This document shows positions 1-64,000 of a DNA stretch of 64,000 nt, in pieces. The stretch's first letter is position 1. Each line of letters opens with the position of its first letter. This DNA is from a virus. Made by a program: the position numbers and the translations under genes. The notes beneath the pieces are model-generated. The model was not told the origin of the DNA. It worked only from the letters and a program-made list of their open reading frames with translations, and did no database searches. The stretch covers positions 1-64,000 of the IMG/VR virus record IMGVR_UViG_3300025057_000003, one strand, 5' to 3'.

Positions 1-437
1 CTGATTGCAAGTATACCAATAAACACACCTATACAAATTAGAATGTAGTTATCAGTAAATGCTACAGCTGAAAATATATTATCTATACTAAATACAATAT
101 CTACAAACTCAATAAGAACTACTGTTGACCAGAATTTATTTAAGAATAGTATCTTAAATGTTTTTGCTTCCGGATTATCAGAGTTTCTAAATGAACTTAT
201 ACAAAGATATACGAGATATAATCCACCTATAACTTTGAGGTATGTAAGTTGTATAAGATATACAGCAAACAACAATGCCAAGCCACGAAATACATATGCA
301 CCTACGATACCATATGTTAAGGCTTTCTTTTGTTGATTCTTTGGTAAGTCATTTACCATGGTAGATAATACAGCAGCATTATCTATGCTTAGTACTACTT
401 CAAGTAATACTAAGTTGAGAATAATAATTAAAATCAT
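1..437 (-). CDS. terC: TerC/YkoY-family integral membrane protein (3' end outside window; not in ORF track)
   Basis: Manual translation from ATG at 437: MILIIILNLVLLEVVLSIDNAAVLSTMVNDLPKNQQKKALTYGIVGAYVFRGLALL...IEFVDIVFSIDNIFSAVAFTDNYILICIGVFIGILAI. Both LSIDN and FSIDN TerC signatures are present, plus multiple TM segments. AAAACCAA leader lies 5 nt upstream. Confidence 0.9.
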   Translation of the reverse strand, partial: MILIIILNLVLLEVVLSIDNAAVLSTMVNDLPKNQQKKALTYGIVGAYVFRGLALLFAVYLIQLTYLKVIGGLYLVYLCISSFRNSDNPEAKTFKILFLNKFWSTVVLIEFVDIVFSIDNIFSAVAFTDNYILICIGVFIGILAI

Positions 438-462
438 AATGTTTGGTTTTGAGTGAATATAG

Positions 463-534
463 TGGCAGTAATAGGATTCGAACCTATAAATTCCAGATCC
501 ATCATAAAGGCTATCATCTTTATGTGGTACTGCC
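463..534 (-). ncRNA. tRNA-like element / pseudo-tRNA
   Basis: Perfect 7-bp acceptor stem GGCAGTA/TACTGCC and T-arm ATAGG-TTCGAAT-CCTAT, with tRNA-like length (72 nt). The D/anticodon region does not fold canonically and forms a single hairpin instead. Confidence 0.55.
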
Positions 535-539
535 TGATT

Positions 540-570
540 AAAAAAAAAGAACCTAGCACTACTCGGTTCT
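540..570 (-). terminator. Rho-independent terminator
   Basis: Minus strand: AGAACC-loop-GGTTCT followed by a T run. Confidence 0.55.
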
Positions 571-574
571 AAAT

Positions 575-1150
575 GTTAATGACCTATCCTTTGGAGATAG
601 TTAGCACACGGGAGAGAAAATCCCCTTCATTAACTTTGCCATACTATGATTGACTGCACAGTAACAGAATAAGATATAGTTGTTCTACTCTTTCTCCATC
701 TTATTGGCCAATAAGACTTTGATTAAGTGTTATATCATCAATGCTGGCACAAAGAATCAATAACCCCTTTCGGGATGACATCATGTATTGCTACATAATG
801 ATTAGGCACTTCCAACTATACCATAAGCTTTAGGTGTTACACCATTGTCCAGTTCTCTTTTTTAATTGAGACTTAGCATTTTACGTCTTACCAGGATAGT
901 AGCTCAAATCCCTGATTTTATAGATAACCACATATTGCTTGCAGGCAATACTCTTTGTCCATAACACTGATAGTTTTAGAACCCTGCAAGGCCTTTGTCC
1001 TATCCACCCTTGTGTATGACTGCTCCCCCTACAAGAAAGGTACTGATCATACGGTGTTTTGACTATCATAGTAACTATGCCACAGTTCAACATCTGTGGT
1101 TTTATATCCCGCCAACATGGGATAATATCTTGGATTCTCTTATACAGAGA
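575..1150 (-). ncRNA. Putative large structured non-coding region
   Basis: No credible ORF and at least 10 short hairpins. Two have GNRA loops on the minus strand (CCC-GAAA-GGG at 765-774; ATGTA-GCAA-TACAT at 783-796). The region ends at the minus-strand terminator at 540-570. Confidence 0.4.
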
Positions 1151-1286
1151 AGTAAAGTAAAAAGAAAGAGTTTTGGTTTGGTTAGGAAAACTCTTAAAAA
1201 CCTAGAGAGAGGAAATAGTACTAAGACTATTCCAAGAGTAGTAAAGAATCAATTCAAATGTATGTTCTTTCAACTACTTAGTTTCT

Positions 1287-1544
1287 TCATCTATCAGTAT
1301 AACACTGCTGACAGATGTGTACTTCATCACAAGTACAAGTAAGTTCAGGATTAATTGCATATAGTTCTGCCATATCAGCAAACTCACTAGCAATCTCACC
1401 ATGTACCTTAAACTTAGATACAGGTGCAGTTCTCTTTGCTCTGATAAGCATCTTGAGAGTGTTGCGGAGATGATTAATGTCCATGTGATCAACATTGATC
1501 TTTTGACCATTTCTCATAGTCCAGTAAACAGTTTCTTTGCTCAT
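1287..1544 (-). CDS. Hypothetical phage protein with C-terminal CxC..H.CxxC motif
   Basis: 85 aa. Contains WTMRNGQKINVDHMDINHLRNTLKML, which resembles small phage protein families, and a putative Zn-binding tail. Confidence 0.7.
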   Translation of the reverse strand: MSKETVYWTMRNGQKINVDHMDINHLRNTLKMLIRAKRTAPVSKFKVHGEIASEFADMAELYAINPELTCTCDEVHICQQCYTDR

Positions 1545-1578
1545 AGCATTAGATTTAGGTTAAACAATATTCCCTTGG

Positions 1579-1875
1579 CTAGATACAATCTGACCAAGGG
1601 CTGTGGTATGTTACCTGTCCTGTACCAGGACGGTGTCTTTCAATAGAACAATCACTATTGAAATTGTAGGTGTTCAGGTTAAACCTTTTGTAGAGAAAGT
1701 TAGATACCTTACGAGAAGGATAGAACATATCTCTCAAAGCAGAGAAACCTCTACGATGTAGCTGGATTCTTAAGAAGAACTTACAAAAAGCCTTCTGAGT
1801 AGTAATCCACTCATAAGAAGTATAAGTAGAAACAATGTACTCTCTTTTGAATCTGTTGAATATATCTTTTATCAT
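1579..1875 (-). CDS. Hypothetical protein
   Basis: ORF track gives 1579..1908. Start moved to ATG 1875 (MIKDIFN), which follows an AAAACCACAAACC leader. Confidence 0.55.
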   Translation of the reverse strand: MIKDIFNRFKREYIVSTYTSYEWITTQKAFCKFFLRIQLHRRGFSALRDMFYPSRKVSNFLYKRFNLNTYNFNSDCSIERHRPGTGQVTYHSPWSDCI

Positions 1876-1999
1876 GGTTTGTGGTTTTAGTGGTGTAACA
1901 ATAGCCATATATATACAATGGACTAACTAATTTCTTGAAGCCAAATAACCCTATGTTATTGGCAAATGAGGAGTCACTTATTAAATGACACACACAAAT

Positions 2000-2057
2000 A
2001 AAAAAAAATAAACCATTTCTGTTGCCAAGCTGGTTAAACTCCGCTATTATTAGCAGA
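2000..2057 (-). ncRNA. Small RNA motif, copy 1 (hairpin + CTTGGCAACAGAA-loop hairpin + U tract)
   Basis: Minus strand: TCTGCTA-ATAA-TAGCGGA GTTT AACCA-GCTTGGCAACAGAAA-TGGTT TATTTTTT. Same architecture as copy 2. Confidence 0.5.
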
Positions 2058-2072
2058 TATTAATACATATTA

Positions 2073-2135
2073 CTATGCATTAGGGTTTACTAACCACTCA
2101 GGAAGAGTGATTACCCCATTATGTTCTGTGTACAT
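2073..2135 (-). CDS. Putative 20-aa peptide MYTEHNGVITLPEWLVNPNA
   Basis: ATG 2135 to TAG 2073. The AAAACCAA leader seen at real genes in this window lies 6 nt upstream. Confidence 0.35.
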   Translation of the reverse strand: MYTEHNGVITLPEWLVNPNA

Positions 2136-2155
2136 AATTAATTGGTTTTGATGAG

Positions 2156-2218
2156 AAAAAAAAGAAATGCTTCTGTTCCCAGGCACATGCATTAAGCCCG
2201 GCTACTGTATAGTAGCAA
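2156..2218 (-). ncRNA. Small RNA motif, copy 2
   Basis: Minus strand: GCTAC-TATACA-GTAGC CGGGCTT AATGC-ATGTGCCTGGGAACAGAA-GCATT TCTTTTTT. Confidence 0.5.
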
Positions 2219-2259
2219 TAGTGTCCAAGCACTGTCACAACCAGGTTGCCCTGGTGACA

Positions 2260-2559
2260 TTACTCTTTCGAGTAAGAGGTCACTAGGGTGGCTGGTCCAC
2301 CTGTTGGTTTGTTGTGAATCAACAAAGCAGGTTCAGCATCTGGTCTCATCCAGAGGCTGATGACGTGCTTATCAGCATCCAAGTCCTCTTGGATTTTCTT
2401 GCTGATCAGGCCAGATTCCTCTGTGCCTGGCACCTTGAAGAACCTGACAGTGTTACCTTCAGCGTTCTTCATTTCAAACACATCTATTGTGTTTGCATTG
2501 ACTTTGATTAAAAAGTCAACAAGACTACTTGTCTTGATTAGTTTACCCTTATCTGACAT
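2260..2559 (-). CDS. Hypothetical protein (first gene of the leftward block)
   Basis: 99-aa ORF with protein-like composition and an A-rich leader. A GCAA-loop hairpin (2233-2259) follows the stop. Confidence 0.75.
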   Translation of the reverse strand: MSDKGKLIKTSSLVDFLIKVNANTIDVFEMKNAEGNTVRFFKVPGTEESGLISKKIQEDLDADKHVISLWMRPDAEPALLIHNKPTGGPATLVTSYSKE

Positions 2560-2669
2560 AATTGAAAAATTTTAGTTAATAAATTGTGGGGTTACCACCA
2601 TGTCAAACGATAGCCGGGGAGCAGATTTATAGGACCCTCACAGAATGCAAAACACACAATTTACCAACA

Positions 2670-2714
2670 GGGGTGGGGTAAACTTTTGGGGGAAAGGTTA
2701 GGGGGACTGCTGGG
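2670..2714 (+). other. G-run cluster (potential G-quadruplex) at the strand-switch point
   Basis: GGGG-T-GGGG-TAAACTTTT-GGGGG-AAAGGTTA-GGGGG-ACTGCT-GGG in an otherwise AT-rich sequence. Confidence 0.5.
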
Positions 2715-2721
2715 AAATGCG

Positions 2722-2729
2722 TATATTAT
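2722..2729 (+). promoter_or_regulatory. TATATTAT promoter-like motif (first copy)
   Basis: The same 8-mer, or a close variant, precedes gene blocks at 3944, 14086, 19550, 21198, 22206, 26467, 27726 and 41333. Confidence 0.5.
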
Positions 2730-2746
2730 TGTATAAAGATGTAACC

Positions 2747-3055
2747 ATGGAAGAACCACAAGAATGGGATGATGACCAGGAGTTAACTGACCTAGAAAAA
2801 ATCCAACTGGAAGAAATAATGTTAGCTGCCGCATATGAAAACTCATATAGGGTGCTAACTAATAAAATAGACTTTGCTGATCTAGTGGAGGAGAAGAACA
2901 ATATTGGTATTAGTGCTATTATGGCATATGATCCTACGTCAGGTATCCGCAAAGAGGAATTGGATAATATGATTAGGTTCTACATTGATCAGGATGAGCC
3001 TGAGTATTACTTACGTTGCGCGGAACTAAAAAAGATATATGATGAGATTGCTTAG
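2747..3055 (+). CDS. Hypothetical acidic protein (UVR-like C-terminal YYLRCAELKK)
   Basis: ORF track gives 2717..3055. ATG 2747 (MEEPQEW) is preferred because it lies downstream of the promoter-like motif. Confidence 0.75.
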   Translation: MEEPQEWDDDQELTDLEKIQLEEIMLAAAYENSYRVLTNKIDFADLVEEKNNIGISAIMAYDPTSGIRKEELDNMIRFYIDQDEPEYYLRCAELKKIYDEIA

Positions 3056-3929
3056 TATTTTCTTATTGTTATGTACTACTGTTTACAGTCAAACCCCAAA
3101 TCCGTATGTTGAGGAGTTTGATAGCTTTGGTGGACCGGATGAGTGGGAGCTTGTCACGGGACAACCCAACACAGGATCTCATGGAGGGGAGTTATGCTAC
3201 AACGTATCTGGAACGTACATAGATGATACATACTATAGCTTTGAATCAGATACATTAGACTTTAGTTCTTGGGGAAGCGTTGAGGTGATCATGGTGATAT
3301 CTTCTAATCTTAGAAACGGAGATGTATTTTCTTTTTGGTATTATGAGGAAGTTGGTGGATGGACAGGATATAACATCTCTGGTATATCAGGAACGCGGTT
3401 TTTTACCATTCCTAACACAGCAACATTGTTAAGCTTTGATTTAAATACTAATTCAAACGGAAATGTCAATGGCAAATATGCACATGTAGAGTATTTAGAG
3501 ATATATACGGGGTTTGTACTACCAATTGAGTTATTAGACTTTACAGTAACACTAGATCGGGGTATCGTTGATATAAATTGGAGTACGGCATCTGAAGCAA
3601 ATAATGATTATTTTACAATTCAGCGTAGTCAAGACGCATATACGTGGGAAAATCTAAAAGAAATCAAAGGAGCTGGGAATAGTACCTCAACATTAAACTA
3701 CAATATAAAAGATCCTAAACCGTATTTAGGTACTTCGTACTACCGGCTAGCACAAACAGACTATGACGGGACAACTGAAATCTTTCAACCAGTGTCCGTA
3801 ACCATAGATGAAGCTTATATAATAAGAAGATACAACCAATTAGGACAAGATGTAGATGATAACTACAAAGGGTTTGTGATAGTATTAATGTCAGACGGTA
3901 GTATAAAAAAAATATTAAACTTTAATTAG
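3039..3929 (+). CDS. Secreted protein resembling Bacteroidetes T9SS cargo
   Basis: Signal peptide MMRLLSIFLLLCTTVYSQ. LPIELLDF...WSTASEANNDYFTIQRS...GAGNS...YYRLAQTDYDG is the Ig-like domain that typically precedes T9SS CTDs. The short tail YNQLGQ...GFVIV...DGSIKKI is CTD-like. Confidence 0.8.
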   Translation: MMRLLSIFLLLCTTVYSQTPNPYVEEFDSFGGPDEWELVTGQPNTGSHGGELCYNVSGTYIDDTYYSFESDTLDFSSWGSVEVIMVISSNLRNGDVFSFWYYEEVGGWTGYNISGISGTRFFTIPNTATLLSFDLNTNSNGNVNGKYAHVEYLEIYTGFVLPIELLDFTVTLDRGIVDINWSTASEANNDYFTIQRSQDAYTWENLKEIKGAGNSTSTLNYNIKDPKPYLGTSYYRLAQTDYDGTTEIFQPVSVTIDEAYIIRRYNQLGQDVDDNYKGFVIVLMSDGSIKKILNFN

Positions 3930-3973
3930 TTAAACTTTTTTTATATATTTGGTTTTAATTTAAAAAAATCATT

Positions 3974-4501
3974 ATGAAAAAAATTTTAACTAAGGTTAAA
4001 AACCTTCTGCAAAAGAAAAGTGTACTAGTTGGTTTAGCACTAGCATTTTTACTTGTTTATTTAATTGCACCTAACAATAGTGTGGGTGACTGGAGAAAAG
4101 GTAGCTCAGCTTCATTACAAGCTACAGTAAGTATTGATCAATCTGCTTTTAGAAACAGCAACCTAGATGATTCAATCCTTGTACAAAAAAGTTCTGATTA
4201 TGAACAGTGTATTAAAGATGTAGTTATCAACCCTACTTGGTGTACACCTAGTCACGATGTAATAGCAACATGTAGTACAACATCAAGTGGAGTTTGTTGG
4301 GCAGGAGAAAACTCAAACTTTGAACTTAAGTTTCATAACAGTGATGGTACCTATGTAGGTTATATCAAGTTTCATGAACCTTACGCAACCCATTTTGAAG
4401 TTAAGGATATTCAATCTTACAACGGATATCTTGTATCTTGTAAAACTATTAGTACTGCTGATAGACATTCTAACTTTGAAGTAACTATATCAGTATATTA
4501 A
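3974..4501 (+). CDS. Membrane-anchored hypothetical protein
   Basis: Basic N-terminus plus hydrophobic helix (VLVGLALAFLLVYLIA), followed by a Cys-containing beta-rich domain. Confidence 0.75.
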   Translation: MKKILTKVKNLLQKKSVLVGLALAFLLVYLIAPNNSVGDWRKGSSASLQATVSIDQSAFRNSNLDDSILVQKSSDYEQCIKDVVINPTWCTPSHDVIATCSTTSSGVCWAGENSNFELKFHNSDGTYVGYIKFHEPYATHFEVKDIQSYNGYLVSCKTISTADRHSNFEVTISVY

Positions 4502-4551
4502 AATAACGCAAAATGCGTTACACAAAAAGTTTAATTTAAAAATCAAATATT

Positions 4552-4872
4552 ATGAGTGAAGAAACCAACAAACAATTGACTCCAGAGGAGGCAAAAGCAA
4601 GACGTGCTGAAATTACTAAGTTTTATAAGGAACAGATTCCCCATTTAAAAGTGCAAGCAGAATATGAACGCTTAATGACGGAGATTGAAGAGAATCGCGC
4701 TAAGAGAGTGCAAGCTCAAGCTTTTATGGCTGATGCATACATGCAAATGGAAGGGGCAAAAGAAGATACTTCATCTACTACAACTAATGAAGCTAGAGAA
4801 GAGTTTAATCAAGCTATGAATAAGCAGGAGCCGCCTAAGAAAAAACTAAAAAGAGTCGTTGAAAATGAATAA
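4552..4872 (+). CDS. Hypothetical coiled-coil protein
   Basis: 106-aa helical ORF overlapping the next gene. Confidence 0.8.
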   Translation: MSEETNKQLTPEEAKARRAEITKFYKEQIPHLKVQAEYERLMTEIEENRAKRVQAQAFMADAYMQMEGAKEDTSSTTTNEAREEFNQAMNKQEPPKKKLKRVVENE

Positions 4873-5794
4873 GCTACTAAAGAAAGGTGATAAAGGACCA
4901 GAAGTAGTACGTTTACAAAAGATTCTTAACGTTATACCAGATGGTAAATTTGGGCCACAGACTGAAAAAGCTGTTATGCGCTTTCAGTTAGAGAAACAAT
5001 TAGTTGTTGATGGTATTGTTGGGAATAATACCTGGCATATGTTGTCATTATCTAAGTCTGATGGTGAAGCCATTGATGAAGATAGTGATATCATGTCTCA
5101 GCATTTTGAAACACAGTATGATCAACTTATTCACAGATATTATCTAGATAAGAATGAATATCTTCAAAGAAAAGGCAAGAATGAGTACTGTTTCTTGCAT
5201 CATACAGCAGGTAGAGAAAACCCATATAGGGTAATTGATCACTGGAACAAAGATACACGGGGTAGAGTTGCCACAGAATTTGTTATAGGGGGTCAATCTC
5301 ATACGGGCGGTCCAAGTGAGTATGATGGTGTTGTAGTACAAGCTTTTCCTGAGAGTGGATATGGTTGGCATTTAGGTAAAACTGGATCGGGCCACATGAA
5401 TAGACATTCTGTTGGTATAGAAATCTGTTCTGTCGGCTATGTTGAAGAAGATATGGGTAATTACTACACTTATTTCAAGTCACCTGTACATGAAGACCAA
5501 GTAATTAAGTTAGACTCTCCATTTAGAAGACGTCAATACTGGCATAAGTATTCAGATAGGCAAATAGCTGAAACAGAAAAGCTACTAAGGTACATTGCTG
5601 AAAGAGATGAGATTGATATGCGCTTAGGATTGCAGCAATTGATCAAAAAGTTTGGACCCAAAAAAGCATTTGAATTTCAAGAAGATGCTTACTATGGAAA
5701 AATTAAAGGATTGCTTACACATACAAATGTCAGAAAAACCAAGATGGACTGTTATCCAGATGAACGTCTTGTTGAAGTAATTTTAAAACTATAA
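4865..5794 (+). CDS. Endolysin: peptidoglycan-binding domain + N-acetylmuramoyl-L-alanine amidase (Amidase_2 type)
   Basis: LKKGDKGPEVVRLQ...DGKFGPQTEKAV..FQ....L.VDGIVG..TW (PG_binding_1). Zn-amidase motifs LHHTAG, GWHLG, SVGIEI, HTNV..TKMDC. Start is 4859 or 4865. Confidence 0.9.
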   Translation: MNKLLKKGDKGPEVVRLQKILNVIPDGKFGPQTEKAVMRFQLEKQLVVDGIVGNNTWHMLSLSKSDGEAIDEDSDIMSQHFETQYDQLIHRYYLDKNEYLQRKGKNEYCFLHHTAGRENPYRVIDHWNKDTRGRVATEFVIGGQSHTGGPSEYDGVVVQAFPESGYGWHLGKTGSGHMNRHSVGIEICSVGYVEEDMGNYYTYFKSPVHEDQVIKLDSPFRRRQYWHKYSDRQIAETEKLLRYIAERDEIDMRLGLQQLIKKFGPKKAFEFQEDAYYGKIKGLLTHTNVRKTKMDCYPDERLVEVILKL

Positions 5795-5796
5795 GT

Positions 5797-6150
5797 ATGG
5801 CAGAAGTAACTAAAATATCAAAGAAGGTCAGAACTAGTTTAGATCGGACTTTAAAATATCAAATACTCACTTACTGTTTTTTTAATGACATCCAAATCAG
5901 CACAGCAGATCTAGATTGTTTAGGTCTGCTTGCTGTTATGGGTGAACATGAGCTTACAGAGTTTTGTAAAATAGCTGTAACAAATGAAATATTTAAAAGC
6001 CCACAGTCGGCACGTAATGCTATAAATAAAGCCGCTAAAAAAGGTTTGATTATAAAAAATGGTAAGAGTAAAAAGACAATTGAAATTTCAAAAGAAGTGG
6101 AAGTTTCAAATGGTATAATATTATTAGATTTTAAGATTCTTGGTGAATGA
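5797..6150 (+). CDS. Hypothetical protein, possibly winged-helix DNA-binding
   Basis: SPQSARNAINKAAKKGLIIKNG resembles a wHTH recognition helix plus wing. Confidence 0.6.
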   Translation: MAEVTKISKKVRTSLDRTLKYQILTYCFFNDIQISTADLDCLGLLAVMGEHELTEFCKIAVTNEIFKSPQSARNAINKAAKKGLIIKNGKSKKTIEISKEVEVSNGIILLDFKILGE

Positions 6151-6506
6151 AACCTAAAAGCCACAAAATATTTAAGGAGGATATAGCTGATGAAGTTGGT
6201 GTACATCCTTCTGTGGTGGAGGATCTTATATCATTTTATTATTCTAAAGTAAGGCAATCATTATCTAATATAGATGATATAAGAATTTATATTGAGGCTA
6301 TAGGTACGTTTGCAATAAGAAAAGCTAGACTAGAAAAGGCTATAATTAAAAATAAAAGCTATCTGGGTAACTTAGAAAAACACACTTATAATGGTTATGA
6401 GAAAACTTTAGAAACAAAAAAGAAAATAGAAAAGCTTGAATTCACCTTACAAAGAATTGAAGATTCTATAAACAGTAGACAGCAGTTTAAAAAAGATAAA
6501 TCATGA
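6147..6506 (+). CDS. HU/IHF-like DNA-binding protein
   Basis: IADEVG...VEDLISFYYSKVRQSL.....IYIEAIGTFAIR fits the HU/IHF fold. IHF-like genes are typical of crAss-like head modules. Confidence 0.6.
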   Translation: MKPKSHKIFKEDIADEVGVHPSVVEDLISFYYSKVRQSLSNIDDIRIYIEAIGTFAIRKARLEKAIIKNKSYLGNLEKHTYNGYEKTLETKKKIEKLEFTLQRIEDSINSRQQFKKDKS

Positions 6507-6820
6507 GTTTATTAGACATATTTAAAAACAGAAAACAAATCCTTGAAGGATTAAAAAATAAAATATTTAAGCAAGAACATGTTGAAGCTGTTGCTAAAGA
6601 AAGGTGGGAACAACATTGTGTGAGATGTGAATCATTGGACAGAGATGGTAAAAAATGTACAGTTCCTGGAACACAACCTTGTTGTGGAGAATGCGGATGC
6701 AGTTTAGGTTTGAAAATAAGATCTTTATCTAGCTCATGTCCATTAAATAAATGGCATGCTTTAATGACTGATGAAGAGGAAGATGAATTAACTCAAAATT
6801 TAAATGATGGACAAGAATGA
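6503..6820 (+). CDS. Cys-rich Zn-finger-like protein
   Basis: CVRC...C..PGTQPCCGECGCSL..K.RSLSSSCPLNKW. Confidence 0.75.
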   Translation: MSLLDIFKNRKQILEGLKNKIFKQEHVEAVAKERWEQHCVRCESLDRDGKKCTVPGTQPCCGECGCSLGLKIRSLSSSCPLNKWHALMTDEEEDELTQNLNDGQE

Positions 6821-7016
6821 TCTAAATAAGCATAGGCAAACTAAAGAATATTTTACTCCAAAAGTAGAATACAAATATGTTGAAAAGAATGTTGACTTTA
6901 GAACACAAGTAAAAAAATTAAGAACTGAATATCCCAATGATGCTGATTTTGGTCAAGCTGTTGCTAGACTTTTAAATAAAGAAGTTACTACTTTTCCAGG
7001 GATACAAAACTTATAA
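6804..7016 (+). CDS. Hypothetical protein
   Basis: 70-aa ORF in a tightly packed operon. Confidence 0.65.
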   Translation: MMDKNDLNKHRQTKEYFTPKVEYKYVEKNVDFRTQVKKLRTEYPNDADFGQAVARLLNKEVTTFPGIQNL

Positions 7017-7018
7017 AT

Positions 7019-7831
7019 ATGGCATTACAATTTAAAGAAGAAGGTCACTTGTATGAAAGTACAGATAGTGATAATATTGAATGGAGAAGTGTTACCTCAC
7101 TGATAGGAATGCTTAAACCAAAATTTGATGCAGAAGAACAAGCTAAAAAATCATCTAAAAATAAAAGATCTAAGTGGTATGGTATGACACCAAAAGAAAT
7201 ACTGCAAGCTTGGGATAATGAATCCAATAGAGCAATTAAATTAGGAAACTTTTATCATAATCAAAGAGAAGCTGACCTATTAGACTTTGAGACTATTGAA
7301 AGAGATGGGATAGAAGTGCCAATAATAAAACCTTTGTACAATGAGAATACAGGAGCTAAAATTGCACCAGAACAAAAGCTTGAGGATGGTGTATATCCTG
7401 AACATATGGTGTATTTAAAGTCTTCAAAACTTTGTGGTCAAGCTGATTTAGTTGAAATCATAGATGGTACGATAAACATAACAGATTATAAGACAAATAA
7501 AGAAATAAAAGAAAAAGGGTTTACTAATTGGGAAGGCATTACGTCTAAGATGTATAACCCAGTTTCACATTTGGATGATTGTAATTTAAACCATTATAAT
7601 TTACAATTGAGTATTTATGCGTATATTATTAAGAAGCATAATCCCAAATTAAAAATTGGAAAACTTCAAATACAACATGTAAAGTTTAAACAAATAGGAG
7701 AAGATAAAAATGGGTATCCAATTAATGAACATATAAATGGAGAGCCTGTACTAGATGAAATTGTAATGTATGATCTTCCTTATTTAAAGAATGAAGTGAT
7801 AAGTATTATTAATTGGTTAAAAACAAAATAA
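7019..7831 (+). CDS. PD-(D/E)xK nuclease (Cas4/exonuclease-like)
   Basis: SVTSLI, GNFYH, PEHMVY, GQADLV, ITDYKT and YNLQLSIY motifs. Confidence 0.85.
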   Translation: MALQFKEEGHLYESTDSDNIEWRSVTSLIGMLKPKFDAEEQAKKSSKNKRSKWYGMTPKEILQAWDNESNRAIKLGNFYHNQREADLLDFETIERDGIEVPIIKPLYNENTGAKIAPEQKLEDGVYPEHMVYLKSSKLCGQADLVEIIDGTINITDYKTNKEIKEKGFTNWEGITSKMYNPVSHLDDCNLNHYNLQLSIYAYIIKKHNPKLKIGKLQIQHVKFKQIGEDKNGYPINEHINGEPVLDEIVMYDLPYLKNEVISIINWLKTK

Positions 7832-7832
7832 A

Positions 7833-8195
7833 ATGCCAGCAATTGATCCAAATGATTTAATCCAATATACTATTATAAAAAAAGGCCAGGATGAGACTAC
7901 TAATACTACAACTGAGCCACCTATAAATTTCCAGACACCGGATCCAAATGATCCAACAGGTGGAGCACTTATAACCCAGACAATACCTGGTTATAGTTAT
8001 AATACAACGGAAATAAATGAAATAGACGTACCTGTAACAGGATACATAAATAGAAATTTTGTAGTTAGCTTTACTCCAGCATTAATAAATGGTACAATTC
8101 CAAGTCCCATTAGAACAGATATTACTATGACTGATGGTTCAATAGTGACAGTTGCAGCTTCAGTATCTACAGTTGAAAATGATTTAACAACATGA
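7833..8195 (+). CDS. Hypothetical Thr/Pro-rich protein
   Basis: 120-aa ORF in the operon, with ATGA coupling to the next gene. Confidence 0.7.
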   Translation: MPAIDPNDLIQYTIIKKGQDETTNTTTEPPINFQTPDPNDPTGGALITQTIPGYSYNTTEINEIDVPVTGYINRNFVVSFTPALINGTIPSPIRTDITMTDGSIVTVAASVSTVENDLTT

Positions 8196-8707
8196 TTACA
8201 AAGTTATTTGATATACAAAATGATAAGGTTGTTGTAACAGAACACTGTTATACTTTAAACTTTTTAAAATCTATAATGGATGATTATCCTGAAACATATA
8301 TGAGTATTTATCAATACTTATTTTATATGACTGCTCCTGATCCAGAGTCTAATCCATTTTTTAATTTACCGGAGCATGAAAAAGAGGATATTGTTATAGA
8401 TGAAGTAGGATTGGAAGAATCACCTGAAGATCCTAAAATAAGATATGCTTTGGATATGTGTATGAAGATGTATGAAACCCCTACATACAGAGCTTATATG
8501 GGTATCAAAAAAGCATTAGATAATATGGCTACATATATGGCTAATACTCAAATTACAGATGGTAGAGATGGTAATATTAGTCAAATACGGGCTGTAGCAA
8601 AAGACTTTGATGCAATTAGACAATCATTTAAAGGCGCATATAAAGATCTTAAAGATGAACAAACAACATCAGTTAGGGGAGGACAGGGATTAGCTTATGA
8701 CCAATAA
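8192..8707 (+). CDS. Conserved phage protein upstream of terminase (possible terminase small subunit)
   Basis: 171-aa helical protein. Function is suggested by position only. Confidence 0.6.
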   Translation: MITKLFDIQNDKVVVTEHCYTLNFLKSIMDDYPETYMSIYQYLFYMTAPDPESNPFFNLPEHEKEDIVIDEVGLEESPEDPKIRYALDMCMKMYETPTYRAYMGIKKALDNMATYMANTQITDGRDGNISQIRAVAKDFDAIRQSFKGAYKDLKDEQTTSVRGGQGLAYDQ

Positions 8708-8778
8708 AAAAGATAGGCTTACATTCCTTTACTGGGATGAGCCAATATGGAAAGAGAAACCAACAAAACAAAATAAAA

Positions 8779-9045
8779 ATGAAGATAATACCATTAGGAA
8801 AGAAAGTTCTGATAAAAGATGTCCAACCGTCTCAATACTATCCAGGGACAACAATAATAAAGACGGAGATTGAAAAAGAATATCTAGCGGAAGTAATTGC
8901 TGTAGGTGAAGATGTTAGTACCTTAAGTGTTGGGGATAGAGTGAAATACCATGAACACGCAACAGGTATTGACATGAAACATGATGGTGAGGACTGTATG
9001 CTAGTTAATGTGGATATGATATTTGCTAAAGTTGTAGATGAGTAA
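8779..9045 (+). CDS. groES: Co-chaperonin GroES (cpn10)-like protein
   Basis: MKIIPLGKKVLIK...AEVIAVGEDV..LSVGDRVKY...MLVNVDMIFAKV matches the cpn10 pattern. Start ATG 8779. Confidence 0.85.
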   Translation: MKIIPLGKKVLIKDVQPSQYYPGTTIIKTEIEKEYLAEVIAVGEDVSTLSVGDRVKYHEHATGIDMKHDGEDCMLVNVDMIFAKVVDE

Positions 9046-11218
9046 GGTTATTCCAACATATGATAATGGTGAATGGACTACAACCACTTTTGAGAATGAT
9101 CAGGAGTGGTTGGACTTTTTATTGCCGTTATTTAAAGAACCCGGTCAATATAACTTTGATGAAACCTCCTATTTGTTTAATGAACAAGCTAGAATATTTA
9201 ATGATCAAGGATTCTATTGCAATAAACCTTTTAGATCTAAAGATTTTATTAAATATTGGGATGAGGAGAAAGATAAGTGTAGAAAAGGTGTAATATTTAA
9301 GAATAATGGTAATACTTGGTATCTTTGCAGAGACTACTACATGTGGTTAAACTTTCTTCCTATCTATGACAAAGAAGAAAAAGCGTATGGTTTTGCTAAA
9401 GTACGTGATGCTCAATATCACATGGCTCTTTATGAACTATTGGCAGAACTAAACCACAAACATTCAGCTATATTTAAGAAACGGCAGATAGCATCTTCTT
9501 ATTTCCATATGGGTAAGATTATAAACACATATTGGTTTGAAGAAGGATCTGTGTGTAAGATTGGGGCAAGTCTTAAAGACTATATCAATGATAAAGGTTC
9601 TTGGAAGTTCTTAGAAGAATATAGAGATTTTCTAAATGAGCATACGGCATGGTATAGACCTAGTAATCCAGAAAAGGTTTTGTTATGGCAGCAGCAAATA
9701 GAAGTTAAAATTGGTAATAGAAAAACTAGTAAAGGTTTAAAGTCTAAAATACAAGGTGCATCATTTGAAAAGAATGCAACAACCGGGGTAGGGGGACCGA
9801 CAACTTACTTCTTTCATGAGGAAGCTGGTATTGCACCTAAGATGATGGACACTTATGAATACCTTAGACCTGCAATGTCTTCAGGTATGATGACTACCGG
9901 TATGTTTATAGCGGCTGGATCTGTGGGTGATTTAGATCAATGTATTCCATTAAAGGATATGATATTAAATCCATTGAACAATGATATATATGCTGTAGAA
10001 ACTGATTTAATGGATGCTGATGGTACTAAAGGGTTGTCTGGTTTATTTATTCCAGAACAATGGTCAATGCCTCCACACATAGATGATTATGGCAACTCTA
10101 AAGTAGAGGAAGCTTTAGATGCCATTATGAAAGAGCGTGCTGAATGGAAGATTAAACTAAACCCTGAACAATATCAGTTAAGAATATCTCAGAAACCAAC
10201 TAATATAGCAGAAGGGTTTGCCTATAGGAAGGAATCAATATTTCCACAAGGGCTTATCCAGAAGCAACTTAAAAAGATTGAAGATAAAGAATATCATTAT
10301 GAGCATATAGAGCTTGAAAGAACTCATGATGGGATAAAAGCAAAAAGAACATCTAAGCTTCCAATATCTACTTTTCCTGTAGATAAAAAGATGCAAGATA
10401 AATCAGGATCTCTTGTTGTTTGGGAAAGACCTGTTAAGAATCCAGAGTGGGGTGCATACTATGCTTCTATTGACCCCGTATCTGAAGGTAAAACTACAAC
10501 GTCAGACTCATTGTGTAGTATTTATGTTTACAAAAATGCAGTAGAGATAACAAGAGAAACTCCAGAAGGTGTAGAGCAAATAATTGAACAGGACAAAATA
10601 GTTGCTGCATGGTGCGGTAGATATGATGACGTAAACAAAACACATGAGCAACTTCAATTAATTATTGAGTGGTATAATGCCTGGACGGTAGTTGAGAACA
10701 ACATATCATTGTTTATCCAGTACATGATATCTAAAAAGAAACAAAAATATCTTGTACCTAAACAACAAATACTCTTCTTAAAAGATCTTGGGTCTAACAA
10801 AACGGTCTATCAAGAATATGGTTGGAAGAATACAGGAACATTATTTAAATCTCATCTTATATCTTATGCTATTGAATTTTTACGTGAAGAAATAGATGAA
10901 GATCTTGATGAAGAAGGTAACACTATAAGCTCTACATTGGGTATAGAAAGAATACCAGATCCCATGTTACTAAAGGAGATGCTAGCATATCAACCGGGAG
11001 TAAACGTGGATAGATTAGTTTCATTTGCAGCATTGATTGCTTTTGCTAAAGTTCAGCAATCAAATAGAGGTTATTTGAAAGTTAAAGAAACAGATTCTTC
11101 CTTGGAAAAGTCACAAAATTTGTATAAATTAAAGTATAGTCCGTTTAAAAATATAGGACGTAGTAAGTCAACTTTAGCAAGAACAGTAAAAAGGAGCGGA
11201 TTTAAAAATTTTAGATAA
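9038..11218 (+). CDS. terL: Terminase large subunit
   Basis: Walker-A-like KKRQIASS, Walker-B FFHEEAG, nuclease motifs ASIDPV and VENN, and C-terminal NVDRLVS. Lies upstream of portal, as in crAss-like phages. Confidence 0.92.
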   Translation: MSKVIPTYDNGEWTTTTFENDQEWLDFLLPLFKEPGQYNFDETSYLFNEQARIFNDQGFYCNKPFRSKDFIKYWDEEKDKCRKGVIFKNNGNTWYLCRDYYMWLNFLPIYDKEEKAYGFAKVRDAQYHMALYELLAELNHKHSAIFKKRQIASSYFHMGKIINTYWFEEGSVCKIGASLKDYINDKGSWKFLEEYRDFLNEHTAWYRPSNPEKVLLWQQQIEVKIGNRKTSKGLKSKIQGASFEKNATTGVGGPTTYFFHEEAGIAPKMMDTYEYLRPAMSSGMMTTGMFIAAGSVGDLDQCIPLKDMILNPLNNDIYAVETDLMDADGTKGLSGLFIPEQWSMPPHIDDYGNSKVEEALDAIMKERAEWKIKLNPEQYQLRISQKPTNIAEGFAYRKESIFPQGLIQKQLKKIEDKEYHYEHIELERTHDGIKAKRTSKLPISTFPVDKKMQDKSGSLVVWERPVKNPEWGAYYASIDPVSEGKTTTSDSLCSIYVYKNAVEITRETPEGVEQIIEQDKIVAAWCGRYDDVNKTHEQLQLIIEWYNAWTVVENNISLFIQYMISKKKQKYLVPKQQILFLKDLGSNKTVYQEYGWKNTGTLFKSHLISYAIEFLREEIDEDLDEEGNTISSTLGIERIPDPMLLKEMLAYQPGVNVDRLVSFAALIAFAKVQQSNRGYLKVKETDSSLEKSQNLYKLKYSPFKNIGRSKSTLARTVKRSGFKNFR

Positions 11219-13983
11219 TGAAAGTATTTAATGCATTACAGCTTAAAAATGGTGCAAAAGGTGAAGGTTATCCAACCTCATCAAGCTTAACTCAACCTAT
11301 ACAGTTTTTACCATCAAAGAAAAAGAATGATGACTGGTATGCTTGGAATATAGATTGGTTAGAGTTACAAGGTATTGAGTTTTTAAGGCATAATGCAAGA
11401 AAGCTTTTAAAAAACTATAAGCTTGCCAAAGGTATTATTGACAAGACAGATTATATTGTAGAGGAAGATAATGACTACAAAGATTTAATGGATGTCCTTA
11501 CAAAAGAGGACTCATCTGCATTAGAGCTAAAGTTCTATCCTATTATTCCTAATGTAGTTAATGTACTTACTGGCGAGTTTTCTAACCGTTATTCTAAAGT
11601 TCAATTTAGAGCTGTTGATGATACATCTTATAATGAAATGTTGGAGCAGAAAAGAGCTATGATAGAAGAGAATCTACTAGCAGATGCATCAGCTAAGTTA
11701 ACAGCTAGAATGATTGAGATGGGAGCGGATTTGGAATCAGAGGAATCTCAGCAACAGTTAAGCCCTGAAAATTTAAAAACACTTCCAGAAATAGAAGACT
11801 TCTTTTCTAAAGACTATAGATCTATGATAGAAGAGTGGGCTTCTCATCAGCTTGCAGTAGATGAAGAGAGATTCAAAATGCAAGAGCTTGAGGAAAGAGC
11901 TTTCCGTGATATGCTTATTTGTGACAGAGAATTTTGGCATTTTAAAATGTTAGAGGATGATTATGATATAGAGCTTTGGAATCCCGTTCTAACATTCTAT
12001 CAGAAGTCTCCAGATGTTAGATATATATCTAATGCAAATTATGCCGGTAAAATTGATTTAATGACTGTTTCAGATGTCATTGATAAGTATGGCTATCTAA
12101 TGACAGAACCTCAACTACATTCTCTTCAAGAGATATATCCTGCAAGATCTGCATTGTATCAAGTAAATGGCATGCAGAATGATGGTTCATATTATGATCC
12201 TTCTCGTTCACATGAATGGAATACCCAAATGCCTGGACTAGCATATAGACAATATGTAAGTAACTGGAATGATGATCCAAAAAGAGGAGGTGATATTGTA
12301 AGTATGATTCTTAATGAGGGTGAAGATGTAGGTATATGGGGTGAATCAGAGCTTATGCGTGTTACAACAACATACTGGAAAACACAACGCAAACTTGGAC
12401 ATCTAACTAGAATAAAAAAAGATGGTGAGATAATTCAAGAAATCATTGATGAAAATTATAAAGTCACTGAAACACCTGTATATGATACAACAATCTATAA
12501 GCAGAAAACAAAAGAAAATTTACTTGAAGGTGAGCATATAGACTGGATTTGGGTAAATGAAGTATGCGGTGGTGTTAAGATTGGACCTAACTTACCTGCA
12601 TTCTGGAGATCTAATATGGGTGATAATATTAATCCAATATATCTTGGAATAAATAGAACTAAGCCAGGAAGAATACCGTTTCAATTTAAAGGAGATAAAA
12701 CATTATATGGATGCAAGCTTCCAGTTGAAGGTAGAGTATTCTCAGATAGAAATACAAGATCAACATCTTTGGTAGATCTAATGAAAGCATATCAGATTGG
12801 ATATAATATGGTAAACAATCAGATTGCAGATATCTTAGTGGATGAGCTTGGTACTGTAATTATGTTTGATCAAAATGCTTTACCAAGACATTCAATGGGT
12901 GAAGATTGGGGTAAACACAATTATGCTAAAGCATATGTAGCAATGAAAGATTTTCAGATGCTACCTCTTGATACTTCAATTACAAATACAGAAAACGCTA
13001 CAAACTTTAATCACTATCAGACTTTAAATATGGAACAGTCTGGAAGATTAATGTCTAGAATACAATTAGCCAATTACTTTAAACAACAAGCATTTGAATC
13101 TATTGGTGTAAATGCTCAACGTTTGGGAGCTCCAATTGGACAAGAAACTGCAACAGGTGTAGTTCAAGCATTAAATCAGTCATATGCACAAACTGAATTA
13201 TATTTCACACAGCATGCTGATCAACTAATGCCAAGAGTTCATCAAATGCGTACAGACTTAGCTCAGTTCTATCACAGCACTAATCCTAGCGTTAGACTTA
13301 GTTATATTACAACAGAGGCTGAAAAGGTGAACTTTGTTATTGATGGCACAGATTTATTATTACGCGACTTTAACATATTTACTACAACTAAAACAAATCA
13401 TAGAGCTATTCTTGATCAGTTAAAACAAATGGCTATTCAAAACAATACTACAGGTGCAAGCATCTATGATCTAGGAAATGTAATTAAAGCAGAATCTATT
13501 GCTGAAGTTTCTGATATACTTAAAGATGCTGAAATAAGAACTCAAAAACAAAGAGAGCAAGAAATGCAGCAACAACAGCAAATGCAGCAACAACAACTTG
13601 AAGCTCAACAACAGCAAGAACAAATGAAATTGCAGTTTGAGCAACAAGAAAATGAAAAAGATAGACAAAATGATCTAATGATTGCTGAAATTAGAGCTGC
13701 TGGTTATGGAGCTCAAAGTGATATTGATCAAAACCAAGTATCTGATTTTAGAGATGCAATGGCTGATATGAAAGAAAGCTCTAGATATAGAGAGCAAATG
13801 AATATGCAGCGGGATCAAAATATCATGAAGCAACAAGAGTCTAAAGCTAAAATGGATGTTGAAAGAGAGAGGCTTAGAACACAGCAATCAGTTGCCAATA
13901 CTAATTTAGAAATAGCTAGAGAGAACAAAAATAAGTATGATGTTCAAGCTAAAAAAGAAGAAAACAAAAAGAAGAAAAAATAA
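11218..13983 (+). CDS. Portal protein
   Basis: 921 aa directly after terL. YPIIPNVVNVLTGE and SLVDLMKAYQIGYN motifs, with a Q-rich coiled-coil C-terminus as in crAss-like portals. Confidence 0.88.
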   Translation: MKVFNALQLKNGAKGEGYPTSSSLTQPIQFLPSKKKNDDWYAWNIDWLELQGIEFLRHNARKLLKNYKLAKGIIDKTDYIVEEDNDYKDLMDVLTKEDSSALELKFYPIIPNVVNVLTGEFSNRYSKVQFRAVDDTSYNEMLEQKRAMIEENLLADASAKLTARMIEMGADLESEESQQQLSPENLKTLPEIEDFFSKDYRSMIEEWASHQLAVDEERFKMQELEERAFRDMLICDREFWHFKMLEDDYDIELWNPVLTFYQKSPDVRYISNANYAGKIDLMTVSDVIDKYGYLMTEPQLHSLQEIYPARSALYQVNGMQNDGSYYDPSRSHEWNTQMPGLAYRQYVSNWNDDPKRGGDIVSMILNEGEDVGIWGESELMRVTTTYWKTQRKLGHLTRIKKDGEIIQEIIDENYKVTETPVYDTTIYKQKTKENLLEGEHIDWIWVNEVCGGVKIGPNLPAFWRSNMGDNINPIYLGINRTKPGRIPFQFKGDKTLYGCKLPVEGRVFSDRNTRSTSLVDLMKAYQIGYNMVNNQIADILVDELGTVIMFDQNALPRHSMGEDWGKHNYAKAYVAMKDFQMLPLDTSITNTENATNFNHYQTLNMEQSGRLMSRIQLANYFKQQAFESIGVNAQRLGAPIGQETATGVVQALNQSYAQTELYFTQHADQLMPRVHQMRTDLAQFYHSTNPSVRLSYITTEAEKVNFVIDGTDLLLRDFNIFTTTKTNHRAILDQLKQMAIQNNTTGASIYDLGNVIKAESIAEVSDILKDAEIRTQKQREQEMQQQQQMQQQQLEAQQQQEQMKLQFEQQENEKDRQNDLMIAEIRAAGYGAQSDIDQNQVSDFRDAMADMKESSRYREQMNMQRDQNIMKQQESKAKMDVERERLRTQQSVANTNLEIARENKNKYDVQAKKEENKKKKK

Positions 13984-14129
13984 AATAAATTTATTTTTCA
14001 AAAGTGTTTTTTAACGTTAGCTATAATACTAGTAAAAACTTTAAACAAAAATCAAATAATATAAGTTTATTTGGAAAGTTTGTTTTATATTATATATGAT
14101 AGTTCATTTGAATTTTAAAACCAACAATT

Positions 14130-15398
14130 ATGAGTGATATGAATATGGAAGAAACTACTGTAGAAAAAGTAGACATTGACATTGATGAAGTATTTGGTGC
14201 AAGTGCTGATAACATTACGTTAGCTGAAGAAGAGCCAAAGAAACCTAATATGTTTCAAAGACCCAATCCTGAAGCTGATTTTTCATTTACAGAAAAAGTA
14301 GAAAAAGAAGATTGGATGGATGAGGAAGATGTTGTAACTCCAGAAGTTGTAACTAAAAAAACTAAAGCTGGAATAAAAGCTGAAGGAGATGAAATATTAG
14401 ATGATATATCTAATGAAGAAGAAGAAGACCTAGAAGAACTAAAAGCAGAAACTAGAGGTAGAAAACCAATTAACGGATTTACAGATGTAATTAATAAGAT
14501 GGTTAAATCTGAGAGATTATTTGCATTTGATGATGACAAACCTCTTGAGGAATACACAGCTAAAGATATTGAAGACCTTCTTGAAGCTAACTTAGAAGAA
14601 AGAGCTAATCAGGTTAGACGTGAAACACCTAAACAATTTTTTGATGCTCTTCCTAATGAATTAAAAGTAGCGGCACAATATGTTGCAAATGGTGGTACAG
14701 ATCTTAAAAGTTTATTTAAAACTTTAGCACAAGCCGAAGAGACTTTTGAGATTGATCCATCAAGCGAGGCTGGACAAGAAAGAATTATTACTGAGTACTT
14801 AACAAATACAGAGTATGGTACTCCAGAAGAAATTGCAGAAGAAATAGAAATATGGAAAGACTTAGGTAAACTAGAACAGCAAGCTATGAAGTTTAAACCT
14901 AAGTTAGATAAGATGCAAGAAAAAGTTGTAGCACAAAGACTACAAGAACAAGAGCTTAAACAAAAGCAGCAAGCTGAAGCTTCTAAACAATATATGAATA
15001 ATGTTTATCATACTCTAAAAGATGGGACTCTTGGGAATATGAGACTTGACAGAAAGACTCAAGCATTATTATATAATGGTTTAGTTCAGCCAGCGTATCC
15101 TTCAGTTAGTGGTAAAAACACTAATTTACTAGGACACTTATTAGAAAAGTATCAGTTCCAGGAGCCTAACTATACTTTGATTTCTGAAGCTCTATGGTTA
15201 CTAGCTGATCCAAATGGATATAAGTCTAGAATTATGGAGTTAGGAGCTAAGATGAATACTGAAAAGACAGTTAGAAAACTTAAGATGGAACAAGCTAATA
15301 AGGGAACTGCTTCTCTAGGTGTGGCGGAAAGAGAAAAAGAAGAAAAGCCAAAAAAGAGAACAATACCTAAACCAACAAACATTTTTAAAAGGATTTAA
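14130..15398 (+). CDS. Acidic scaffold-like protein
   Basis: Very acidic N-half and helical C-half, located between portal and MCP. Confidence 0.7.
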   Translation: MSDMNMEETTVEKVDIDIDEVFGASADNITLAEEEPKKPNMFQRPNPEADFSFTEKVEKEDWMDEEDVVTPEVVTKKTKAGIKAEGDEILDDISNEEEEDLEELKAETRGRKPINGFTDVINKMVKSERLFAFDDDKPLEEYTAKDIEDLLEANLEERANQVRRETPKQFFDALPNELKVAAQYVANGGTDLKSLFKTLAQAEETFEIDPSSEAGQERIITEYLTNTEYGTPEEIAEEIEIWKDLGKLEQQAMKFKPKLDKMQEKVVAQRLQEQELKQKQQAEASKQYMNNVYHTLKDGTLGNMRLDRKTQALLYNGLVQPAYPSVSGKNTNLLGHLLEKYQFQEPNYTLISEALWLLADPNGYKSRIMELGAKMNTEKTVRKLKMEQANKGTASLGVAEREKEEKPKKRTIPKPTNIFKRI

Positions 15399-15435
15399 CA
15401 ATCAAACAATAAATAACAACTAAAAACAATCAATT

Positions 15436-17055
15436 ATGGCAACTCCAGTTTTAAACAATGGGATATTCCTGAGAGATACAGCTTACAAAGCTTCCTCTCA
15501 TGTTGATTCCTATCACTTGTCTCAAATGCTGGGTTCTTCTGAACCTATGGATATGGGGCCGGTTGATCTATGGGCAATGACTCAAAAAGTTGAAATGCCC
15601 CTCTATCAAATGGCATCATTTGGTGGTAAAAACACAATCATGGTAGATAATGCTCGTGGTGAGTATAAGTGGCAAACTCCAATTGCACAAGATCTTCCTT
15701 TCATTGTTTCTAACATTGAAGCAGCGAATGATCTTGGTGCAGACGGTACTACTTTTAGAATTAAACTTTCTAAAAGAGCTTTTGGTCATGGTGACATTAT
15801 TACCTATGATAAGTATAATGGACTTGAGATGTACATCACTGCTGAGGATATTATTCCTGCTGGTGATGGATTCATTTACACAGTTCAGTTAGTGAATAAC
15901 AACAATGCAGCTAGCTTAGATGCTTCTTTGTATTTGGTTCCTGGAACTAAGTATTTTAGAAAAGGTTCTGCTAGAGGTGAGTATGGTGAAAGATTTTCAG
16001 ACCTTGAGACTGGATCTGGATTCCGTGAGTTCTACAACTTTGTAGGAGGAGCTGAAGCACACGTACACTATTCAATTTCTTCAAGAGCTGATTTGATGCT
16101 TAAAGGAGGAATGAATGCAGATGGTACTGTTCCAGTAACTGAGATCTGGAGAAACTTTAATCAAGATCCTAACAATCCATCTGTTTCTTCTATTGAAGAG
16201 TTAGTTGCAAGTATGGGTAAAGCAGGAGCAAGAGAAGCATTTGAAAGCGGTTCTTTATCAAGAACTTTCGTTACAAATATGGAAGCTGCTCACTTATCTA
16301 AAATTGCAAATGACATTGAAACTTACCTAATGTGGGGTAAAGGTGGTAGAATCAGACAAGATGGTCCAGATGATATTAGATTATCTGTTGGTCTTTGGTC
16401 ACAGTTGGATAACTCATTTAAAAGAGTATACAACAAGTCTAGCTTTACACTTGATATGTTTAAATCTGAATTGTATAACTTCTACCAAGGTAAAGTTGAG
16501 TTTAAAGGACCAGATCCACAACGTCAGCTTATTGTACAAACAGGTATCGGTGGTATGCAACTAATTAACAAAGCTATTGCTGATGAAGTATATGGTTCTG
16601 GATTAGTTCAAAATGCAACTGATATTGGTGCAGTAACTGGTAAAGGAATGGATCTAGACTTTGGATTTGCTTATACAAGCTTTACAATTCCTTTCCTTGC
16701 TAACGTTAAGTTTGTACTTAACCCAGCATTTGATAACTTACACACTAATGATATTGAGAATCCATTGATTGATGGACGTCCTCTTAGCTCATTCAGCTTT
16801 ATCATTTTTGATGTAACTGATAATGGAAATGATAACATTCACTTGTTGAAGTTATCTTGGGATAATCAACTTAAGTGGTTCTACCAAAATGGTACAATGG
16901 ACTACATGGGACGAACTCAAGGGTTTGCTTCTACTGGACAGTTCAATGGATACAGAGTTTATATGACTCAGTGTATGCCAGCTATTTGGGTAAAAGATCC
17001 AACTAAAGTGTTGAAGATTGTAATGAGAAACCCAGTAACGGGAGGATCATTCTAA
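15436..17055 (+). CDS. Major capsid protein
   Basis: 539 aa, in the position expected for MCP, and followed by a strong terminator. ETYLMWGKG and C-terminal AIWVKDPTKVLKI resemble crAss-like MCPs. Confidence 0.85.
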   Translation: MATPVLNNGIFLRDTAYKASSHVDSYHLSQMLGSSEPMDMGPVDLWAMTQKVEMPLYQMASFGGKNTIMVDNARGEYKWQTPIAQDLPFIVSNIEAANDLGADGTTFRIKLSKRAFGHGDIITYDKYNGLEMYITAEDIIPAGDGFIYTVQLVNNNNAASLDASLYLVPGTKYFRKGSARGEYGERFSDLETGSGFREFYNFVGGAEAHVHYSISSRADLMLKGGMNADGTVPVTEIWRNFNQDPNNPSVSSIEELVASMGKAGAREAFESGSLSRTFVTNMEAAHLSKIANDIETYLMWGKGGRIRQDGPDDIRLSVGLWSQLDNSFKRVYNKSSFTLDMFKSELYNFYQGKVEFKGPDPQRQLIVQTGIGGMQLINKAIADEVYGSGLVQNATDIGAVTGKGMDLDFGFAYTSFTIPFLANVKFVLNPAFDNLHTNDIENPLIDGRPLSSFSFIIFDVTDNGNDNIHLLKLSWDNQLKWFYQNGTMDYMGRTQGFASTGQFNGYRVYMTQCMPAIWVKDPTKVLKIVMRNPVTGGSF

Positions 17056-17067
17056 GAATAGTTAAAT

Positions 17068-17094
17068 GGGGAGGTCAATCCTCCCCTTTTTTTT
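17068..17094 (+). terminator. Rho-independent terminator after MCP
   Basis: GGGGAGG-TCAAT-CCTCCCC followed by T8. Confidence 0.9.
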
Positions 17095-17115
17095 AACCCT
17101 TTAAAGCAATAAAAG

Positions 17116-17310
17116 ATGTGGTGGAGAAATAGAAAAAAAACTGAAAAAGTTACTGAGTTTACAAATCAAGATGCTTCTAAACTTGTTGCTTCACAAAAAA
17201 GTGGTAAAGATTTGAAAGAATTTGCTAGTAATGCGGCAGCTCTTGCTGGAGGATTAGTTGAAGGTGATCTATATACTACAAGTGGTGCGGTAAAAATTGT
17301 AACAGCATAA
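17116..17310 (+). CDS. Small virion protein (head fibre/decoration-like)
   Basis: C-terminal FASNAAALAGGLVEGDLYTTSGAVKIV resembles phage fibre-type motifs. Confidence 0.6.
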   Translation: MWWRNRKKTEKVTEFTNQDASKLVASQKSGKDLKEFASNAAALAGGLVEGDLYTTSGAVKIVTA

Positions 17311-17416
17311 TACTCAAAAAACTTTGCCGGTGTAAACCGGCATTAGAAATATTAATTGATAATGTACATAATTATGTACTTTTGAGTAATAATTAATTTT
17401 TAAAACCAATAAACAA

Positions 17417-18433
17417 ATGGAAGATTACACTATTGTAGAAAAGTATCAGCAAGGTAAAGATACTACTGTAGCAATTAGGCCTTACTTTAATCCTGATAAA
17501 GAAAATATGGGGTTAGAGCAATATGGTATGTCACTTCATGAAGGAGTGTGGCACCAAGAATCATTAGCATGTCTTGAATTAAACGGAATTAAAAGATATG
17601 TTACTGGACTAAATGAGTTTGCCCCAGAAGTTAAAAAATTAGCGCCTGGAGAAAGAGAACTTAAAATTAAAGAAATCAGAAAAGCAGTTGCTCAATTAGA
17701 AGCTGAACTTGCCGCAAATATTATTGATCCAGAAGACAAAGACTTTTGGAATAAGGTGCAATTGTTAAAACCTGATAATGATAAGTTTTGGTCTAGAATA
17801 GAATTGAGATGCGGAAACGAACCTGTATTTTTAGATCCAGCTAGGGATCCTTATGATTTAATTAAAATATATGCAATTAATGCAGGTGGATTTTCAATGA
17901 TATCTAAATCTTTGAAAGATGCTAAAAAGTCTCCAAATCCAAAGAAATTTTATTTAGATCAACATCAAGAAACTGTATCTACAAGAACTGAATTTACTAA
18001 ACTTAGAAATAGAGCAATTGGAAAGTTAGAAGAACTTTATGATAAAAACTCTAGTAAGCTTATGTATGTTGCAAAAGTTGTTGATGCAGATAGTGTACAA
18101 TATAGTAAATCAACACAGCTTGATGTTATATATGAAAATATGGATGCTTTCATTAATGGACAAGGCACGGAATCTAGTAAGAAACGTGCAGCTGAATCAT
18201 TTATTGAAGCATCTAAAGACACTATGAAAAATCTAAAACTAAGATCTTTAGTTAAAGATGCTATGTTCTATAGATTTATTATGGTAAAATCTAACGGATG
18301 GATAGAACCTTTAGATAACAGCATACGTCTTGGTAAAGTACCTAGTGAAGTTGTTGAATATCTTCAGAATCCAGAAAATGATGAAGTATTAAAATCCTTG
18401 ATGGATAAGATAGAACCTTATTGGAATGCATAA
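17417..18433 (+). CDS. Conserved hypothetical protein of the head module
   Basis: 338-aa ORF with AAAACCAA leader. Confidence 0.8.
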   Translation: MEDYTIVEKYQQGKDTTVAIRPYFNPDKENMGLEQYGMSLHEGVWHQESLACLELNGIKRYVTGLNEFAPEVKKLAPGERELKIKEIRKAVAQLEAELAANIIDPEDKDFWNKVQLLKPDNDKFWSRIELRCGNEPVFLDPARDPYDLIKIYAINAGGFSMISKSLKDAKKSPNPKKFYLDQHQETVSTRTEFTKLRNRAIGKLEELYDKNSSKLMYVAKVVDADSVQYSKSTQLDVIYENMDAFINGQGTESSKKRAAESFIEASKDTMKNLKLRSLVKDAMFYRFIMVKSNGWIEPLDNSIRLGKVPSEVVEYLQNPENDEVLKSLMDKIEPYWNA

Positions 18434-19140
18434 TGGATAATGAAACTCTACAAATAAAACTTAAGCAAAGGCTCAACAAGCTGGACAGCAATGATTATGA
18501 TAACATTGAGAAATGGCAAATGGTTGAAGCTTTTAATAAGGCGCAAGTAGAATGGCCTAGAAGGCAGCTACATGGCGGTAACCCTTATAAAGAAGGTGAT
18601 GAATTCTCTAAAAGAAGAATTGATGACCTTCAGGTTTTATTGACAGAGTTGCCATTAACCGGTACTCAAACAGATACATACTTTGAAACAGACAACTTTC
18701 CTATAACAGATTACTTAGAATTTAAAAGGGTAAGTGCTGAGGCAAAGAGTGAATGTTGCCCAGATAATCTTCCAATGTCTGTTTATTTATCTGAAGAGGC
18801 TAACGTTAATCTAAATCTAAGAGATCCTTTAAAAAGACCTGATTTTGATTGGGCGGAAACATTCTGTACTTTATTAGGAAATAAGATCAGAATATACAGG
18901 AATACGGATTTTGATATTGTTAATCCAGTTCTAACATACTATAGAAGACCTACGTATATTGAGTTTGCTGGTGTTTTAAATCCATATACAGGTGTAGTAT
19001 CTGCTGTAGATGTTGAATCTGAATTTAAGGATGATATTGTTGAACTAATATTAGATGAAACTGCTGCTATTATTGCAGGTGATATTGATAACTACAATCA
19101 AATGCAGCGTGAGCAAGCAGCTGCTGAAAGATCTAACTAA
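18433..19140 (+). CDS. Putative head-tail adaptor/ring protein
   Basis: TAATG-coupled start (MDNETL). FNKAQ, RRIDDLQVL and LTYYRRP motifs resemble crAss-like ring proteins. Confidence 0.6.
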   Translation: MDNETLQIKLKQRLNKLDSNDYDNIEKWQMVEAFNKAQVEWPRRQLHGGNPYKEGDEFSKRRIDDLQVLLTELPLTGTQTDTYFETDNFPITDYLEFKRVSAEAKSECCPDNLPMSVYLSEEANVNLNLRDPLKRPDFDWAETFCTLLGNKIRIYRNTDFDIVNPVLTYYRRPTYIEFAGVLNPYTGVVSAVDVESEFKDDIVELILDETAAIIAGDIDNYNQMQREQAAAERSN

Positions 19141-19526
19141 TGAAGACAATAAAAAGACAAACTCCAAAAATGGGAGCTCTTATAGCAGAGCTATTACATG
19201 GTGCTACTAAAACTCATATGACTCATTTAAAAACTACAAGTTTTTCTGCTCATATGGCACTTAATGAATTCTATGATGCTTTACCAGATTTAGTTGATGC
19301 AGTGGCTGAACAATATCAAGGAGCAACAGAACAACTTTTACATTATCCTACAGTAGAAGTAGTTCCCATAAGTACTCCTGAAAATGCTGTTGAGTATTTA
19401 AGAAAGTTACATGATGGAATTACCAGAGTGCAAGATACTTGCGAGTATTCAGAAATAATTAATGAGTTGGATGTAATCAAATCTTTAATTGATAGCACAA
19501 AGTATAAATTAATTTTTCTTAAGTAA
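19140..19526 (+). CDS. Ferritin/Dps-like four-helix-bundle protein
   Basis: H..HL.TTSFSAHMALNEFYD.L..LVD.VAEQYQG...INELDVI...DSTKYKL carries metal-ligand His/Glu/Asp residues. Confidence 0.7.
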   Translation: MKTIKRQTPKMGALIAELLHGATKTHMTHLKTTSFSAHMALNEFYDALPDLVDAVAEQYQGATEQLLHYPTVEVVPISTPENAVEYLRKLHDGITRVQDTCEYSEIINELDVIKSLIDSTKYKLIFLK

Positions 19527-19607
19527 TTGTCTAAGTAAAAAAGTTTTATTATATTATATATGTCCAGAGAGGACGAATTTTGTTTCTAATTATTAAAATT
19601 TAAAATT

Positions 19608-21125
19608 ATGGCTTATTTTAATCATGCTTTTACAAAGGCTTGGCTAGCTAAAGGGGCTGCTCCAACCAATGTACCTAACAATACAGCTAATTTGACTGCA
19701 GGTCAATTTGCTCTTGTAGATGGTAGAACATGGCTAGTGGATAGTGCGGCTAATATTGCTGCTGCAAAACATTTAGCTTATCTAGTGGGTGGTAACTATC
19801 ATGCTACTGACAACATTGGTAACAATCCAGGACATGGAGGATACCAAGAATCAATCAAATCAAAAGGTATTAACTTTAACTACATTAGTAGACTTGGTGT
19901 AGCTGAAGTAGTTCCAGCTGCTCAAGCAACTGCTACTCTTGAAGTAGGATCTACATGTGCTCCTTGCGGACAGAACTTATTTGTTCGTGCAGATGTTAAA
20001 GGATCTCCTGCACTACGTTTCTTGAACCACAATGCTTATGCTATTGGAGATAGTTCAGGTGATGCTGCTGCTAACGGAGGACCACTTCCAGGTGTTTGTT
20101 GTGTAGATGGACAAGAATATCTTGATCCAGCTGTAGCTTTAGCTGCTTCTATTCAAATGATCTTGGCTGATCCAATTACTGCTCCATTTATTGCTGAAGG
20201 TGCTGGTACAGCAGGTTCACCTGCTACATTTACTACAGCAGGTACAATGACTGGTGGTGCTGCTACATATACAACTGTAGCCCAAGCTTCTACTTCAGGT
20301 TCAGGTACAGGTGCTACATTTACTGTAGTAATTGATGCTAGTAATGCAGTAACAAGTGTTGTTGTTGATTCTGCAGTAGGTGTAGCTCAAGGATATGAAG
20401 TTGGTGATACTATTGTATTAGCTGGTACTGACTTAGGTGGTGCAAGCCCAGCGAATGACTTGACTTTAACCGTTGTAAGTTTAGAAGCTTATGGAATTGA
20501 AGTAAATACTGCTGGTACTATTACTAATTACTCAATTTCTCAAATCCTTAATGGTACTTATACTCCATCTACTGATCCAGTAACTGATCAAGTTTCTGCT
20601 AAAGTTACTGTAGTTGGTGCATTTGTGGGTACTTCATTTAACGACTGTTCTTTTGATACTAGAGATTTCTATAACAAAGAACCAGTTTCTATTATTCTTT
20701 CTGCGATGGATGAGACAGGAAACCCTTGTAATAACTGTGGTGTTGCTACAGCTACTCCAGGACAAATGGCTCAAACTCAGGGTGAGACTGTATTGAGAGA
20801 CTTATTATTAACTGAGAGATATGCTCAAAATCCATTTAATCAAGGAAACAGAGATTCTTCTAGAATCCGTGAAATTGAAGGATTTGATCCTATCTTAGCT
20901 GCAGTTGATAGAACTAAGCTCTACAGAGTTTATTACTTACAACACAGTGTTCCACGTTTGAACAATCCATCTGGAGTGTTTGACAATGATCAGTACTTAT
21001 ACAGCGTTTACGTTGATGAGGATGATGCTGCTGCAGTTTCAAACTTAGATACACTATGGGCAGCGATTGAAGCAGAGTGTGCAGCTGTAGGTAATTATAC
21101 AGTTGAGGTTGATACTGGACTTTAA
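19608..21125 (+). CDS. Major structural protein (auxiliary capsid or tail) with inserted beta-rich domain
   Basis: Ala/Thr/Gly-rich, with its own promoter-like motif and terminator. Contains the insert GTGATFTV...GYEVGDTIVL.G..LGG.SPANDLTLTV. Confidence 0.7.
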   Translation: MAYFNHAFTKAWLAKGAAPTNVPNNTANLTAGQFALVDGRTWLVDSAANIAAAKHLAYLVGGNYHATDNIGNNPGHGGYQESIKSKGINFNYISRLGVAEVVPAAQATATLEVGSTCAPCGQNLFVRADVKGSPALRFLNHNAYAIGDSSGDAAANGGPLPGVCCVDGQEYLDPAVALAASIQMILADPITAPFIAEGAGTAGSPATFTTAGTMTGGAATYTTVAQASTSGSGTGATFTVVIDASNAVTSVVVDSAVGVAQGYEVGDTIVLAGTDLGGASPANDLTLTVVSLEAYGIEVNTAGTITNYSISQILNGTYTPSTDPVTDQVSAKVTVVGAFVGTSFNDCSFDTRDFYNKEPVSIILSAMDETGNPCNNCGVATATPGQMAQTQGETVLRDLLLTERYAQNPFNQGNRDSSRIREIEGFDPILAAVDRTKLYRVYYLQHSVPRLNNPSGVFDNDQYLYSVYVDEDDAAAVSNLDTLWAAIEAECAAVGNYTVEVDTGL

Positions 21126-21145
21126 TCCTTAATCATAACTAAATT

Positions 21146-21182
21146 GGAAGGTGAGATTTTATGTCTCACCTTTCTTTTTTTT
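21146..21182 (+). terminator. Rho-independent terminator
   Basis: GAAGGTGAGA-loop-TCTCACCTTT followed by a T run. Confidence 0.85.
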
Positions 21183-21232
21183 CTGTAAGTTTTTTTGTAT
21201 ATTATTATTGTACGTATAATAAAATTTGTTCC

Positions 21233-21787
21233 ATGGCTGAAAAGCATATCCTAAGTTTGGAAGTTCCCACTGTTGCAAACTGTGAAATTCTATCTATAAG
21301 AGATACAAGTCAGTATTCTGATATTGTAGCAAAAGATTGTCCAGAACTTCTTATTACAACGCCTGGGTTTAATAAGCCTGCACTAATTGAGGTTACACCC
21401 GGCTTTGATCTAAATCTAGCAGGATGTGATTTGCAAATACAAACTGCAAACTGCGGAGAAGAAAATATAGCACTGCCAGATGGAGTTTATGTTATTAGAT
21501 ATAGCCTATCACCAAATGATAAGGCTTTTGTTGAATATAACCATTTACGTACCACTGCAATTTTAAATCTATACTACGAAGTATTATGTGGATTAAACTT
21601 AGCTGATTGTGAACCATCATCAGATAAGCAAGATCTAATTAAAGAAGTTAATTACTTACGTATTTTAATTGACTCAGCTAAAGCTCAAGTTGAATATTGC
21701 ATTAACCCAAAGAAAGGAATGGAAATGTATGACTATGCTTTAAAGCGTTTGAGAAAGATACTTTGTACTACAACAGCTAACTGTTAA
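21233..21787 (+). CDS. Virion structural protein (tail hub/adaptor-like)
   Basis: Start moved to MAEKHIL (21233) because the longer ORF begins inside the terminator. Contains LPDGVYVIRYS. Confidence 0.7.
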   Translation: MAEKHILSLEVPTVANCEILSIRDTSQYSDIVAKDCPELLITTPGFNKPALIEVTPGFDLNLAGCDLQIQTANCGEENIALPDGVYVIRYSLSPNDKAFVEYNHLRTTAILNLYYEVLCGLNLADCEPSSDKQDLIKEVNYLRILIDSAKAQVEYCINPKKGMEMYDYALKRLRKILCTTTANC

Positions 21788-21798
21788 AACCAATATAT

Positions 21799-21972
21799 AT
21801 GAATTGTGCAAGTTGTAATAAAGGGTTTTCCTGCGGATGTCAAAAGACTAAAGCAAAAGATGGAAAGACCGTACATAAATCATGTCTTAGCAAGTATAAC
21901 GGAACGCTTAATATATCAAGCAATAGTTTAACTAATACGTTAAATACAGCTAAGTCTAATTTAATAAAATAA
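21799..21972 (+). CDS. 57-aa Cys-rich protein (not in ORF track)
   Basis: MNCASCNKGFSCGCQKTKAKDGKTVHKSCLSKY..., with AAAACCAA leader and TAATG coupling to the next gene. Confidence 0.75.
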   Translation: MNCASCNKGFSCGCQKTKAKDGKTVHKSCLSKYNGTLNISSNSLTNTLNTAKSNLIK

Positions 21973-22190
21973 TGTCTGAAGAAAAGATAAAGATAGAAAG
22001 TGAATTTGCAAATGCAGCGTATAAAGACTTTACGGCTGTAAGGTTTGGTTTAACACCATGCTGCTATTATGACTTTCAATCTATTACTATTAAACGTGAA
22101 GCATGCAATTGGGAGGAGTTGAAAAATGAGACTCTTACTAGGACGGAAGGTTTAGTTAGCCAGGCAATTAATTGTGATGATCTAGGATAA
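21972..22190 (+). CDS. Small hypothetical protein (RFGLTPCC)
   Basis: 72 aa, translationally coupled. Confidence 0.7.
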   Translation: MSEEKIKIESEFANAAYKDFTAVRFGLTPCCYYDFQSITIKREACNWEELKNETLTRTEGLVSQAINCDDLG

Positions 22191-22222
22191 AAAAATAAAA
22201 ATTATTATATTATATATATACT

Positions 22223-25200
22223 ATGTTACCGTCAAAAACAAATAATACTTCTCCTTGTACACCAGTTTCATCAAACTGTGTAATATGGCAAGGTCCAGAC
22301 ATAGCATGCATTGATCTATGTAATGGTGATACGGTTAGTGATGTTGTTGCAAAACTAGCCACAAAGCTATGTGAAATTATTGATGCTTCTTGCTCATGTG
22401 ATCCAGATCTTACAGGTTTAGATTTTAAGTGTTTAACAGCACCTACTCCAGAAGATCTAGTTACAACTTTACAATTATTTGTAGATGAGATTTGTGATCT
22501 TAAAACTGGTGAAGCTCAGGTTAAAATATCAGATCTAGCTTTACCAGAATGTCTTTATTATAGAGATTCAAAAGAATCTAATTTAGTCACAGCACTTCCT
22601 TTAGCAGATTGGGCTATATATGTAGGTAATCAATTGTGTAATGTAATATCTTCATTAACAACCATAAATCAAAACTTTAAAAACTTATCTGATAGAGTTG
22701 CTACATTAGAAGCATGTGTTTTACCGTGTACTCCTAACTCAGAAGCTGATTTTACGGTTGTATCTAGCTGTTTATTCAAAGGTAGAGAAGTAAGTATATC
22801 AACTTTAATATTAGCAATTGAACAAGAGCTTTGTAAACAAATTACAGCTGTTGGAAGCAATACTGAAATAAATGGAGCTATATCAGCACAGGGTGTTGGT
22901 TCTTCAGCTAAGAGATTATCTGTAATGGGTACATTAGGTGATATTGATGGTTGGATTGCTAGTCCTAAAAACTTAGCAGAATCTAATACTAACCAATGGA
23001 AACTACTTAATGATTTGTATACAGCTGTTTCTGATATACAAGAAGCTCTTCCAAAAAATTGCGGTGCTGCTGATTTTGTATTTACATATAATACTTTGGA
23101 TACATCAGGCAATGGTGTTCCAGATGCAATAAATTTAAATTTTCAGTCAACTAAAATTCCAGAAGGATTTACAGATTGTAATGGATCAACTACGGTAACC
23201 ATAACAGATTCAAATGGGACAACAGTTACTTCAAATATTAATGTATCTGGATTGATATCATCAAGCAGTGGTGTAAATATTAATATTGAAAAGTTAAATA
23301 GACTTTCTTCATTAAATTTGAGTATTCCATTTTGTGTAACGGATGGTAATTCACAATGCGCAGATAGACAACAAGTAATTATTCCTTTATCTGCACCATG
23401 TCCTTCAGGCGTTGTTGTAAGTGCAGGTGCAAGTTATATACAAGTTACTTTTCCAAATACACTGGGTAATCAAGTATCTTATGAACTAACAGCAACAAGT
23501 CAATCTTCAGGAGGAATTTTAGGAACTACTACACTTAAGAATCCATCAGCAAGTATTGATTATACATTTACAGGAGCTACTCCAGGTGATACATATGATG
23601 TTCAAATTGTAGTAATTTCAGGAGGATCTAGAACTACATGTCCTAAACAAAGTGCAAGTATACCAGGTGTAATTTGTAATGATGTAGAAATAACAACACC
23701 ATCTACAGCTGTTGTAGAATCTGCGGATGTATTTTTAGGATTATATGATAGCGGTGTCACGGTTAATAGATATTGGTATGATGCAGCTGACGGTTTAATT
23801 AAAGAAGAAAACGTTGGTGCAACAGTTCCATGTGACTCTCCAATACTTTCTAGTCCAACTATGGATTATTTAGGTACACCTGGGGACGTTGCAGTTACTG
23901 TAAGTTATGGTACAGAACCTTCTCCTCTTAGTGCTGAAATATCATGGAGTATTAATGATATAACATATAATGGTTTAACTACTGGTGCCGATGGTTTAAG
24001 AACTATAGCAACTGGTCAGACTAATGGGTCCGTTTATATAAAGGTTCAAACAACATGTACAGGACCAATACAAAGTGTTCCTTCTAAACTAAGATATGAC
24101 TTTGCAACAGGAGTATGGACAACACTACAAAGTCCTCAGGAATGTCTTGAGTCATCATTAACTAACGCATGTCCTGCAGGTACAGAAGTTGCAAGACAGT
24201 ACTTAGAATGCGGAACTAAAACTTATACAGTATTTGGAGGATCAGCAGCAAGCTATTGGTTCTATGTAGGAAAACGAGAAGTTCCCAACATAGGAACAAG
24301 ATATCTTTATGCAGGTTGGGATAACGCTACTAACAGTGTTAGATCAGTTGTTGAATGTTGTGCTTGTCCAACATTTATACTATCAGATAAGATTCAAGTA
24401 TTATGTGGTTTGAATGGAGATAGTGTAGATGTTACATTACCATATGTTTTAGGAGCAGGAGAACCAAGTATGAGTGTAATAACTAATCCAGTATTGGGTA
24501 CAGTAAGACAAGGTGCTATTGCAAATCAATTTACATACACTACTGTAAATCCATCAAGAAATACAGATTATGCTGATACATTCCAAGTTCAGTTACAACC
24601 TACAGTTCCAGGAACAGGAAATTGTTCTTTAGATACATTTACAGTACAAGTTCAAACAGTAAACTGTGATGTAAAACTAGAGCATACAAATCAAGATCTA
24701 TATGTATTTGTTAATACTAACGGTATTTCATCGGCCAATGGAGGTTTAATTAAAAATGGATTTTCACAACTTAGAGGTTATTGGGCAGCAGAGTTTGGAT
24801 TTTCAGGTAATACCTATTTTATACCTACAGATTCTAAAAGATGGCTTGGTTATTTTAAAGCTATTGTAGATGATGGAGCAAGCTGGGTTCAGTCTGCTGA
24901 TTTAGCATGGCAAGCCTTAGAAACCTTACCAACATCTTGGTCAGGGGGAGTTGGTGTATTTAAAAATGCAGCAAATGTTATAATATTCTCTAATGACTCA
25001 AGTGGAGATTATCATGATTCTACATTAGCTTCTGGATATGGAAGTGGCTTATCAGCTCAACCAACAGCAAGCTACAAAGAAGATTATGATGCATTAATTG
25101 ATATGTTGAATGGAACACAAACGAGTTTATGGGCTCAAGGCTTAGGTCTTACTCAAAATCAGTTTCCTGATGGGTTATCAACAACATTATATCCACTTGT

Positions 25201-25819
25201 TGTAAATGGTTCCGGAGCTGCAGATGCAGCCAACATATTGCAAATGATTTCAGCTTATACAGCTGAGTTAATACCACCAAGTAAATATGGTATTAAAACT
25301 GCACCGGACGTAACAAGCTATATACTCCAAGGTGTTGCAGCATCTATGCCTTACAAAGGAGCTACAACTCCAACAAATACAATAACTCAGTTATTTAACA
25401 AAACTAACTTTGGAACATTAGCTTATCTTGATCAAGAAGACAGCGCAGCTCAATTTAATGAAATCAAAGATGGTACAGGAGATTTTAGAATAAGATTAAC
25501 AAGAGCATTAAAAGGATGCGCAGATGCTTATCCTTCTACAACTATACCAGCTTTGTCTGTATATGAAGTAGAAGACTGTTCAACAAGTGATGTATATTAT
25601 GTAAGCATAACAGATCAAAGTTGTGGTACAATAGCAAACGGAAGTGTAATTAAATTAAATAATCCAGGAGCTACATTTTCACCAGGTGGAGGTAGAGCAG
25701 ATTGGACAACACTAACTAATAAGTGTGTTACAGTAATTGACAACTGTTCTGCTGTAGCCGTAGAATTAGCAACAGATTTAGATAGCAGATATGATGTATG
25801 TGGATCATGTACACCTTAA
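22223..25819 (+). CDS. Large Cys-rich tail fibre/spike-like protein with FN3/Ig-like domains
   Basis: N-terminal CTPVSSNCVIWQGPDIACIDLCNGDTVSDVV and coiled coil. FN3-like PCPSGVVVS...YTFTGATPGDTYDVQIV. Beta-rich C-terminal half. Confidence 0.7.
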   Translation: MLPSKTNNTSPCTPVSSNCVIWQGPDIACIDLCNGDTVSDVVAKLATKLCEIIDASCSCDPDLTGLDFKCLTAPTPEDLVTTLQLFVDEICDLKTGEAQVKISDLALPECLYYRDSKESNLVTALPLADWAIYVGNQLCNVISSLTTINQNFKNLSDRVATLEACVLPCTPNSEADFTVVSSCLFKGREVSISTLILAIEQELCKQITAVGSNTEINGAISAQGVGSSAKRLSVMGTLGDIDGWIASPKNLAESNTNQWKLLNDLYTAVSDIQEALPKNCGAADFVFTYNTLDTSGNGVPDAINLNFQSTKIPEGFTDCNGSTTVTITDSNGTTVTSNINVSGLISSSSGVNINIEKLNRLSSLNLSIPFCVTDGNSQCADRQQVIIPLSAPCPSGVVVSAGASYIQVTFPNTLGNQVSYELTATSQSSGGILGTTTLKNPSASIDYTFTGATPGDTYDVQIVVISGGSRTTCPKQSASIPGVICNDVEITTPSTAVVESADVFLGLYDSGVTVNRYWYDAADGLIKEENVGATVPCDSPILSSPTMDYLGTPGDVAVTVSYGTEPSPLSAEISWSINDITYNGLTTGADGLRTIATGQTNGSVYIKVQTTCTGPIQSVPSKLRYDFATGVWTTLQSPQECLESSLTNACPAGTEVARQYLECGTKTYTVFGGSAASYWFYVGKREVPNIGTRYLYAGWDNATNSVRSVVECCACPTFILSDKIQVLCGLNGDSVDVTLPYVLGAGEPSMSVITNPVLGTVRQGAIANQFTYTTVNPSRNTDYADTFQVQLQPTVPGTGNCSLDTFTVQVQTVNCDVKLEHTNQDLYVFVNTNGISSANGGLIKNGFSQLRGYWAAEFGFSGNTYFIPTDSKRWLGYFKAIVDDGASWVQSADLAWQALETLPTSWSGGVGVFKNAANVIIFSNDSSGDYHDSTLASGYGSGLSAQPTASYKEDYDALIDMLNGTQTSLWAQGLGLTQNQFPDGLSTTLYPLVVNGSGAADAANILQMISAYTAELIPPSKYGIKTAPDVTSYILQGVAASMPYKGATTPTNTITQLFNKTNFGTLAYLDQEDSAAQFNEIKDGTGDFRIRLTRALKGCADAYPSTTIPALSVYEVEDCSTSDVYYVSITDQSCGTIANGSVIKLNNPGATFSPGGGRADWTTLTNKCVTVIDNCSAVAVELATDLDSRYDVCGSCTP

Positions 25820-25838
25820 TAAATAAAAGAATTAAAAA

Positions 25839-26387
25839 ATGGCATGTAATTGTAATAAATGTAATCCCGCTAAGCCTTGCGGTTGTTCAGATCCAGCAAT
25901 CACTAATCCATGCACATATACAGATTGTAGTGTAGGAAGTGAAAGATGTGTAGATGTACAGTGTGCAGAGTGTGTTAGCTATTGCGGTACTTCGTTTCAA
26001 ATTGGAACTACAGGGCAAATAATTAAAATAGAAACTGGAGAACGGTTAGATTCAATAGTTCAAAAACTAGCTTTAATGATAAGTTCTGGCGTAGGCGCTT
26101 GTACAGCAGATGATGTGCATCATGCACCTTACAATGTATATGCTGCAAATATAACATCTAACTCTGCGGTAATATTATGGAATGGTGAATCAACACTAAC
26201 TACTCAAATAGAAGTATTTGTTGATTCAGGATCTGGATATGTTACTGCGGGTACAGTTAGTCCTACAGTTTTACAATTAGCATTAACAGGATTGGTTACG
26301 GCAACTGACTATAAAGTTAAACTAACATCAACAGATGCTTTAGCTGCTACTTGTGATAGTGTAGAAATATTGTTTACGACATTATAA
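25839..26387 (+). CDS. Cys-rich protein with C-terminal FN3 domain
   Basis: MACNCNKC..PCGC...; APYNVYAANITSNSAVILW...LTGLVTATDYKVKL...FTTL is FN3-like. Confidence 0.75.
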   Translation: MACNCNKCNPAKPCGCSDPAITNPCTYTDCSVGSERCVDVQCAECVSYCGTSFQIGTTGQIIKIETGERLDSIVQKLALMISSGVGACTADDVHHAPYNVYAANITSNSAVILWNGESTLTTQIEVFVDSGSGYVTAGTVSPTVLQLALTGLVTATDYKVKLTSTDALAATCDSVEILFTTL

Positions 26388-26427
26388 CAGAGGTGATAAT
26401 TTGTTGGTTTTTTATTGCCAAAGTTGC

Positions 26428-26456
26428 AAAGCCCGGATAACTCTGGGCTTTTTTTT
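26428..26456 (+). terminator. Rho-independent terminator
   Basis: AAAGCCCGGA-TAAC-TCTGGGCTTT followed by a T run. Confidence 0.85.
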
Positions 26457-26493
26457 GATAATTAATTATATTTATACTTTAAACTAAAATCTA

Positions 26494-27687
26494 ATGACGG
26501 ATCTAGAAAAACAAGTACTAGAGTCATTCAAATGGAAAAAGGATAACTCTTACTGCGCTAAAAGAATTGGGATTACTGTTAGCAAGTATAGTAAAATTAA
26601 AAAACAATTAAAAACAGCAACTAATCCAAAGTATAATTCTAAAGTTGATTTAGATAATGGAAGCGCTACATACTCTATAGATTGTGCGGTAGAACCTAAA
26701 AATTCAGAAGAAATAATAAAACTTCTAAAGATTGATACTAAGAAGTGGAGATTATCTAATTACTGGAATAAACAAATGTATAATGGCTGGAGAATTTCAG
26801 CTTTAGTAACACAGATAAAAGAATCAAATCAACAAACATTAATTAAGAATCTTTTTGATAAGTGGAAACCCAAAAAATATAAACTGCCTGAATTATATAG
26901 ACCAAAAGGTTTTGAGATTGCTCCTGAGAGACAAGATGTGTGTGGTATAATGTCACTTCAAGATATACACTTTGGTAAAGAAGGTAATGAAACTATAGAT
27001 AAAGACTTTGAAGATGCAATTTGTTACTTACTTAATAAATCTATTGTAATGTACAACATTAAAGTTTTATACTTTGTGGTTGGTGGAGATCTAATAAATA
27101 TGGATACTTTTAGTGGAACCACTACAAGTGGAACTCCTTTAGATAATTGTATGACTGCAACAGACGCATATGTGCAAGCTTTTGATGCAATGCATTGGGC
27201 AATTAACTTATTAAAAATGTATTGTGAAGAAGTTGTTGTAGTGTATGTACCTGGTAATCATGACAGGTTATCATCTTTTCATTTAGTTCATGCTTTAGAA
27301 AAATCAATAGATGATGAAAACATCAAATGGGATACAAAGTATGAAGAGAGAAAGGTTCATGTATGGCATAATAACTTTAATGCTTTTGAGCATGGTGATG
27401 CAACCAGCAAAAATACACCTATAATTTATGCTACAGAATTTCCAATAGAATGGGGTACTGCTAAAAATAGAACTTTATTTACCGGACATTTTCATCAAAA
27501 TAGGACAGTAGAGTATATAACTACAACTGAAACAGCAGGCTTTATACATAAGACATTACCAAGTTTATCTAAGACGGATTATTATCACTATCATAAAAAG
27601 TATACAGGAAATAGAAGATCTGGTAAATTAGAACTTCAGCTACCTGATAAAGGAAATATTTGTGAGCTTACTTATTTAGCTGATTAA
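26494..27687 (+). CDS. Calcineurin-like metallophosphoesterase with N-terminal HTH-like region
   Basis: All five MPP motifs are present: DIHFG, GGDL, PGNHD, EHGD and GHFH. Confidence 0.88.
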   Translation: MTDLEKQVLESFKWKKDNSYCAKRIGITVSKYSKIKKQLKTATNPKYNSKVDLDNGSATYSIDCAVEPKNSEEIIKLLKIDTKKWRLSNYWNKQMYNGWRISALVTQIKESNQQTLIKNLFDKWKPKKYKLPELYRPKGFEIAPERQDVCGIMSLQDIHFGKEGNETIDKDFEDAICYLLNKSIVMYNIKVLYFVVGGDLINMDTFSGTTTSGTPLDNCMTATDAYVQAFDAMHWAINLLKMYCEEVVVVYVPGNHDRLSSFHLVHALEKSIDDENIKWDTKYEERKVHVWHNNFNAFEHGDATSKNTPIIYATEFPIEWGTAKNRTLFTGHFHQNRTVEYITTTETAGFIHKTLPSLSKTDYYHYHKKYTGNRRSGKLELQLPDKGNICELTYLAD

Positions 27688-27745
27688 ACTTTAAGGTTTA
27701 ACTTTTATAAGTGCTCTTTTTTTTGTAAATTATAATATAAGAACT

Positions 27746-28312
27746 ATGACTAATTTTTTTAAAAAGCCTGATCTAAGCGCTCCTAGATATAGAGAGAAGA
27801 GATTAAGTCTTTTAAACAAAACATTATTAAATGAATTTAAGGAGAAATATCCTAAGTATCAGAGTATAGATAATGAAAGACTTAAAAAGATAATAAGGCT
27901 TTATAATAAGAATTTATGGCATGGTGTTATTGAGAATAGGGATGGTGTAGAATTGCCAGACTCATTAGGTTACTTGTTTATTGGGAGTTGTTCTCCCGCT
28001 AAATATAACAAGAAGAATATAAACTATGCTGAGTCAAATAAATATGGCAAGGTTCTGCAAAATAATAACTGGGATACTGATGGACACATTGGTAAGATAT
28101 TTTATACTAATGCGTCAACAAGGTATAAATTTAAAAATAGAGAGCTTTGGAAATTTGAAGCTTGCAGAGAGTTTAAAAGATCTGTTGCATCTGAATATCC
28201 AAAGGATTGGACAAAGTATACAGTTATACAAAATAAATATCAGATAGCACATCTGTATCAAGATAAGCTTGATCCAGAATTGCTTGAAGATTATAATGAA
28301 TTTGATATGTAA
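27746..28312 (+). CDS. Basic protein, possibly HU/IHF-like
   Basis: IIRLYNKNLWHGVIENRDGVELPDSLGYLFI fits the IHF helix-strand pattern. Confidence 0.55.
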   Translation: MTNFFKKPDLSAPRYREKRLSLLNKTLLNEFKEKYPKYQSIDNERLKKIIRLYNKNLWHGVIENRDGVELPDSLGYLFIGSCSPAKYNKKNINYAESNKYGKVLQNNNWDTDGHIGKIFYTNASTRYKFKNRELWKFEACREFKRSVASEYPKDWTKYTVIQNKYQIAHLYQDKLDPELLEDYNEFDM

Positions 28313-28314
28313 TT

Positions 28315-28986
28315 ATGGCAACAACAATTGGAGAAGTTATATCAAGAATACGTGGTCAAGTAAAAGCAGAGGTGCAGGATGCCTTTGTAACAGACCGCTA
28401 TGTATATAGCTTAGTTACAAAGTATGCTCAAATGTTTATGCGTAGACAAGATTATGCAAATAAACTAATGAAGTTTAATGCTGTTTGGAAATCTTTGCCA
28501 TACGTAGAACTTATTGAAGTGGACAAGGTAGAAGCTCAATGTACAGGTATTGAAAGTGGTTGTACAATAAAAAGAACCAAAGAAAAGTTGCCTGATATGA
28601 TTGAAGGTTATTGGGGTCCACTAATCAGAACAGTAAGTTCAATTGATGGATCTATTGAAGCTCAAGGAACTCAACCTGGTACTTACACTTCAATTACAAA
28701 AACCACTTCTTTTAAATATAATAAGAAAAAATATTGGTGGTACTTAAATGGTTATTTGTATTTACCAAATGTTGATTGGGATGCAATTAAATTTGAAGGT
28801 GTATTTGATGATAACATTGGAGCATGGCTTTGTGAAGAAGAAGAATGTATTCCAAGGTATGAGCAAGAAATTAATATACCAGATGCATTATTTGCGGAAA
28901 TAGAACAAGCTGTTGTTCAAGCAATGATGCTAACAGTACAAGTACCGGTTGAAGATGGAGATAATAAAGTAAGTGTAAATAGATAA
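28315..28986 (+). CDS. Tail ring/tubular structural protein
   Basis: YWWYLNGYLYLPN...IKFEGVF...IP motif, in tail-module position. Confidence 0.65.
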   Translation: MATTIGEVISRIRGQVKAEVQDAFVTDRYVYSLVTKYAQMFMRRQDYANKLMKFNAVWKSLPYVELIEVDKVEAQCTGIESGCTIKRTKEKLPDMIEGYWGPLIRTVSSIDGSIEAQGTQPGTYTSITKTTSFKYNKKKYWWYLNGYLYLPNVDWDAIKFEGVFDDNIGAWLCEEEECIPRYEQEINIPDALFAEIEQAVVQAMMLTVQVPVEDGDNKVSVNR

Positions 28987-28989
28987 GAT

Positions 28990-29241
28990 ATGGATGCAAT
29001 TTATAATAGCATGGGAGTAAGAGTCCCAGGAATGTTTAAGAAAGGAGGATCTGCACCTAAAGGATATCATTTTATGCCAGATGGTACATTAATGAAAGAT
29101 TCTGATCATAAAAAGAAAGGTGGTAGTACTACTAAAAAAGACTCTTGTTACTATAAAGCAAAAGCTGCTCATAAAGTATTTCCTTCTGCTTATGCGAGTG
29201 GTATGATTGCAAAGTGTAGAAAAAAGAAAGCTGGAAAATAA
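28990..29241 (+). CDS. Small basic protein (GVRVPGM tag + GYHFMPDG module + CYYK..PSAYASG..KCRK module)
   Basis: 83 aa, Lys-rich, modules separated by KKGG. Confidence 0.8.
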   Translation: MDAIYNSMGVRVPGMFKKGGSAPKGYHFMPDGTLMKDSDHKKKGGSTTKKDSCYYKAKAAHKVFPSAYASGMIAKCRKKKAGK

Positions 29242-29540
29242 TGGCAGTTAGAAAAACAGCAAAGGGTGCAGCTCTTAAACGATGGTTTGAGGAGAAATGG
29301 ACAGACCAGCATGGTAGAGAATGCGGTAGTCCTAAAACTAAGGGTATTAAGAAATGCAGACCTAGCAGAAAGGTTTCTAGCGAGACTCCTAAAACTTGGA
29401 GTCAAGTTGATAAAAATAAAGAAGTTGCTAAAAAGAGAAAAGTAGGAATGGGAAATAGAACTTCAAAAGCAAAGCATGGCGGAGAAGCCTGCTTTACAAA
29501 TACGGGAGTTAGAATTCCAGGAATGATTAAAAAGAAATAA
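29241..29540 (+). CDS. Small basic protein (LKRWFEEKW module + C-terminal GVRIPGM tag)
   Basis: 99 aa, Lys/Arg-rich, TAATG-coupled. Confidence 0.8.
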   Translation: MAVRKTAKGAALKRWFEEKWTDQHGRECGSPKTKGIKKCRPSRKVSSETPKTWSQVDKNKEVAKKRKVGMGNRTSKAKHGGEACFTNTGVRIPGMIKKK

Positions 29541-29541
29541 T

Positions 29542-29847
29542 ATGGAGCCAGTATATAATTCAATGGGTGTTAGAGTTCCCGGCATGTACAAGAAAGGAGG
29601 TTCTACTCCTGCTTGGCAACGTAAGGAAGGTAAAAATCCCAAAGGAGGATTGAATGCAAAGGGTAGAGCTAGCTACAATAAAGAGACTGGTGGTAATCTT
29701 AAAGCCCCTAGCAAAGAAGTTGGCAATAAAAGACGTGCTTCGTTTTGTGCTAGAATGAAAGGTATGAAAAAGAAACTAACATCAAGTAAAACAGCTAATG
29801 ATCCTAATTCAAGAATTAATAAATCATTAAGAGCTTGGAACTGTTAA
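29542..29847 (+). CDS. Small basic protein (GVRVPGM tag + GGLNAKGRASY...RRASFCARM...SLRAWNC module)
   Basis: 101 aa. The C-terminal module resembles a small family widespread in aquatic phages (recalled, not searched). Confidence 0.8.
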   Translation: MEPVYNSMGVRVPGMYKKGGSTPAWQRKEGKNPKGGLNAKGRASYNKETGGNLKAPSKEVGNKRRASFCARMKGMKKKLTSSKTANDPNSRINKSLRAWNC

Positions 29848-29858
29848 AATTTTAAGTA

Positions 29859-30764
29859 ATGAGTATATCACATAAATATAGAACCTTTGATTCATTGTAT
29901 GAAGATGTATCTGTTGACTTTGCAAACTATGCTCTGGAAAATATGATTGATCCAGCTCAGCTAATCAAAGTTGCTACAAGAGTAAACTATGATCTGGGCT
30001 TAAGAATACATAGAACTAAAGAAGTGGTTCTTGATATAGAACACGGTAAAGCCAAACTGCCATCTGATTTTGCATATTTAAATTATGCATTTAAATGTGG
30101 TGAATATACTATTGCAGATAGGCCACCATCAGGAACCCATATAGAAACATTTAATGATGTACCATATGTCCCAGCTCCAGGTGAGTCTGGACCATGTGAA
30201 GATCCTGAATGTAGAGATGTATGTGTAATTAAAACATGTGATGGTAAAAATGAACACCAACTTGTACAAAGAATAAATGCATCTCAATACAGAACCTTTA
30301 CAGCATTTATGCCGTTAAGGATTGATACTGTAAATGATGCAACATGTGACTGCCCTAATGTAGGAATACAAGCTCATGATATAGCTGAAATAAAAGATGG
30401 CTTTATGGTTACAAGTTTTACAACGGGTAAAGTATATATAAGCTATCAAGGTGCAATGGAAGATCATAATGGAAATCTTTTAGTATTAGATCATCCTTAT
30501 TGCAATGAATACTATGAGTATGCATTAAAGCAACGCATACTTGAAAATATGATATTTGCTGGTGAGAATGTATCTCAACAGTTAGGTCTAATTGAGCAAA
30601 GACTGAGAGCTGCTAGAAATAATGCTCTAGGATTTATTAATACTCCAGACTTTGCAGAACTTAAAAAGGTATGGTTGCTTAACAGAAAGGCTCAATACCA
30701 TAACTATTATAATATGTTTAAGAGTTACCCTCCTCATGGGAACCGTCTATATAATTTAAGTTAA
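29859..30764 (+). CDS. Tail tubular/ring protein
   Basis: TSFTTGKVYISYQG..EDHNGNLLVLDHP...EYYEYALK, immediately upstream of the tail stabilisation gene as in crAss-like phages. Confidence 0.7.
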   Translation: MSISHKYRTFDSLYEDVSVDFANYALENMIDPAQLIKVATRVNYDLGLRIHRTKEVVLDIEHGKAKLPSDFAYLNYAFKCGEYTIADRPPSGTHIETFNDVPYVPAPGESGPCEDPECRDVCVIKTCDGKNEHQLVQRINASQYRTFTAFMPLRIDTVNDATCDCPNVGIQAHDIAEIKDGFMVTSFTTGKVYISYQGAMEDHNGNLLVLDHPYCNEYYEYALKQRILENMIFAGENVSQQLGLIEQRLRAARNNALGFINTPDFAELKKVWLLNRKAQYHNYYNMFKSYPPHGNRLYNLS

Positions 30765-30765
30765 A

Positions 30766-33700
30766 ATGGCAAAGCAGCAATCAACATCTTCTACTGAGGT
30801 AAATGCTACAAGTAAAGGGATGCAAAAGGATTTGTTTCCTACCTATTCTCCTAAAGATCAATGGAGTCATGCAAGAAATGCTGCAAATAATTCTGTTGAT
30901 GGTGATGTAGGTGTTATTGGAAATGAGCCTGCTAATTTACTTTGTGCTATAATACCTTATACAGTTATAGGTACTATTCACACTTATGGAGATCAATGGG
31001 TTATATATTCAACAGATGATATAGATTCAGAGATAGGTATTTTTGATGATAATAAATGTGAATATACCACGCTTGTAAATGATAGATGTTTAAGTTTTAA
31101 TAGAAAGTATTTAATAACCGGTGCAGCTAAAGAAAACTATGATTGTACTTGGCAGGTATATTGGGATGATGGAAATAATCCATCTAGAACTTTAAATATA
31201 GATGATATTCCTTATATACAGGAGGTTGTTTCTGCTCCTGGTGCAGAGTGCGTATTGTATGAGGATACAACAGCTTTAGATTGTGAGAAGATAAGATTAG
31301 CTCCTTTATTGGATACGCCATGTGTAAAACTTAGCAAAAACGTAGATGGTGGTCAACTTAGAAATGGAAGTTATCAAGCATATGTAGCATATGTTGTAAA
31401 TACACAACGTGTAACAGATTATATTGGTGTTTCAAATATTCAGCCATTATTTCAACATTTAACAAATGCAGGATCATTAGATATTCAAGTAACTAATTTA
31501 GATAAAGATTTTGAGGAATATGAGCTTGTAATTCTAGCTGATAATCAAGGTCAAAAAGTTGCAACAAGAATTGGCACATATAGTACAGAACAATCTGCAA
31601 TATCAATAGATCTTATTAGTAATTCAGAAGCAACAGATGTATCACTTAGAGATCTACTTCTAAGAAGACCTGCTTATGAGAAGTCTGATTCAATGTATGT
31701 AGTTAATGACTATTTGATTAGACAAGGACCAACAGAACAATTTGATTTTAACTATCAACCAATAGCAAATAATATTCAAACAAATTGGGTTGTAGCAGAG
31801 TATGATGCAGAATATTATTATAAAGGTGGAAATAAAGCTCAGTTTATGAGAGATGAGGTTTATTCCTTTTTTATACGTTGGGTTTATAATACAGGAGAAA
31901 GATCATTATCATATCATATACCAGGAAGAGCTCCTGGATTTAATTCATCAAATCAATTTGGTCAGCCGTTGGCTGATGAAGGTCCTGCTTCGGGTATTGA
32001 TGTAATTAGTAACTCAGGTCAGGAATTTAATTTTCAAGTATATAATACTGCTTCTGTTACATCTATTAATTTAACGGAACCTACGGATGATGGCGGAACT
32101 ATTATTGCTAGAGGGGGTATGGCTTATTGGCAATCAACCGAAAGATACCCTGCCACTGATCCCGTTAGATGGGCTGATTTGTGCGGAGAACCAATAAGAC
32201 ATCATAAATTTCCCACAGAAGAAATAAGTTCAAGTTTAGAGTTATCTGCTAATTCTGGCACACGTATTAGGATACTTGGTGTAGAGTTTAGCAATATAGA
32301 AAGACCTAAGTTTAATGATGGTACATACATACCAAATATAGTAGGATATGAAATATTAAGAGGATCTAGACAAGGTAATAAGTCAATACTTGCCAAAGGT
32401 ATATTTAGAAATATGCGGGAGTATCAGATTCCTGATAATGAAGGTGTATTTGGACCAAAAATTGGATTGTATCCAAACTTTCCATACAATGATTTAAGAG
32501 CCGATGTATACCACTATGATGGTTCTGCCGGTAATATAAATTGGCCTTGGGCAGGTAATAGCTCAAGTAATTTTCTTGGAACAGATCCTGTTCCTAGGAC
32601 AGATGGATGCGATACTTGGAGTGATTCATTAAGTAACTTTCCTCCATTAACAGATTACAGAAGAGATATATTTACATTTCATTCTCCAGAGTTAATGTTT
32701 AAGCGTCCATTTTTAAATCCTTATGAGATTAGAATGTATGGGGCTTATTCAGGAGAAAGTGTTGGTAGCTTTAAAGCTAGTGAAGAGCATCCTCAAAATA
32801 AACTGTTAAGAAATGGTGCTGCTATTATAGCAGGTATAATCGGGGTAGGCTATGCTATAGGTCAAATGCAAGGTACACAACAAGTTAAAAAAGTTGATGC
32901 TACAAATTCAAATACACCTTGGTTACCAATATGGTTTCTTGCAGGTTTAGCAAATGGAACAAATGTTCCAGGAGTTAATGCTGTAGCAGCCGGAACATCA
33001 ACAGGAACTGGCGCGGGTTCAGTAGCAGCAAATATAATATTAAATGCATTATTAGATGAAGGTACCAAACTTCTTGATATCTCGCTTAGTGGTGGTTCTG
33101 GAAGTGATATTGCATTTTATGTTCAGGCAGCTATTCAACAAGGTCTTGGTCTTGTTCCAGGTATGAATGGCGGTGGTTATGAAAGAACATATATTAAAGA
33201 TAAAGATACATCTTTACTACCCGTAATAGTAAAAATTATAACAGGTGTTGTAAATTCTAGAACAAATATTGCAATAGGTGCTCAAAAGATTATAGATCTA
33301 ATGTATAATCTTATTTCAGCTGAAGACTTTGCATTTAAATATAATTCTTATGGTTTATTTGATTCATATCATAGAACACAAAGTGGTATAAGATTTAGAT
33401 CCAGAAATGTTCAAGCAAATTACATTGGAAATACATTTACAGCATTTAATACACAGTTTAAAATAAATAACTTATTTAGACCAGATACTGTAGTTATTCA
33501 AACTAATGATAATTTTCAAATACCTCAAGATCTTGGGGCACCTCAAGATAGATCTAGATATTGTGTAGGTGGAGATGCTAGTGGTAGTTATGGTGATGAT
33601 TATATAACTAATCCAAATGCTACACAAACAAAGCAAATCTCAGCATTGTATGGCGCATTAAAATTTAATTATGATAATCAGTATGGTCAGATAGAAGGTA

Positions 33701-36700
33701 TAAAGCAAGTATCAATGAGTGGTTGTCTATATCAAATTGATACAACAAAGCCTGATAGATTTAGATATGAAACAGGACCGATCTTTAGTGGAGATACATA
33801 TGTAGGAAGATACACTGAAAAAACAATTATGCCAATATTCAGTGATTTCTTGTATGGACAACCCGATCAGTACCCATATAACTATCTACAAAGAATAAAT
33901 ATACCGTATCCAAGATTTTGGATGGATACTAGAAAGTATGATACTTCGGAGCTTGCAACAGAACTATCAACATTAACTTTATCAAATGGTCCAGGATTAG
34001 ATGGGGCATTACCAAATGATCTGTTTTATTTAGATAGAGGTGGTAAGTGCGGAACAAGTTTACTTGGTTTATTTGGGGCTGACAAAGGAGGTAATAGTGC
34101 ATTTGCAATGAGATATGGTTATATGTATACTCACGTAAATGGCATATTAGATTTCTTTGTTGAGTCAGAAGTTCTTTTACCCAACCGAGACTGGGAAGAC
34201 AGTAGAGGTAAAAGACATTATGATAATTTTAGATATACAGATGTAGATGAATTGTTTCATGCTCAAATTATAAAAGAAGATAACAATTATGTTTATGACT
34301 ATTCATTAAGTGCATCTAGATTTGTTACTAACTTAATTCCTAGTGGCGTAATACAACCTAGAGATTATGATCCAGATATTGCAGAGACATGTTTTTCTTA
34401 TTATCCAAAAAGATTAATATATTCTCTTCAAGCCCAAGAAGAAGCAAAGAAAGATTTTTGGAGAGTATTCTTACCTAATAATTATAGAGACTTTAAAGAT
34501 CAGGTTAATGTTATTAAGCCTATTAATAAGAATGGTGCTATTATATTTTTCCCTTATCAGTCTCCTCAAATGTTCCAAGGTATTGATCAGTTACAAACAG
34601 ATCTTAATACTAAAATTACTTTAGGAGATGGCGGATTGTTTAGTCAAGCATTTCAAAATTTAGTTAATTCTGAAATGTCAAATGAGTATGGCTCTTGCGA
34701 AAGTCAAAGAGGTATAATAAATACTCCATTTGGTTTCTTCTTTATATCACAAGCACAGGGTAAGATATTCCAACAGAATGGTCAAGGTTTAAATCCAATA
34801 TCTAATAAAGGAATGAAATGGTGGTTTAATAAATACTTACCATCAAATCTTATACGTCAGTTTCCTGAATTTGAATTTAGCGTACTTGCAGACAATCCAG
34901 TTATTGGAATTGGTTGTCAAGTTATATATGATATTACAGATGATATTGCATACTTCTGTAAAAAAGATTTCTCATTAAAAGAAGAGTATGAAGGTTTAGT
35001 TACATATGATAGTGAATTAGATTGTTTTGTAACTAATGGAAATCTTCCTTTAAAGAGAATAGAAATTTTACCGCCCCCAATATCAGTAGTTGTCCCAGGT
35101 CAAGGTGAATCTATAGATCAAAATCAACCAGTAACTCCAGGTAGTAAAAGATGTATTGAAATAGGAGATCCCGTTTATTTTGATGATTGTTCTTGGACGG
35201 TAAGTTATGATCCAAAAGCAGAAGCTTGGATATCATTCCATGATTGGCATCCTGAATTATGCATGTCTAGTATAAATCATTTCTTAACTATAAAGTCTGG
35301 TACAACAGATATACCTCAATGTCCTCCGGGATTTGTATATAATGCAGATTTAGAGAAATGTGTAAGACTTATAGATGTAACAGAAGATGCTGTAGTTTCT
35401 GTAGATGAATTAGCAATTGGAGTTCCAGATAGATGTCCTGAAGGGTTTACATTTAATGAACTTACGCAATTGTGCGAGAAGATAACAACTGCACCACTTA
35501 CATGTGAACCTACAGTATATGAGGTATGTGGTGGAACGCAAATAGTTGGAAACTATGGAAAGTTTGGAGCTAGATTTTATGAGCCAGTAGATCCAAATCC
35601 AGCTAATCTTCCAATACAAAGAGCTGGTTCAACGAATATTGAATACCAAAATGGAACTCCATTAACTTTAGTAGCTCAAGTGAATAGTACAAATAATCCA
35701 ACCGGATTTATAAATATATGGCGAGAAAGATTAAATACAGCAGGTGTATGGGGTAATGATGGCGCAGGTGGCCCATGTCCATCTAGAACGTCACTATCGG
35801 GAAGAGATCCAGTAAATGAGTGGATTGGATTTACAACATGTATTCAAATTCCAGAAACAAAAGTTTATAGTGTTTTTATAGCTGCAGATAATAGGACAAG
35901 ATTTAGTTTAAATGGTCAATTGATTGTAGATTTTGGATTATCGGGCCCTGTTGAAAATTTTCAATATGGTTGGGTATTTCCATTATTATTACCTGCAGGA
36001 ACAAGTATATTGCAACTAGAAGGGTATAATGATAGTTCTGTTGCTGCTTTTGCTGCAGAAGTTTATGATGCTACAGCATTAGAGTTAGCCGCATTTACAA
36101 CAATAGGAGAACTTGATGCTGTAAAAGTATTTAGTACAGAAGATTTAATTGGTAGTGGGGCTGTATTTGATATTGGTGAGGCAGGATTAAGTGGTTGTAA
36201 TTGCCCAGAAGGATTTATTTTATCTAATTGTGGAGGAGAACTACAGTGTGTTCAAATTGAAACAGCAGAACCCTCAGAAGGTTGTAATTGTCCAGAAGAT
36301 TACACTTTAGTTTACTTTAATAAAGATGAACAAAACTTTACATTACCTGATGGTGATTGTTTTAATGAAGAACTTCCTCCACCATTGTGTAGAAAAGTAG
36401 AATGTTTATGCCCTCCTGGGCCAGATCCAGATGCTATTGTTACTCAAAGCGGTCAATGTGATGATGTTTATCAATCAGGACCAAGCGGAAATAGATTATA
36501 TATAAATCCAAATCCAAGAAAGTGTATTTATAAATTACAAGAAGAAGCAGAACCTAATTTTAAAGTAGGTGGAATTTGGAGACACAATTATAGATGTGAC
36601 TTATTTGCAAATTACTATAATGTAGATTATCCATGGGAAGTGGAGCTAATTGAAAGTACGGGTCAAAATGTTATGACACTAAGAAGTATAGAGTACCAAT

Positions 36701-37182
36701 TAGAAAGTTTCGTATATAAAGGAAATCAATTCAATGCATGCGGTGATGATAAATGGCATGATTTAGATTTCAATTTTGATGAGTCAATTATTTATAATAG
36801 TGAGCAAGTATCAGGATTATTAAGATTAGAGCTAAGTCCAAAAGAAGATCCCATCAATGCATTAACATATCCAATTATAAATGCAAATGATATTCAAATA
36901 TTATATTCAAAAGAAGAACAAAAATATAGATTCAATCAGTTCTGGGATACAACCAATGACAGAGGTGAGTTTAGTAATGCTGAACAAAATATATTAATAA
37001 CACAATGTAATGGTTATATTAGAGAATTGAATGAGTTTAATTTAAATTATAACAAGGCTGAAGATCAAAGAAAGAAATTCAGACACTACTATAACAAAGT
37101 GTTATTAAGAAGAAATTTTTCAAATAATAAAAAGATGCTTCTTACATTAGTAAATTCAAAACTTAACCTATCATTTAGATAA
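30766..37182 (+). CDS. Tail stabilisation/muzzle protein (P22 gp10-like) with inserted Cys-repeat and PA14-like domains
   Basis: 2138 aa. KGMQKD..., YWDDGNNPSRTLNI, FMRDEVYSFFIRWVY.TG..S..YHIPG and WTVSYDP....WISFHDWHP are typical of crAss-like tail stabilisation proteins. Confidence 0.8.
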   Translation: MAKQQSTSSTEVNATSKGMQKDLFPTYSPKDQWSHARNAANNSVDGDVGVIGNEPANLLCAIIPYTVIGTIHTYGDQWVIYSTDDIDSEIGIFDDNKCEYTTLVNDRCLSFNRKYLITGAAKENYDCTWQVYWDDGNNPSRTLNIDDIPYIQEVVSAPGAECVLYEDTTALDCEKIRLAPLLDTPCVKLSKNVDGGQLRNGSYQAYVAYVVNTQRVTDYIGVSNIQPLFQHLTNAGSLDIQVTNLDKDFEEYELVILADNQGQKVATRIGTYSTEQSAISIDLISNSEATDVSLRDLLLRRPAYEKSDSMYVVNDYLIRQGPTEQFDFNYQPIANNIQTNWVVAEYDAEYYYKGGNKAQFMRDEVYSFFIRWVYNTGERSLSYHIPGRAPGFNSSNQFGQPLADEGPASGIDVISNSGQEFNFQVYNTASVTSINLTEPTDDGGTIIARGGMAYWQSTERYPATDPVRWADLCGEPIRHHKFPTEEISSSLELSANSGTRIRILGVEFSNIERPKFNDGTYIPNIVGYEILRGSRQGNKSILAKGIFRNMREYQIPDNEGVFGPKIGLYPNFPYNDLRADVYHYDGSAGNINWPWAGNSSSNFLGTDPVPRTDGCDTWSDSLSNFPPLTDYRRDIFTFHSPELMFKRPFLNPYEIRMYGAYSGESVGSFKASEEHPQNKLLRNGAAIIAGIIGVGYAIGQMQGTQQVKKVDATNSNTPWLPIWFLAGLANGTNVPGVNAVAAGTSTGTGAGSVAANIILNALLDEGTKLLDISLSGGSGSDIAFYVQAAIQQGLGLVPGMNGGGYERTYIKDKDTSLLPVIVKIITGVVNSRTNIAIGAQKIIDLMYNLISAEDFAFKYNSYGLFDSYHRTQSGIRFRSRNVQANYIGNTFTAFNTQFKINNLFRPDTVVIQTNDNFQIPQDLGAPQDRSRYCVGGDASGSYGDDYITNPNATQTKQISALYGALKFNYDNQYGQIEGIKQVSMSGCLYQIDTTKPDRFRYETGPIFSGDTYVGRYTEKTIMPIFSDFLYGQPDQYPYNYLQRINIPYPRFWMDTRKYDTSELATELSTLTLSNGPGLDGALPNDLFYLDRGGKCGTSLLGLFGADKGGNSAFAMRYGYMYTHVNGILDFFVESEVLLPNRDWEDSRGKRHYDNFRYTDVDELFHAQIIKEDNNYVYDYSLSASRFVTNLIPSGVIQPRDYDPDIAETCFSYYPKRLIYSLQAQEEAKKDFWRVFLPNNYRDFKDQVNVIKPINKNGAIIFFPYQSPQMFQGIDQLQTDLNTKITLGDGGLFSQAFQNLVNSEMSNEYGSCESQRGIINTPFGFFFISQAQGKIFQQNGQGLNPISNKGMKWWFNKYLPSNLIRQFPEFEFSVLADNPVIGIGCQVIYDITDDIAYFCKKDFSLKEEYEGLVTYDSELDCFVTNGNLPLKRIEILPPPISVVVPGQGESIDQNQPVTPGSKRCIEIGDPVYFDDCSWTVSYDPKAEAWISFHDWHPELCMSSINHFLTIKSGTTDIPQCPPGFVYNADLEKCVRLIDVTEDAVVSVDELAIGVPDRCPEGFTFNELTQLCEKITTAPLTCEPTVYEVCGGTQIVGNYGKFGARFYEPVDPNPANLPIQRAGSTNIEYQNGTPLTLVAQVNSTNNPTGFINIWRERLNTAGVWGNDGAGGPCPSRTSLSGRDPVNEWIGFTTCIQIPETKVYSVFIAADNRTRFSLNGQLIVDFGLSGPVENFQYGWVFPLLLPAGTSILQLEGYNDSSVAAFAAEVYDATALELAAFTTIGELDAVKVFSTEDLIGSGAVFDIGEAGLSGCNCPEGFILSNCGGELQCVQIETAEPSEGCNCPEDYTLVYFNKDEQNFTLPDGDCFNEELPPPLCRKVECLCPPGPDPDAIVTQSGQCDDVYQSGPSGNRLYINPNPRKCIYKLQEEAEPNFKVGGIWRHNYRCDLFANYYNVDYPWEVELIESTGQNVMTLRSIEYQLESFVYKGNQFNACGDDKWHDLDFNFDESIIYNSEQVSGLLRLELSPKEDPINALTYPIINANDIQILYSKEEQKYRFNQFWDTTNDRGEFSNAEQNILITQCNGYIRELNEFNLNYNKAEDQRKKFRHYYNKVLLRRNFSNNKKMLLTLVNSKLNLSFR

Positions 37183-40100
37183 TGAAAAAGTCATATTCAA
37201 ACATAGAGCGTAGAGGTTTACCGGGTGGACCCAATGAAGAAATAAATTTTAGCAACTTAAGTTATTCAACTCAAGGCTATAAAAGATTTAGTCCAGATGT
37301 AAACAATCCATTTAATCTTATTAATTCAGGAAGAATTACAATGAAAGATGTGGACTTTCCTGTTACGGGTATTGATAATCTTGGATATAGAATGACAATG
37401 ATGCCAGATGAAGAATATGAATTTCCAGGTAATGAAGTATTAGAAATACCTCACAGAACTCTAGAGAGCTTGCAACCGCATCATAAAGATCATCATAATA
37501 ATATACATGCTTTTGCTGGTATAACAGGAGATGCTGTTAACCATATGGGAGTATATGGAGGATTTGATACAAAGCATTTTGGTTTACATGGCTCTTATTT
37601 AAAACCTTTACAACAAATAGCACATAACTCAGGTGATATGCATTTAAGTGCAGAGTATAGAGGTGGTAATAATAGATTAAACTTTAATGTAGGCCCTACA
37701 TTTAATATGCATGGTGGCCATCCTAGCTTTGGAGTACAAGGTGGTTTAAGATTTAACTTTCAACCAGGTGGTGAGATAGAAGAAGATATGATGTATTCTC
37801 AACCTATTGAAGATATTATTAGTGATAGGAAGAATGATAGCTATGAGTACAAAAGATCTCAAGATCCTAGAACAGGGGCAATGAGTTATTATCAAAGAAA
37901 GAAAGGTTCTAACACTTGGAGAGATGCGGGCAAAGAGGGAAGTACAGGATACAGAGCTGTAACTAATGTATTTGGGGATGACAAGACCGGCTATGCAAAC
38001 TCACCAGAGAGAGCTCAGTTTCTAGATAAAATGAAGATGAACTATAGAATGAAGGACCAAAATTATATTAGAGGTCTTTTAGATAAAGCAAATCATCCTT
38101 TAGATTTAGTTTATGGTAATCCACAATTAGGCATACCTGCTTTTGGAGAACAGATTAAAAATATGTCTGAGTATAGAGAAGATTTTTTTGATCCATATGG
38201 AGATCAAGAAGATAAATATTTTGCAGAGTATGCGGCAACTCCACAAGAAAGAAAAGCTGCTGCACAACGGGCAAGACAAAATTATTTAAGTAATGTAGGT
38301 AGAACTGAAGAGGAAGATCAAATATATGAAGCAAAAAGACAAAAAGAAATTGATGAAGAGCATGCTAAATGGAGAGCAGAAAGAGAAAAAGATAGATTAG
38401 AAATGGGTCATGATGGCTTTGGTGGAAATGTAGTTGGTGGATGGGAATACACAGGTCAAACTCCAGATGAATATTATGCAGATATGCAAGACTCTGGACT
38501 TGGGGAGATAATGGATTATACAGGTATGACCACAGCAATGAATGTACTTGGTGTAACTGATATTATGAAATTAGGTATGGATGTTGAAGAAAAAGGTATA
38601 GGTGCTTTAACTGATGGAGGTAATTTGTTGACTGTAGCAGGTTTAATTCCTGGTATTGGTATGCTTGGTAAAGGTGCAAATCTTGTGGGAAAAGGTAGTA
38701 AACTTATTAAAACAGGAAAGAACGTAACAAAAGCTATAGATACAGGAAGAGATGTATATAATAAAGCATTAAAGCCAATTAATAAAACTTTAAATAAAAT
38801 TGGAGATGCTAAAAGCAGCAGTAAAATTTTAAATAAATACGGTGTTGGAAGCTTGAGTGATTTTAATAAAAATGTTCTAAAGAAAAATATAATATCATCA
38901 TCTAATCCAGCAATGCAAAAAAATATAGATAATGTTTTTAATACTACTAAAAAGCTTGGATTATCAAATGACTTATGGGGTGCAGCTACTGGATATGGAA
39001 TGTATAATTCATTAGATGCTGTAGATAGAATAGTGCATGGTGAAGGTAGTACAGATGATTTTGTCAAAGCAGGATTAAATTTTATACCAGGTGCAAATAT
39101 TGCTAAATCAACAGGTTTAGCTACGTATGGAACAAAGGCTGGTTTAAAGGCTATAGATAAATCAGGAGTATTTGATGATGAAAAAAATGAACGTCAAATA
39201 TCTCAACAAAACAACCAATTAAGAACAACAATGTTTCAAGGCGGTGGTGAAAGCGGAAGACGTAACTTAAATGATCTTTATGTTTCACCTTCAGATTTAG
39301 CTTATTTAAATAGACCATCTACAAAGAATGATCCTAATGAATATTATTGTAACCCGGGTGATGTAGGTTGTTTAGCAAGCTCTTATGATGCATATGATAA
39401 ACTTGTTGGACAAAGATATAGAAGTGATGAATTTTTATCGGAGCAAGGTTTAAAAAAATCTCTAGGCTTGCAAAGTTTACCAAGCCGATGGGATTCTCGT
39501 TCCGGAACAGGATATGACTGGGACCCAGAAACAAATGATTTTGTTTATTATAAAAATGACCAGGAAACAAAAAGATATAAGCCTGGATCTACCACACATG
39601 ATTGGATCATGAAGTATAAAGATTATTTCCAAAAAGGATATGAGGGAGAAGAGCAAGGTGGAGGATATGACTTTACAGCTGATAGCTGGGATATACATGG
39701 GATTCTTGTAGATCAAGGTGGAAAGAATGTATTTACTGGCGGTACTGAGTGGGATAACTATAACAAAACGGGTAACATAATGACTCCTGAGAAATTAAAA
39801 AACCTTTATTCAGAAATGACTCCCGGAACAATAATAGGTTTTAATAATTATAATAAAGGACTCAATCCTAAAAAAGGATTAACAGGTTCTGGTCATAGTA
39901 CCCAAGTTGTTGGTTATGATGAAAGAGGTGTTCCTGTAATATATGATTATGGTGATTATCTTCCAATTGATAAACTTGGTTTAGAACAGGGAGGTTTATA
40001 TAGTATAGATCAAATAAGTAATATCACTATACCAAAAGAACATATAGGAAAAAATTTAGAATGGGCAAAAGAAAAAGGTTATTGGACAGGCGAAGATCCT

Positions 40101-41300
40101 AAAGATTTAAATCTTAATTTAGAACCTATACTATCAAGATGGGGTCAAGATGATGATGAGCTTCCTGATTTTTATGCAGGTTTAAAAGATGAAAAGTTTA
40201 ATTTGATGGATGATCTTAACCTTAAAGAAAGTCAATATGATCAAATGGCCGCTGCACTTATAGGCATTGCAATGGAAGAAACAGAAGGTGGAGGTGGTTT
40301 CCAACATAATATAGAACAACTTTTACCTGGTACGGCAGGTCAAGATACTTCTGGTTTAACTCAATTAATGTGGTCTAATATTGCAGACGATGAAAAATTA
40401 AAGAAGATTGCTGAAAAGTATGGAATTACTAAACAATCAGATTTAAAAGATTCTAAAAAGTCTGCTATTGCTTCTATGATATATGGATCAAGAAACTATT
40501 TAGCCGCACAAAAGAATTTAAAGGCGGGAAAAAAAGAAGGTATTAGAACATATTATCCTCCAGGTTGGAAAGGCACACTTAAAAGATTAAAAGGAGATAA
40601 CCAAGTATATGATGGAAAAACATTTATAACAGAAGGTGGAAAACAAATAGATTTATTTACTGGAAATAATTGGTCGGGTATTGGCTGGACAAAAGACTTA
40701 GAGGATATTCAAGAACAACTTGATGCTGCATCTGAAGCTGAAGGAATACCCGGTAGATACACAGCACGTAAAACTACAGATGATGATGGAGATGAAGTAA
40801 TTGTTATAGATAAAAAGACTTTAGGTAATGCAGATATGGATCCTATAGATGCATTTATTTATAATTGGAATTCACCTTATGCCTTAACATCTGGGGATGC
40901 TCAGGGTGGATCTGGTTATGTTAAAAATGTTAAGAGTTGGATGGATCAGATAAAAATGCAAGCTGGTGGTGAAATTACTCCAGAGCATGTTCAACAAAAA
41001 CAAAAAACGTTGGAAGAAGAGTTAGCTAAAATGGAACAATATAATTTGAATCCTGCTCAGAAGATGCAACTTACAGAATCACTTATTGATGCATATAATG
41101 ATACGGTTCCTTATAAATTTAAAATGGGTGGCCCAACTCTTCAACCAGAATTCCAAATGTATAAAGATTATATAGTGGGTAAAGATGAGAGTGAGGATGC
41201 TAGAAGAAACTATGATAAACTTAATAGAGTTTACTATAGAGAAGCCAAAATCAAAAACATGAAACCGGCTAACTATATAATGAGTGAGCTGATATCTTAA
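37182..41300 (+). CDS. Modular virion cargo protein: beta-strand module, TG-like hydrophobic module, papain-like module and lytic transglycosylase-like module
   Basis: N-terminal ITMKDVDFPV.G..N.G..MMP..EY.FPG..V.E.P. Cys/His pair CLASSY...GHSTQVVG. SLT-like IAMEETEGG...SGLTQL...YNWN...YVKNV. Confidence 0.7.
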   Translation: MKKSYSNIERRGLPGGPNEEINFSNLSYSTQGYKRFSPDVNNPFNLINSGRITMKDVDFPVTGIDNLGYRMTMMPDEEYEFPGNEVLEIPHRTLESLQPHHKDHHNNIHAFAGITGDAVNHMGVYGGFDTKHFGLHGSYLKPLQQIAHNSGDMHLSAEYRGGNNRLNFNVGPTFNMHGGHPSFGVQGGLRFNFQPGGEIEEDMMYSQPIEDIISDRKNDSYEYKRSQDPRTGAMSYYQRKKGSNTWRDAGKEGSTGYRAVTNVFGDDKTGYANSPERAQFLDKMKMNYRMKDQNYIRGLLDKANHPLDLVYGNPQLGIPAFGEQIKNMSEYREDFFDPYGDQEDKYFAEYAATPQERKAAAQRARQNYLSNVGRTEEEDQIYEAKRQKEIDEEHAKWRAEREKDRLEMGHDGFGGNVVGGWEYTGQTPDEYYADMQDSGLGEIMDYTGMTTAMNVLGVTDIMKLGMDVEEKGIGALTDGGNLLTVAGLIPGIGMLGKGANLVGKGSKLIKTGKNVTKAIDTGRDVYNKALKPINKTLNKIGDAKSSSKILNKYGVGSLSDFNKNVLKKNIISSSNPAMQKNIDNVFNTTKKLGLSNDLWGAATGYGMYNSLDAVDRIVHGEGSTDDFVKAGLNFIPGANIAKSTGLATYGTKAGLKAIDKSGVFDDEKNERQISQQNNQLRTTMFQGGGESGRRNLNDLYVSPSDLAYLNRPSTKNDPNEYYCNPGDVGCLASSYDAYDKLVGQRYRSDEFLSEQGLKKSLGLQSLPSRWDSRSGTGYDWDPETNDFVYYKNDQETKRYKPGSTTHDWIMKYKDYFQKGYEGEEQGGGYDFTADSWDIHGILVDQGGKNVFTGGTEWDNYNKTGNIMTPEKLKNLYSEMTPGTIIGFNNYNKGLNPKKGLTGSGHSTQVVGYDERGVPVIYDYGDYLPIDKLGLEQGGLYSIDQISNITIPKEHIGKNLEWAKEKGYWTGEDPKDLNLNLEPILSRWGQDDDELPDFYAGLKDEKFNLMDDLNLKESQYDQMAAALIGIAMEETEGGGGFQHNIEQLLPGTAGQDTSGLTQLMWSNIADDEKLKKIAEKYGITKQSDLKDSKKSAIASMIYGSRNYLAAQKNLKAGKKEGIRTYYPPGWKGTLKRLKGDNQVYDGKTFITEGGKQIDLFTGNNWSGIGWTKDLEDIQEQLDAASEAEGIPGRYTARKTTDDDGDEVIVIDKKTLGNADMDPIDAFIYNWNSPYALTSGDAQGGSGYVKNVKSWMDQIKMQAGGEITPEHVQQKQKTLEEELAKMEQYNLNPAQKMQLTESLIDAYNDTVPYKFKMGGPTLQPEFQMYKDYIVGKDESEDARRNYDKLNRVYYREAKIKNMKPANYIMSELIS

Positions 41301-41363
41301 ATTATAAATTAGTAAATGTTAGTAATTATTTGTATATTATAATTGTATGTAATAATATAAAAA

Positions 41364-44300
41364 ATGGGTTATAGAGATTTAAACAATAGAGGTTTGCATG
41401 CAATGAGGATGCAGCAATTTATGCAAGGAGGTGGTCAACCACAAATGGCGCCACCACAAATGGAAGCAAAGCAATCCCCTATAGATGAACTAATACCTGC
41501 TATAAAGTCAGCTCTAGAACAAGGTGCTGCTTTACCAGACGTTATTGTTAGTTTAGCGCAAAATCAAGTTCCAATTGAAGCTATCCAACAAGCTTTAATG
41601 GCAGCAGGTATAGCTCAAGAAGAAATTCAGCAAGCTTTTCAAATGCTGCAACAACAGCAGGCTGAACTTGAAAGTCAATCTCAACAAACAGAAGGACCTG
41701 TTGAACCTTCTGCTCAACCACAAGGAGGGGCACCTGCTCCAGAAATGGCGCCTGAGCAAGCTCAAATGCCAATGGCACAAGGAGGTGCTGAAATTGGATT
41801 TGCTCAACAAGGTCAAAATAATGTAGGACCTTCTATTAACTCAGATATCCCAGAATACCAAGAACCTATTGAAGAAGTCATCAGTGAAAGACTTGATGAA
41901 GAAGGTAAGGTAATAAAGGATAATTGGGAATACAAAAAAACTACAGATCCTAACACAGGTCAGATTTTTTATGAACGAAGAAAAAAGGGAAGTAAAAACT
42001 GGATTGATGCAGGAGAAGAAGGTAGTAATTCATATAGAGCTATTACAGATATTTTTGGTGATGACAAGACAAATTGGAAAAGTTCTCCAGAAAGAGCGGA
42101 TCATGTAGCAGGTCTAAAGCAAGGCTATAGGGATATGATGGCAGCACAAAAAGCTAAAGAGTTAGAGGCTGCAGCTCAAGAGCAAGGTATAGACTTTTCA
42201 AAATATGGTGTTAAGGTAATAAATTATCCATATGAATATAAAGGTATGCCTCCTGGACACATTGAAGCCGTATTCTATGATAAAGAAACAGGTGAACCAA
42301 TGAATGAAGTTGGTGGGATATCAACTAGAATTAATAGATGGGGTTCAGGTTATGGTGGCGATGGTCCAAGAATAACAGGAGATGAAGGTTATACTCAAGC
42401 ACTGGTAGATTTTGATGCTTTAAACATGCCAGGTGTTAGAAGTGCAGACTTAGATTTGACTCCAGAACAAATGATGCAATTTATCGCTGAGGCTAATAAG
42501 TTCAAAGGTACATCTTATAAGAATTTAAATGAAAAACAAAAGAATTTCTTAAAGATGATTAACCCTGATATTAGCCAAATACCTATGGCTTTTGGTACGG
42601 GTAGTGATGATAATTATGATTTCTTAACTTCCAATTGTGCAGATGGTGTTTGTAGAGGATTAGGTTTAGATAGAGATCAGTTTACATCTGCAGGAATAAC
42701 TAATCCAGAAAAAGTTATGGATTACATTTTACAAGGTAATAATATAAGCAATGTACAAGGAAAAAAAGGACCAAGTAAAGAAGAGTTTTTAAAAAATGTA
42801 ATTGATCAATCTGGAATTAATAAGTATACAATTGGCGGCTTATCTGATAAAAATATAAACATGTTGTCTGATTTTGTAGATAATATATCTAGAGAAGAGG
42901 CACAAAATCTAGCAACATATGCACCAATAGCTGCTCACTATGGTAACAAAACAAAAGAGGTTCTTAATAGAGGTATTGACTTAGATCAGTCCTTCGGAGA
43001 TATGCTTACAAATACTGGTAACTATTGGCGTGATTTAATTAAGAATAGTGCTGCAACTGGAATTGCAGGATATATGGCTCTTCCAGATGGTACTATACCA
43101 ACTGCGTTAGATGCTGGAGCAAGGGAATATATTTATGAGCCCATAAAAGATGCAACTGGTGGTTTAATTGATTTAGATCAATCTGCGGGTGACATGTTTG
43201 ACAACACAGTAAAATATTGGAAAAGAGAAGGAATTGGCGGTCTTTGGCCTTTTGAACAGGGGGGACAACCAAATAAATATTCAAGTATAATAAATGGTAA
43301 TAAAATGAAATATTCAAATCTATTTAAAAATGGAGGTGGTTATAATAACCCAGGCTTTAGATCATTACCTCAATATGTTCAAAACAAAATAAAAAGGAAT
43401 GCTCAGGAGGGAACTGAAATAGCAGAAGCTATACCTTTAGATATATCTGCAGAACAACAAGCATATATGGATGCTAAAGCTGCATATGATGCTGAGATGG
43501 CTAGAGTGCAGGGTGTTAGAAATAAGACTGCAGAGTTAGCTAGAAAATATGGTGATGCTAATGCATCTTACTCAGATGTAGGTATATCAGATAGATTAGC
43601 AAATTGGATTAATGATACAGGTTTTGCTTGTAATACATATTCTTGTCAGATTATGAGAGAAGCTGGAGCAACAATTCCACAAGGAACCGAACCATTTGAA
43701 ATGAATGGTAGAACATATCGTCCTGGAGATAAGCTTCCTATTATACCAGGTAATGCTCAATTTAACTCTTACGCTGATAAGTTAGGATTTGAACTTATGC
43801 CCAAAGGTACATTGCCAACAGAAGCTGGAGATCTTGTTAGAGGGCATATGTATAATGCAGGTCCGGGTGCAAGTAGCGGTTCATTTCATAGTGTGCTTTC
43901 TGCAGGGTATGGTGATGATGAAATTTTAGATCTATATAATAACCCAGGAGGTGTGTATTCAGGATATCAAAAATCTGGATTTGAAGGTAGTGATCCTGAC
44001 TTTTATACAAATGATTCTGGTGTAATGAGATATGTTGGAGACTCAATAAGATTAAAAGAAGCAATGGATAAAGCTAAGCAAGCATATGATGCAACCATGC
44101 CTCTTGATCAATCAGTAGTTGATTCAAATCCAAACTCTATAGCAAACCTTACTAGGCAATATGGAGGTGAAGGTATGGCAGAAATTCAGCAAGGTCCTCA
44201 ACGTACACCTAGCACGGAAGAATTAATGGCTATAATACAAAAACAACAGATGCAAATGCAACAAATGCAAATGCAGATGCAACAAATGATGCAGGCGCAA

Positions 44301-44453
44301 CAAGCGGAAAAAGAAGTTGGGCAAGCAGAAATGGCAATGCAACCTACTTATAGAACGCAGAGTGCTCAAAAGCAATCTGGAGGAACAGTAGAACTTGATA
44401 CTGAAACAATAGCAAAGATAATGGCTGCCGGTGGTAGCGTTAAATTTAAATAA
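41364..44453 (+). CDS. Modular virion cargo protein with permuted papain-like and NlpC/P60/CHAP-like modules
   Basis: GHIEAV...YDFLTSNCADGV (His before Cys, permuted). ACNTYSCQIMREAG...GDLV...HSVL. Q/M-rich linkers. Confidence 0.7.
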   Translation: MGYRDLNNRGLHAMRMQQFMQGGGQPQMAPPQMEAKQSPIDELIPAIKSALEQGAALPDVIVSLAQNQVPIEAIQQALMAAGIAQEEIQQAFQMLQQQQAELESQSQQTEGPVEPSAQPQGGAPAPEMAPEQAQMPMAQGGAEIGFAQQGQNNVGPSINSDIPEYQEPIEEVISERLDEEGKVIKDNWEYKKTTDPNTGQIFYERRKKGSKNWIDAGEEGSNSYRAITDIFGDDKTNWKSSPERADHVAGLKQGYRDMMAAQKAKELEAAAQEQGIDFSKYGVKVINYPYEYKGMPPGHIEAVFYDKETGEPMNEVGGISTRINRWGSGYGGDGPRITGDEGYTQALVDFDALNMPGVRSADLDLTPEQMMQFIAEANKFKGTSYKNLNEKQKNFLKMINPDISQIPMAFGTGSDDNYDFLTSNCADGVCRGLGLDRDQFTSAGITNPEKVMDYILQGNNISNVQGKKGPSKEEFLKNVIDQSGINKYTIGGLSDKNINMLSDFVDNISREEAQNLATYAPIAAHYGNKTKEVLNRGIDLDQSFGDMLTNTGNYWRDLIKNSAATGIAGYMALPDGTIPTALDAGAREYIYEPIKDATGGLIDLDQSAGDMFDNTVKYWKREGIGGLWPFEQGGQPNKYSSIINGNKMKYSNLFKNGGGYNNPGFRSLPQYVQNKIKRNAQEGTEIAEAIPLDISAEQQAYMDAKAAYDAEMARVQGVRNKTAELARKYGDANASYSDVGISDRLANWINDTGFACNTYSCQIMREAGATIPQGTEPFEMNGRTYRPGDKLPIIPGNAQFNSYADKLGFELMPKGTLPTEAGDLVRGHMYNAGPGASSGSFHSVLSAGYGDDEILDLYNNPGGVYSGYQKSGFEGSDPDFYTNDSGVMRYVGDSIRLKEAMDKAKQAYDATMPLDQSVVDSNPNSIANLTRQYGGEGMAEIQQGPQRTPSTEELMAIIQKQQMQMQQMQMQMQQMMQAQQAEKEVGQAEMAMQPTYRTQSAQKQSGGTVELDTETIAKIMAAGGSVKFK

Positions 44454-44454
44454 T

Positions 44455-47400
44455 ATGCCTAAAGTTAAAAACAGTAAACATAGGGTTGAGGTAACTTTAC
44501 CTGATGGATTTCAATTAGTAGATGGCAAACTAGTTAAAAAAGGACATGGTGGTCATGTTACCGGTGATCAATATGAGTATGGGTTAACTACATTTAATCC
44601 ACATGCTGGTGAATCTATGGGCCCAAAAGATACAGATGTAAAGTATAGCTTATCATCTGTACCTAGAGATATAGCTAATATAGAAGCTGAAGGTGGTGAA
44701 ACTGTTTTAACTGATTTAAATAATGATGGTCAGTTTGGTCTTTATGATATAGTTGGCCCTAGACATTCTAGCGGTGGTGTACCAATGTTACTACCAGAAC
44801 AATCATTTATTTTTTCTGATACCCAGGCAATGAAAATGGGTAAAGGTATGTTAGCAGAACATGGAATTCAGTCTAGAAAGAAGATGACTCCTGCTAAAGT
44901 ATCTAAACAATATAACTTAAATAAATATTACGGTATTCTAAATGATGAGTATGCAGATAAGATACAAGCTAATACAGCAGATCTTATGTTGCAGAAAAAC
45001 AAAGAAGGTTTATCTAAGTTAGCTTTTCAATCAGAGATGATGAAAGGATTTGAGGAAGGCGTACCTTTAGCCGCATATCCTTATATACAATCTATAGGTA
45101 TGGACCCATTTGAGTTTGCTCAAAAAATGGAAGGCATGCAGCAAGGTTCTGGTGATCAGCAAGCTCAACCAATGAATGAAGCAGATGCTCAAGCAATGAG
45201 TGCAATGGCTGCCTATGGTAGAGAATTAAATCAAGCTCAGTTTGGCTATGGTAACATTGGCGGAATGGGTTTTGATAATTATAGAAATTTCAATCAAGTA
45301 TTTGGTGAAGATATGGTACGTCCTAATATAAGGAGTGCTTATATGCCAATGAATCTTAATATGAAAGGGAATGCTATTGGTGCATTTAACAATCTTGTAG
45401 AAGGCGCTGGTAGATTATTTAGTAAGCAAGATGAAGATGGAGATGGTTTAGCTGATGGTGCTTTTAGAGATTTAAAAGCTAAAACTAATAGATATAGAGA
45501 TACTCATAAATTCTTAAAAGGTAAGACTACAGAGGGAATGGAGAATATGGGTGATAAAACTATGCTAAAGTATAATCCTGAAACAATGGGATATGATGTC
45601 CAGTATAATGATCCTAGATATCAATCTAATGTAAAAACGGGAGATATCTTTACAGAGAAAAGCAAGCGTAAACTAATGCATGCACCTGATCTAGAAGGCT
45701 ACAAGTCATTTAATGAAATGCAAAAAGAAATGTCAGGTTTATCTGATGATCAAAAAGACCAAATGAGATATATGGGTGAAAGCCTAACTGATTTTCAAAA
45801 CGAAAAGGTAAATATGCCAAAAGGGATGCAGTTTGGAATGGATGCTAGCGGAGGTATTGGATACTATGATGCGGGAGCAACTTTACCTGAAGGAAGTCAA
45901 GAGCGTATTAACGAAATGATGATGACAGGTAGTTATAATAAAAGACTTGGTGGAGGATTAAGAAAAGCTCAATTTGGAAACTTTGATTTTACACAATTAC
46001 CACCAGAGCTTGCAAAATATTTTCCTAATCAATCACAACAAGATTTTGGCCCTATGGGTCCTACACCGTATCAGCAAAAAATGATGAATCAAGCTGAGCA
46101 AATTAAGAATGATCCTGCAAGTTTTTTCCAAAACTTTAACCCGCAAACATTTGGTCAAACTGATGACTATGCTAATGTACAAAGTTTAGGTCCAGATCTT
46201 AAACTACAACAAGATGTTAAAAATAGAAATGAAGTAACTCCAGAAGATCCAGATCCACGAAATGCAGGAGAAAAATTAGCAGGAGGTATAAATAGAATGA
46301 TGAATAGCCCTCTTATGAATGCATTTGGTGAAGGTTCTGTTTTTGCAACTAAAGGTGCTGACTTTATAAATGAGATGGCAAAAAATAGAAAAAGAAAAAG
46401 AGCTGAGAATGATCTGCAGAGGATGACTATGGCAGATAATCAGTTTGGTATATCAGAGCCGGGTATATTATCTCAAGGTACTTATGATGAGAATACTGGT
46501 GATGTATTTTCAATTATGCAAGGTGTTTCTCCATTTGGAGGAAATGCTTCTTACTATGGTAAGCATGGTTTTGAAATACCTATGTTGCAAGATGGAGGAG
46601 AACCATCTTGGAAAGTAGGTGATGAGCTAACTGGAGGTACTGATGCTTGGACTGATTGGTATATGTCAGATGAGAATAAAGACGGAAGAAAGAAAAGATA
46701 TGAAACTTACGTATTCTTAAAAGAAGCTCAGGCAAAAAAGCAAGGAAAGACGTTTGATAAAAGCAAGCTTCCTACAGAAGAAGAATTTCATGATACTTAT
46801 GTAAGAGCTCAGAAACAAATCAATGCTATACAAAACTTTGATTTTGGTGATCCAGATTATTTAAAAAGAACAGATTGGGATTCTTCATGGGAGTTTGATC
46901 CTAAGTATAAGAATGCTAAACAAGCTTTAAAAGCTGGAGCAGCAACAAAAAGAGGTCAAAACTTTAGATATAAAGATGCAATTAAACAAATCAATGATAA
47001 GATTAAACAAGATGCTAAGGTAAACAATCCCGATATCACTGATGAAGAATTAAATAAACTTTTATTTAAAGAGTTAGATGACGCAGGAATTAGAATATTC
47101 CAAACAGGATATCAAGCTGGTCAAATAATGAATGTAGCAGATAATGATGAGTTTCTAAAGTTTATTCAGTCTGGTATTGATGATGACACATTTACATGGA
47201 ATGGTGTAACTTATACTATATCTCCTGAAGATGCAGCATTTGGTAATACAACTGTAGGTCAAAGAGAACAAACTACTGTACCTATATATCCTTGTAAACC
47301 TTGTCCTGATGGACCAGATAAAGGAAAAGTTCCTGAAAGAGATGAGGATGGTAATTGCCCTTGTGGTGATTGTCCTACATGTCCAGAAGGTAAAGTTCCC

Positions 47401-48342
47401 GGACTGCCAACTGAATCTGAACCATGTCCTTGTCAAGACGCACGAAAAATTGAAGAGCCTGATGATCCAGAAATGGCGGCTCCTCCTGAAATGACACCAT
47501 GGATTCAAGATCTAATTAAGACAGAAGCTATTGCAAATAGAGAAAGAGATATGTTCTTTCCATGGGAACCTGCAGTTAGAAGATCTAACTTAGAAGTAAT
47601 GTTAGAAGATCCTAACAGAGCAATTAATGCAGCTAATGCTCAATATGCAGCTTCTGCCCAAGCTCTTGGTGCTTTTGGAGGTAAGAATCAATTAGCAGCA
47701 AATTTATCTGGAATGGCTGGACAAGCTGCAGATAATGTTGCAAATATAATTGCTGGTGTAAATGCAAGAAATGTTGCAAGTGTTAACCGAGCTAATGAGG
47801 TTAATCAAAACATAGAAATGCAACTTAATCAATTAGAGGATGCAAGTAAAGTTAGACAGTATGATAATACTCAAAAAGTTCTACAAACATATATGGATGA
47901 AAAGAACTTTGATAGAGAACAATACGCAGATGCTATAGCTAATACAATTACAAATATGGCTAACACATATAATGTAAATCAAATGTATGACTACTTTAAT
48001 ATTGATCCACTAAGAGGAGGTGTTGTAGGTCAAGTAGGTGCTAAAGCATTCCAACCTACTCCAGAACAAGATGAGTGGGCATTTATGGATGATTGGATGG
48101 AAGCAACTAAAAGAGCTAAAACAATGGGTCTTGTAAATAAAGAGGGGAATGTTGATCCTGCAGTTATACAAGGAATACTTCAATCAAAAAGTGGTCAGCG
48201 TAACTATGCAGATCCAAGAGAAGAAGCATGGAGACAGCAGTATAGAAACTATATGGCCGGAGCTCAGACAAGAAAAACAGGTGGTCAACCTGAGATGAAG
48301 AAATGGGCTAGTCCATTTTATACAGGGAAGATGGGAGTATAA
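44455..48342 (+). CDS. Virion cargo/ejection protein
   Basis: ANIEAEGGETV...GPRHSSGGV...FIFSD domain of the kind seen in Bacteroidetes phage virion proteins, plus helical A/N/Q-rich C-terminus. Start moved to ATG 44455. Confidence 0.7.
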   Translation: MPKVKNSKHRVEVTLPDGFQLVDGKLVKKGHGGHVTGDQYEYGLTTFNPHAGESMGPKDTDVKYSLSSVPRDIANIEAEGGETVLTDLNNDGQFGLYDIVGPRHSSGGVPMLLPEQSFIFSDTQAMKMGKGMLAEHGIQSRKKMTPAKVSKQYNLNKYYGILNDEYADKIQANTADLMLQKNKEGLSKLAFQSEMMKGFEEGVPLAAYPYIQSIGMDPFEFAQKMEGMQQGSGDQQAQPMNEADAQAMSAMAAYGRELNQAQFGYGNIGGMGFDNYRNFNQVFGEDMVRPNIRSAYMPMNLNMKGNAIGAFNNLVEGAGRLFSKQDEDGDGLADGAFRDLKAKTNRYRDTHKFLKGKTTEGMENMGDKTMLKYNPETMGYDVQYNDPRYQSNVKTGDIFTEKSKRKLMHAPDLEGYKSFNEMQKEMSGLSDDQKDQMRYMGESLTDFQNEKVNMPKGMQFGMDASGGIGYYDAGATLPEGSQERINEMMMTGSYNKRLGGGLRKAQFGNFDFTQLPPELAKYFPNQSQQDFGPMGPTPYQQKMMNQAEQIKNDPASFFQNFNPQTFGQTDDYANVQSLGPDLKLQQDVKNRNEVTPEDPDPRNAGEKLAGGINRMMNSPLMNAFGEGSVFATKGADFINEMAKNRKRKRAENDLQRMTMADNQFGISEPGILSQGTYDENTGDVFSIMQGVSPFGGNASYYGKHGFEIPMLQDGGEPSWKVGDELTGGTDAWTDWYMSDENKDGRKKRYETYVFLKEAQAKKQGKTFDKSKLPTEEEFHDTYVRAQKQINAIQNFDFGDPDYLKRTDWDSSWEFDPKYKNAKQALKAGAATKRGQNFRYKDAIKQINDKIKQDAKVNNPDITDEELNKLLFKELDDAGIRIFQTGYQAGQIMNVADNDEFLKFIQSGIDDDTFTWNGVTYTISPEDAAFGNTTVGQREQTTVPIYPCKPCPDGPDKGKVPERDEDGNCPCGDCPTCPEGKVPGLPTESEPCPCQDARKIEEPDDPEMAAPPEMTPWIQDLIKTEAIANRERDMFFPWEPAVRRSNLEVMLEDPNRAINAANAQYAASAQALGAFGGKNQLAANLSGMAGQAADNVANIIAGVNARNVASVNRANEVNQNIEMQLNQLEDASKVRQYDNTQKVLQTYMDEKNFDREQYADAIANTITNMANTYNVNQMYDYFNIDPLRGGVVGQVGAKAFQPTPEQDEWAFMDDWMEATKRAKTMGLVNKEGNVDPAVIQGILQSKSGQRNYADPREEAWRQQYRNYMAGAQTRKTGGQPEMKKWASPFYTGKMGV

Positions 48343-48401
48343 ACTTTAAAAGTGTTTTTAATTTGCTTTTTAAACTTATCAAATTTCATTAATTTAGTAC
48401 T

Positions 48402-51400
48402 ATGGCAACGTATATACCAGGAGTAGGAAGTTATTTACCAGAATTTAAACCGTTTACACCGGACTATAAATTCTTGTCTAATGTTTTAGATACAAAGACT
48501 ACAAAGTATGAAACTAACTTTAAAGCATTAAATGATGTTTACAGTAAAGTTGTATATGGTAATCTTTCTAGAAAAGATACTCAGGAGATGCGTGATCAGT
48601 ACGCTGAAAGCTTAGCACCTAAACTTCAACAAATTGCAGGATCTGATTTATCAATGGCTCAAAATGTTGAAGCAGCTAAAGGTTTATTCAGACCTTTCTT
48701 TGAAGAAGATCTTATTGTTAAAGATCTAGCTATGACTAAGAAGTATAGGAATGAAATGCAATATGCCGACATGCTTAAGAATTCTACAGTAAAAGAAGAA
48801 AGAGAAAAGTACTGGCAAACTGGTGTTCAAAAGATGCAATATGAAATGCAAGATTTTGTTGATGCACAAGAGGATAAAGCATTGCGAATGGGAATGATTC
48901 AATATACTCCTGATTCAGACTTGTATCAAATGGCCATGAATTATTTAAATGAATCTGAACTTGGTACAGATGTAATTACAGAAATATCTGAAAATGGTGA
49001 GTGGATGATCCATAGAAAGAATGGAGATTTAATAACTAATGAAGCTTTAACTATGGTGCAAAAGGCACTTAAGGATGATCCAATGGTTGTTAATGCTTAT
49101 CATGCTGCAGAATTTGTTAAGTCAAGACAATATGCGGACCAAGGTATCAAAGAAGGCAGATTTCAAACAATTGATCAAGGTCAACATGAATGGGCTACAA
49201 ATAAAATTGCGGAGATTGAAGCTGAAATAGAAAAAAGAAAAGCAGCATTAGAATCTCAAAAGAAGAAAGCAGAAGAAAAAAATACAGCTTGGCAAAATGC
49301 GCAAAAGCAAAACGGCATTATAAAAGGAAGTGAAGAAGAAAAATTAAAGAATAGCAATAAATCTGATTTAGAGGCATTACGAGAAAGGCTTAATGAATTA
49401 AATCTTTTAGAAGCAGATCAACCTGAATCAGAAAAAAAGTTTAAGACTACGGGTGAATATGATCCTGCAGATACACAATCTCTACTATACAGAGCATATG
49501 GTTTAAGCATGAACTATAACATGGAATCAGATTTACAGGCTGCGGCTTTAAACTATTCTAAGAAGGACGCAATGGTAAAACTAGAGGCCAATGAATATGC
49601 AGTGCTAGCAAAAAGGCATAAATATGATATGGATAAACTTGCAGCTCAGCATGAGTATAAGAAGAGAGAGATGCAAATCAAAGATGCATATGATAAACAA
49701 AATATTGCATTAAAAGCTCAACTTGAAGCTGAGGCTTCTGGTATAGATAAGTTGGATGGTTTAGGTTCTGATGTAATAACTGGAGAAGATGGAACTGTAA
49801 GAGGCGGTTACACAAATGAAGATGGAGAGTTTGAGATGGACGGAGATTATATAGATAATCAAAAAGGCGGAATTGCAGATAGACAACAAGAAGTTAATGC
49901 CTCAAAAGTCAACTTCTTAATTAAAAATTTAGAAAAACAAAAAGATCAAACTAATAGCGGATCAGGTTTACTTAAGTTTGGAAACTTAGAACCAATGACT
50001 TCTCAACAACTCCAAAAATTATTAATAACTGATGGGAAGTTAAATGATAAATATAAAGGTGAGTTTAATAAAGCATTTGAAAGTCTTTCTAAAAATATAA
50101 GAGATATTGATCCAACGGTTGAAGCATTTGCGGATGGTTCACCATTATATTTTACTCAAGGAAATGAAGCTGCTGAATATGCTGCATTACGTAGTGAGTT
50201 AGATAATATAGAAAGTACAGAACTTCAACTTAATCATGCTTTAGAACAGTTATATAAAACTTCTAAAAGCAATCTAGATATAGCTATTACAACTAACTTT
50301 GATACTGACTATGATGAGGAAACTCAAGAGTTACTTCAAAAAGCAGTTATGGAATATGGCGCTCCTTCATTGTTTTATACAAATGAGAATGGCGTTGTTG
50401 ATATGTATGATGAAGATGAATACTTAGATGTATTTGCTGAATGGTCTAAAAAGAATGGAAATAAAGTATCTATAAAAGATACAAAGTATGATGATACTGC
50501 TTGGTATACAGGACGTGGTTCTGAAAGAATGGCTGTTGGTGATACCTGGGCAGGTTTAGGTCATGGTAAAAGTGAGACTATTACGTATGAAACTAGAAGA
50601 GTAAGTGATGGTCTTGGTGGAGCTTATATGCAGGTTCCTGTTAAAAGGTTAGGCTCTACTTTAGAATGGCAAAGAGATATATCTGATACACAAGCCCGTG
50701 ATTTTTATTCATCAATGAAAGAACTAAGCAACTTAGCTATTAGAGGAAAGCTTGAGTCTGTTCAAACAGTTACAGATAAAAAAGGAGATCTTGCCTCAGT
50801 TGGTAATAAGTTTGATGTATATGATGTTGAGCAAGCATTACGCGGGGTTGATAAAGCTAATATGACTGCAGGTGAAATAATGAATGTTCCTGCATATAGA
50901 GTCCTACTAGATCCAAGGGCTGTTACAGATGATGCTGCAATGTTTATAAAAGAAATAGATAAACTTGTCAATCAAAAAATGACAGAGCAAATGACATTTG
51001 GTGAGTATGCTTTTAATGAAGCATCTAAAGAAAGTAGTTATTGGGATGATGCAGATATAATTTCAGATAAAAATAATGATGATATGTTTAATTACGACAA
51101 AGCAGAACCTTTACTTAAACAGTATATAAGAGACCTTACAAAAAGAAGAAGCACAGATAGTAAATCAGTATCAGATTATCCAATAGCTGAAATTACATAC
51201 TATCCGTCATGGACTTCAAATAATAAAGAAGAAATGAATTCTCCTTATGCTGGATATGAAATTGAATTTAGTGAGGAGTATTTAGATGGTTTAAGAAAAG
51301 AAGGAGGTCTTTTGCACAACGTTAAAGGAAACAAGCTTAGTATCATTATAGATAGAGAGCAAGATCAAAATCCTAGAAAACTAGGTAAAATGAATTATTC

Positions 51401-51761
51401 ATATGTTGCATCTTCAATAGCAACTAGTGATGATGCAAGCTTCACACGATCTATTCCAAATGGTGGTTCATTTTCTATTTTCCAAGGTGTAGATGGTCAG
51501 TATAATATTAAAACTCAATTGTTGCAGTGGGATAATGAACAAGGTAAATTTATGTCTAGCGTCTTTGTTAAAGCAATGGAAGATGATAGGGGTGTTCCAA
51601 TAACTCAAGCCAATAGAAATTACTTAGATTTTTATATGAATCAATTTTTATATGAATTTGAAAAAATTGGAACTAGCCAAACAGATTTAAAAAATGCTTG
51701 GAAGAAAGCTAATCCTACTGCTTTAGTTGAAGAACCAGAAATGTTATTTGCAAATAATTAA
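48402..51761 (+). CDS. Large putative ejected (internal) virion protein
   Basis: 1119 aa, coiled-coil rich, directly upstream of the virion RNAP gene. Confidence 0.7.
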   Translation: MATYIPGVGSYLPEFKPFTPDYKFLSNVLDTKTTKYETNFKALNDVYSKVVYGNLSRKDTQEMRDQYAESLAPKLQQIAGSDLSMAQNVEAAKGLFRPFFEEDLIVKDLAMTKKYRNEMQYADMLKNSTVKEEREKYWQTGVQKMQYEMQDFVDAQEDKALRMGMIQYTPDSDLYQMAMNYLNESELGTDVITEISENGEWMIHRKNGDLITNEALTMVQKALKDDPMVVNAYHAAEFVKSRQYADQGIKEGRFQTIDQGQHEWATNKIAEIEAEIEKRKAALESQKKKAEEKNTAWQNAQKQNGIIKGSEEEKLKNSNKSDLEALRERLNELNLLEADQPESEKKFKTTGEYDPADTQSLLYRAYGLSMNYNMESDLQAAALNYSKKDAMVKLEANEYAVLAKRHKYDMDKLAAQHEYKKREMQIKDAYDKQNIALKAQLEAEASGIDKLDGLGSDVITGEDGTVRGGYTNEDGEFEMDGDYIDNQKGGIADRQQEVNASKVNFLIKNLEKQKDQTNSGSGLLKFGNLEPMTSQQLQKLLITDGKLNDKYKGEFNKAFESLSKNIRDIDPTVEAFADGSPLYFTQGNEAAEYAALRSELDNIESTELQLNHALEQLYKTSKSNLDIAITTNFDTDYDEETQELLQKAVMEYGAPSLFYTNENGVVDMYDEDEYLDVFAEWSKKNGNKVSIKDTKYDDTAWYTGRGSERMAVGDTWAGLGHGKSETITYETRRVSDGLGGAYMQVPVKRLGSTLEWQRDISDTQARDFYSSMKELSNLAIRGKLESVQTVTDKKGDLASVGNKFDVYDVEQALRGVDKANMTAGEIMNVPAYRVLLDPRAVTDDAAMFIKEIDKLVNQKMTEQMTFGEYAFNEASKESSYWDDADIISDKNNDDMFNYDKAEPLLKQYIRDLTKRRSTDSKSVSDYPIAEITYYPSWTSNNKEEMNSPYAGYEIEFSEEYLDGLRKEGGLLHNVKGNKLSIIIDREQDQNPRKLGKMNYSYVASSIATSDDASFTRSIPNGGSFSIFQGVDGQYNIKTQLLQWDNEQGKFMSSVFVKAMEDDRGVPITQANRNYLDFYMNQFLYEFEKIGTSQTDLKNAWKKANPTALVEEPEMLFANN

Positions 51762-51765
51762 ACAT

Positions 51766-54700
51766 ATGTCAAATTTAGATAATACGGTATTTAATAATGA
51801 AATTGCAAATACTCCAGTTGGTGTTCCACCGGATCAGTTTACATTTGAAACAATTTCAGATTTAGAGATACCTGCAGATCTTGAAGCTTTTGATGAAGCT
51901 GTAGATCCGCAGTATCAAGCAATGTTAAACTCTGCTTCAGATGAGATTAACAAAACTATTGCATCTCCGATAGCTAATATGAATAATTTACCTGGTGCGG
52001 CTGGAGGAAGATATAATCCTGCTGCTCAGCAAGAAATACCCTCTCCAGATACAATGGAAGGTAAAATTAGATTATTTCAGAATATTAATAAAAGAACTCC
52101 TCAAATAAGTAAGACGGATAATATATTTGGAGATAATACTGTAAATATAAAAGATCCAACATATTCTGGTATAGCTGCAACGCAGTTTGATAGATATTAT
52201 GCTCATCCTGCTTTTTCTAGATTAGGGTTTCGTCCTTATAGAAATAATGAAGAGTTTTACAATACCCATAGTAGTGGTTGGGAAGATGCTCAACGTATGT
52301 TTGGCCAACTAAATAAACTTATGGGAACTGGTTATCTAAGTTCTTATAGAAGCTGGTTTGAGGATGATGTAATGGATCTTAAGTCTGCTATTGAATATGA
52401 AGACGCTGTAAGAATAGGTAGTTCTAGTAGAGGCGGTTTTGGTGCTGGTCTTAATAACTTTGTATTAAACTCAGGTTATACTTTAGGTATTATTGGTTCA
52501 ATTGCAGTTGAAGAACTTGCAATGTGGGGAGCTACTGTAGCTTTAGGTTTAGCAACTCCTGTTACAGGCGGGGCTTCTGGTGCTGCTGCTGTAGCAACAG
52601 GTACAGCTGCTGCTGCAAGAACTGCATATAATGCTGGCAGATTGGCAAAAGCATTTAGATCTATAGGTCAAAGTTTTAAAATAGGTAAGGCATTTCAGGC
52701 TACAAGAACAATGGTTAACAGCTTTAAGAATATAGATAAAGTAAGAGACTTACATTCAGCTGTTAGAGGAACCGGAAATGTTTTAGGTAAGATACTTGCA
52801 CCTGAAACAGTAAGAGCATTTAAACAATTAAATAGTGCTAAAAAAGCTGGTGAAAATATAACAAACATGGCAAAAGTTTCTAAGACAATTGGAGGCTTTT
52901 ATAGGGATCTTAGATCAATGAACTTTGCTTTGTCTGAAGGTAGAATGGAAGGTGGTTCTGTATATAAAGAACAATGGGAAAAAGAATTTATAATTGCATT
53001 AGATAAAAATAGAGAAGCCGGTTTAGGGGATAACTTATCATATGAGCAACTGCAAGGTGTAAATGAAAGAGCTAAGGCTGCAGCATTAACAACAACATTG
53101 TTTAATGCTCCAGTTATATATTTGTCTAATCAGTTGCTTTTAGGAAATGCCTTTGGTGGATATAAAAGAAGTATAAATCAAATTGCTAGAGAAGGTATTG
53201 AGGGTGCCGCATCTAGAGTTATTAGAGGAAAGGCTGCAACTAAAGTTATAAAAGATACTGTTAAAAAACAAGCAGGAAAGGAAGCTGGAAAGCAAGGTAA
53301 AAGACAAGTACAAAAACAATTATATGAAAGTGTAGAAGATGGTTTTATGAACTGGAGATCTACACTTAAGAAAGTAAAATCAGCTGGTCTAAGAGGCGGT
53401 GCTACTATGGCTGGTGCAGCTGCTCTACGATTTACTGCAAATAATTTATCTGAAGGTATTCAGGAAGTTTATCAAGAAGCCGTAGCAGAAGGTATTAAAG
53501 ATTACTATACTAATTTAGCATTTGATCCTTTAGCTGGAGGATCAGATATGTTTAATGCATCATTAAGTCATGGTATAAAATCACAAATGAGTGCTCAAGG
53601 TTTACATACTTTTGCATCTGGATTTTTCATGAGTACTTTAGTTGGGGGACCTCAAAAATTAATATTCCAAACAATGCCTGAATTGTATCAGGCAACATTT
53701 AACAAGGAACAATATCAAAATTATAAAGCTCAAAAAGAAGCTGAAGTAACTAGAATAGTAGATTCCATGAATGAGTATGGTGATGCACTTGCTCAAGATC
53801 CAACTAATTTATTTGGTCTTGAAAAAATGCAATATGCTACTCAAAAACAAGCAGCAGAAGCAATGGAAGAAGCTCAAGCAAATGATGATTTGATGGGCTT
53901 TATTGACATGAAGGATCATGCTAAGTTCCATAATATGTTTACTTTATTTGAAACTGGGAAAACAGATTTCTTTAAAGAACAGCTTGAAGATTATTTATCA
54001 TTAACAGATCAAGAGTTAGCTGAAGCATTTCCAGATAGAAAAGCAGATGCAAAATCAGGAAAGCTTAGGAATAGTATACAAAATCAGATTACTAAGCTTG
54101 ATAAAATGGAGCAATGGTTTGCTCAAAATAAAGATAAAATTCAAGTTACAGCAAAGCCGGAAAACTTTGAAAAAGGTAGTAGAGAACATCAAGATGAGCA
54201 AATAAAATTTTTAGCGCAAAGACATGCTAAGTATTTATATCTATTTACTAAAGATGGATTTGAAAGAGCTGCAGAAAGAACAGATGCTATATATGAAAAA
54301 CTAGCAACAGATCCTATAATAAAAGATTTAGCTGCAAATGATCTTACAGTATTTTTAACCAAAGATGCTTTACTAACAGAGATTGGACAACTTAAAGGTG
54401 AGGTAGAAATTCTTGGCGATCCAGGTTCAAAACAAGCAAAAAAACAGAAAGAAAAAAAGCTAGCACATTTAGAAAAGATAGCGGATGTACTATACAATGA
54501 AGAATATCTAAATAAAGATGGGAGCTTTGATAAAAGGAGAATTGGAAAACTTATGCCATTAATAGGCGCTTATCTAGATGATGTAGCTAAAACTAGAAAT
54601 GGCTTTGTAGATAATGAAATGCTTTTGGATACTGTTAAGAGTATTATTGATCATAATCATTTAAGTGTTAGACAAGCAATGTATGATAGAGCTCTTAGAG

Positions 54701-57700
54701 TAATGACTGATCCAGCATATCTAGATGATTTGCTTACAGCTGGTAAGTTATATTTTAAATTTGCTTATGAAAATAGAAAGGCTTTATTTAGAGAGGCTAT
54801 TGAAAAATTTATTAATAAGCAAGAGATAAACCAACTCTTAAATGCACTTGCAGATTTAGGTGTATATCCAGATATGGATAGTACAATACTATTTTCACAA
54901 ACAGGAGATCCAAAAGATCTAGGGTCATTTTATAATGCTGAAGGTATAGTAAATAAAGTAGATGATCCAGAGCTATATGAAAAGATTGAAAATGCAATTG
55001 ATATATATAGACAAACTGCAACAGATGCATTAAAAAAAGCTGCAGAAAAAGCCAAGAAAGAAGCTGAAGAAGAAGCTAAAGCTAGAACTGCAGAAAAAGC
55101 ATCAAGTAGTGTTGATCAAATATTAGCAGAAGAAGGTGTAGATGCACCCGAGTCTAAGATTATAGGTAAAACAAAAGAAGAATCCCCTGTATTAGATCAA
55201 ACTCTGCAAAGATTGTTTTCTGAAATGAAGGCTTTAGGTCTTAAAAAAGGCTTTACTATAAATCCATCTTGGGAAAAATTTCTTGAAAGTGATTTAGCCA
55301 AAGAGCATATAACTGCTTATAATGGTCTTAAAAAACTTTGGTATCAAACTCTTACAGCCTTACCGGAAGAAGAGAGAATGAATAGATTTAATAAAGACAT
55401 AGGATTTATTGATTGGTTAAAGCTTCAAGGCACTAATGATCTTGTACAAAAAGTTTTAGCAGAAAGTGCTATTGGTGTTGGTGCTATAAGAATTCAAGCT
55501 TTTATACCAGAAGTAGAAGCTGAAATTAGGTCAGATGAAAAAAGAGAAGTAGATTCAAAAACTAGTGACTCTATCAATATTCAGACTAGATTAATTTTTG
55601 ATCATTCTACAGGAGAACAAACAACAATATTTATTCTTACGGATAAAAACAATAATATAATAGATGAAGAAATTTATACATCAGTAGGTATAGATCCAAT
55701 AAGAGCTAATGCTGGATTCCGTACAAGGAAAGAAGCCAATGATGCAATAAAGCTAATGGCTAATTTAGTTCCTGTAACTGCAAGCTTTACTTTTGATGGT
55801 CAGACTTTAACCTATGCTGATGTTGTAGAAGATATAAATACTAAAAAGAAATATGTTATTATATCAGATGCAAATACAGTTGACAGGTATGGTAATCTTC
55901 TATTAATGAAAATAGAAGATATAGGTAAACTTAATCCCAAACAAGCAATAGCCAAAGCAGTTAAAAGCAAGGAGTTAAATTTATCTGAAGGTGATTTTCA
56001 GAAAAGATTTGCAACGGAACAATTGAATGCTGGCATAGCTTCTTTACCTGCAAATGTTACTAAATTAAACGTAAGAGAAGCTACAAGATTAATTCCTCAT
56101 AGAACTAACTTTGATACAAACTTCCCTGAAAATGAAGAGCTTGCTAGAAGACGTTATGATTTTATAATTAAAAATCTTACACCAGAGCAGTTAAAACAAT
56201 TAAAAGTTAAAGTAAGAGTAAGACCTGATGGTGGGAAAGATATAGGTTATGTTAAGTTTGAAGATAAGGCAGCAAATCCATTTATTAAAAAAACTAGAGC
56301 TCCTTATGATATAGAGATAATAGTTCCTGATGAGATACTTTCACCTATACTTGAAAAATTACCAAAAGAAATTAAAAAACCTGAAGGTAATGCATTAGGT
56401 TATATACCTAACGGTAACGTTGTACTTTTGGATAGAACTAATGGTACTGTTATAAATCCTTTGAGTATTACAGCAGATCAAGTAAAGGATTTATTTGATA
56501 TTACCGGAAGCAGCAAAGAACAAGCTGCTGAAGATATTAAGCAAAATTTTGCAATTCAGTTTACAATTATGAACTCAATTGCAGAAAAGCTAGGAGATTC
56601 TGCAGAAATGGAAATGAGCCTTGAGGATATAGGAGGTGTTAATTTCTTTAGTACTCCAGGAGCAATGTTATTTGATGGGATAGACAAACCTGTAAATGAT
56701 TTAAATATTAGAACGGTTGACGGTCTAACTATTATATTAGAAAATACTAAGCTAAAGAATGGCAAGGTAGCTACTAGATTAATACATAATGGTGAACGCG
56801 GTGAGGGTCCAACACTTCAGAGAAAGATTAAAAATGAAATGGATGCTCAAAATCCTAATTTATATGAGGGAGCTACAGGAACGTCTAGATATACAATGGT
56901 TGTAAAAAGTGCTTCAGGAGTATATTCTTACTTTCCAGTTAAAACACCACCATTATCCGATGAGTCTTTGCAAACTATAGCTGACACTCTTATAAAAAGA
57001 TCTGTAGAAACAGCCAAAGAAAACTTTACTTTAGAAGGCAAGGGAAAAACACAAAAGACAAAACTTAAAAATCTACAATATAATAGTACGTTTAATGCAG
57101 ACTTAAATTCTAATGAGTCACAAGATATTCCTAAATTCTATATTGCAGGTAAACCCGGATATACTTTTGAATTAGCTGTAACAGCAAATGGATCTGTATC
57201 AATTAAAGTTTATGATAGAAAATTACAACAATCTCAATATGTAGGACTTTCTGCAGAAGACGTGGCTACATATGCCGAATCAGAAAACAAAGCAGATTTT
57301 ATAAAAGCATTAATAACTAATTATAATGATTATCTATCTAATCTTGATCCTGAAAAAGTAGATACAAAAAAGAAAGCATTCTTTACAAATCTTAAGAAAA
57401 ATGGTGCATTAAAAGAGAATGCGCTTAAAGAATCTTTTGAAGAGCTTGCTCCAGCTGAAGAAATTTCTGATGCTGTAACAACACAGGTTGGACCTAGTGT
57501 TAGAAAAAAGTCTGCCTTAGTTGCAAATATTAGTGGAGTAGATTCTCAGAATATAAAATCTACACCTATTATATCTAGAACAACTAGTGGTGTATTTACA
57601 CCAAGTGAAAGATTTACAGATGCCCAAGGTAAGCCAATACCTAAAGGGCCTGCTATGACTACATCAACTGAGTCATTAAATATAGCTGGAGAAATTGGAA

Positions 57701-60700
57701 GCTTAGAACAGCTTAGTGATGATGAGTTTACTGAATTACAATCAAAAGACTTTTTAACATTAACTAAAGATCAGCAAGAATATTTAGCAAAAAGAGTTGC
57801 AACTCTAAAACAAGAGGAGTTAACAGATAGAGAGCTAACCGTATTAAGTTCTCCTGCGTCTAGTTTAATTAATGTTAGAGCTCAGGCATATAAGATAAAT
57901 GAAGGTCAACCTAAATCTAATGCAACAAGTGCAAGTACAATTGAGAATCAAAAGAAAGAGGTATCACTTGAAAAGCAATTAGAAGATCTTAAGTCTCAGT
58001 TAGACGCTAGAATGAATCAAGTTAAAGAAAATAACTCTGATCTTTTTGGTTTAGCTTTAATAAAAGCAATACAACAGGATAGCACTGTTAAGAGTCTTGA
58101 AAAGAAAATTCAAGAGGTTAGATTAAAACAAGGTGGCGCTAATAAAATATCAGATGATTTATCATTAGATGATGTAAGGCACATTGATGAGTTTGCTGCA
58201 TGGGCTGCTTCCAATTTACCTGAATTTATTACACTAGATAATATTGCAACTTTAACAGACAATATGAAGTCTGGTGGAGAAAGAGTGGGTGCTTTTGTTA
58301 TGTCTCTTGAAAAAATAGCAGGTAAAGAGAGAATAGGCGGTAAGTTATATGTTGGAGCAACATCTAAGTATGCATACCATGAAGCTTTCCATTCTGTATT
58401 TAGATTGCTATTAACAAAAGAACAACAAGAACAATACTATAAACTAGCTAAGAAAGAAGTTCTAGCTAAATTACGTGGAGAAGGTAAAAGCTTAAAAGAA
58501 GAAATAGAAGGTTTAAGAAATACAGACATTGCTAAATATAAAGATTACTCAAATGATAGAATGGAGAAAGAGTATTTGGAAGAATACATGGCAGATGAAT
58601 TTGAAGTCTTCAAACAAAGTCCAAGAAAAACAAAGACAGATTCTTGGATCAAGTCTCTTTTTAATAAAATACTTGAGTGGATTAGAAATGTTCTTGGGAA
58701 TTTCAACGGGCCTCAGCTTAGCCTCTTGTATAAAGATATTAGTTCAGGTAAATATAGACAGGCTGAAGTGGTGTCAAACCCATTTACGGATGATTTATTT
58801 AGTGGCGCTACTATTGACGCTAGTAAGCTTATTAGGTATAAAAAAGAAGTTTTAGAAAATGGAAAGGAGTTATATAAAAACCTTCCAAATAAACAGAGTG
58901 TTGGTATTATATCATCTATTGCAGCTAGAGTTGTTGATCTAGAAATGAAAAATGAAAGTGCAGACTTTGATATTAAGGATGCAGTAAAAAAGTCAATAGA
59001 GTTATACAAGGATTTATATAATCCAGATAATGCTCAGTATAGAAATTTATCTATACAGCAGCTTTTAGATGTAGGTAATATCTATGAAGCCTTTACTAAT
59101 TATGATAAAGATATATTAGAAAGTGTTGTAGATACTCTGGCAATTTATGATATCAAGCTAGAAGTAATTGAAGAATTAGATGAGGAGAATGAAGTAGAAT
59201 ATGGTTTAAGAACTACAGAACAATACGGTAAAGATGCTTCTCAAATAGGAGGAGCTAGATCACTATCTTCATTTTTAAGAAAGTATATTGCATCAACTAC
59301 ATTATCAGAAAAAGATGAATTTGGGAATGAGTATTTGAGCAATGGAGAACGTTTAATTGTTCCTGTAGATTTTAGTGTAGCATATTCTGGCTTCTTAAAA
59401 GCTGCAGCTGGTACAACAGATCCTATAAGAATTTTACAAAAGTTATATATATTTTCACAAAATAACCCACAAACAAGAGCAATTGTAGAAAGGTTATATG
59501 GAGATTTAAATTTAGTTTGGGAAGATCAACTTGAAGATGGTATTATACCAGCAGAAACTAGCAATAATTTATTGTTCCAATCAATGCTAAAAGGTTTTGA
59601 AAACTTTAAGATTGATTACTTATTCTTACATACAAATACAAAAGATGGTTCCGTAGTAGGTTATTCTGCTGCAAATAGAGATGATGCTCATACTCAAATT
59701 GAGAGATGGGAAACTGAGTATAAACATAGAAGAAGATTATACTTAGCAGATCCTAAATTAAAAGAAGAAGCTTCTGATGAACTTGCTAGACTATTGGAGT
59801 TTATCAATACTGATCAGCCTATAAATAAAATGACTAATGTTAAATTAGCAGAGGTATCAAAGAATATATCAGAGGCGCTAGCTAAAACAATGGGTATCAA
59901 ACTCCATCCTGATTATATTGCATATACTATTGCAAACAATATTACTAAACCAACTAAATATCAATCAGCATTATTAGAATCTCAAAAAGATGTTATTCTA
60001 ATAGATCCAGAGGCTATAATGTATATGAAGCAACAGTTTGATGGAGATGCAGATTTAATGTCACAGGCTGAAGACGAAGGTGTTTATAATAGATTGAGGA
60101 GATTAGGTTTAGGTAATGCAATGTTTGATGAAACAGTTGGAGCATCAGTCTTCAAAAATGCTAATGGAGATTTAGTTTATTCTCATCAATTGCCTACAAT
60201 GCACTTGAAAAAAATGGCAGAGCTAAATGATATTGTTAGCGATCCTACTAAAGTTGCAGAGCTTATTGAAAATGAACCTTACGTTGCAACTAATTATTTA
60301 TTAAATGATCCGGCATTCCGTCAAATGGCTAAGGAAGGCTTGCTTAAAATAACTAGAATATCTGGTAGTAAATCAAGTAAAGGTATTGAAGTAGATAGTG
60401 ATGGAGGTGTAATTGAAGGATATGATAGAAATGAAAAAGGAACTGTTTATGGAGATTATGATCCTAAACAATTCTTGGCTTCTTTGCTAAGCGCTTATAT
60501 ATCAGGTGTTAATCCAAAGTCTGGTAGATTGCAAGCTGGTGTAATTCCAGAGGGTCAAGATGATATGGTTGCATTAGCTCCGGTATTACTGAGAGTTATT
60601 GAAGCATCTAACACTGGTGACTTGTCTGCCTTACCTATAATAAAAGCAGTTGAAGAAAATGCAAAGGGTGAAGCTCAAATTACAGATCAAGCTTTAGACG

Positions 60701-63700
60701 CATATGTAAAAAATATAACTGCAGAGTTTGATAGAATACAAAGAGAGTTAAATCCATATACAAAAACTAAAAATTTAAAACCTGGATATAATGCAGATAA
60801 GAAAGGTCAAAAACCAGATCTAAATGGAAGAGCTTACAGATTTGCTAATAATAAACTTATATTAACTCCATCCAATTCAATAACTCCTGATGTAGAATCT
60901 GGAAAACTTTTAGATAGTAGCTCTACAATAACTAGAATTAGAGAAGGAAGTCAAAAACTATTTATAAAGACAGATGCTGCAGCAGTAGCAATGGGATTCT
61001 TTGCGGAAGGAGAAAGTACTAATTTAGAAATAGGAATAGGTGAGGAAACTAAAGTTGGAAAAGGTAAAAGAAGAGTATTTAAACAAGCTGCTAAAGACAA
61101 ATCTACATTCCATAGAGTTAAGTTAATTGGTAAGAAATCTGTAAATAACTTAACATTATTCAATGTTGAGGATATGTTAGGAGAGGCTATATCAGATAAA
61201 AAGACAAACACCCATACTAAAGAAGTAGAGATTGGAAATCAAACAAGATGGGTTGAGTCTGATGCAATGAAGGCATTTTTATTGGGTGAAAAGGAGTTCT
61301 TTGTTTATGAAGTAATTGAAAATGACTTAACTAATCTAACAGACGAAGAGCTTGACATACTAGAGAAAGAAGCTGTAGATCAAGAAGATTATGCTAAAGC
61401 TAAAGAAATAGCAGATCTAAGATCATATGGTGAAATAAATTATGCATCTGAATTAGAAAGAATTTTAAAAGAACATGCTAAAGAACAAGAAGGAAAATCT
61501 GAAGAAGATTATGAAACACTAACTTTAGAAGAAGCTCTTTCTAAAATTCCTAGCGATAAAGACATTAATCTAGATTCTTTAAAAGCTTTTATTACTGAAA
61601 GAATAGATCAAGAGTTTAAGCAATTTAATAAAGACATAAATAATGAATTCTATAGAGTAGAGGAAGATGGTAGTGTATACTTAGATTTACCTAGATTCAT
61701 ATCAACGGGTCTTAAGAGAAATGAGAACTCAACAGGTAGTGAAGCTGCATTTGAAAATGCAAATCAAAAGTTAAACCTTACAAATAATAGAACTCATAAT
61801 TTAAAGCAAATCTTTATTAATGACTGGATTAATACTACAGCAATAAATGATCTTTTGCTTGGTGATCAAGCAGTGTCCCTTAAAGATGGGGTTGATGCAG
61901 TTAAAAGAGCCAAAATGCAAAATGCTGCATACTATAGTGCAGCAAGCAGAATATCTTCTAAAAAACATAATGTATTGAATCCTCTGCAAAAGATATCAAT
62001 GTTTGCTGTGACAGATCCAATTGCGTCTTCAATACATACTAAAGAAAATATAGAGCAAGCAGATGCACAAAACTGGATGACTGTAAAAGCATTTAGATAT
62101 ATGTGGTTTGGCTTTGGAAAACTTACAGAAACTCAATCTAAATTGCTAGATAAAATAGAAGCTGGAGCTGAGATTTCAGTAGAGGAAATATTTGGAGCAG
62201 CCGGTGCCGTTAAAAAGCAAGAGATGTTAAACTCTAAAAAACTTGTTTATGGTGATGGTAAAGTGTTTGACAAATTCTCGGTAATACCTCTTAGTAAGGC
62301 AATGACATCTATGAAGGACAAAAACGGAAACTGGATTGCAAAACCAGGACGTGAGATACTTCATAATATGAGGGTAAAGATGGAGCAGTATGAACAAGAT
62401 CAGCTTGATCAAGGTATTGATACTGTTGCAATGGTGGCCCCTTTATCTGCTTTAAAAATGATGAAGGAGAATGTTTCATTAATTGATGATTTAGTAAATC
62501 CTAATGAAACTATTATTCAATCTCAAGGTAAAGGTACTGATGCTCAGTATATGGGTAGAAGCCTTTCATATGAGGCAGTTAAGTCAGGTAAACCCAATAG
62601 ACTTACTACGGATAATGTAATGGATCTTGATGCTAATTATATGGGTCTGCAAGTATTAAACCCTTCTAATAAAGAAGAGATTATAGATCCTACTCAGATT
62701 AAAACATTATTAACTGGTGAGCAAGATGACAAGGCCACAGTAAGAATTGATGGCGAGGTAGTTTCAATAGGAGCTTTAAGAAAAAGATACAATGAATTAG
62801 TTAGTGCAAGGCTAACTCAAAAGTATATAGATAAAAGAAATCTTATATTTGATATTGATCCTGAATATGCAATGGATCAGTTACATAAAAGTATTGAAGC
62901 AAAAAAGATAACACCTGATTTATATTCTTTCTTGAATTATGCTCAGACATCATTGCTAGCAAGTCAGTCATCATCACAATTATTAGAGTTCTTTTCATTT
63001 GATGAGGACGGCAATCCTACTTTTGATTTTGTCCAAGATTCACCAATGGTTGAAGCTAAGTTTAAGCAGTTATTCTTAAGCTATTTTAGTAAAGGAGTAA
63101 TGGCTGAAAAAATACCAGGTACCGGTGCGGCATTGCTTTCTGATTATGGTTTTTCTCAATATAGAAAGGTTTATAGTGTAGATGAAAATAACTATATAGA
63201 TAGACAAGAAATAATAAGAACAAATGATTTTGCTCAGAACTATTCTATGAGTGATGTGCAAATGGAAGGTAATGATGTTCTTGATTTATCCAATGATGAT
63301 AAGTTTGATGTATTAGCTCAAAGAGTTAATAAACTTAAGAAGGGTGAGTTTATTATAGTAAAAGATAGACTTAGACCTAATATGAAAGAATATAACATTA
63401 AAGGTGAATATACTGGAGTTAAATATTCCGAGGCTTTAATGCCTGCACATTCAAAAGAAGTTTATGAAAATTTAGATCTTTTAAAACCTGATGCAGCAAT
63501 TCCAGATTCAGTTGGTAAGATGTTTGGTATACGTATTCCATCCCAAGATAATCACTCTACTATAAATGTTAAGGTTGTAGATTTTTTACCTGTGTTTAAT
63601 GGATCAACGATAGTTGCATCAAGAGAACTTGTTGAGGTATCAGGAGCTGACTTTGATATTGATAAGTTATATCTTCAAATGAAAGAATACTATCTTAAGG

Positions 63701-64000
63701 ATGGTGAGTTCTTTGAGTATAAAAACAACTTTGAAGACTATGTAAGATATATTAATAAAAAAGTTAAGAAGAAAGGAAGTACTTATGCTGAAGCTGCAAT
63801 GAAAGCTAAGAAAAGAAAAGGTAAACTTTTATCTGACGCAAAGTTTGAAGCAGCTAAAAAAAGAGGTTTTGATGTTCAGGCAATTCATGCTTTAAGAATA
63901 TTAAACCTTCCTTTAACTAAACCAGAATACAATAAATATGTAGAAACAACAGGAAGAGCTCCTTTTGCGGCAGGGTATAATAATGAAATATTAGATGTTA
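51766..64000 (+). CDS. Giant virion polyprotein (>4078 aa, 3' end outside window) with zincin-like metallopeptidase and crAss-type RNA polymerase domains
   Basis: ATG at 51766. The same frame gives YHEAFH (HEAFH 58378-58392), LEEYMADEF (58576-58602), GIRIPSQD (~63526-63549) and SGADFDIDKL (DFDID 63649-63663). It is absent from the ORF track, consistent with no in-frame stop before the window end. Confidence 0.9.
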   Translation, partial: MSNLDNTVFNNEIANTPVGVPPDQFTFETISDLEIPADLEAFDEAVDPQYQAMLNSASDEINKTIASPIANMNNLPGAAGGRYNPAAQQEIPSPDTMEGKIRLFQNINKRTPQISKTDNIFGDNTVNIKDPTYSGIAATQFDRYYAHPAFSRLGFRPYRNNEEFYNTHSSGWEDAQRMFGQLNKLMGTGYLSSYRSWFEDDVMDLKSAIEYEDAVRIGSSSRGGFGAGLNNFVLNSGYTLGIIGSIAVEELAMWGATVALGLATPVTGGASGAAAVATGTAAAARTAYNAGRLAKAFRSIGQSFKIGKAFQATRTMVNSFKNIDKVRDLHSAVRGTGNVLGKILAPETVRAFKQLNSAKKAGENITNMAKVSKTIGGFYRDLRSMNFALSEGRMEGGSVYKEQWEKEFIIALDKNREAGLGDNLSYEQLQGVNERAKAAALTTTLFNAPVIYLSNQLLLGNAFGGYKRSINQIAREGIEGAASRVIRGKAATKVIKDTVKKQAGKEAGKQGKRQVQKQLYESVEDGFMNWRSTLKKVKSAGLRGGATMAGAAALRFTANNLSEGIQEVYQEAVAEGIKDYYTNLAFDPLAGGSDMFNASLSHGIKSQMSAQGLHTFASGFFMSTLVGGPQKLIFQTMPELYQATFNKEQYQNYKAQKEAEVTRIVDSMNEYGDALAQDPTNLFGLEKMQYATQKQAAEAMEEAQANDDLMGFIDMKDHAKFHNMFTLFETGKTDFFKEQLEDYLSLTDQELAEAFPDRKADAKSGKLRNSIQNQITKLDKMEQWFAQNKDKIQVTAKPENFEKGSREHQDEQIKFLAQRHAKYLYLFTKDGFERAAERTDAIYEKLATDPIIKDLAANDLTVFLTKDALLTEIGQLKGEVEILGDPGSKQAKKQKEKKLAHLEKIADVLYNEEYLNKDGSFDKRRIGKLMPLIGAYLDDVAKTRNGFVDNEMLLDTVKSIIDHNHLSVRQAMYDRALRVMTDPAYLDDLLTAGKLYFKFAYENRKALFREAIEKFINKQEINQLLNALADLGVYPDMDSTILFSQTGDPKDLGSFYNAEGIVNKVDDPELYEKIENAIDIYRQTATDALKKAAEKAKKEAEEEAKARTAEKASSSVDQILAEEGVDAPESKIIGKTKEESPVLDQTLQRLFSEMKALGLKKGFTINPSWEKFLESDLAKEHITAYNGLKKLWYQTLTALPEEERMNRFNKDIGFIDWLKLQGTNDLVQKVLAESAIGVGAIRIQAFIPEVEAEIRSDEKREVDSKTSDSINIQTRLIFDHSTGEQTTIFILTDKNNNIIDEEIYTSVGIDPIRANAGFRTRKEANDAIKLMANLVPVTASFTFDGQTLTYADVVEDINTKKKYVIISDANTVDRYGNLLLMKIEDIGKLNPKQAIAKAVKSKELNLSEGDFQKRFATEQLNAGIASLPANVTKLNVREATRLIPHRTNFDTNFPENEELARRRYDFIIKNLTPEQLKQLKVKVRVRPDGGKDIGYVKFEDKAANPFIKKTRAPYDIEIIVPDEILSPILEKLPKEIKKPEGNALGYIPNGNVVLLDRTNGTVINPLSITADQVKDLFDITGSSKEQAAEDIKQNFAIQFTIMNSIAEKLGDSAEMEMSLEDIGGVNFFSTPGAMLFDGIDKPVNDLNIRTVDGLTIILENTKLKNGKVATRLIHNGERGEGPTLQRKIKNEMDAQNPNLYEGATGTSRYTMVVKSASGVYSYFPVKTPPLSDESLQTIADTLIKRSVETAKENFTLEGKGKTQKTKLKNLQYNSTFNADLNSNESQDIPKFYIAGKPGYTFELAVTANGSVSIKVYDRKLQQSQYVGLSAEDVATYAESENKADFIKALITNYNDYLSNLDPEKVDTKKKAFFTNLKKNGALKENALKESFEELAPAEEISDAVTTQVGPSVRKKSALVANISGVDSQNIKSTPIISRTTSGVFTPSERFTDAQGKPIPKGPAMTTSTESLNIAGEIGSLEQLSDDEFTELQSKDFLTLTKDQQEYLAKRVATLKQEELTDRELTVLSSPASSLINVRAQAYKINEGQPKSNATSASTIENQKKEVSLEKQLEDLKSQLDARMNQVKENNSDLFGLALIKAIQQDSTVKSLEKKIQEVRLKQGGANKISDDLSLDDVRHIDEFAAWAASNLPEFITLDNIATLTDNMKSGGERVGAFVMSLEKIAGKERIGGKLYVGATSKYAYHEAFHSVFRLLLTKEQQEQYYKLAKKEVLAKLRGEGKSLKEEIEGLRNTDIAKYKDYSNDRMEKEYLEEYMADEFEVFKQSPRKTKTDSWIKSLFNKILEWIRNVLGNFNGPQLSLLYKDISSGKYRQAEVVSNPFTDDLFSGATIDASKLIRYKKEVLENGKELYKNLPNKQSVGIISSIAARVVDLEMKNESADFDIKDAVKKSIELYKDLYNPDNAQYRNLSIQQLLDVGNIYEAFTNYDKDILESVVDTLAIYDIKLEVIEELDEENEVEYGLRTTEQYGKDASQIGGARSLSSFLRKYIASTTLSEKDEFGNEYLSNGERLIVPVDFSVAYSGFLKAAAGTTDPIRILQKLYIFSQNNPQTRAIVERLYGDLNLVWEDQLEDGIIPAETSNNLLFQSMLKGFENFKIDYLFLHTNTKDGSVVGYSAANRDDAHTQIERWETEYKHRRRLYLADPKLKEEASDELARLLEFINTDQPINKMTNVKLAEVSKNISEALAKTMGIKLHPDYIAYTIANNITKPTKYQSALLESQKDVILIDPEAIMYMKQQFDGDADLMSQAEDEGVYNRLRRLGLGNAMFDETVGASVFKNANGDLVYSHQLPTMHLKKMAELNDIVSDPTKVAELIENEPYVATNYLLNDPAFRQMAKEGLLKITRISGSKSSKGIEVDSDGGVIEGYDRNEKGTVYGDYDPKQFLASLLSAYISGVNPKSGRLQAGVIPEGQDDMVALAPVLLRVIEASNTGDLSALPIIKAVEENAKGEAQITDQALDAYVKNITAEFDRIQRELNPYTKTKNLKPGYNADKKGQKPDLNGRAYRFANNKLILTPSNSITPDVESGKLLDSSSTITRIREGSQKLFIKTDAAAVAMGFFAEGESTNLEIGIGEETKVGKGKRRVFKQAAKDKSTFHRVKLIGKKSVNNLTLFNVEDMLGEAISDKKTNTHTKEVEIGNQTRWVESDAMKAFLLGEKEFFVYEVIENDLTNLTDEELDILEKEAVDQEDYAKAKEIADLRSYGEINYASELERILKEHAKEQEGKSEEDYETLTLEEALSKIPSDKDINLDSLKAFITERIDQEFKQFNKDINNEFYRVEEDGSVYLDLPRFISTGLKRNENSTGSEAAFENANQKLNLTNNRTHNLKQIFINDWINTTAINDLLLGDQAVSLKDGVDAVKRAKMQNAAYYSAASRISSKKHNVLNPLQKISMFAVTDPIASSIHTKENIEQADAQNWMTVKAFRYMWFGFGKLTETQSKLLDKIEAGAEISVEEIFGAAGAVKKQEMLNSKKLVYGDGKVFDKFSVIPLSKAMTSMKDKNGNWIAKPGREILHNMRVKMEQYEQDQLDQGIDTVAMVAPLSALKMMKENVSLIDDLVNPNETIIQSQGKGTDAQYMGRSLSYEAVKSGKPNRLTTDNVMDLDANYMGLQVLNPSNKEEIIDPTQIKTLLTGEQDDKATVRIDGEVVSIGALRKRYNELVSARLTQKYIDKRNLIFDIDPEYAMDQLHKSIEAKKITPDLYSFLNYAQTSLLASQSSSQLLEFFSFDEDGNPTFDFVQDSPMVEAKFKQLFLSYFSKGVMAEKIPGTGAALLSDYGFSQYRKVYSVDENNYIDRQEIIRTNDFAQNYSMSDVQMEGNDVLDLSNDDKFDVLAQRVNKLKKGEFIIVKDRLRPNMKEYNIKGEYTGVKYSEALMPAHSKEVYENLDLLKPDAAIPDSVGKMFGIRIPSQDNHSTINVKVVDFLPVFNGSTIVASRELVEVSGADFDIDKLYLQMKEYYLKDGEFFEYKNNFEDYVRYINKKVKKKGSTYAEAAMKAKKRKGKLLSDAKFEAAKKRGFDVQAIHALRILNLPLTKPEYNKYVETTGRAPFAAGYNNEILDV

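Follow-up and report, generated by a model that had tools for sequence, protein, structure and literature searches.

A recurrent Gly-Gly tag flanks exchangeable modules in candidate cargo proteins of a marine crAss-like phage

A short motif ending in two glycines recurs in six genes of a divergent marine crAss-like phage, and the locus raises the question of whether this tag is cut by a protease, bound by a partner or read by nothing at all. The identity of the window, by which we mean the whole 64,000-nucleotide stretch of DNA analysed here, is given by Pfam matches to the Crass-type major capsid (Crass_capsid, E = 2.2e-29), muzzle (crAss_MUZ, 1.9e-27) and ring (CrAss_Ring_1, 4.7e-08) proteins, whose genes make up a Crassvirales virion module upstream of the cargo genes. 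Tag-bearing proteins are encoded by the two or three genes that follow directly on the muzzle gene and by several genes for small basic proteins (Table 1). First after the muzzle gene, in the position of the crAss cargo protein C1, stands the 37182 protein, which has long low-confidence regions in its AlphaFold model and a weak homologue in gp041 of Cellulophaga phage phi17:2, annotated as a virion structural protein. The 37182 and 41364 proteins are apparently candidates for packed and ejected cargo (C1 and C2).

Table 1. Tag-bearing proteins of the window and their parts.
Feature	Position	Strand	Remark
N-terminal tag-bearing leader of small basic protein 28990-29241	28990..29052	+	ends PGMFKKGG-S
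Second tag of small basic protein 28990-29241, KKKGG	29110-29124	+	
C-terminal end of DUF5872 small protein (29241-29540)	29469..29537	+	AKHGG tag, then leader-like GVRIPGMIKKK tail
N-terminal leader ahead of DUF6321 module (29542-29847)	29542..29604	+	ends PGMYKKGG-S
First candidate cargo protein (C1 position), 1372 aa	37182..41300	+	papain/CHAP-like and SLT-like modules
Conserved N-terminal 90-aa domain of C1	GLPGG at 37215-37229	+	
Tags of C1	FQPGG 37758, MFQGGG 39231, KMQAGG 40953, FKMGG 41118	+	
Module common to C1 and C2	37689..38048	+	C1 aa 170-289, C2 aa 113-256; spans FQPGG and MAQGG
Second candidate cargo protein (C2), 1029 aa	41364..44453	+	
Tags of C2	FMQGGG 41418, MAQGG 41772, FEQGG 43251, FKNGGG 43323, KQSGG 44370	+	
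C-terminal tag of C2	44421-44450	+	near-invariant IMAAGGSVKFK
Cassette, aa 262-527 of 44431-48342 protein	45214..46011	+	in relatives, inside 41364-type protein between two tags
LQDGG of 44431-48342 protein	46585..46599	+	sole strict tag of this protein
RKTGG of 44431-48342 protein	48271-48285	+	degenerate copy near C-terminus

Across the six genes (3,987 aa) we count 16 matches to the strict pattern, [FMLIVWYK][QKAE]xGG, against 4.2 +/- 2.0 in per-protein, Gly-matched shuffles, none of 2000 of which reaches 16, and against five in the rest of the window (32 ORFs, 15,961 aa). An earlier note, made from the DNA alone, had counted about 20 recurrences and suggested a comparison with a Gly-matched background; its motif coordinates, the small-protein copies included, are all correct and the recurrence in six genes stands, but about 16 copies are solid. 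Its remark that terminase and portal lack such a density likewise agrees with our counts, the enrichment being absent from terminase, portal, capsid, muzzle, the 48402 protein and the giant ORF. Most of the signal comes from the 41364 protein (six copies), the 37182 protein (five) and the small proteins (four), while the 44431 protein adds only its single strict copy and degenerate variants. One of the 16, LEQGG at aa 937 of the 37182 protein, falls within a domain that the AlphaFold model shows as folded, and looks like a chance copy.

Among 241 homologues the tag is enriched 3.3-3.5-fold. The 120 homologues of the 37182 protein together hold 367 copies where 113 would be expected, each of 33 homologues of the 41364 protein has 3-10 where about one would be, and 88 further 50%-identity cluster representatives have 193 where 54.7 would be. 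The family of the C1 N-terminal domain extends to 1,424 such representatives (E<=0.001), and every subset tested (208 proteins) displays the same 3.3-3.5-fold enrichment. The consensus is roughly (L/V)-P-x-[M/F/Y]-[Q/K]-x-G-G-[E/S]-hydrophobic. Positions left free by the search pattern are also biased: the residue after the Gly-Gly is E in 38% of cases (5.7-fold), then come L/V/T/I, and Pro at -5 is enriched 2.8-fold. An unbiased look at all GG sites finds Q at -2 enriched 5-fold. Since the glycine codon pairs vary (GGAGG accounts for 9 of the 29 tag copies and for 53 of the 141 remaining GG pairs), the tag is not a DNA or RNA signal; it is a genuine short linear motif selected at the peptide level. 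We found no published description of it and it is apparently new to the literature. The cultured Cellulophaga phages phi17:2 and phi4:1 carry the tag, with six copies in gp041, and gp45 of PhicrAss001 carries tag-like sites.

Where the tag sits is equally characteristic. Of the 11 copies covered by two AlphaFold models, 10 map to linkers or termini of low confidence, all six tags of the 41364 protein lying in segments with pLDDT<50, and in homologues LysM and DUF5872 domains are preceded by a tag at a distance of 3-13 aa. Of the internal BLAST alignment ends, 23.5% come within 15 aa of a tag, compared with 8.1 +/- 1.0% for randomly placed sites, whereas for GG sites outside the tag the association with such ends is slight (21.4% against 17.1% expected). 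At the tags, modules change order, are swapped and pass from one cargo gene to another, as does the cassette of the 44431 protein, which recurs in relatives, for example at residues 582-840 (P0010, tags at 576 and 825), 555-810 (P0009, tags at 545 and 795) and 515-788 (P0023, tags at 515 and 783). C1 and C2 themselves have one module in common (40% identity, E 3e-24), and in P0061 DUF5872 is fused to a C1-type protein. The tag flanks exchangeable modules, and evolution adds, drops, permutes and moves modules there; those exchanged are peptidoglycan-binding or -cutting domains and small basic mini-domains. The overlay of models on motif positions and the comparison of relatives, both suggested in the earlier note, therefore bear out its proposals that the motif delimits modules and that payloads are swapped in cassette fashion.

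The tag also occupies the extreme ends of proteins, either closing an N-terminal leader of 12-34 aa or lying 3-18 aa from the C-terminus. Over codons 5-21, the 17 codons compared, the 28990 and 29542 leaders differ by seven synonymous changes and one conservative change, so that the leader on these stand-alone proteins of 83 and 101 aa is under purifying selection. The 28990-type leader is joined to other modules in the related viral contigs L017-L020, and the C-terminal end of the DUF5872 small protein is kept in L018. Outside the window, basic proteins of 175 and 61 aa comprise little beyond tags and spacers, and the tags of the former are conserved among its orthologues. Because the leader is selected in stand-alone proteins, because homologues of the same DUF6321 module occur in pelagiphages and cyanophages without it, and because some proteins are little more than tags and spacers, we consider the tag an autonomous signal and not a mere linker.

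The best structural comparison is offered by PhicrAss001, whose cargo proteins C1 and C2 are gp45 and gp46 (Bayfield et al. 2023, PMC10172136; PDB 7QOG, 7QOI, 7QOJ, 7QOL, 8CKB). They occupy the same genomic slot as the window cargo, directly after the muzzle gene, and are packed in the virion, ejected and largely disordered, with short docked modules (PMC10172136). In contrast, no HMM match at E<=1 to crAss_CARG1 (PF25725), the portal-binding domain of gp45, was found in the whole 115.6-kb genome, a BLAST comparison of gp45 with the 44431 protein was not significant, and the marine cargo differs further in carrying peptidoglycan-hydrolase and -binding payloads and the tag variant [MFY]-[QK]-x-GG-E/S. 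The tag-like sites of gp45 comprise a basic N-terminal leader running to IFDTGG, two copies of YPS-[LM]-x-A-[FY]-GG and a basic tail after KAKGG; their enrichment is not significant (p about 0.07-0.13). The resolved pieces of gp45 (214-245 and 425-552) are bracketed by FSAYGG 209, AFGG 427 and YPSMFAYGG 562. The crAss001 papers do not mention the tag, and a search of their text for proteolysis, cleavage and protease terms was negative.

We favour, with a probability of roughly 45%, a reading of the tag as an uncut recognition or docking element for cargo loading over a protease site. One common partner would read it as an autonomous recognition element, and multivalent weak contacts would tether the modules to a component of the virion interior, or to each other, during assembly. 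The Gly-Gly would double as a hinge between independently folding modules, and docking could be combined with proteolytic removal of the kind found for the T4 capsid-targeting sequence. This reading is suggested by the C-terminal tag of the C2 family, which is preceded by a predicted helix and whose last ~20 residues hold five of the seven invariant columns of the alignment, some of them after the Gly-Gly; by gp45, segments of which dock on the portal, ring and muzzle proteins (PMC10172136) while tag-like sites bracket its resolved pieces; and by the lack of a suitable protease in our scans. The tags nevertheless lie mostly outside the resolved segments as described for the PhicrAss001 maps (PMC10172136), an observation that makes ordered, symmetric docking in the mature particle less likely. 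The docking reading has an analogue in other protein shells. Encapsulin cargo-loading peptides and CsoS2-type repeated shell-binding motifs tether cargo inside a protein shell (of HK97 fold in encapsulins), and like the tag they are short, contain Gly or Ser with a hydrophobic residue, and occupy termini or recur along disordered linkers; we do not claim homology, the likeness here being one of position and of conservation of the C-terminal IMAAGGSVKFK only.

Counting against docking, a single targeting signal per protein would be enough, whereas tags at every junction and at both ends reproduce the pattern of T4 and phiKZ morphogenetic protease sites, and viral and bacterial cysteine proteases typically have Gly-Gly at P2-P1 of their sites. 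The tags may be cleavage sites of a phage or host Gly-Gly protease that cuts leaders, tails and polyprotein modules at head maturation or after ejection, much as T4 gp21, phiKZ gp175 and the adenovirus protease process their substrates, a possibility that we hold to be real but doubtful. Their accessible, disordered surroundings and their place at leader ends, module junctions and C-termini suit such a role. The T4 capsid-targeting sequence with its gp21 sites and the processing of phiKZ inner-body proteins by gp175 likewise use short codes at the N-terminal leader and internal junctions of packed, injected head proteins, but these codes end in Glu ((L/I)-x-E, S/A/G-x-E) and have a known prohead protease, whereas here the code is Gly-Gly and no protease was found. 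As a lead only, cyanomyoviruses, which have a T4-type prohead protease, join the same mini-modules by IEEG, HAEG-AAW and VSEE-AW in place of xGG, and these junctions may be of T4 type. A closer match to Gly-Gly is offered by the sites of cysteine proteases, namely adenovirus (M/L/I)XGG-X, LXGG of coronavirus PLpro and deubiquitinases, and the double-glycine leaders of C39, where a hydrophobic residue precedes the Gly-Gly in leaders and polyprotein junctions. The register of the tag is different, its hydrophobic residue lying three positions before the first Gly, at P5 and not P4, with Q/K at P4; beyond the C-terminal Gly-Gly conservation is as high as ahead of it, Pro follows the Gly-Gly directly in some copies, and no clan CE or C39 domain was detected.

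Cleavage would account for the presence of gp45 pieces in the tail barrel as well as in the capsid (PMC10172136), since twelve chains would then not have to thread the portal, and published virion proteomics leave room for gp45 being cut; yet its model runs through AFGG 425-428 (PMC10172136). The head/tail block and the larger of the remaining ORFs, scanned with Pfam and PHROGs, yielded no prohead protease gene in the head module and no adenain-, Ulp- or C39-like protease, the sole Pfam-supported peptidase being a DUF2201 metallopeptidase-vWA protein beside a MoxR-like ATPase in the replication block. Neither of the proteases nominated in the earlier note gains support: the papain-like modules have only weak structural matches, to T6SS peptidoglycan amidase effectors and lytic transglycosylases, and look like peptidoglycan hydrolases, and the HEAFH site of the giant ORF has no Pfam support. 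A Gly-Gly processing code, deciphered by a phage or host protease that has escaped recognition, with the cargo being polyproteins stored as pieces, seems rather unlikely. The note had proposed either a protease site or a docking signal; the tag is real and docking fits the data at least as well as cleavage, but the protease-cut mechanism is not supported.

Less probable still is a passive Gly-Gly linker or hinge, or a leftover from the fusion of once separate small genes, even though the conserved copies are all in linkers and modules fuse and split frequently, as in P0061. In the 41364-family alignment the tag glycines are invariant amid variable linkers, particular residues are conserved to either side of the Gly-Gly, tags are kept at extreme termini, where no hinge is needed, the leader of the stand-alone small proteins is under purifying selection, and other linker-rich virion proteins of the phage lack the tag. 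An artefact of composition or of a loose pattern defined post hoc, for which the Gly content of 9-12%, the 59 GG pairs against 42.7 expected and the copy inside a folded domain might speak, is rejected as very improbable by the shuffles, the three independent homologue sets, the off-pattern biases and the alignment-end association.

Crassviruses are among the most abundant phages of gut and ocean, and the protein cargo that they load and eject amounts to about 5 MDa. A conserved cargo tag offers a concrete, mutable handle on this loading and ejection, predicts cargo proteins and explains the cassette exchange of lytic transglycosylase, amidase, LysM, L,D-transpeptidase and small basic payloads; it could also serve for loading foreign proteins into phage particles. 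The cultured phages phi17:2, phi4:1 and PhicrAss001 are direct test beds for docking versus cleavage. Were a Gly-Gly processing code to prove true, it would revise the view of PhicrAss001 gp45 as a single chain reaching from tail barrel to capsid, and would mean that the most abundant Bacteroidota phages of gut and sea have a morphogenetic protease system of a new kind.

The tag, a [hydrophobic/K]-[QKAE]-x-G-G peptide motif, recurs in six genes of this divergent marine crAss-like phage, namely those of three small basic proteins (28990-29241, 29241-29540 and 29542-29847), the first and second cargo proteins (the 37182 protein, 1372 aa, and the 41364 protein, 1029 aa) and the protein of 44431-48342. 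Every motif coordinate in the earlier note proved correct and the recurrence it described stands, but its figure of about 20 copies falls to 16 under the strict pattern [FMLIVWYK][QKAE]xGG. Composition-preserving shuffles of each protein give 4.2 ± 2.0 copies, with none of 2000 reaching 16, while the other proteins of the window, four times as long in total, contain 5 strict copies, which bears out the enrichment. The copies cluster in the 37182, 41364 and small proteins, the 44431 protein having one strict copy, and beyond the window there are further copies in two proteins, one of 175 aa with three tags (genome 76820-77347) and a basic one of 61 aa (genome 78094-78279).

Because the pattern had been chosen post hoc, it was scored in homologues that had played no part in its choice. 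The 41364-protein homologues (n = 33) contain 3-10 copies each against about 1 expected, and 120 homologues of the 37182 protein contain 367 against 113 expected. A further 88 representatives of 50%-identity clusters, found with the N-terminal 97 residues alone as query and scored with their first 100 residues excluded, hold 193 copies against 54.7 expected. There is also bias at positions that the pattern leaves free: the Gly-Gly is followed by Glu (38%, 5.7-fold) or Ser and then by a hydrophobic residue, Pro lies about five residues upstream, and Gln is 5-fold enriched two residues before the first Gly when all GG sites are pooled. A composition artefact is ruled out by the shuffles, the homologue sets and the association with alignment ends described below. 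Since the tag glycine codons vary freely, the signal lies in the peptide rather than in DNA or RNA; an internal Shine-Dalgarno-like signal was rejected, GGAGG being no commoner there than at other GG pairs.

The window covers positions 1 to 64,000 of an IMG/VR virus record of 115,584 bp. A nucleotide search of GenBank phages found no relative. The 41364 protein had no match as query in a search of viral-contig loci, and neither of the two large cargo proteins matched a PDB sequence; marine metagenomes contain many protein relatives, on contigs of about 100-155 kb. Because Pfam places the capsid, ring and muzzle proteins, the motif genes can be located as the three small genes directly upstream of the ring gene and the remainder downstream of the muzzle gene. 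The post-muzzle position in Bacteroides phage PhicrAss001 is occupied by cargo proteins C1 and C2 (gp45 and gp46) and the virion RNA polymerase subunits (PMC10172136). An SbcD/Mre11-like DNA-repair exonuclease (PHROG 704, E 4.6e-43) is encoded at 26494-27687, surrounded by virion structural genes.

Landmark features, in window coordinates unless marked as genome
Feature	Position	Strand	Basis or setting
Crassvirus major capsid protein	15436-17055		Pfam
crAss ring protein	29859-30764		Pfam
crAss muzzle protein	30766-37182		Pfam
Giant ORF, single open frame of 5,244 aa	51727-64000, continuing to genome 67461		After cargo genes
MoxR-like AAA+ ATPase and adjoining DUF2201 metallopeptidase-vWA protein	genome 93206-95641 (L015:9206-11641), outside window	minus	Replication block

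In predicted structures the tags mostly lie outside folded domains. Two AlphaFold models, one covering the 41364 protein and the other residues 173-1372 of the 37182 protein (mean pLDDT a modest 57 and 63), have 10 of their 11 tags in linkers, loops or termini. All six in the 41364 model lie in segments with pLDDT below 50, as do two in the 37182 model, where two more are within or next to a short loop of low confidence at the edge of a domain; the exception, LEQGG at residue 937 of the 37182 protein, falls within a confident domain and is not conserved. Homologues with Pfam domains carry the tag 3-13 residues upstream of LysM or DUF5872, and in alignments its glycines are invariant while the surrounding linkers vary.

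Modules are exchanged at these positions, as the earlier note had anticipated. Among 153 family members, 23.5% of internal BLAST alignment ends fall within 15 residues of a tag, compared with 8.1 ± 1.0% for random sites, a large effect even though the ends are not independent events; the corresponding values for other GG pairs are 21.4% against 17.1% expected. In the relative P0023 the order is permuted, with the N-terminal Gln-rich module of the window protein at 797-927 and its following module at 47-539. At least nine relatives have a 265-residue cassette of the 44431 protein (aa 262-527) inside their 41364-type protein, in most of them bounded exactly by two tags and in the others between or right next to tags. 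A 120-residue module spanning a tag is common to the first and second cargo proteins. In orthologues of the 175-aa protein, conserved tags are separated by spacers that have been gained or lost. The payload consists of cell-wall tools. LysM, SLT, YkuD and PG_binding_1 domains occur in homologues, and the fold matches of the modules in the window itself, which are weak, are to peptidoglycan amidase effectors and lytic transglycosylases. A conventional endolysin candidate with PG_binding_1 and Amidase_2 domains is encoded separately at 4859-5794.

The small basic proteins suggest that the tag is an autonomous signal. Those of 83 and 101 aa share a near-identical 21-residue N-terminal leader ending PGM[FY]KKGG-S; across 17 of its codons, 5-21, the two sequences are separated by seven synonymous changes and one conservative one. 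The middle protein has a leader-like GVRIPGMIKKK at its C-terminal end. Related viral contigs, located through a degenerate DNA pattern for the leader, keep the leader and the two tags of the 28990 protein but carry an unrelated mini-module in the space between those tags. The small basic DUF6321 module (29542-29847) has been exchanged very widely, with up to 92.5% protein identity to small proteins of Pelagibacter podophages and matches in 543 GenBank phage records, mostly T4-like cyanophages. The podophage and cyanophage versions have no leader, and the tag has therefore been added in this lineage to imported modules. In T4-like cyanophages the module ends a modular protein encoded between the terminase genes gp16 and gp17, and the same proteins contain the Cys-rich C-terminal mini-module of the 28990-29241 protein. 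Cyanomyovirus loci with these mini-modules (L009-L012) have the junctions IEEG, HAEG-AAW or VSEE-AW, which, judged by sequence, might be T4-type prohead protease sites in place of the Gly-Gly tag.

Cultured relatives carry the tag or a variant of it. In Cellulophaga phage phi17:2, the annotated virion structural protein gp041 contains six copies where 0.7 would be expected. A simple pattern count is not significant for PhicrAss001 gp45, which has a leader ending IFDTGG and two copies of the variant YPS-[LM]-x-A-[FY]-GG. We make no claim for a similar-looking stretch in gp45, gp041 and the 44431 protein, for which BLAST was not significant. The first cargo protein begins with ~90 residues (37182-37472; GLPGGPNE, GYKR.SPDVNNP) that define a very large, always N-terminal family, with 1,424 representatives of 50%-identity clusters at E ≤ 0.001 and 574 at E ≤ 1e-10 and no Pfam or PHROG model; this domain probably serves as the protein's tail-proximal anchor.

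We tentatively favour an uncut recognition, docking or hinge tag, with a probability of about 0.45. Cleavage at the tag is a possible though less probable alternative. The layout, with tags in the leader, at every junction and near the C terminus, matches that of head-protein processing in T4 and phiKZ, and cleavage would account for gp45 pieces in both tail and capsid. Tags are mostly unresolved in the PhicrAss001 maps, which speaks against ordered docking, and crAss001 proteomics do not establish intact gp45, since a single excised band went to mass spectrometry and the 2018 gel gives nothing beyond band sizes. Against cleavage, however, the gp45 chain in the published model begins with A425-F-G-G428 and runs on into the portal-bound domain (PMC10172136), and the tag register differs from LXGG or MXGG sites. 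Furthermore, of the 7 invariant columns in the alignment of the second cargo family, 5 fall in the C-terminal 20 residues (a predicted helix and AAGGSVK), on both sides of the Gly-Gly.

Nor did Pfam and PHROGs reveal a plausible protease in the ORFs scanned. The papain-like modules proposed earlier for this role were rejected, their weak Foldseek matches being to T6SS peptidoglycan amidases (4bi4, 4hz9, 6v98) and lytic transglycosylases (5o8x, 7qvd, 1d0k). The proposed zincin fares no better: the giant ORF, presumably a fused virion RNA polymerase polyprotein, does contain one HExxH (HEAFH at aa 2218, ~nt 58378, preceded by LKQGG and MKSGG), but Pfam finds no match there or anywhere in its window part, and it is not enriched in tags. 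The sole Pfam-supported peptidase among the scanned ORFs is the DUF2201 metallopeptidase-vWA protein (HELLH), and nothing connects it or its MoxR partner to the tag.

A passive linker is improbable, as it would not explain the addition of the tag to imported modules. Other explanations take up what is left of the odds; transglutaminase-type Q/K cross-linking and covalent anchoring to peptidoglycan through the C-terminal Lys are ideas only. Literature searches on the tag, DUF6321 and proteolysis of crassvirus cargo found no description, and we file the tag among the peptide codes carried by virion-internal proteins.

Follow-up and report, generated by a model that had tools for sequence, protein, structure and literature searches.

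A reading frame encoding 5,231 aa in the genome of a marine crAss-like virus is best explained as two cargo genes, encoded apart in cultured crassviruses, that have been fused naturally and in frame (probability about 0.85). The encoded chain would consist of a gp47-like protein associated with the RNA polymerase (RNAP) (module A and an HExxH domain, aa 1 to ~2350), followed by a gp66/gp50-like RNAP (aa ~2350-4700) and an extension. The fusion is deduced from the N-terminal region, which matches gp47-type proteins collinearly. Fusion of the genes encoding the RNAP and its associated protein has already been described in crassviruses (Drobysheva preprint; review PMC10136315); the element analysed here contributes no more than a marine lineage that has the A-Z-R layout (A, RNAP-associated module; Z, zincin-motif domain; R, RNAP).

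Extent and reality of the giant reading frame

The window is the whole 64-kb stretch of DNA that was analysed (bases 1-64000 of an IMG/VR virus record of 115,584 bp). Open-ended ORF listing gives a single frame on the + strand (51727/51766..63999) that has no stop inside the window, and translation from the ATG at 51766 yields 4,078 residues within it. The giant ORF (P0003; 51766..64000, + strand, cut by the window end) continues in the full record to a stop at genome position 67461, which gives the complete chain of 5,231 aa. The sequence-only reading had claimed that a 12.2-kb frame of more than 4000 aa was missing from the ORF list. Both points hold: the default list lacks the frame because it runs off the window, and the frame remains single after extension into the full record. 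A splitting stop or a frameshift, which had been named beforehand as counting against the claim, was found neither in the translation nor in independent contigs, which are free of indels. The coordinates that had been given for HEAFH, EEYMADEF, RIPSQ, DFDID and the Gly/Ala stretch agree with those reported below.

Homologues of the giant ORF form 65 protein clusters; many are 5,100-5,500 aa long, with full-length coverage and 33-98% identity. IMG/VR loci (75 fetched, 62 left after de-replication) carry in most cases one giant frame with both motifs (HExxH and DFDID). Logan contigs from four independent seawater/marine studies cover most or all of the ORF with ~2% substitutions and zero inserted or deleted letters, and their pieces on the ORF are long (e.g. 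700-12884 and 3550-16600 of L002). The giant reading frame is real and not an assembly artefact. Mis-assembly, or the merging of two genes by a sequencing error, has in its favour only the prior that very long ORFs of metagenomic contigs can be chimeric. It is already refuted and keeps a negligible probability, since the same fused frame recurs in dozens of contigs at 30-98% identity, contigs from four studies span it without indels, and residue conservation is continuous across the boundary between modules Z and R in the alignment of homologues.

Searches with the chain itself returned little. Pfam and PHROGs gave no match to the first 4,078 aa, and single-sequence phmmer against PDB sequences gave chance-level rows only, gp66 not being retrieved.

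Modules of the fused chain and their counterparts in known phages

Module R (58813..64000, + strand; aa ~2350 to ~4700, of which the window covers up to aa 4078) is supported as a crAss-type virion RNAP (phi14:2 gp66/QDE-1-like, two-barrel, DNA-dependent), as had been proposed for the C-terminal part of the chain. A profile built from homologues matches phi14:2 gp66 (E 5e-12), crAss001 gp50 (E 5e-19) and p-crAss gp44 (E 6e-15; all E-values at Z=100,000), and tblastn matches genes with an RNA polymerase annotation in 92 crAss-like records. The catalytic Mg-binding motif DFDID (63649..63663, + strand; aa 3962-3966) aligns with 1361-DFDID-1365 of gp66, in which every Asp is needed for RNA synthesis (preprint 10.1101/2020.03.07.982082). 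Across 20-28 homologues, D3962, F3963, D3964 and D3966 do not vary. A conserved strand ahead of the catalytic loop, RIPSQDNHS (63532..63558, + strand; aa 3923-3931, RIPSQ at 3923-3927), aligns with GYRIPNQGQSS of gp66; 20 full-length homologues all share R3923, I3924, P3925, Q3927, D3928, H3930 and S3931. Counted from where module Z ends, DFDID is ~1,615 aa away, compared with 1,361-1,609 aa from the N-terminus in stand-alone RNAPs.

The catalytic core was modelled with AlphaFold2 (aa 3300-4480, from 61663 on the + strand through the window end at 64000 to genome position 65205; mean pLDDT 75.7, pTM 0.76). The top Foldseek match of this model is 6vr4_A, i.e. phi14:2 gp66 (E 1.9e-21, probability 1.00, TM 0.52, 1,176 columns). 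The next rows are weak: P23-45 gp96 and QDE-1 have E above 0.01, and Pol II is also among the followers. The sequence-only reading had made a double-psi beta-barrel fold around DFDID a check of its proposal; the predicted whole core matches the gp66 fold. By analogy with phi14:2 and crAss001, module R would be packaged in the virion and would transcribe early genes.

Module Z (58108..58800, + strand; aa ~2115-2345) is, by its motif (HExxH with a conserved downstream Glu), a putative zincin. HEAFH (58378..58392, + strand; aa 2205-2209) is the candidate metal-binding/catalytic motif, and EEYMADEF (58579..58602, + strand; aa 2272-2279) the candidate third-ligand helix; this role, and the choice of the Glu acting as ligand, would follow the HExxH...E arrangement of gluzincins. 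The residues Y-H-E-A-F-H, E2272, E2273, A2276 and F2279 are invariant over 54 domain homologues (alignment A4), and HEAFH is invariant in the 20 full-length homologues too. D2277 is invariant in these 20 and nearly so in the 54. The profile of module Z matches the C-terminus of crAss001 gp47 (2068-2295, E 4e-17) and also cr128, cr85 and cr4_1 gp26. It matches neither p-crAss gp45 nor phi14:2 gp65 nor N4 gp50, so a single family for all HExxH domains of crassviruses is not claimed.

Structural and family searches with module Z gave little. The profile search of the PDB found one weak match, Pro-Pro endopeptidase 6FPC (E 0.2), and none of the 54 zincin-domain homologues matches a Pfam peptidase family at E up to 1. 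The predicted model has a pLDDT of 70.4, with a strand region below 50; Foldseek against the PDB returned no match. The best relevant row of VIA-align is 3dl1, a putative metal-dependent hydrolase (Z 4.8, 94 residues, rmsd 4.1), and in the wide list helical hairpins aligned with model residues 274-326 predominate. The BFVD search found other crAss-like proteins only.

Module A (51766..58095, + strand; aa 1 to ~2110) contains zero cysteine and corresponds to the N-terminal portion of RNAP-associated cargo proteins of the crAss001 gp47 type. Built from 42 homologues of this module, a profile matches cr85 gp056 (287-568, E 6e-10), cr128 gp051 (313-931, E 4e-5) and crAss001 gp47 (374-676, E 1e-4), with the order preserved in these gp47-type proteins. 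The single sequence (aa 1-2000) gave no tblastn match in 50,697 phage records, and the module matches no Pfam or PHROG family. The sequence-only reading is thus partly supported. The polymerase assignment and the conserved HEAFH motif stand; the long region ahead of the polymerase is no novelty, as aa 1 to ~2350 are collinear with gp47, the HEAFH domain included.

A hydrophobic Gly/Ala-rich segment lies within module A (52474..52620, + strand; aa 237-285) and comprises a conserved core, GYTxGIIGSIAVEELAxWGA, and a variable Gly/Ala tail. The core is kept in most of 20 aligned homologues and the length of the tail varies; E249 is invariant in these homologues and E250 nearly so. The segment includes the most hydrophobic 19-mer of the chain (maximum Kyte-Doolittle 1.49 over 19 residues). 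It was rejected as a classical transmembrane helix because this hydropathy is below the usual 1.6 and because the two Glu residues lie mid-segment. Its membrane insertion, or the ejection-channel function proposed by the sequence-only reading, is putative.

A DUF7831 domain lies in the C-terminal extension of ~500 aa with which the chain ends. The third member of the block is the gp49-like gene that follows (genome 67464-73160; 1,898 aa): its product matches crAss001 gp49 at E 2e-17 and, at E 1e-6, the C-terminal part of p-crAss gp44. Terminase, portal and major capsid PHROGs place the genome in a crassvirus context, and its TerL is ~25% identical to those of Crassvirales. No thioredoxin (PF00085) was found in the phage genome.

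In crAss001, the counterparts of the three parts are three genes, with gp47 on the strand opposite to gp50 and gp49; gp47, gp50 and gp49 are RNAP-associated cargo detected in virions by mass spectrometry. The region aa 1 to ~2350 is collinear with gp47, whose HEAFH domain is likewise at the C-terminal end, the RNAP part resembles gp50 and the product of the next ORF resembles gp49. Compared with crAss001, the C-terminal extension with DUF7831 is an addition of the giant chain. In phi14:2, the cargo is a three-part block in the same gene order, with an identical DFDID, similar flanks and a fold match over ~1,180 residues to gp66. Its parts are three separate genes, whereas A, Z and R form one chain here, and its HExxH (HEIMH) is in gp65, downstream of the RNAP, instead of upstream.

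Fusions are found in two other phages to which the giant chain has low sequence identity. In the RefSeq phage cr4_1 (uncultured, Suoliviridae), a single gene, gp26 (4,491 aa), encodes both HEAFH (at 2002) and DFDID (at 3433), the layout also seen in the giant ORF; under table 11, cr4_1 shows 38 in-frame stops, unlike the giant ORF, which has none. In p-crAssphage, gp45 is annotated as 'RNAP associated protein fused to zincin protease' and gp44 (4,070 aa) as 'RNAP catalytic subunit fused to unknown RNAP subunit'. Here the fused junction is that between R and U (the third part of the cargo), and A-Z is separate, unlike the layout of the giant ORF. In Schitoviridae, N4 gp50 and DEV gp71 are also giant (~3,500 aa), virion-packed and ejected polymerases with flanking non-polymerase domains, an HExxH subdomain and conserved Cys suppression. 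Their polymerase is T7-like and single-subunit, unlike the two-barrel enzyme, and no sequence relation was detected.

Cysteines at the termini of the cargo proteins

The giant chain contains a single Cys in 5,231 aa, C5229, the third residue from the end. The downstream protein contains a single Cys in 1,898 aa, C5. Most other genes of the genome encode 0.3-3% Cys, a few more. Over the 62 loci, the frequency of Cys is 0.039% in 360,825 cargo residues; control ORFs from these loci have 0.835%. The same suppression has been published for the ejection proteins of Schitoviridae and linked to passage through the periplasm (PMC11445570).

The remaining cysteines are concentrated at gene junctions. 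A Cys is found in the last 6 residues of 59/60 RNAP-bearing ORFs and at positions 2-8 of 56/57 downstream ORFs; among control ORFs, 15/61 likewise have one within six residues of the C-terminus, which is above the expectation based on composition. The flanking residues are conserved: EEFIxQIKxC at the C-terminal Cys and MAxCxN[KR]N at the N-terminal one. MAxC was considered as a lipoprotein signal and rejected, no hydrophobic stretch being present ahead of the Cys. The C-terminal Cys is followed by 0 to 5 residues, which led to the rejection of a CaaX box.

The relation between cysteines and junctions was examined in the 62 loci and in 10 reference phages. Split junctions have a Cys on both sides in phi14:2, crAss001, cr85, cr128, p-crAss, Rudgehvirus, cr8 and L073. 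The cysteines of the split ends visible in the locus are present in L085 and L088; in L091, the upstream partner is off the contig and only the N-terminal Cys of the Z-R protein itself is readable. Fused junctions have no Cys. This paired or absent pattern holds at the A-Z/R and R/U junctions and around the extra protein of L073, and neither the N-terminus of A nor the C-terminus of U, which are the outermost ends, has a Cys. Exceptions are IAS virus and cr116_1, each with one unpaired terminal Cys, and L057 and L090, in which the next long ORF has no N-terminal Cys and an intervening short ORF carries one.

The same positions recur in Cys-poor proteins of the reference phages: gp67 C1797, gp66 C3 and C2179, and gp65 C3 in phi14:2; gp47 C2339, gp50 C5 and C2404, and gp49 C5 in crAss001; gp45 C1956 and gp44 C3 in p-crAssphage. 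In cr4_1, a Cys lies four residues before the end of gp26, and the next protein, gp27, has C3. The cysteines of the gp47 end and the gp50 start of crAss001 are absent in the giant chain because the gp47-like and gp50-like parts are fused. N4 gp50, gp51 and gp52 contain zero Cys, hence no terminal pair, unlike the giant chain.

Disulfides are present in the tail of crAss001 virions (PMC10172136), and cryo-EM of cyanopodophage A4 identified a Cys1715-Cys5 disulfide between the ejection proteins gp27 and gp26 (PMC12002296). The latter joins a Cys near the C-terminus to Cys5 of the next protein, i.e. the same positions as C5229 and C5. The A4 bond was seen by cryo-EM, whereas that of the giant chain would be deduced from the sequence pattern; A4 also differs in having no virion RNAP as far as the paper reports (PMC12002296). 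A tblastn search with residues 1-1,178 of the downstream protein gave no match in Anabaena phage records (A-4L).

Possible processing, tethering and delivery of the cargo

The presence of Cys pairs at split junctions and their absence at fused ones suggest an end-to-end disulfide tether, here from C5229 to C5. The chain and its Cys5 partner would then amount to ~7,100 residues. The bond would most likely form inside the virion and be reduced once in the host cytoplasm, the cargo proteins being tethered end to end, and gene fusion would be an alternative route to the same single-file chain. By analogy with phi14:2, crAss001 and N4-like phages, the chain would be packed in the capsid; it would be threaded largely unfolded through the tail and the cell envelope, ahead of the DNA, and would refold in the cytoplasm to transcribe early genes. 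The near-total lack of Cys fits this route of unfolded threading and cytoplasmic refolding. The pattern of terminal cysteines suggests that selection favours keeping the cargo proteins joined. The full proposal is that crassvirus cargo is one covalent single-file chain, A-Z, R and U being joined by terminal disulfides that are reduced in the cytoplasm, that fusion is interchangeable with these bonds, and that the HExxH domain serves a purpose other than processing. It is tentative, at slightly less than even odds.

Candidate targets of the HExxH domain are its own chain, the cell wall and host proteins. The invariance of HExxH...EE over 54 homologues indicates a site under selection and is compatible with a self-processing polyprotein, in which the zincin would cut the 5,231-aa precursor into module A, protease and free RNAP, before packaging or after delivery. 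The phi14:2 preprint calls the fused forms 'likely cleaved', and recombinant gp66 alone is active (preprint 10.1101/2020.03.07.982082), so free RNAP is a workable end state. Such processing is nevertheless judged quite unlikely. Phages whose cargo genes are split anyway still have the domain (crAss001 gp47, cr85, cr128), so its conserved job cannot be the separation of cargo proteins; the split forms appear to re-join their proteins via terminal cysteines; and the fold searches with module Z gave no match to a peptidase. An enzyme directed at the envelope or the host during ejection (acting on peptidoglycan peptides, lipoproteins or host proteins, without processing of the chain) is a possibility that is also held to be on the unlikely side, less strongly so. 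Peptidoglycan digestion is offered as an alternative in the preprint (Drobysheva), the A4 ejection protein gp28 has lytic transglycosylase and metallopeptidase domains (PMC12002296), and the N4 vRNAP, an unrelated polymerase, also carries an HExxH subdomain (PMC13434306; HELVH at 2228). The weak profile resemblance to Pro-Pro endopeptidase points the same way. On the other hand, there is no significant similarity to characterised cell-wall peptidases, the HExxH domains of N4 and crAss phages have no detectable sequence relation, and HExxH is found in non-protease enzymes too.

The terminal cysteines might also not be paired with each other. They could bind the portal or the capsid interior or a metal ion shared among several copies, carry a lipid or another modification, or be merely tolerated at the termini of Cys-purged proteins. 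A single Cys per terminus could serve such other chemistry, the numbers of N- and C-terminal cysteines are unequal in IAS and cr116, and the control ORFs have some excess of C-terminal Cys. This explanation is considered unlikely, because both sides of a junction carry a Cys wherever both are readable and neither does when the junction is fused, because the outer ends of the chain have none, and because the flanking motifs are conserved. Moreover, such a pair is a disulfide in the structure of an unrelated podophage (PMC12002296).

For crAss-like phages, a giant fused RNAP gene is a textbook hallmark. The constraint exposed here is that ~7,000 injected residues are purged of Cys save for one matched pair at the sole remaining gene junction, and that, throughout the order, this pair comes and goes as genes split and fuse. 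Disulfides between the paired cysteines, if real, would explain the fixed order in which several huge proteins exit through a channel of 25-45 Å, and they would provide a redox-triggered release step. The proposed tether is directly testable in cultured phi14:2 and crAss001, and it bears on whether the 'polyprotein' forms need cleavage at all.

The giant reading frame and its phage

An open-ended ORF listing gives, on the plus strand, a single frame that starts at 51727 (TTG) or 51766 (ATG) and reaches the last base of the window. From 51766, the window encodes 4,078 residues with zero stops, as the sequence-only reading had claimed for this un-called frame, and HEAFH (residue 2205), EEYMADEF (2272), RIPSQ (3923) and DFDID (3962) lie where it had placed them. 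The window covers the opening 64 kb of an IMG/VR virus record of 115,584 bp, rated complete by CheckV. Extension of the contig and translation of the complete frame, both proposed in that reading, give no in-frame stop before the end of the ORF at genome position 67461: the protein has 5,231 residues. The next ORF starts 2 nt after it (genome 67464-73160, 1,898 residues; L002:16464 to L003:2160 in the fetched loci of this record).

An assembly artefact is ruled out as the source of the long frame. Homologous proteins form 65 clusters, many of 5,100-5,500 aa and aligned over their full length (33-98% identity); in 75 related IMG/VR loci, HExxH and DFDxD are mostly found within one frame; independent contigs from runs of four marine studies cover long stretches of the giant ORF and differ from it by substitutions, with zero indels. 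Most of the searched stretch is contained in 17 runs from six seawater/marine studies. At least six studies (2017-2025) have seawater/marine metagenome runs with sequence near-identical to window positions 58000-64000, so the phage seems widespread in the sea; one sediment metatranscriptome shares part of this sequence.

The genome is assigned, by gene similarity, to a distant crAss-like phage: its terminase, portal and major capsid match crass PHROG families, and its TerL is ~25% identical to Crassvirales terminases. The central inference of the sequence-only reading, a fusion of ejection, protease and polymerase functions, restates a known architecture. Virions contain orthologues of gp65, gp66 and gp67 (phi14:2 preprint); in the p-crAssphage record, gp45 bears the label 'RNAP associated protein fused to zincin protease' and the 4,070-aa gp44 the label 'RNAP catalytic subunit fused to unknown RNAP subunit'; a review names RNAP genes reaching ~6,000 aa as a hallmark of the group (PMC10136315). 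The RefSeq phage cr4_1 (Suoliviridae) shares the layout: gp26 (4,491 aa; HEAFH at 2002, DFDID at 3433), then gp27 (1,803 aa). These two genes (L014:6092-24980) contain 38 and 18 in-frame stops, respectively, under table 11, in line with reports of stop-codon recoding in Suoliviridae, whereas the window's ORF needs no recoding. The giant ORF adds a new marine member to the known fused crassvirus RNAP gene type. The observation is confirmed and its interpretation partly supported.

Modules of the cargo block

The polymerase assignment of the C-terminal part, proposed earlier around DFDID as a crAss-like virion RNAP, is solid, since records, profile and fold agree. The DFDID region has matches in 92 crAss-like records that carry an RNA polymerase annotation. 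A profile (A1) built from 20 full-length homologues matches phi14:2 gp66 (residues 1316-1835, E 5e-12), crAss001 gp50 (E 5e-19) and p-crAssphage gp44 (E 6e-15), and pairs SGADFDIDKLY of the giant chain with SGSDFDIDKMY of gp66. The only significant match of the AlphaFold2 model of aa 3300-4480 (pLDDT 75.7, pTM 0.76) is to the crystal structure of gp66, PDB 6VR4 (E 1.9e-21, probability 1.00, 1,176 columns); P23-45 gp96, QDE-1 and multisubunit RNAPs are weak lower matches.

The much longer N-terminal region noticed before the polymerase is present, but known cargo proteins account for it. When 42 N-terminal modules are combined into a profile, gp47-type proteins are matched in their N-terminal parts, with the order preserved (E 6e-10, 4e-5, 1e-4). 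The HEAFH domain (aa ~2115-2345) corresponds to the C-terminus of crAss001 gp47 (E 4e-17) and also matches cr128_1 gp051, cr85_1 gp056 and cr4_1 gp26. The distance from the end of this domain to DFDID (~1,615 residues) is similar to that from the start to DFDID in stand-alone RNAPs (1,361-1,609), so the polymerase module starts directly after the HEAFH domain. The 1,898-aa downstream ORF matches crAss001 gp49 (E 2e-17); it also matches p-crAssphage gp44, over the C-terminal part of the latter (E 1e-6). According to these gp47-like, RNAP and gp49-like matches, the locus is classed as the standard three-part crassvirus RNAP cargo block (A-Z, N-terminal module and HEAFH domain; R, polymerase; U, gp49-like), with parts one and two fused.

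Residues 421-612 of the downstream protein resemble crAss001 gp47 residues 1659-1850 (E 1e-5), so modules have moved between cargo genes; they also give a weak, sub-threshold Pfam match to PD-(D/E)XK nucleases. Past the window, the C-terminal extension after the polymerase carries DUF7831 (Pfam E 3.6e-9; aa 4713-4798, genome 65902-66159, L002:14902-15159), a family whose members in the ESM Atlas are mostly phage proteins of 112-142 aa that stand alone. DUF7831 is missing from shorter homologues of the giant chain (4,400-4,900 aa), and a NADAR domain (PF08719) takes its place in the database homologue P0040. The extension looks like a variable accessory slot, co-delivered with the polymerase.

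Concerning the putative zincin, the motif stands: HExxH...EE is invariant in 54/54 domain homologues. A peptidase family or fold is not retrieved: the domain matches no curated peptidase family in Pfam, a profile search of the PDB gives Pro-Pro endopeptidase alone (E 0.2), and the domain model (pLDDT 70.4, strand region poorly predicted) matches no solved peptidase and, in BFVD, other crAss-like proteins only. As split forms keep the domain too, separating modules is unlikely to be its purpose. The Gly/Ala stretch supplies the chain's most hydrophobic 19-mer, with a Kyte-Doolittle maximum of only 1.49. It holds two adjacent conserved Glu, E249 being invariant and E250 nearly so, and its Gly/Ala tail varies in length among homologues. 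Analogy with DEV gp71-N makes a role in a membrane or as a channel plausible.

Cysteines at the module junctions

The giant chain contains exactly one Cys, C5229 (...INSCFK); ~44 are expected at the control frequency of 0.835% (Poisson P(one or none) ~5e-18, own estimate). A single Cys lies within the last 2-9 residues in 19/20 aligned homologues, down to 26% identity. The downstream protein, which starts MAVRC..., also has one Cys, residue 5. Elsewhere in the genome, Cys content is 0.3-3% for most genes and higher for a few. Among 62 de-replicated loci, Cys is found in the last six residues of 59/60 RNAP-bearing ORFs (sole Cys in 55; controls from the same loci, 15/61) and at positions 2-8 of 56/57 downstream ORFs (sole Cys in 53; controls, 9/61). 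Cargo Cys frequency is 0.039% over 360,825 residues, and the outer ends of the cargo chain have no Cys. Conserved motifs flank the junction: EEFIxQIKxC where the giant ends and MAxCxN[KR]N where the next protein begins. The very end of the downstream protein is a conserved DFYIK in relatives, ...NNFFIK in this genome.

Split junctions carry Cys on both sides in phi14:2 (gp67 C1797; gp66 C3 and C2179; gp65 C3) and crAss001 (gp47 C2339; gp50 C5 and C2404; gp49 C5), with the same pattern in cr85_1 and cr128_1. In p-crAssphage, Rudgehvirus and cr8_1, where R and U are fused, a Cys pair is found only at A-Z|R and the fused protein's end has no Cys. Among the fetched loci, the split forms L085 and L088 have Cys on every junction end visible in the locus, and the Z-R protein of L091 has Cys at residue 3 and at the penultimate residue. 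In L073 (12877-19412), the RNAP ORF is followed by an extra 859-aa protein, whose only Cys are residue 3 and the last residue, and then by the last cargo gene, which has C3: a three-junction chain. Exceptions are IAS virus and cr116_1 (one unpaired terminal Cys each) and L057 and L090 (in both, a short ORF with a Cys separates the giant from the following long ORF). L064 is split without cysteines, a split that is probably artefactual. In L047 (15417-23154), the giant ORF ends without Cys and is followed by a 609-aa Cys-containing ORF, a 148-aa ORF (Cys3 and a Cys four residues from the end) and the usual Cys4 protein; a mobile gene or intron may have split the giant gene's end.

Upstream, ORFs 48402-51761 (1,119 aa), 37182-41300 (1,372 aa) and 41364-44453 contain 0, 2 and 4 Cys, respectively, unlike ORFs 30766-37182 and 22223-25819 (2-3% Cys). 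This boundary may show which of the virion proteins undergo ejection.

A candidate disulfide tether

Cys suppression is published for the ejected proteins of Schitoviridae, where transit of the oxidising periplasm is given as the cause (PMC11445570); N4 gp50, gp51 and gp52 contain zero Cys. The vRNAP gp50 (L092:10524-21026; 3,500 aa) has HELVH at residue 2228, but its polymerase is unrelated to the crAss type: the two layouts are convergent. Tail constrictions of crAss001 are <50 Å (PMC10172136) and crassvirus cargo has to pass unfolded; the periplasm-passage logic fits this cargo too. What is new is the retention of Cys pairs at the junctions. No mention of these terminal cysteines turned up in the gp66 preprint, the crAss001 atlas, the Crassvirales review or full-text literature searches.

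The simplest reading of these pairs, held at slightly below even odds (about 0.45), is a tether of the cargo proteins: terminal Cys would pair into head-to-tail disulfides formed in the virion. Disulfides are present in the tail of crAss001 virions (PMC10172136), and the Cys1715 (gp27) to Cys5 (gp26) bond seen by cryo-EM in cyanopodophage A4 (PMC12002296) is exactly of the head-to-tail type proposed here. Fusion and tether would be two routes to one single-file chain, and the disulfide tether is testable in cultured phages.
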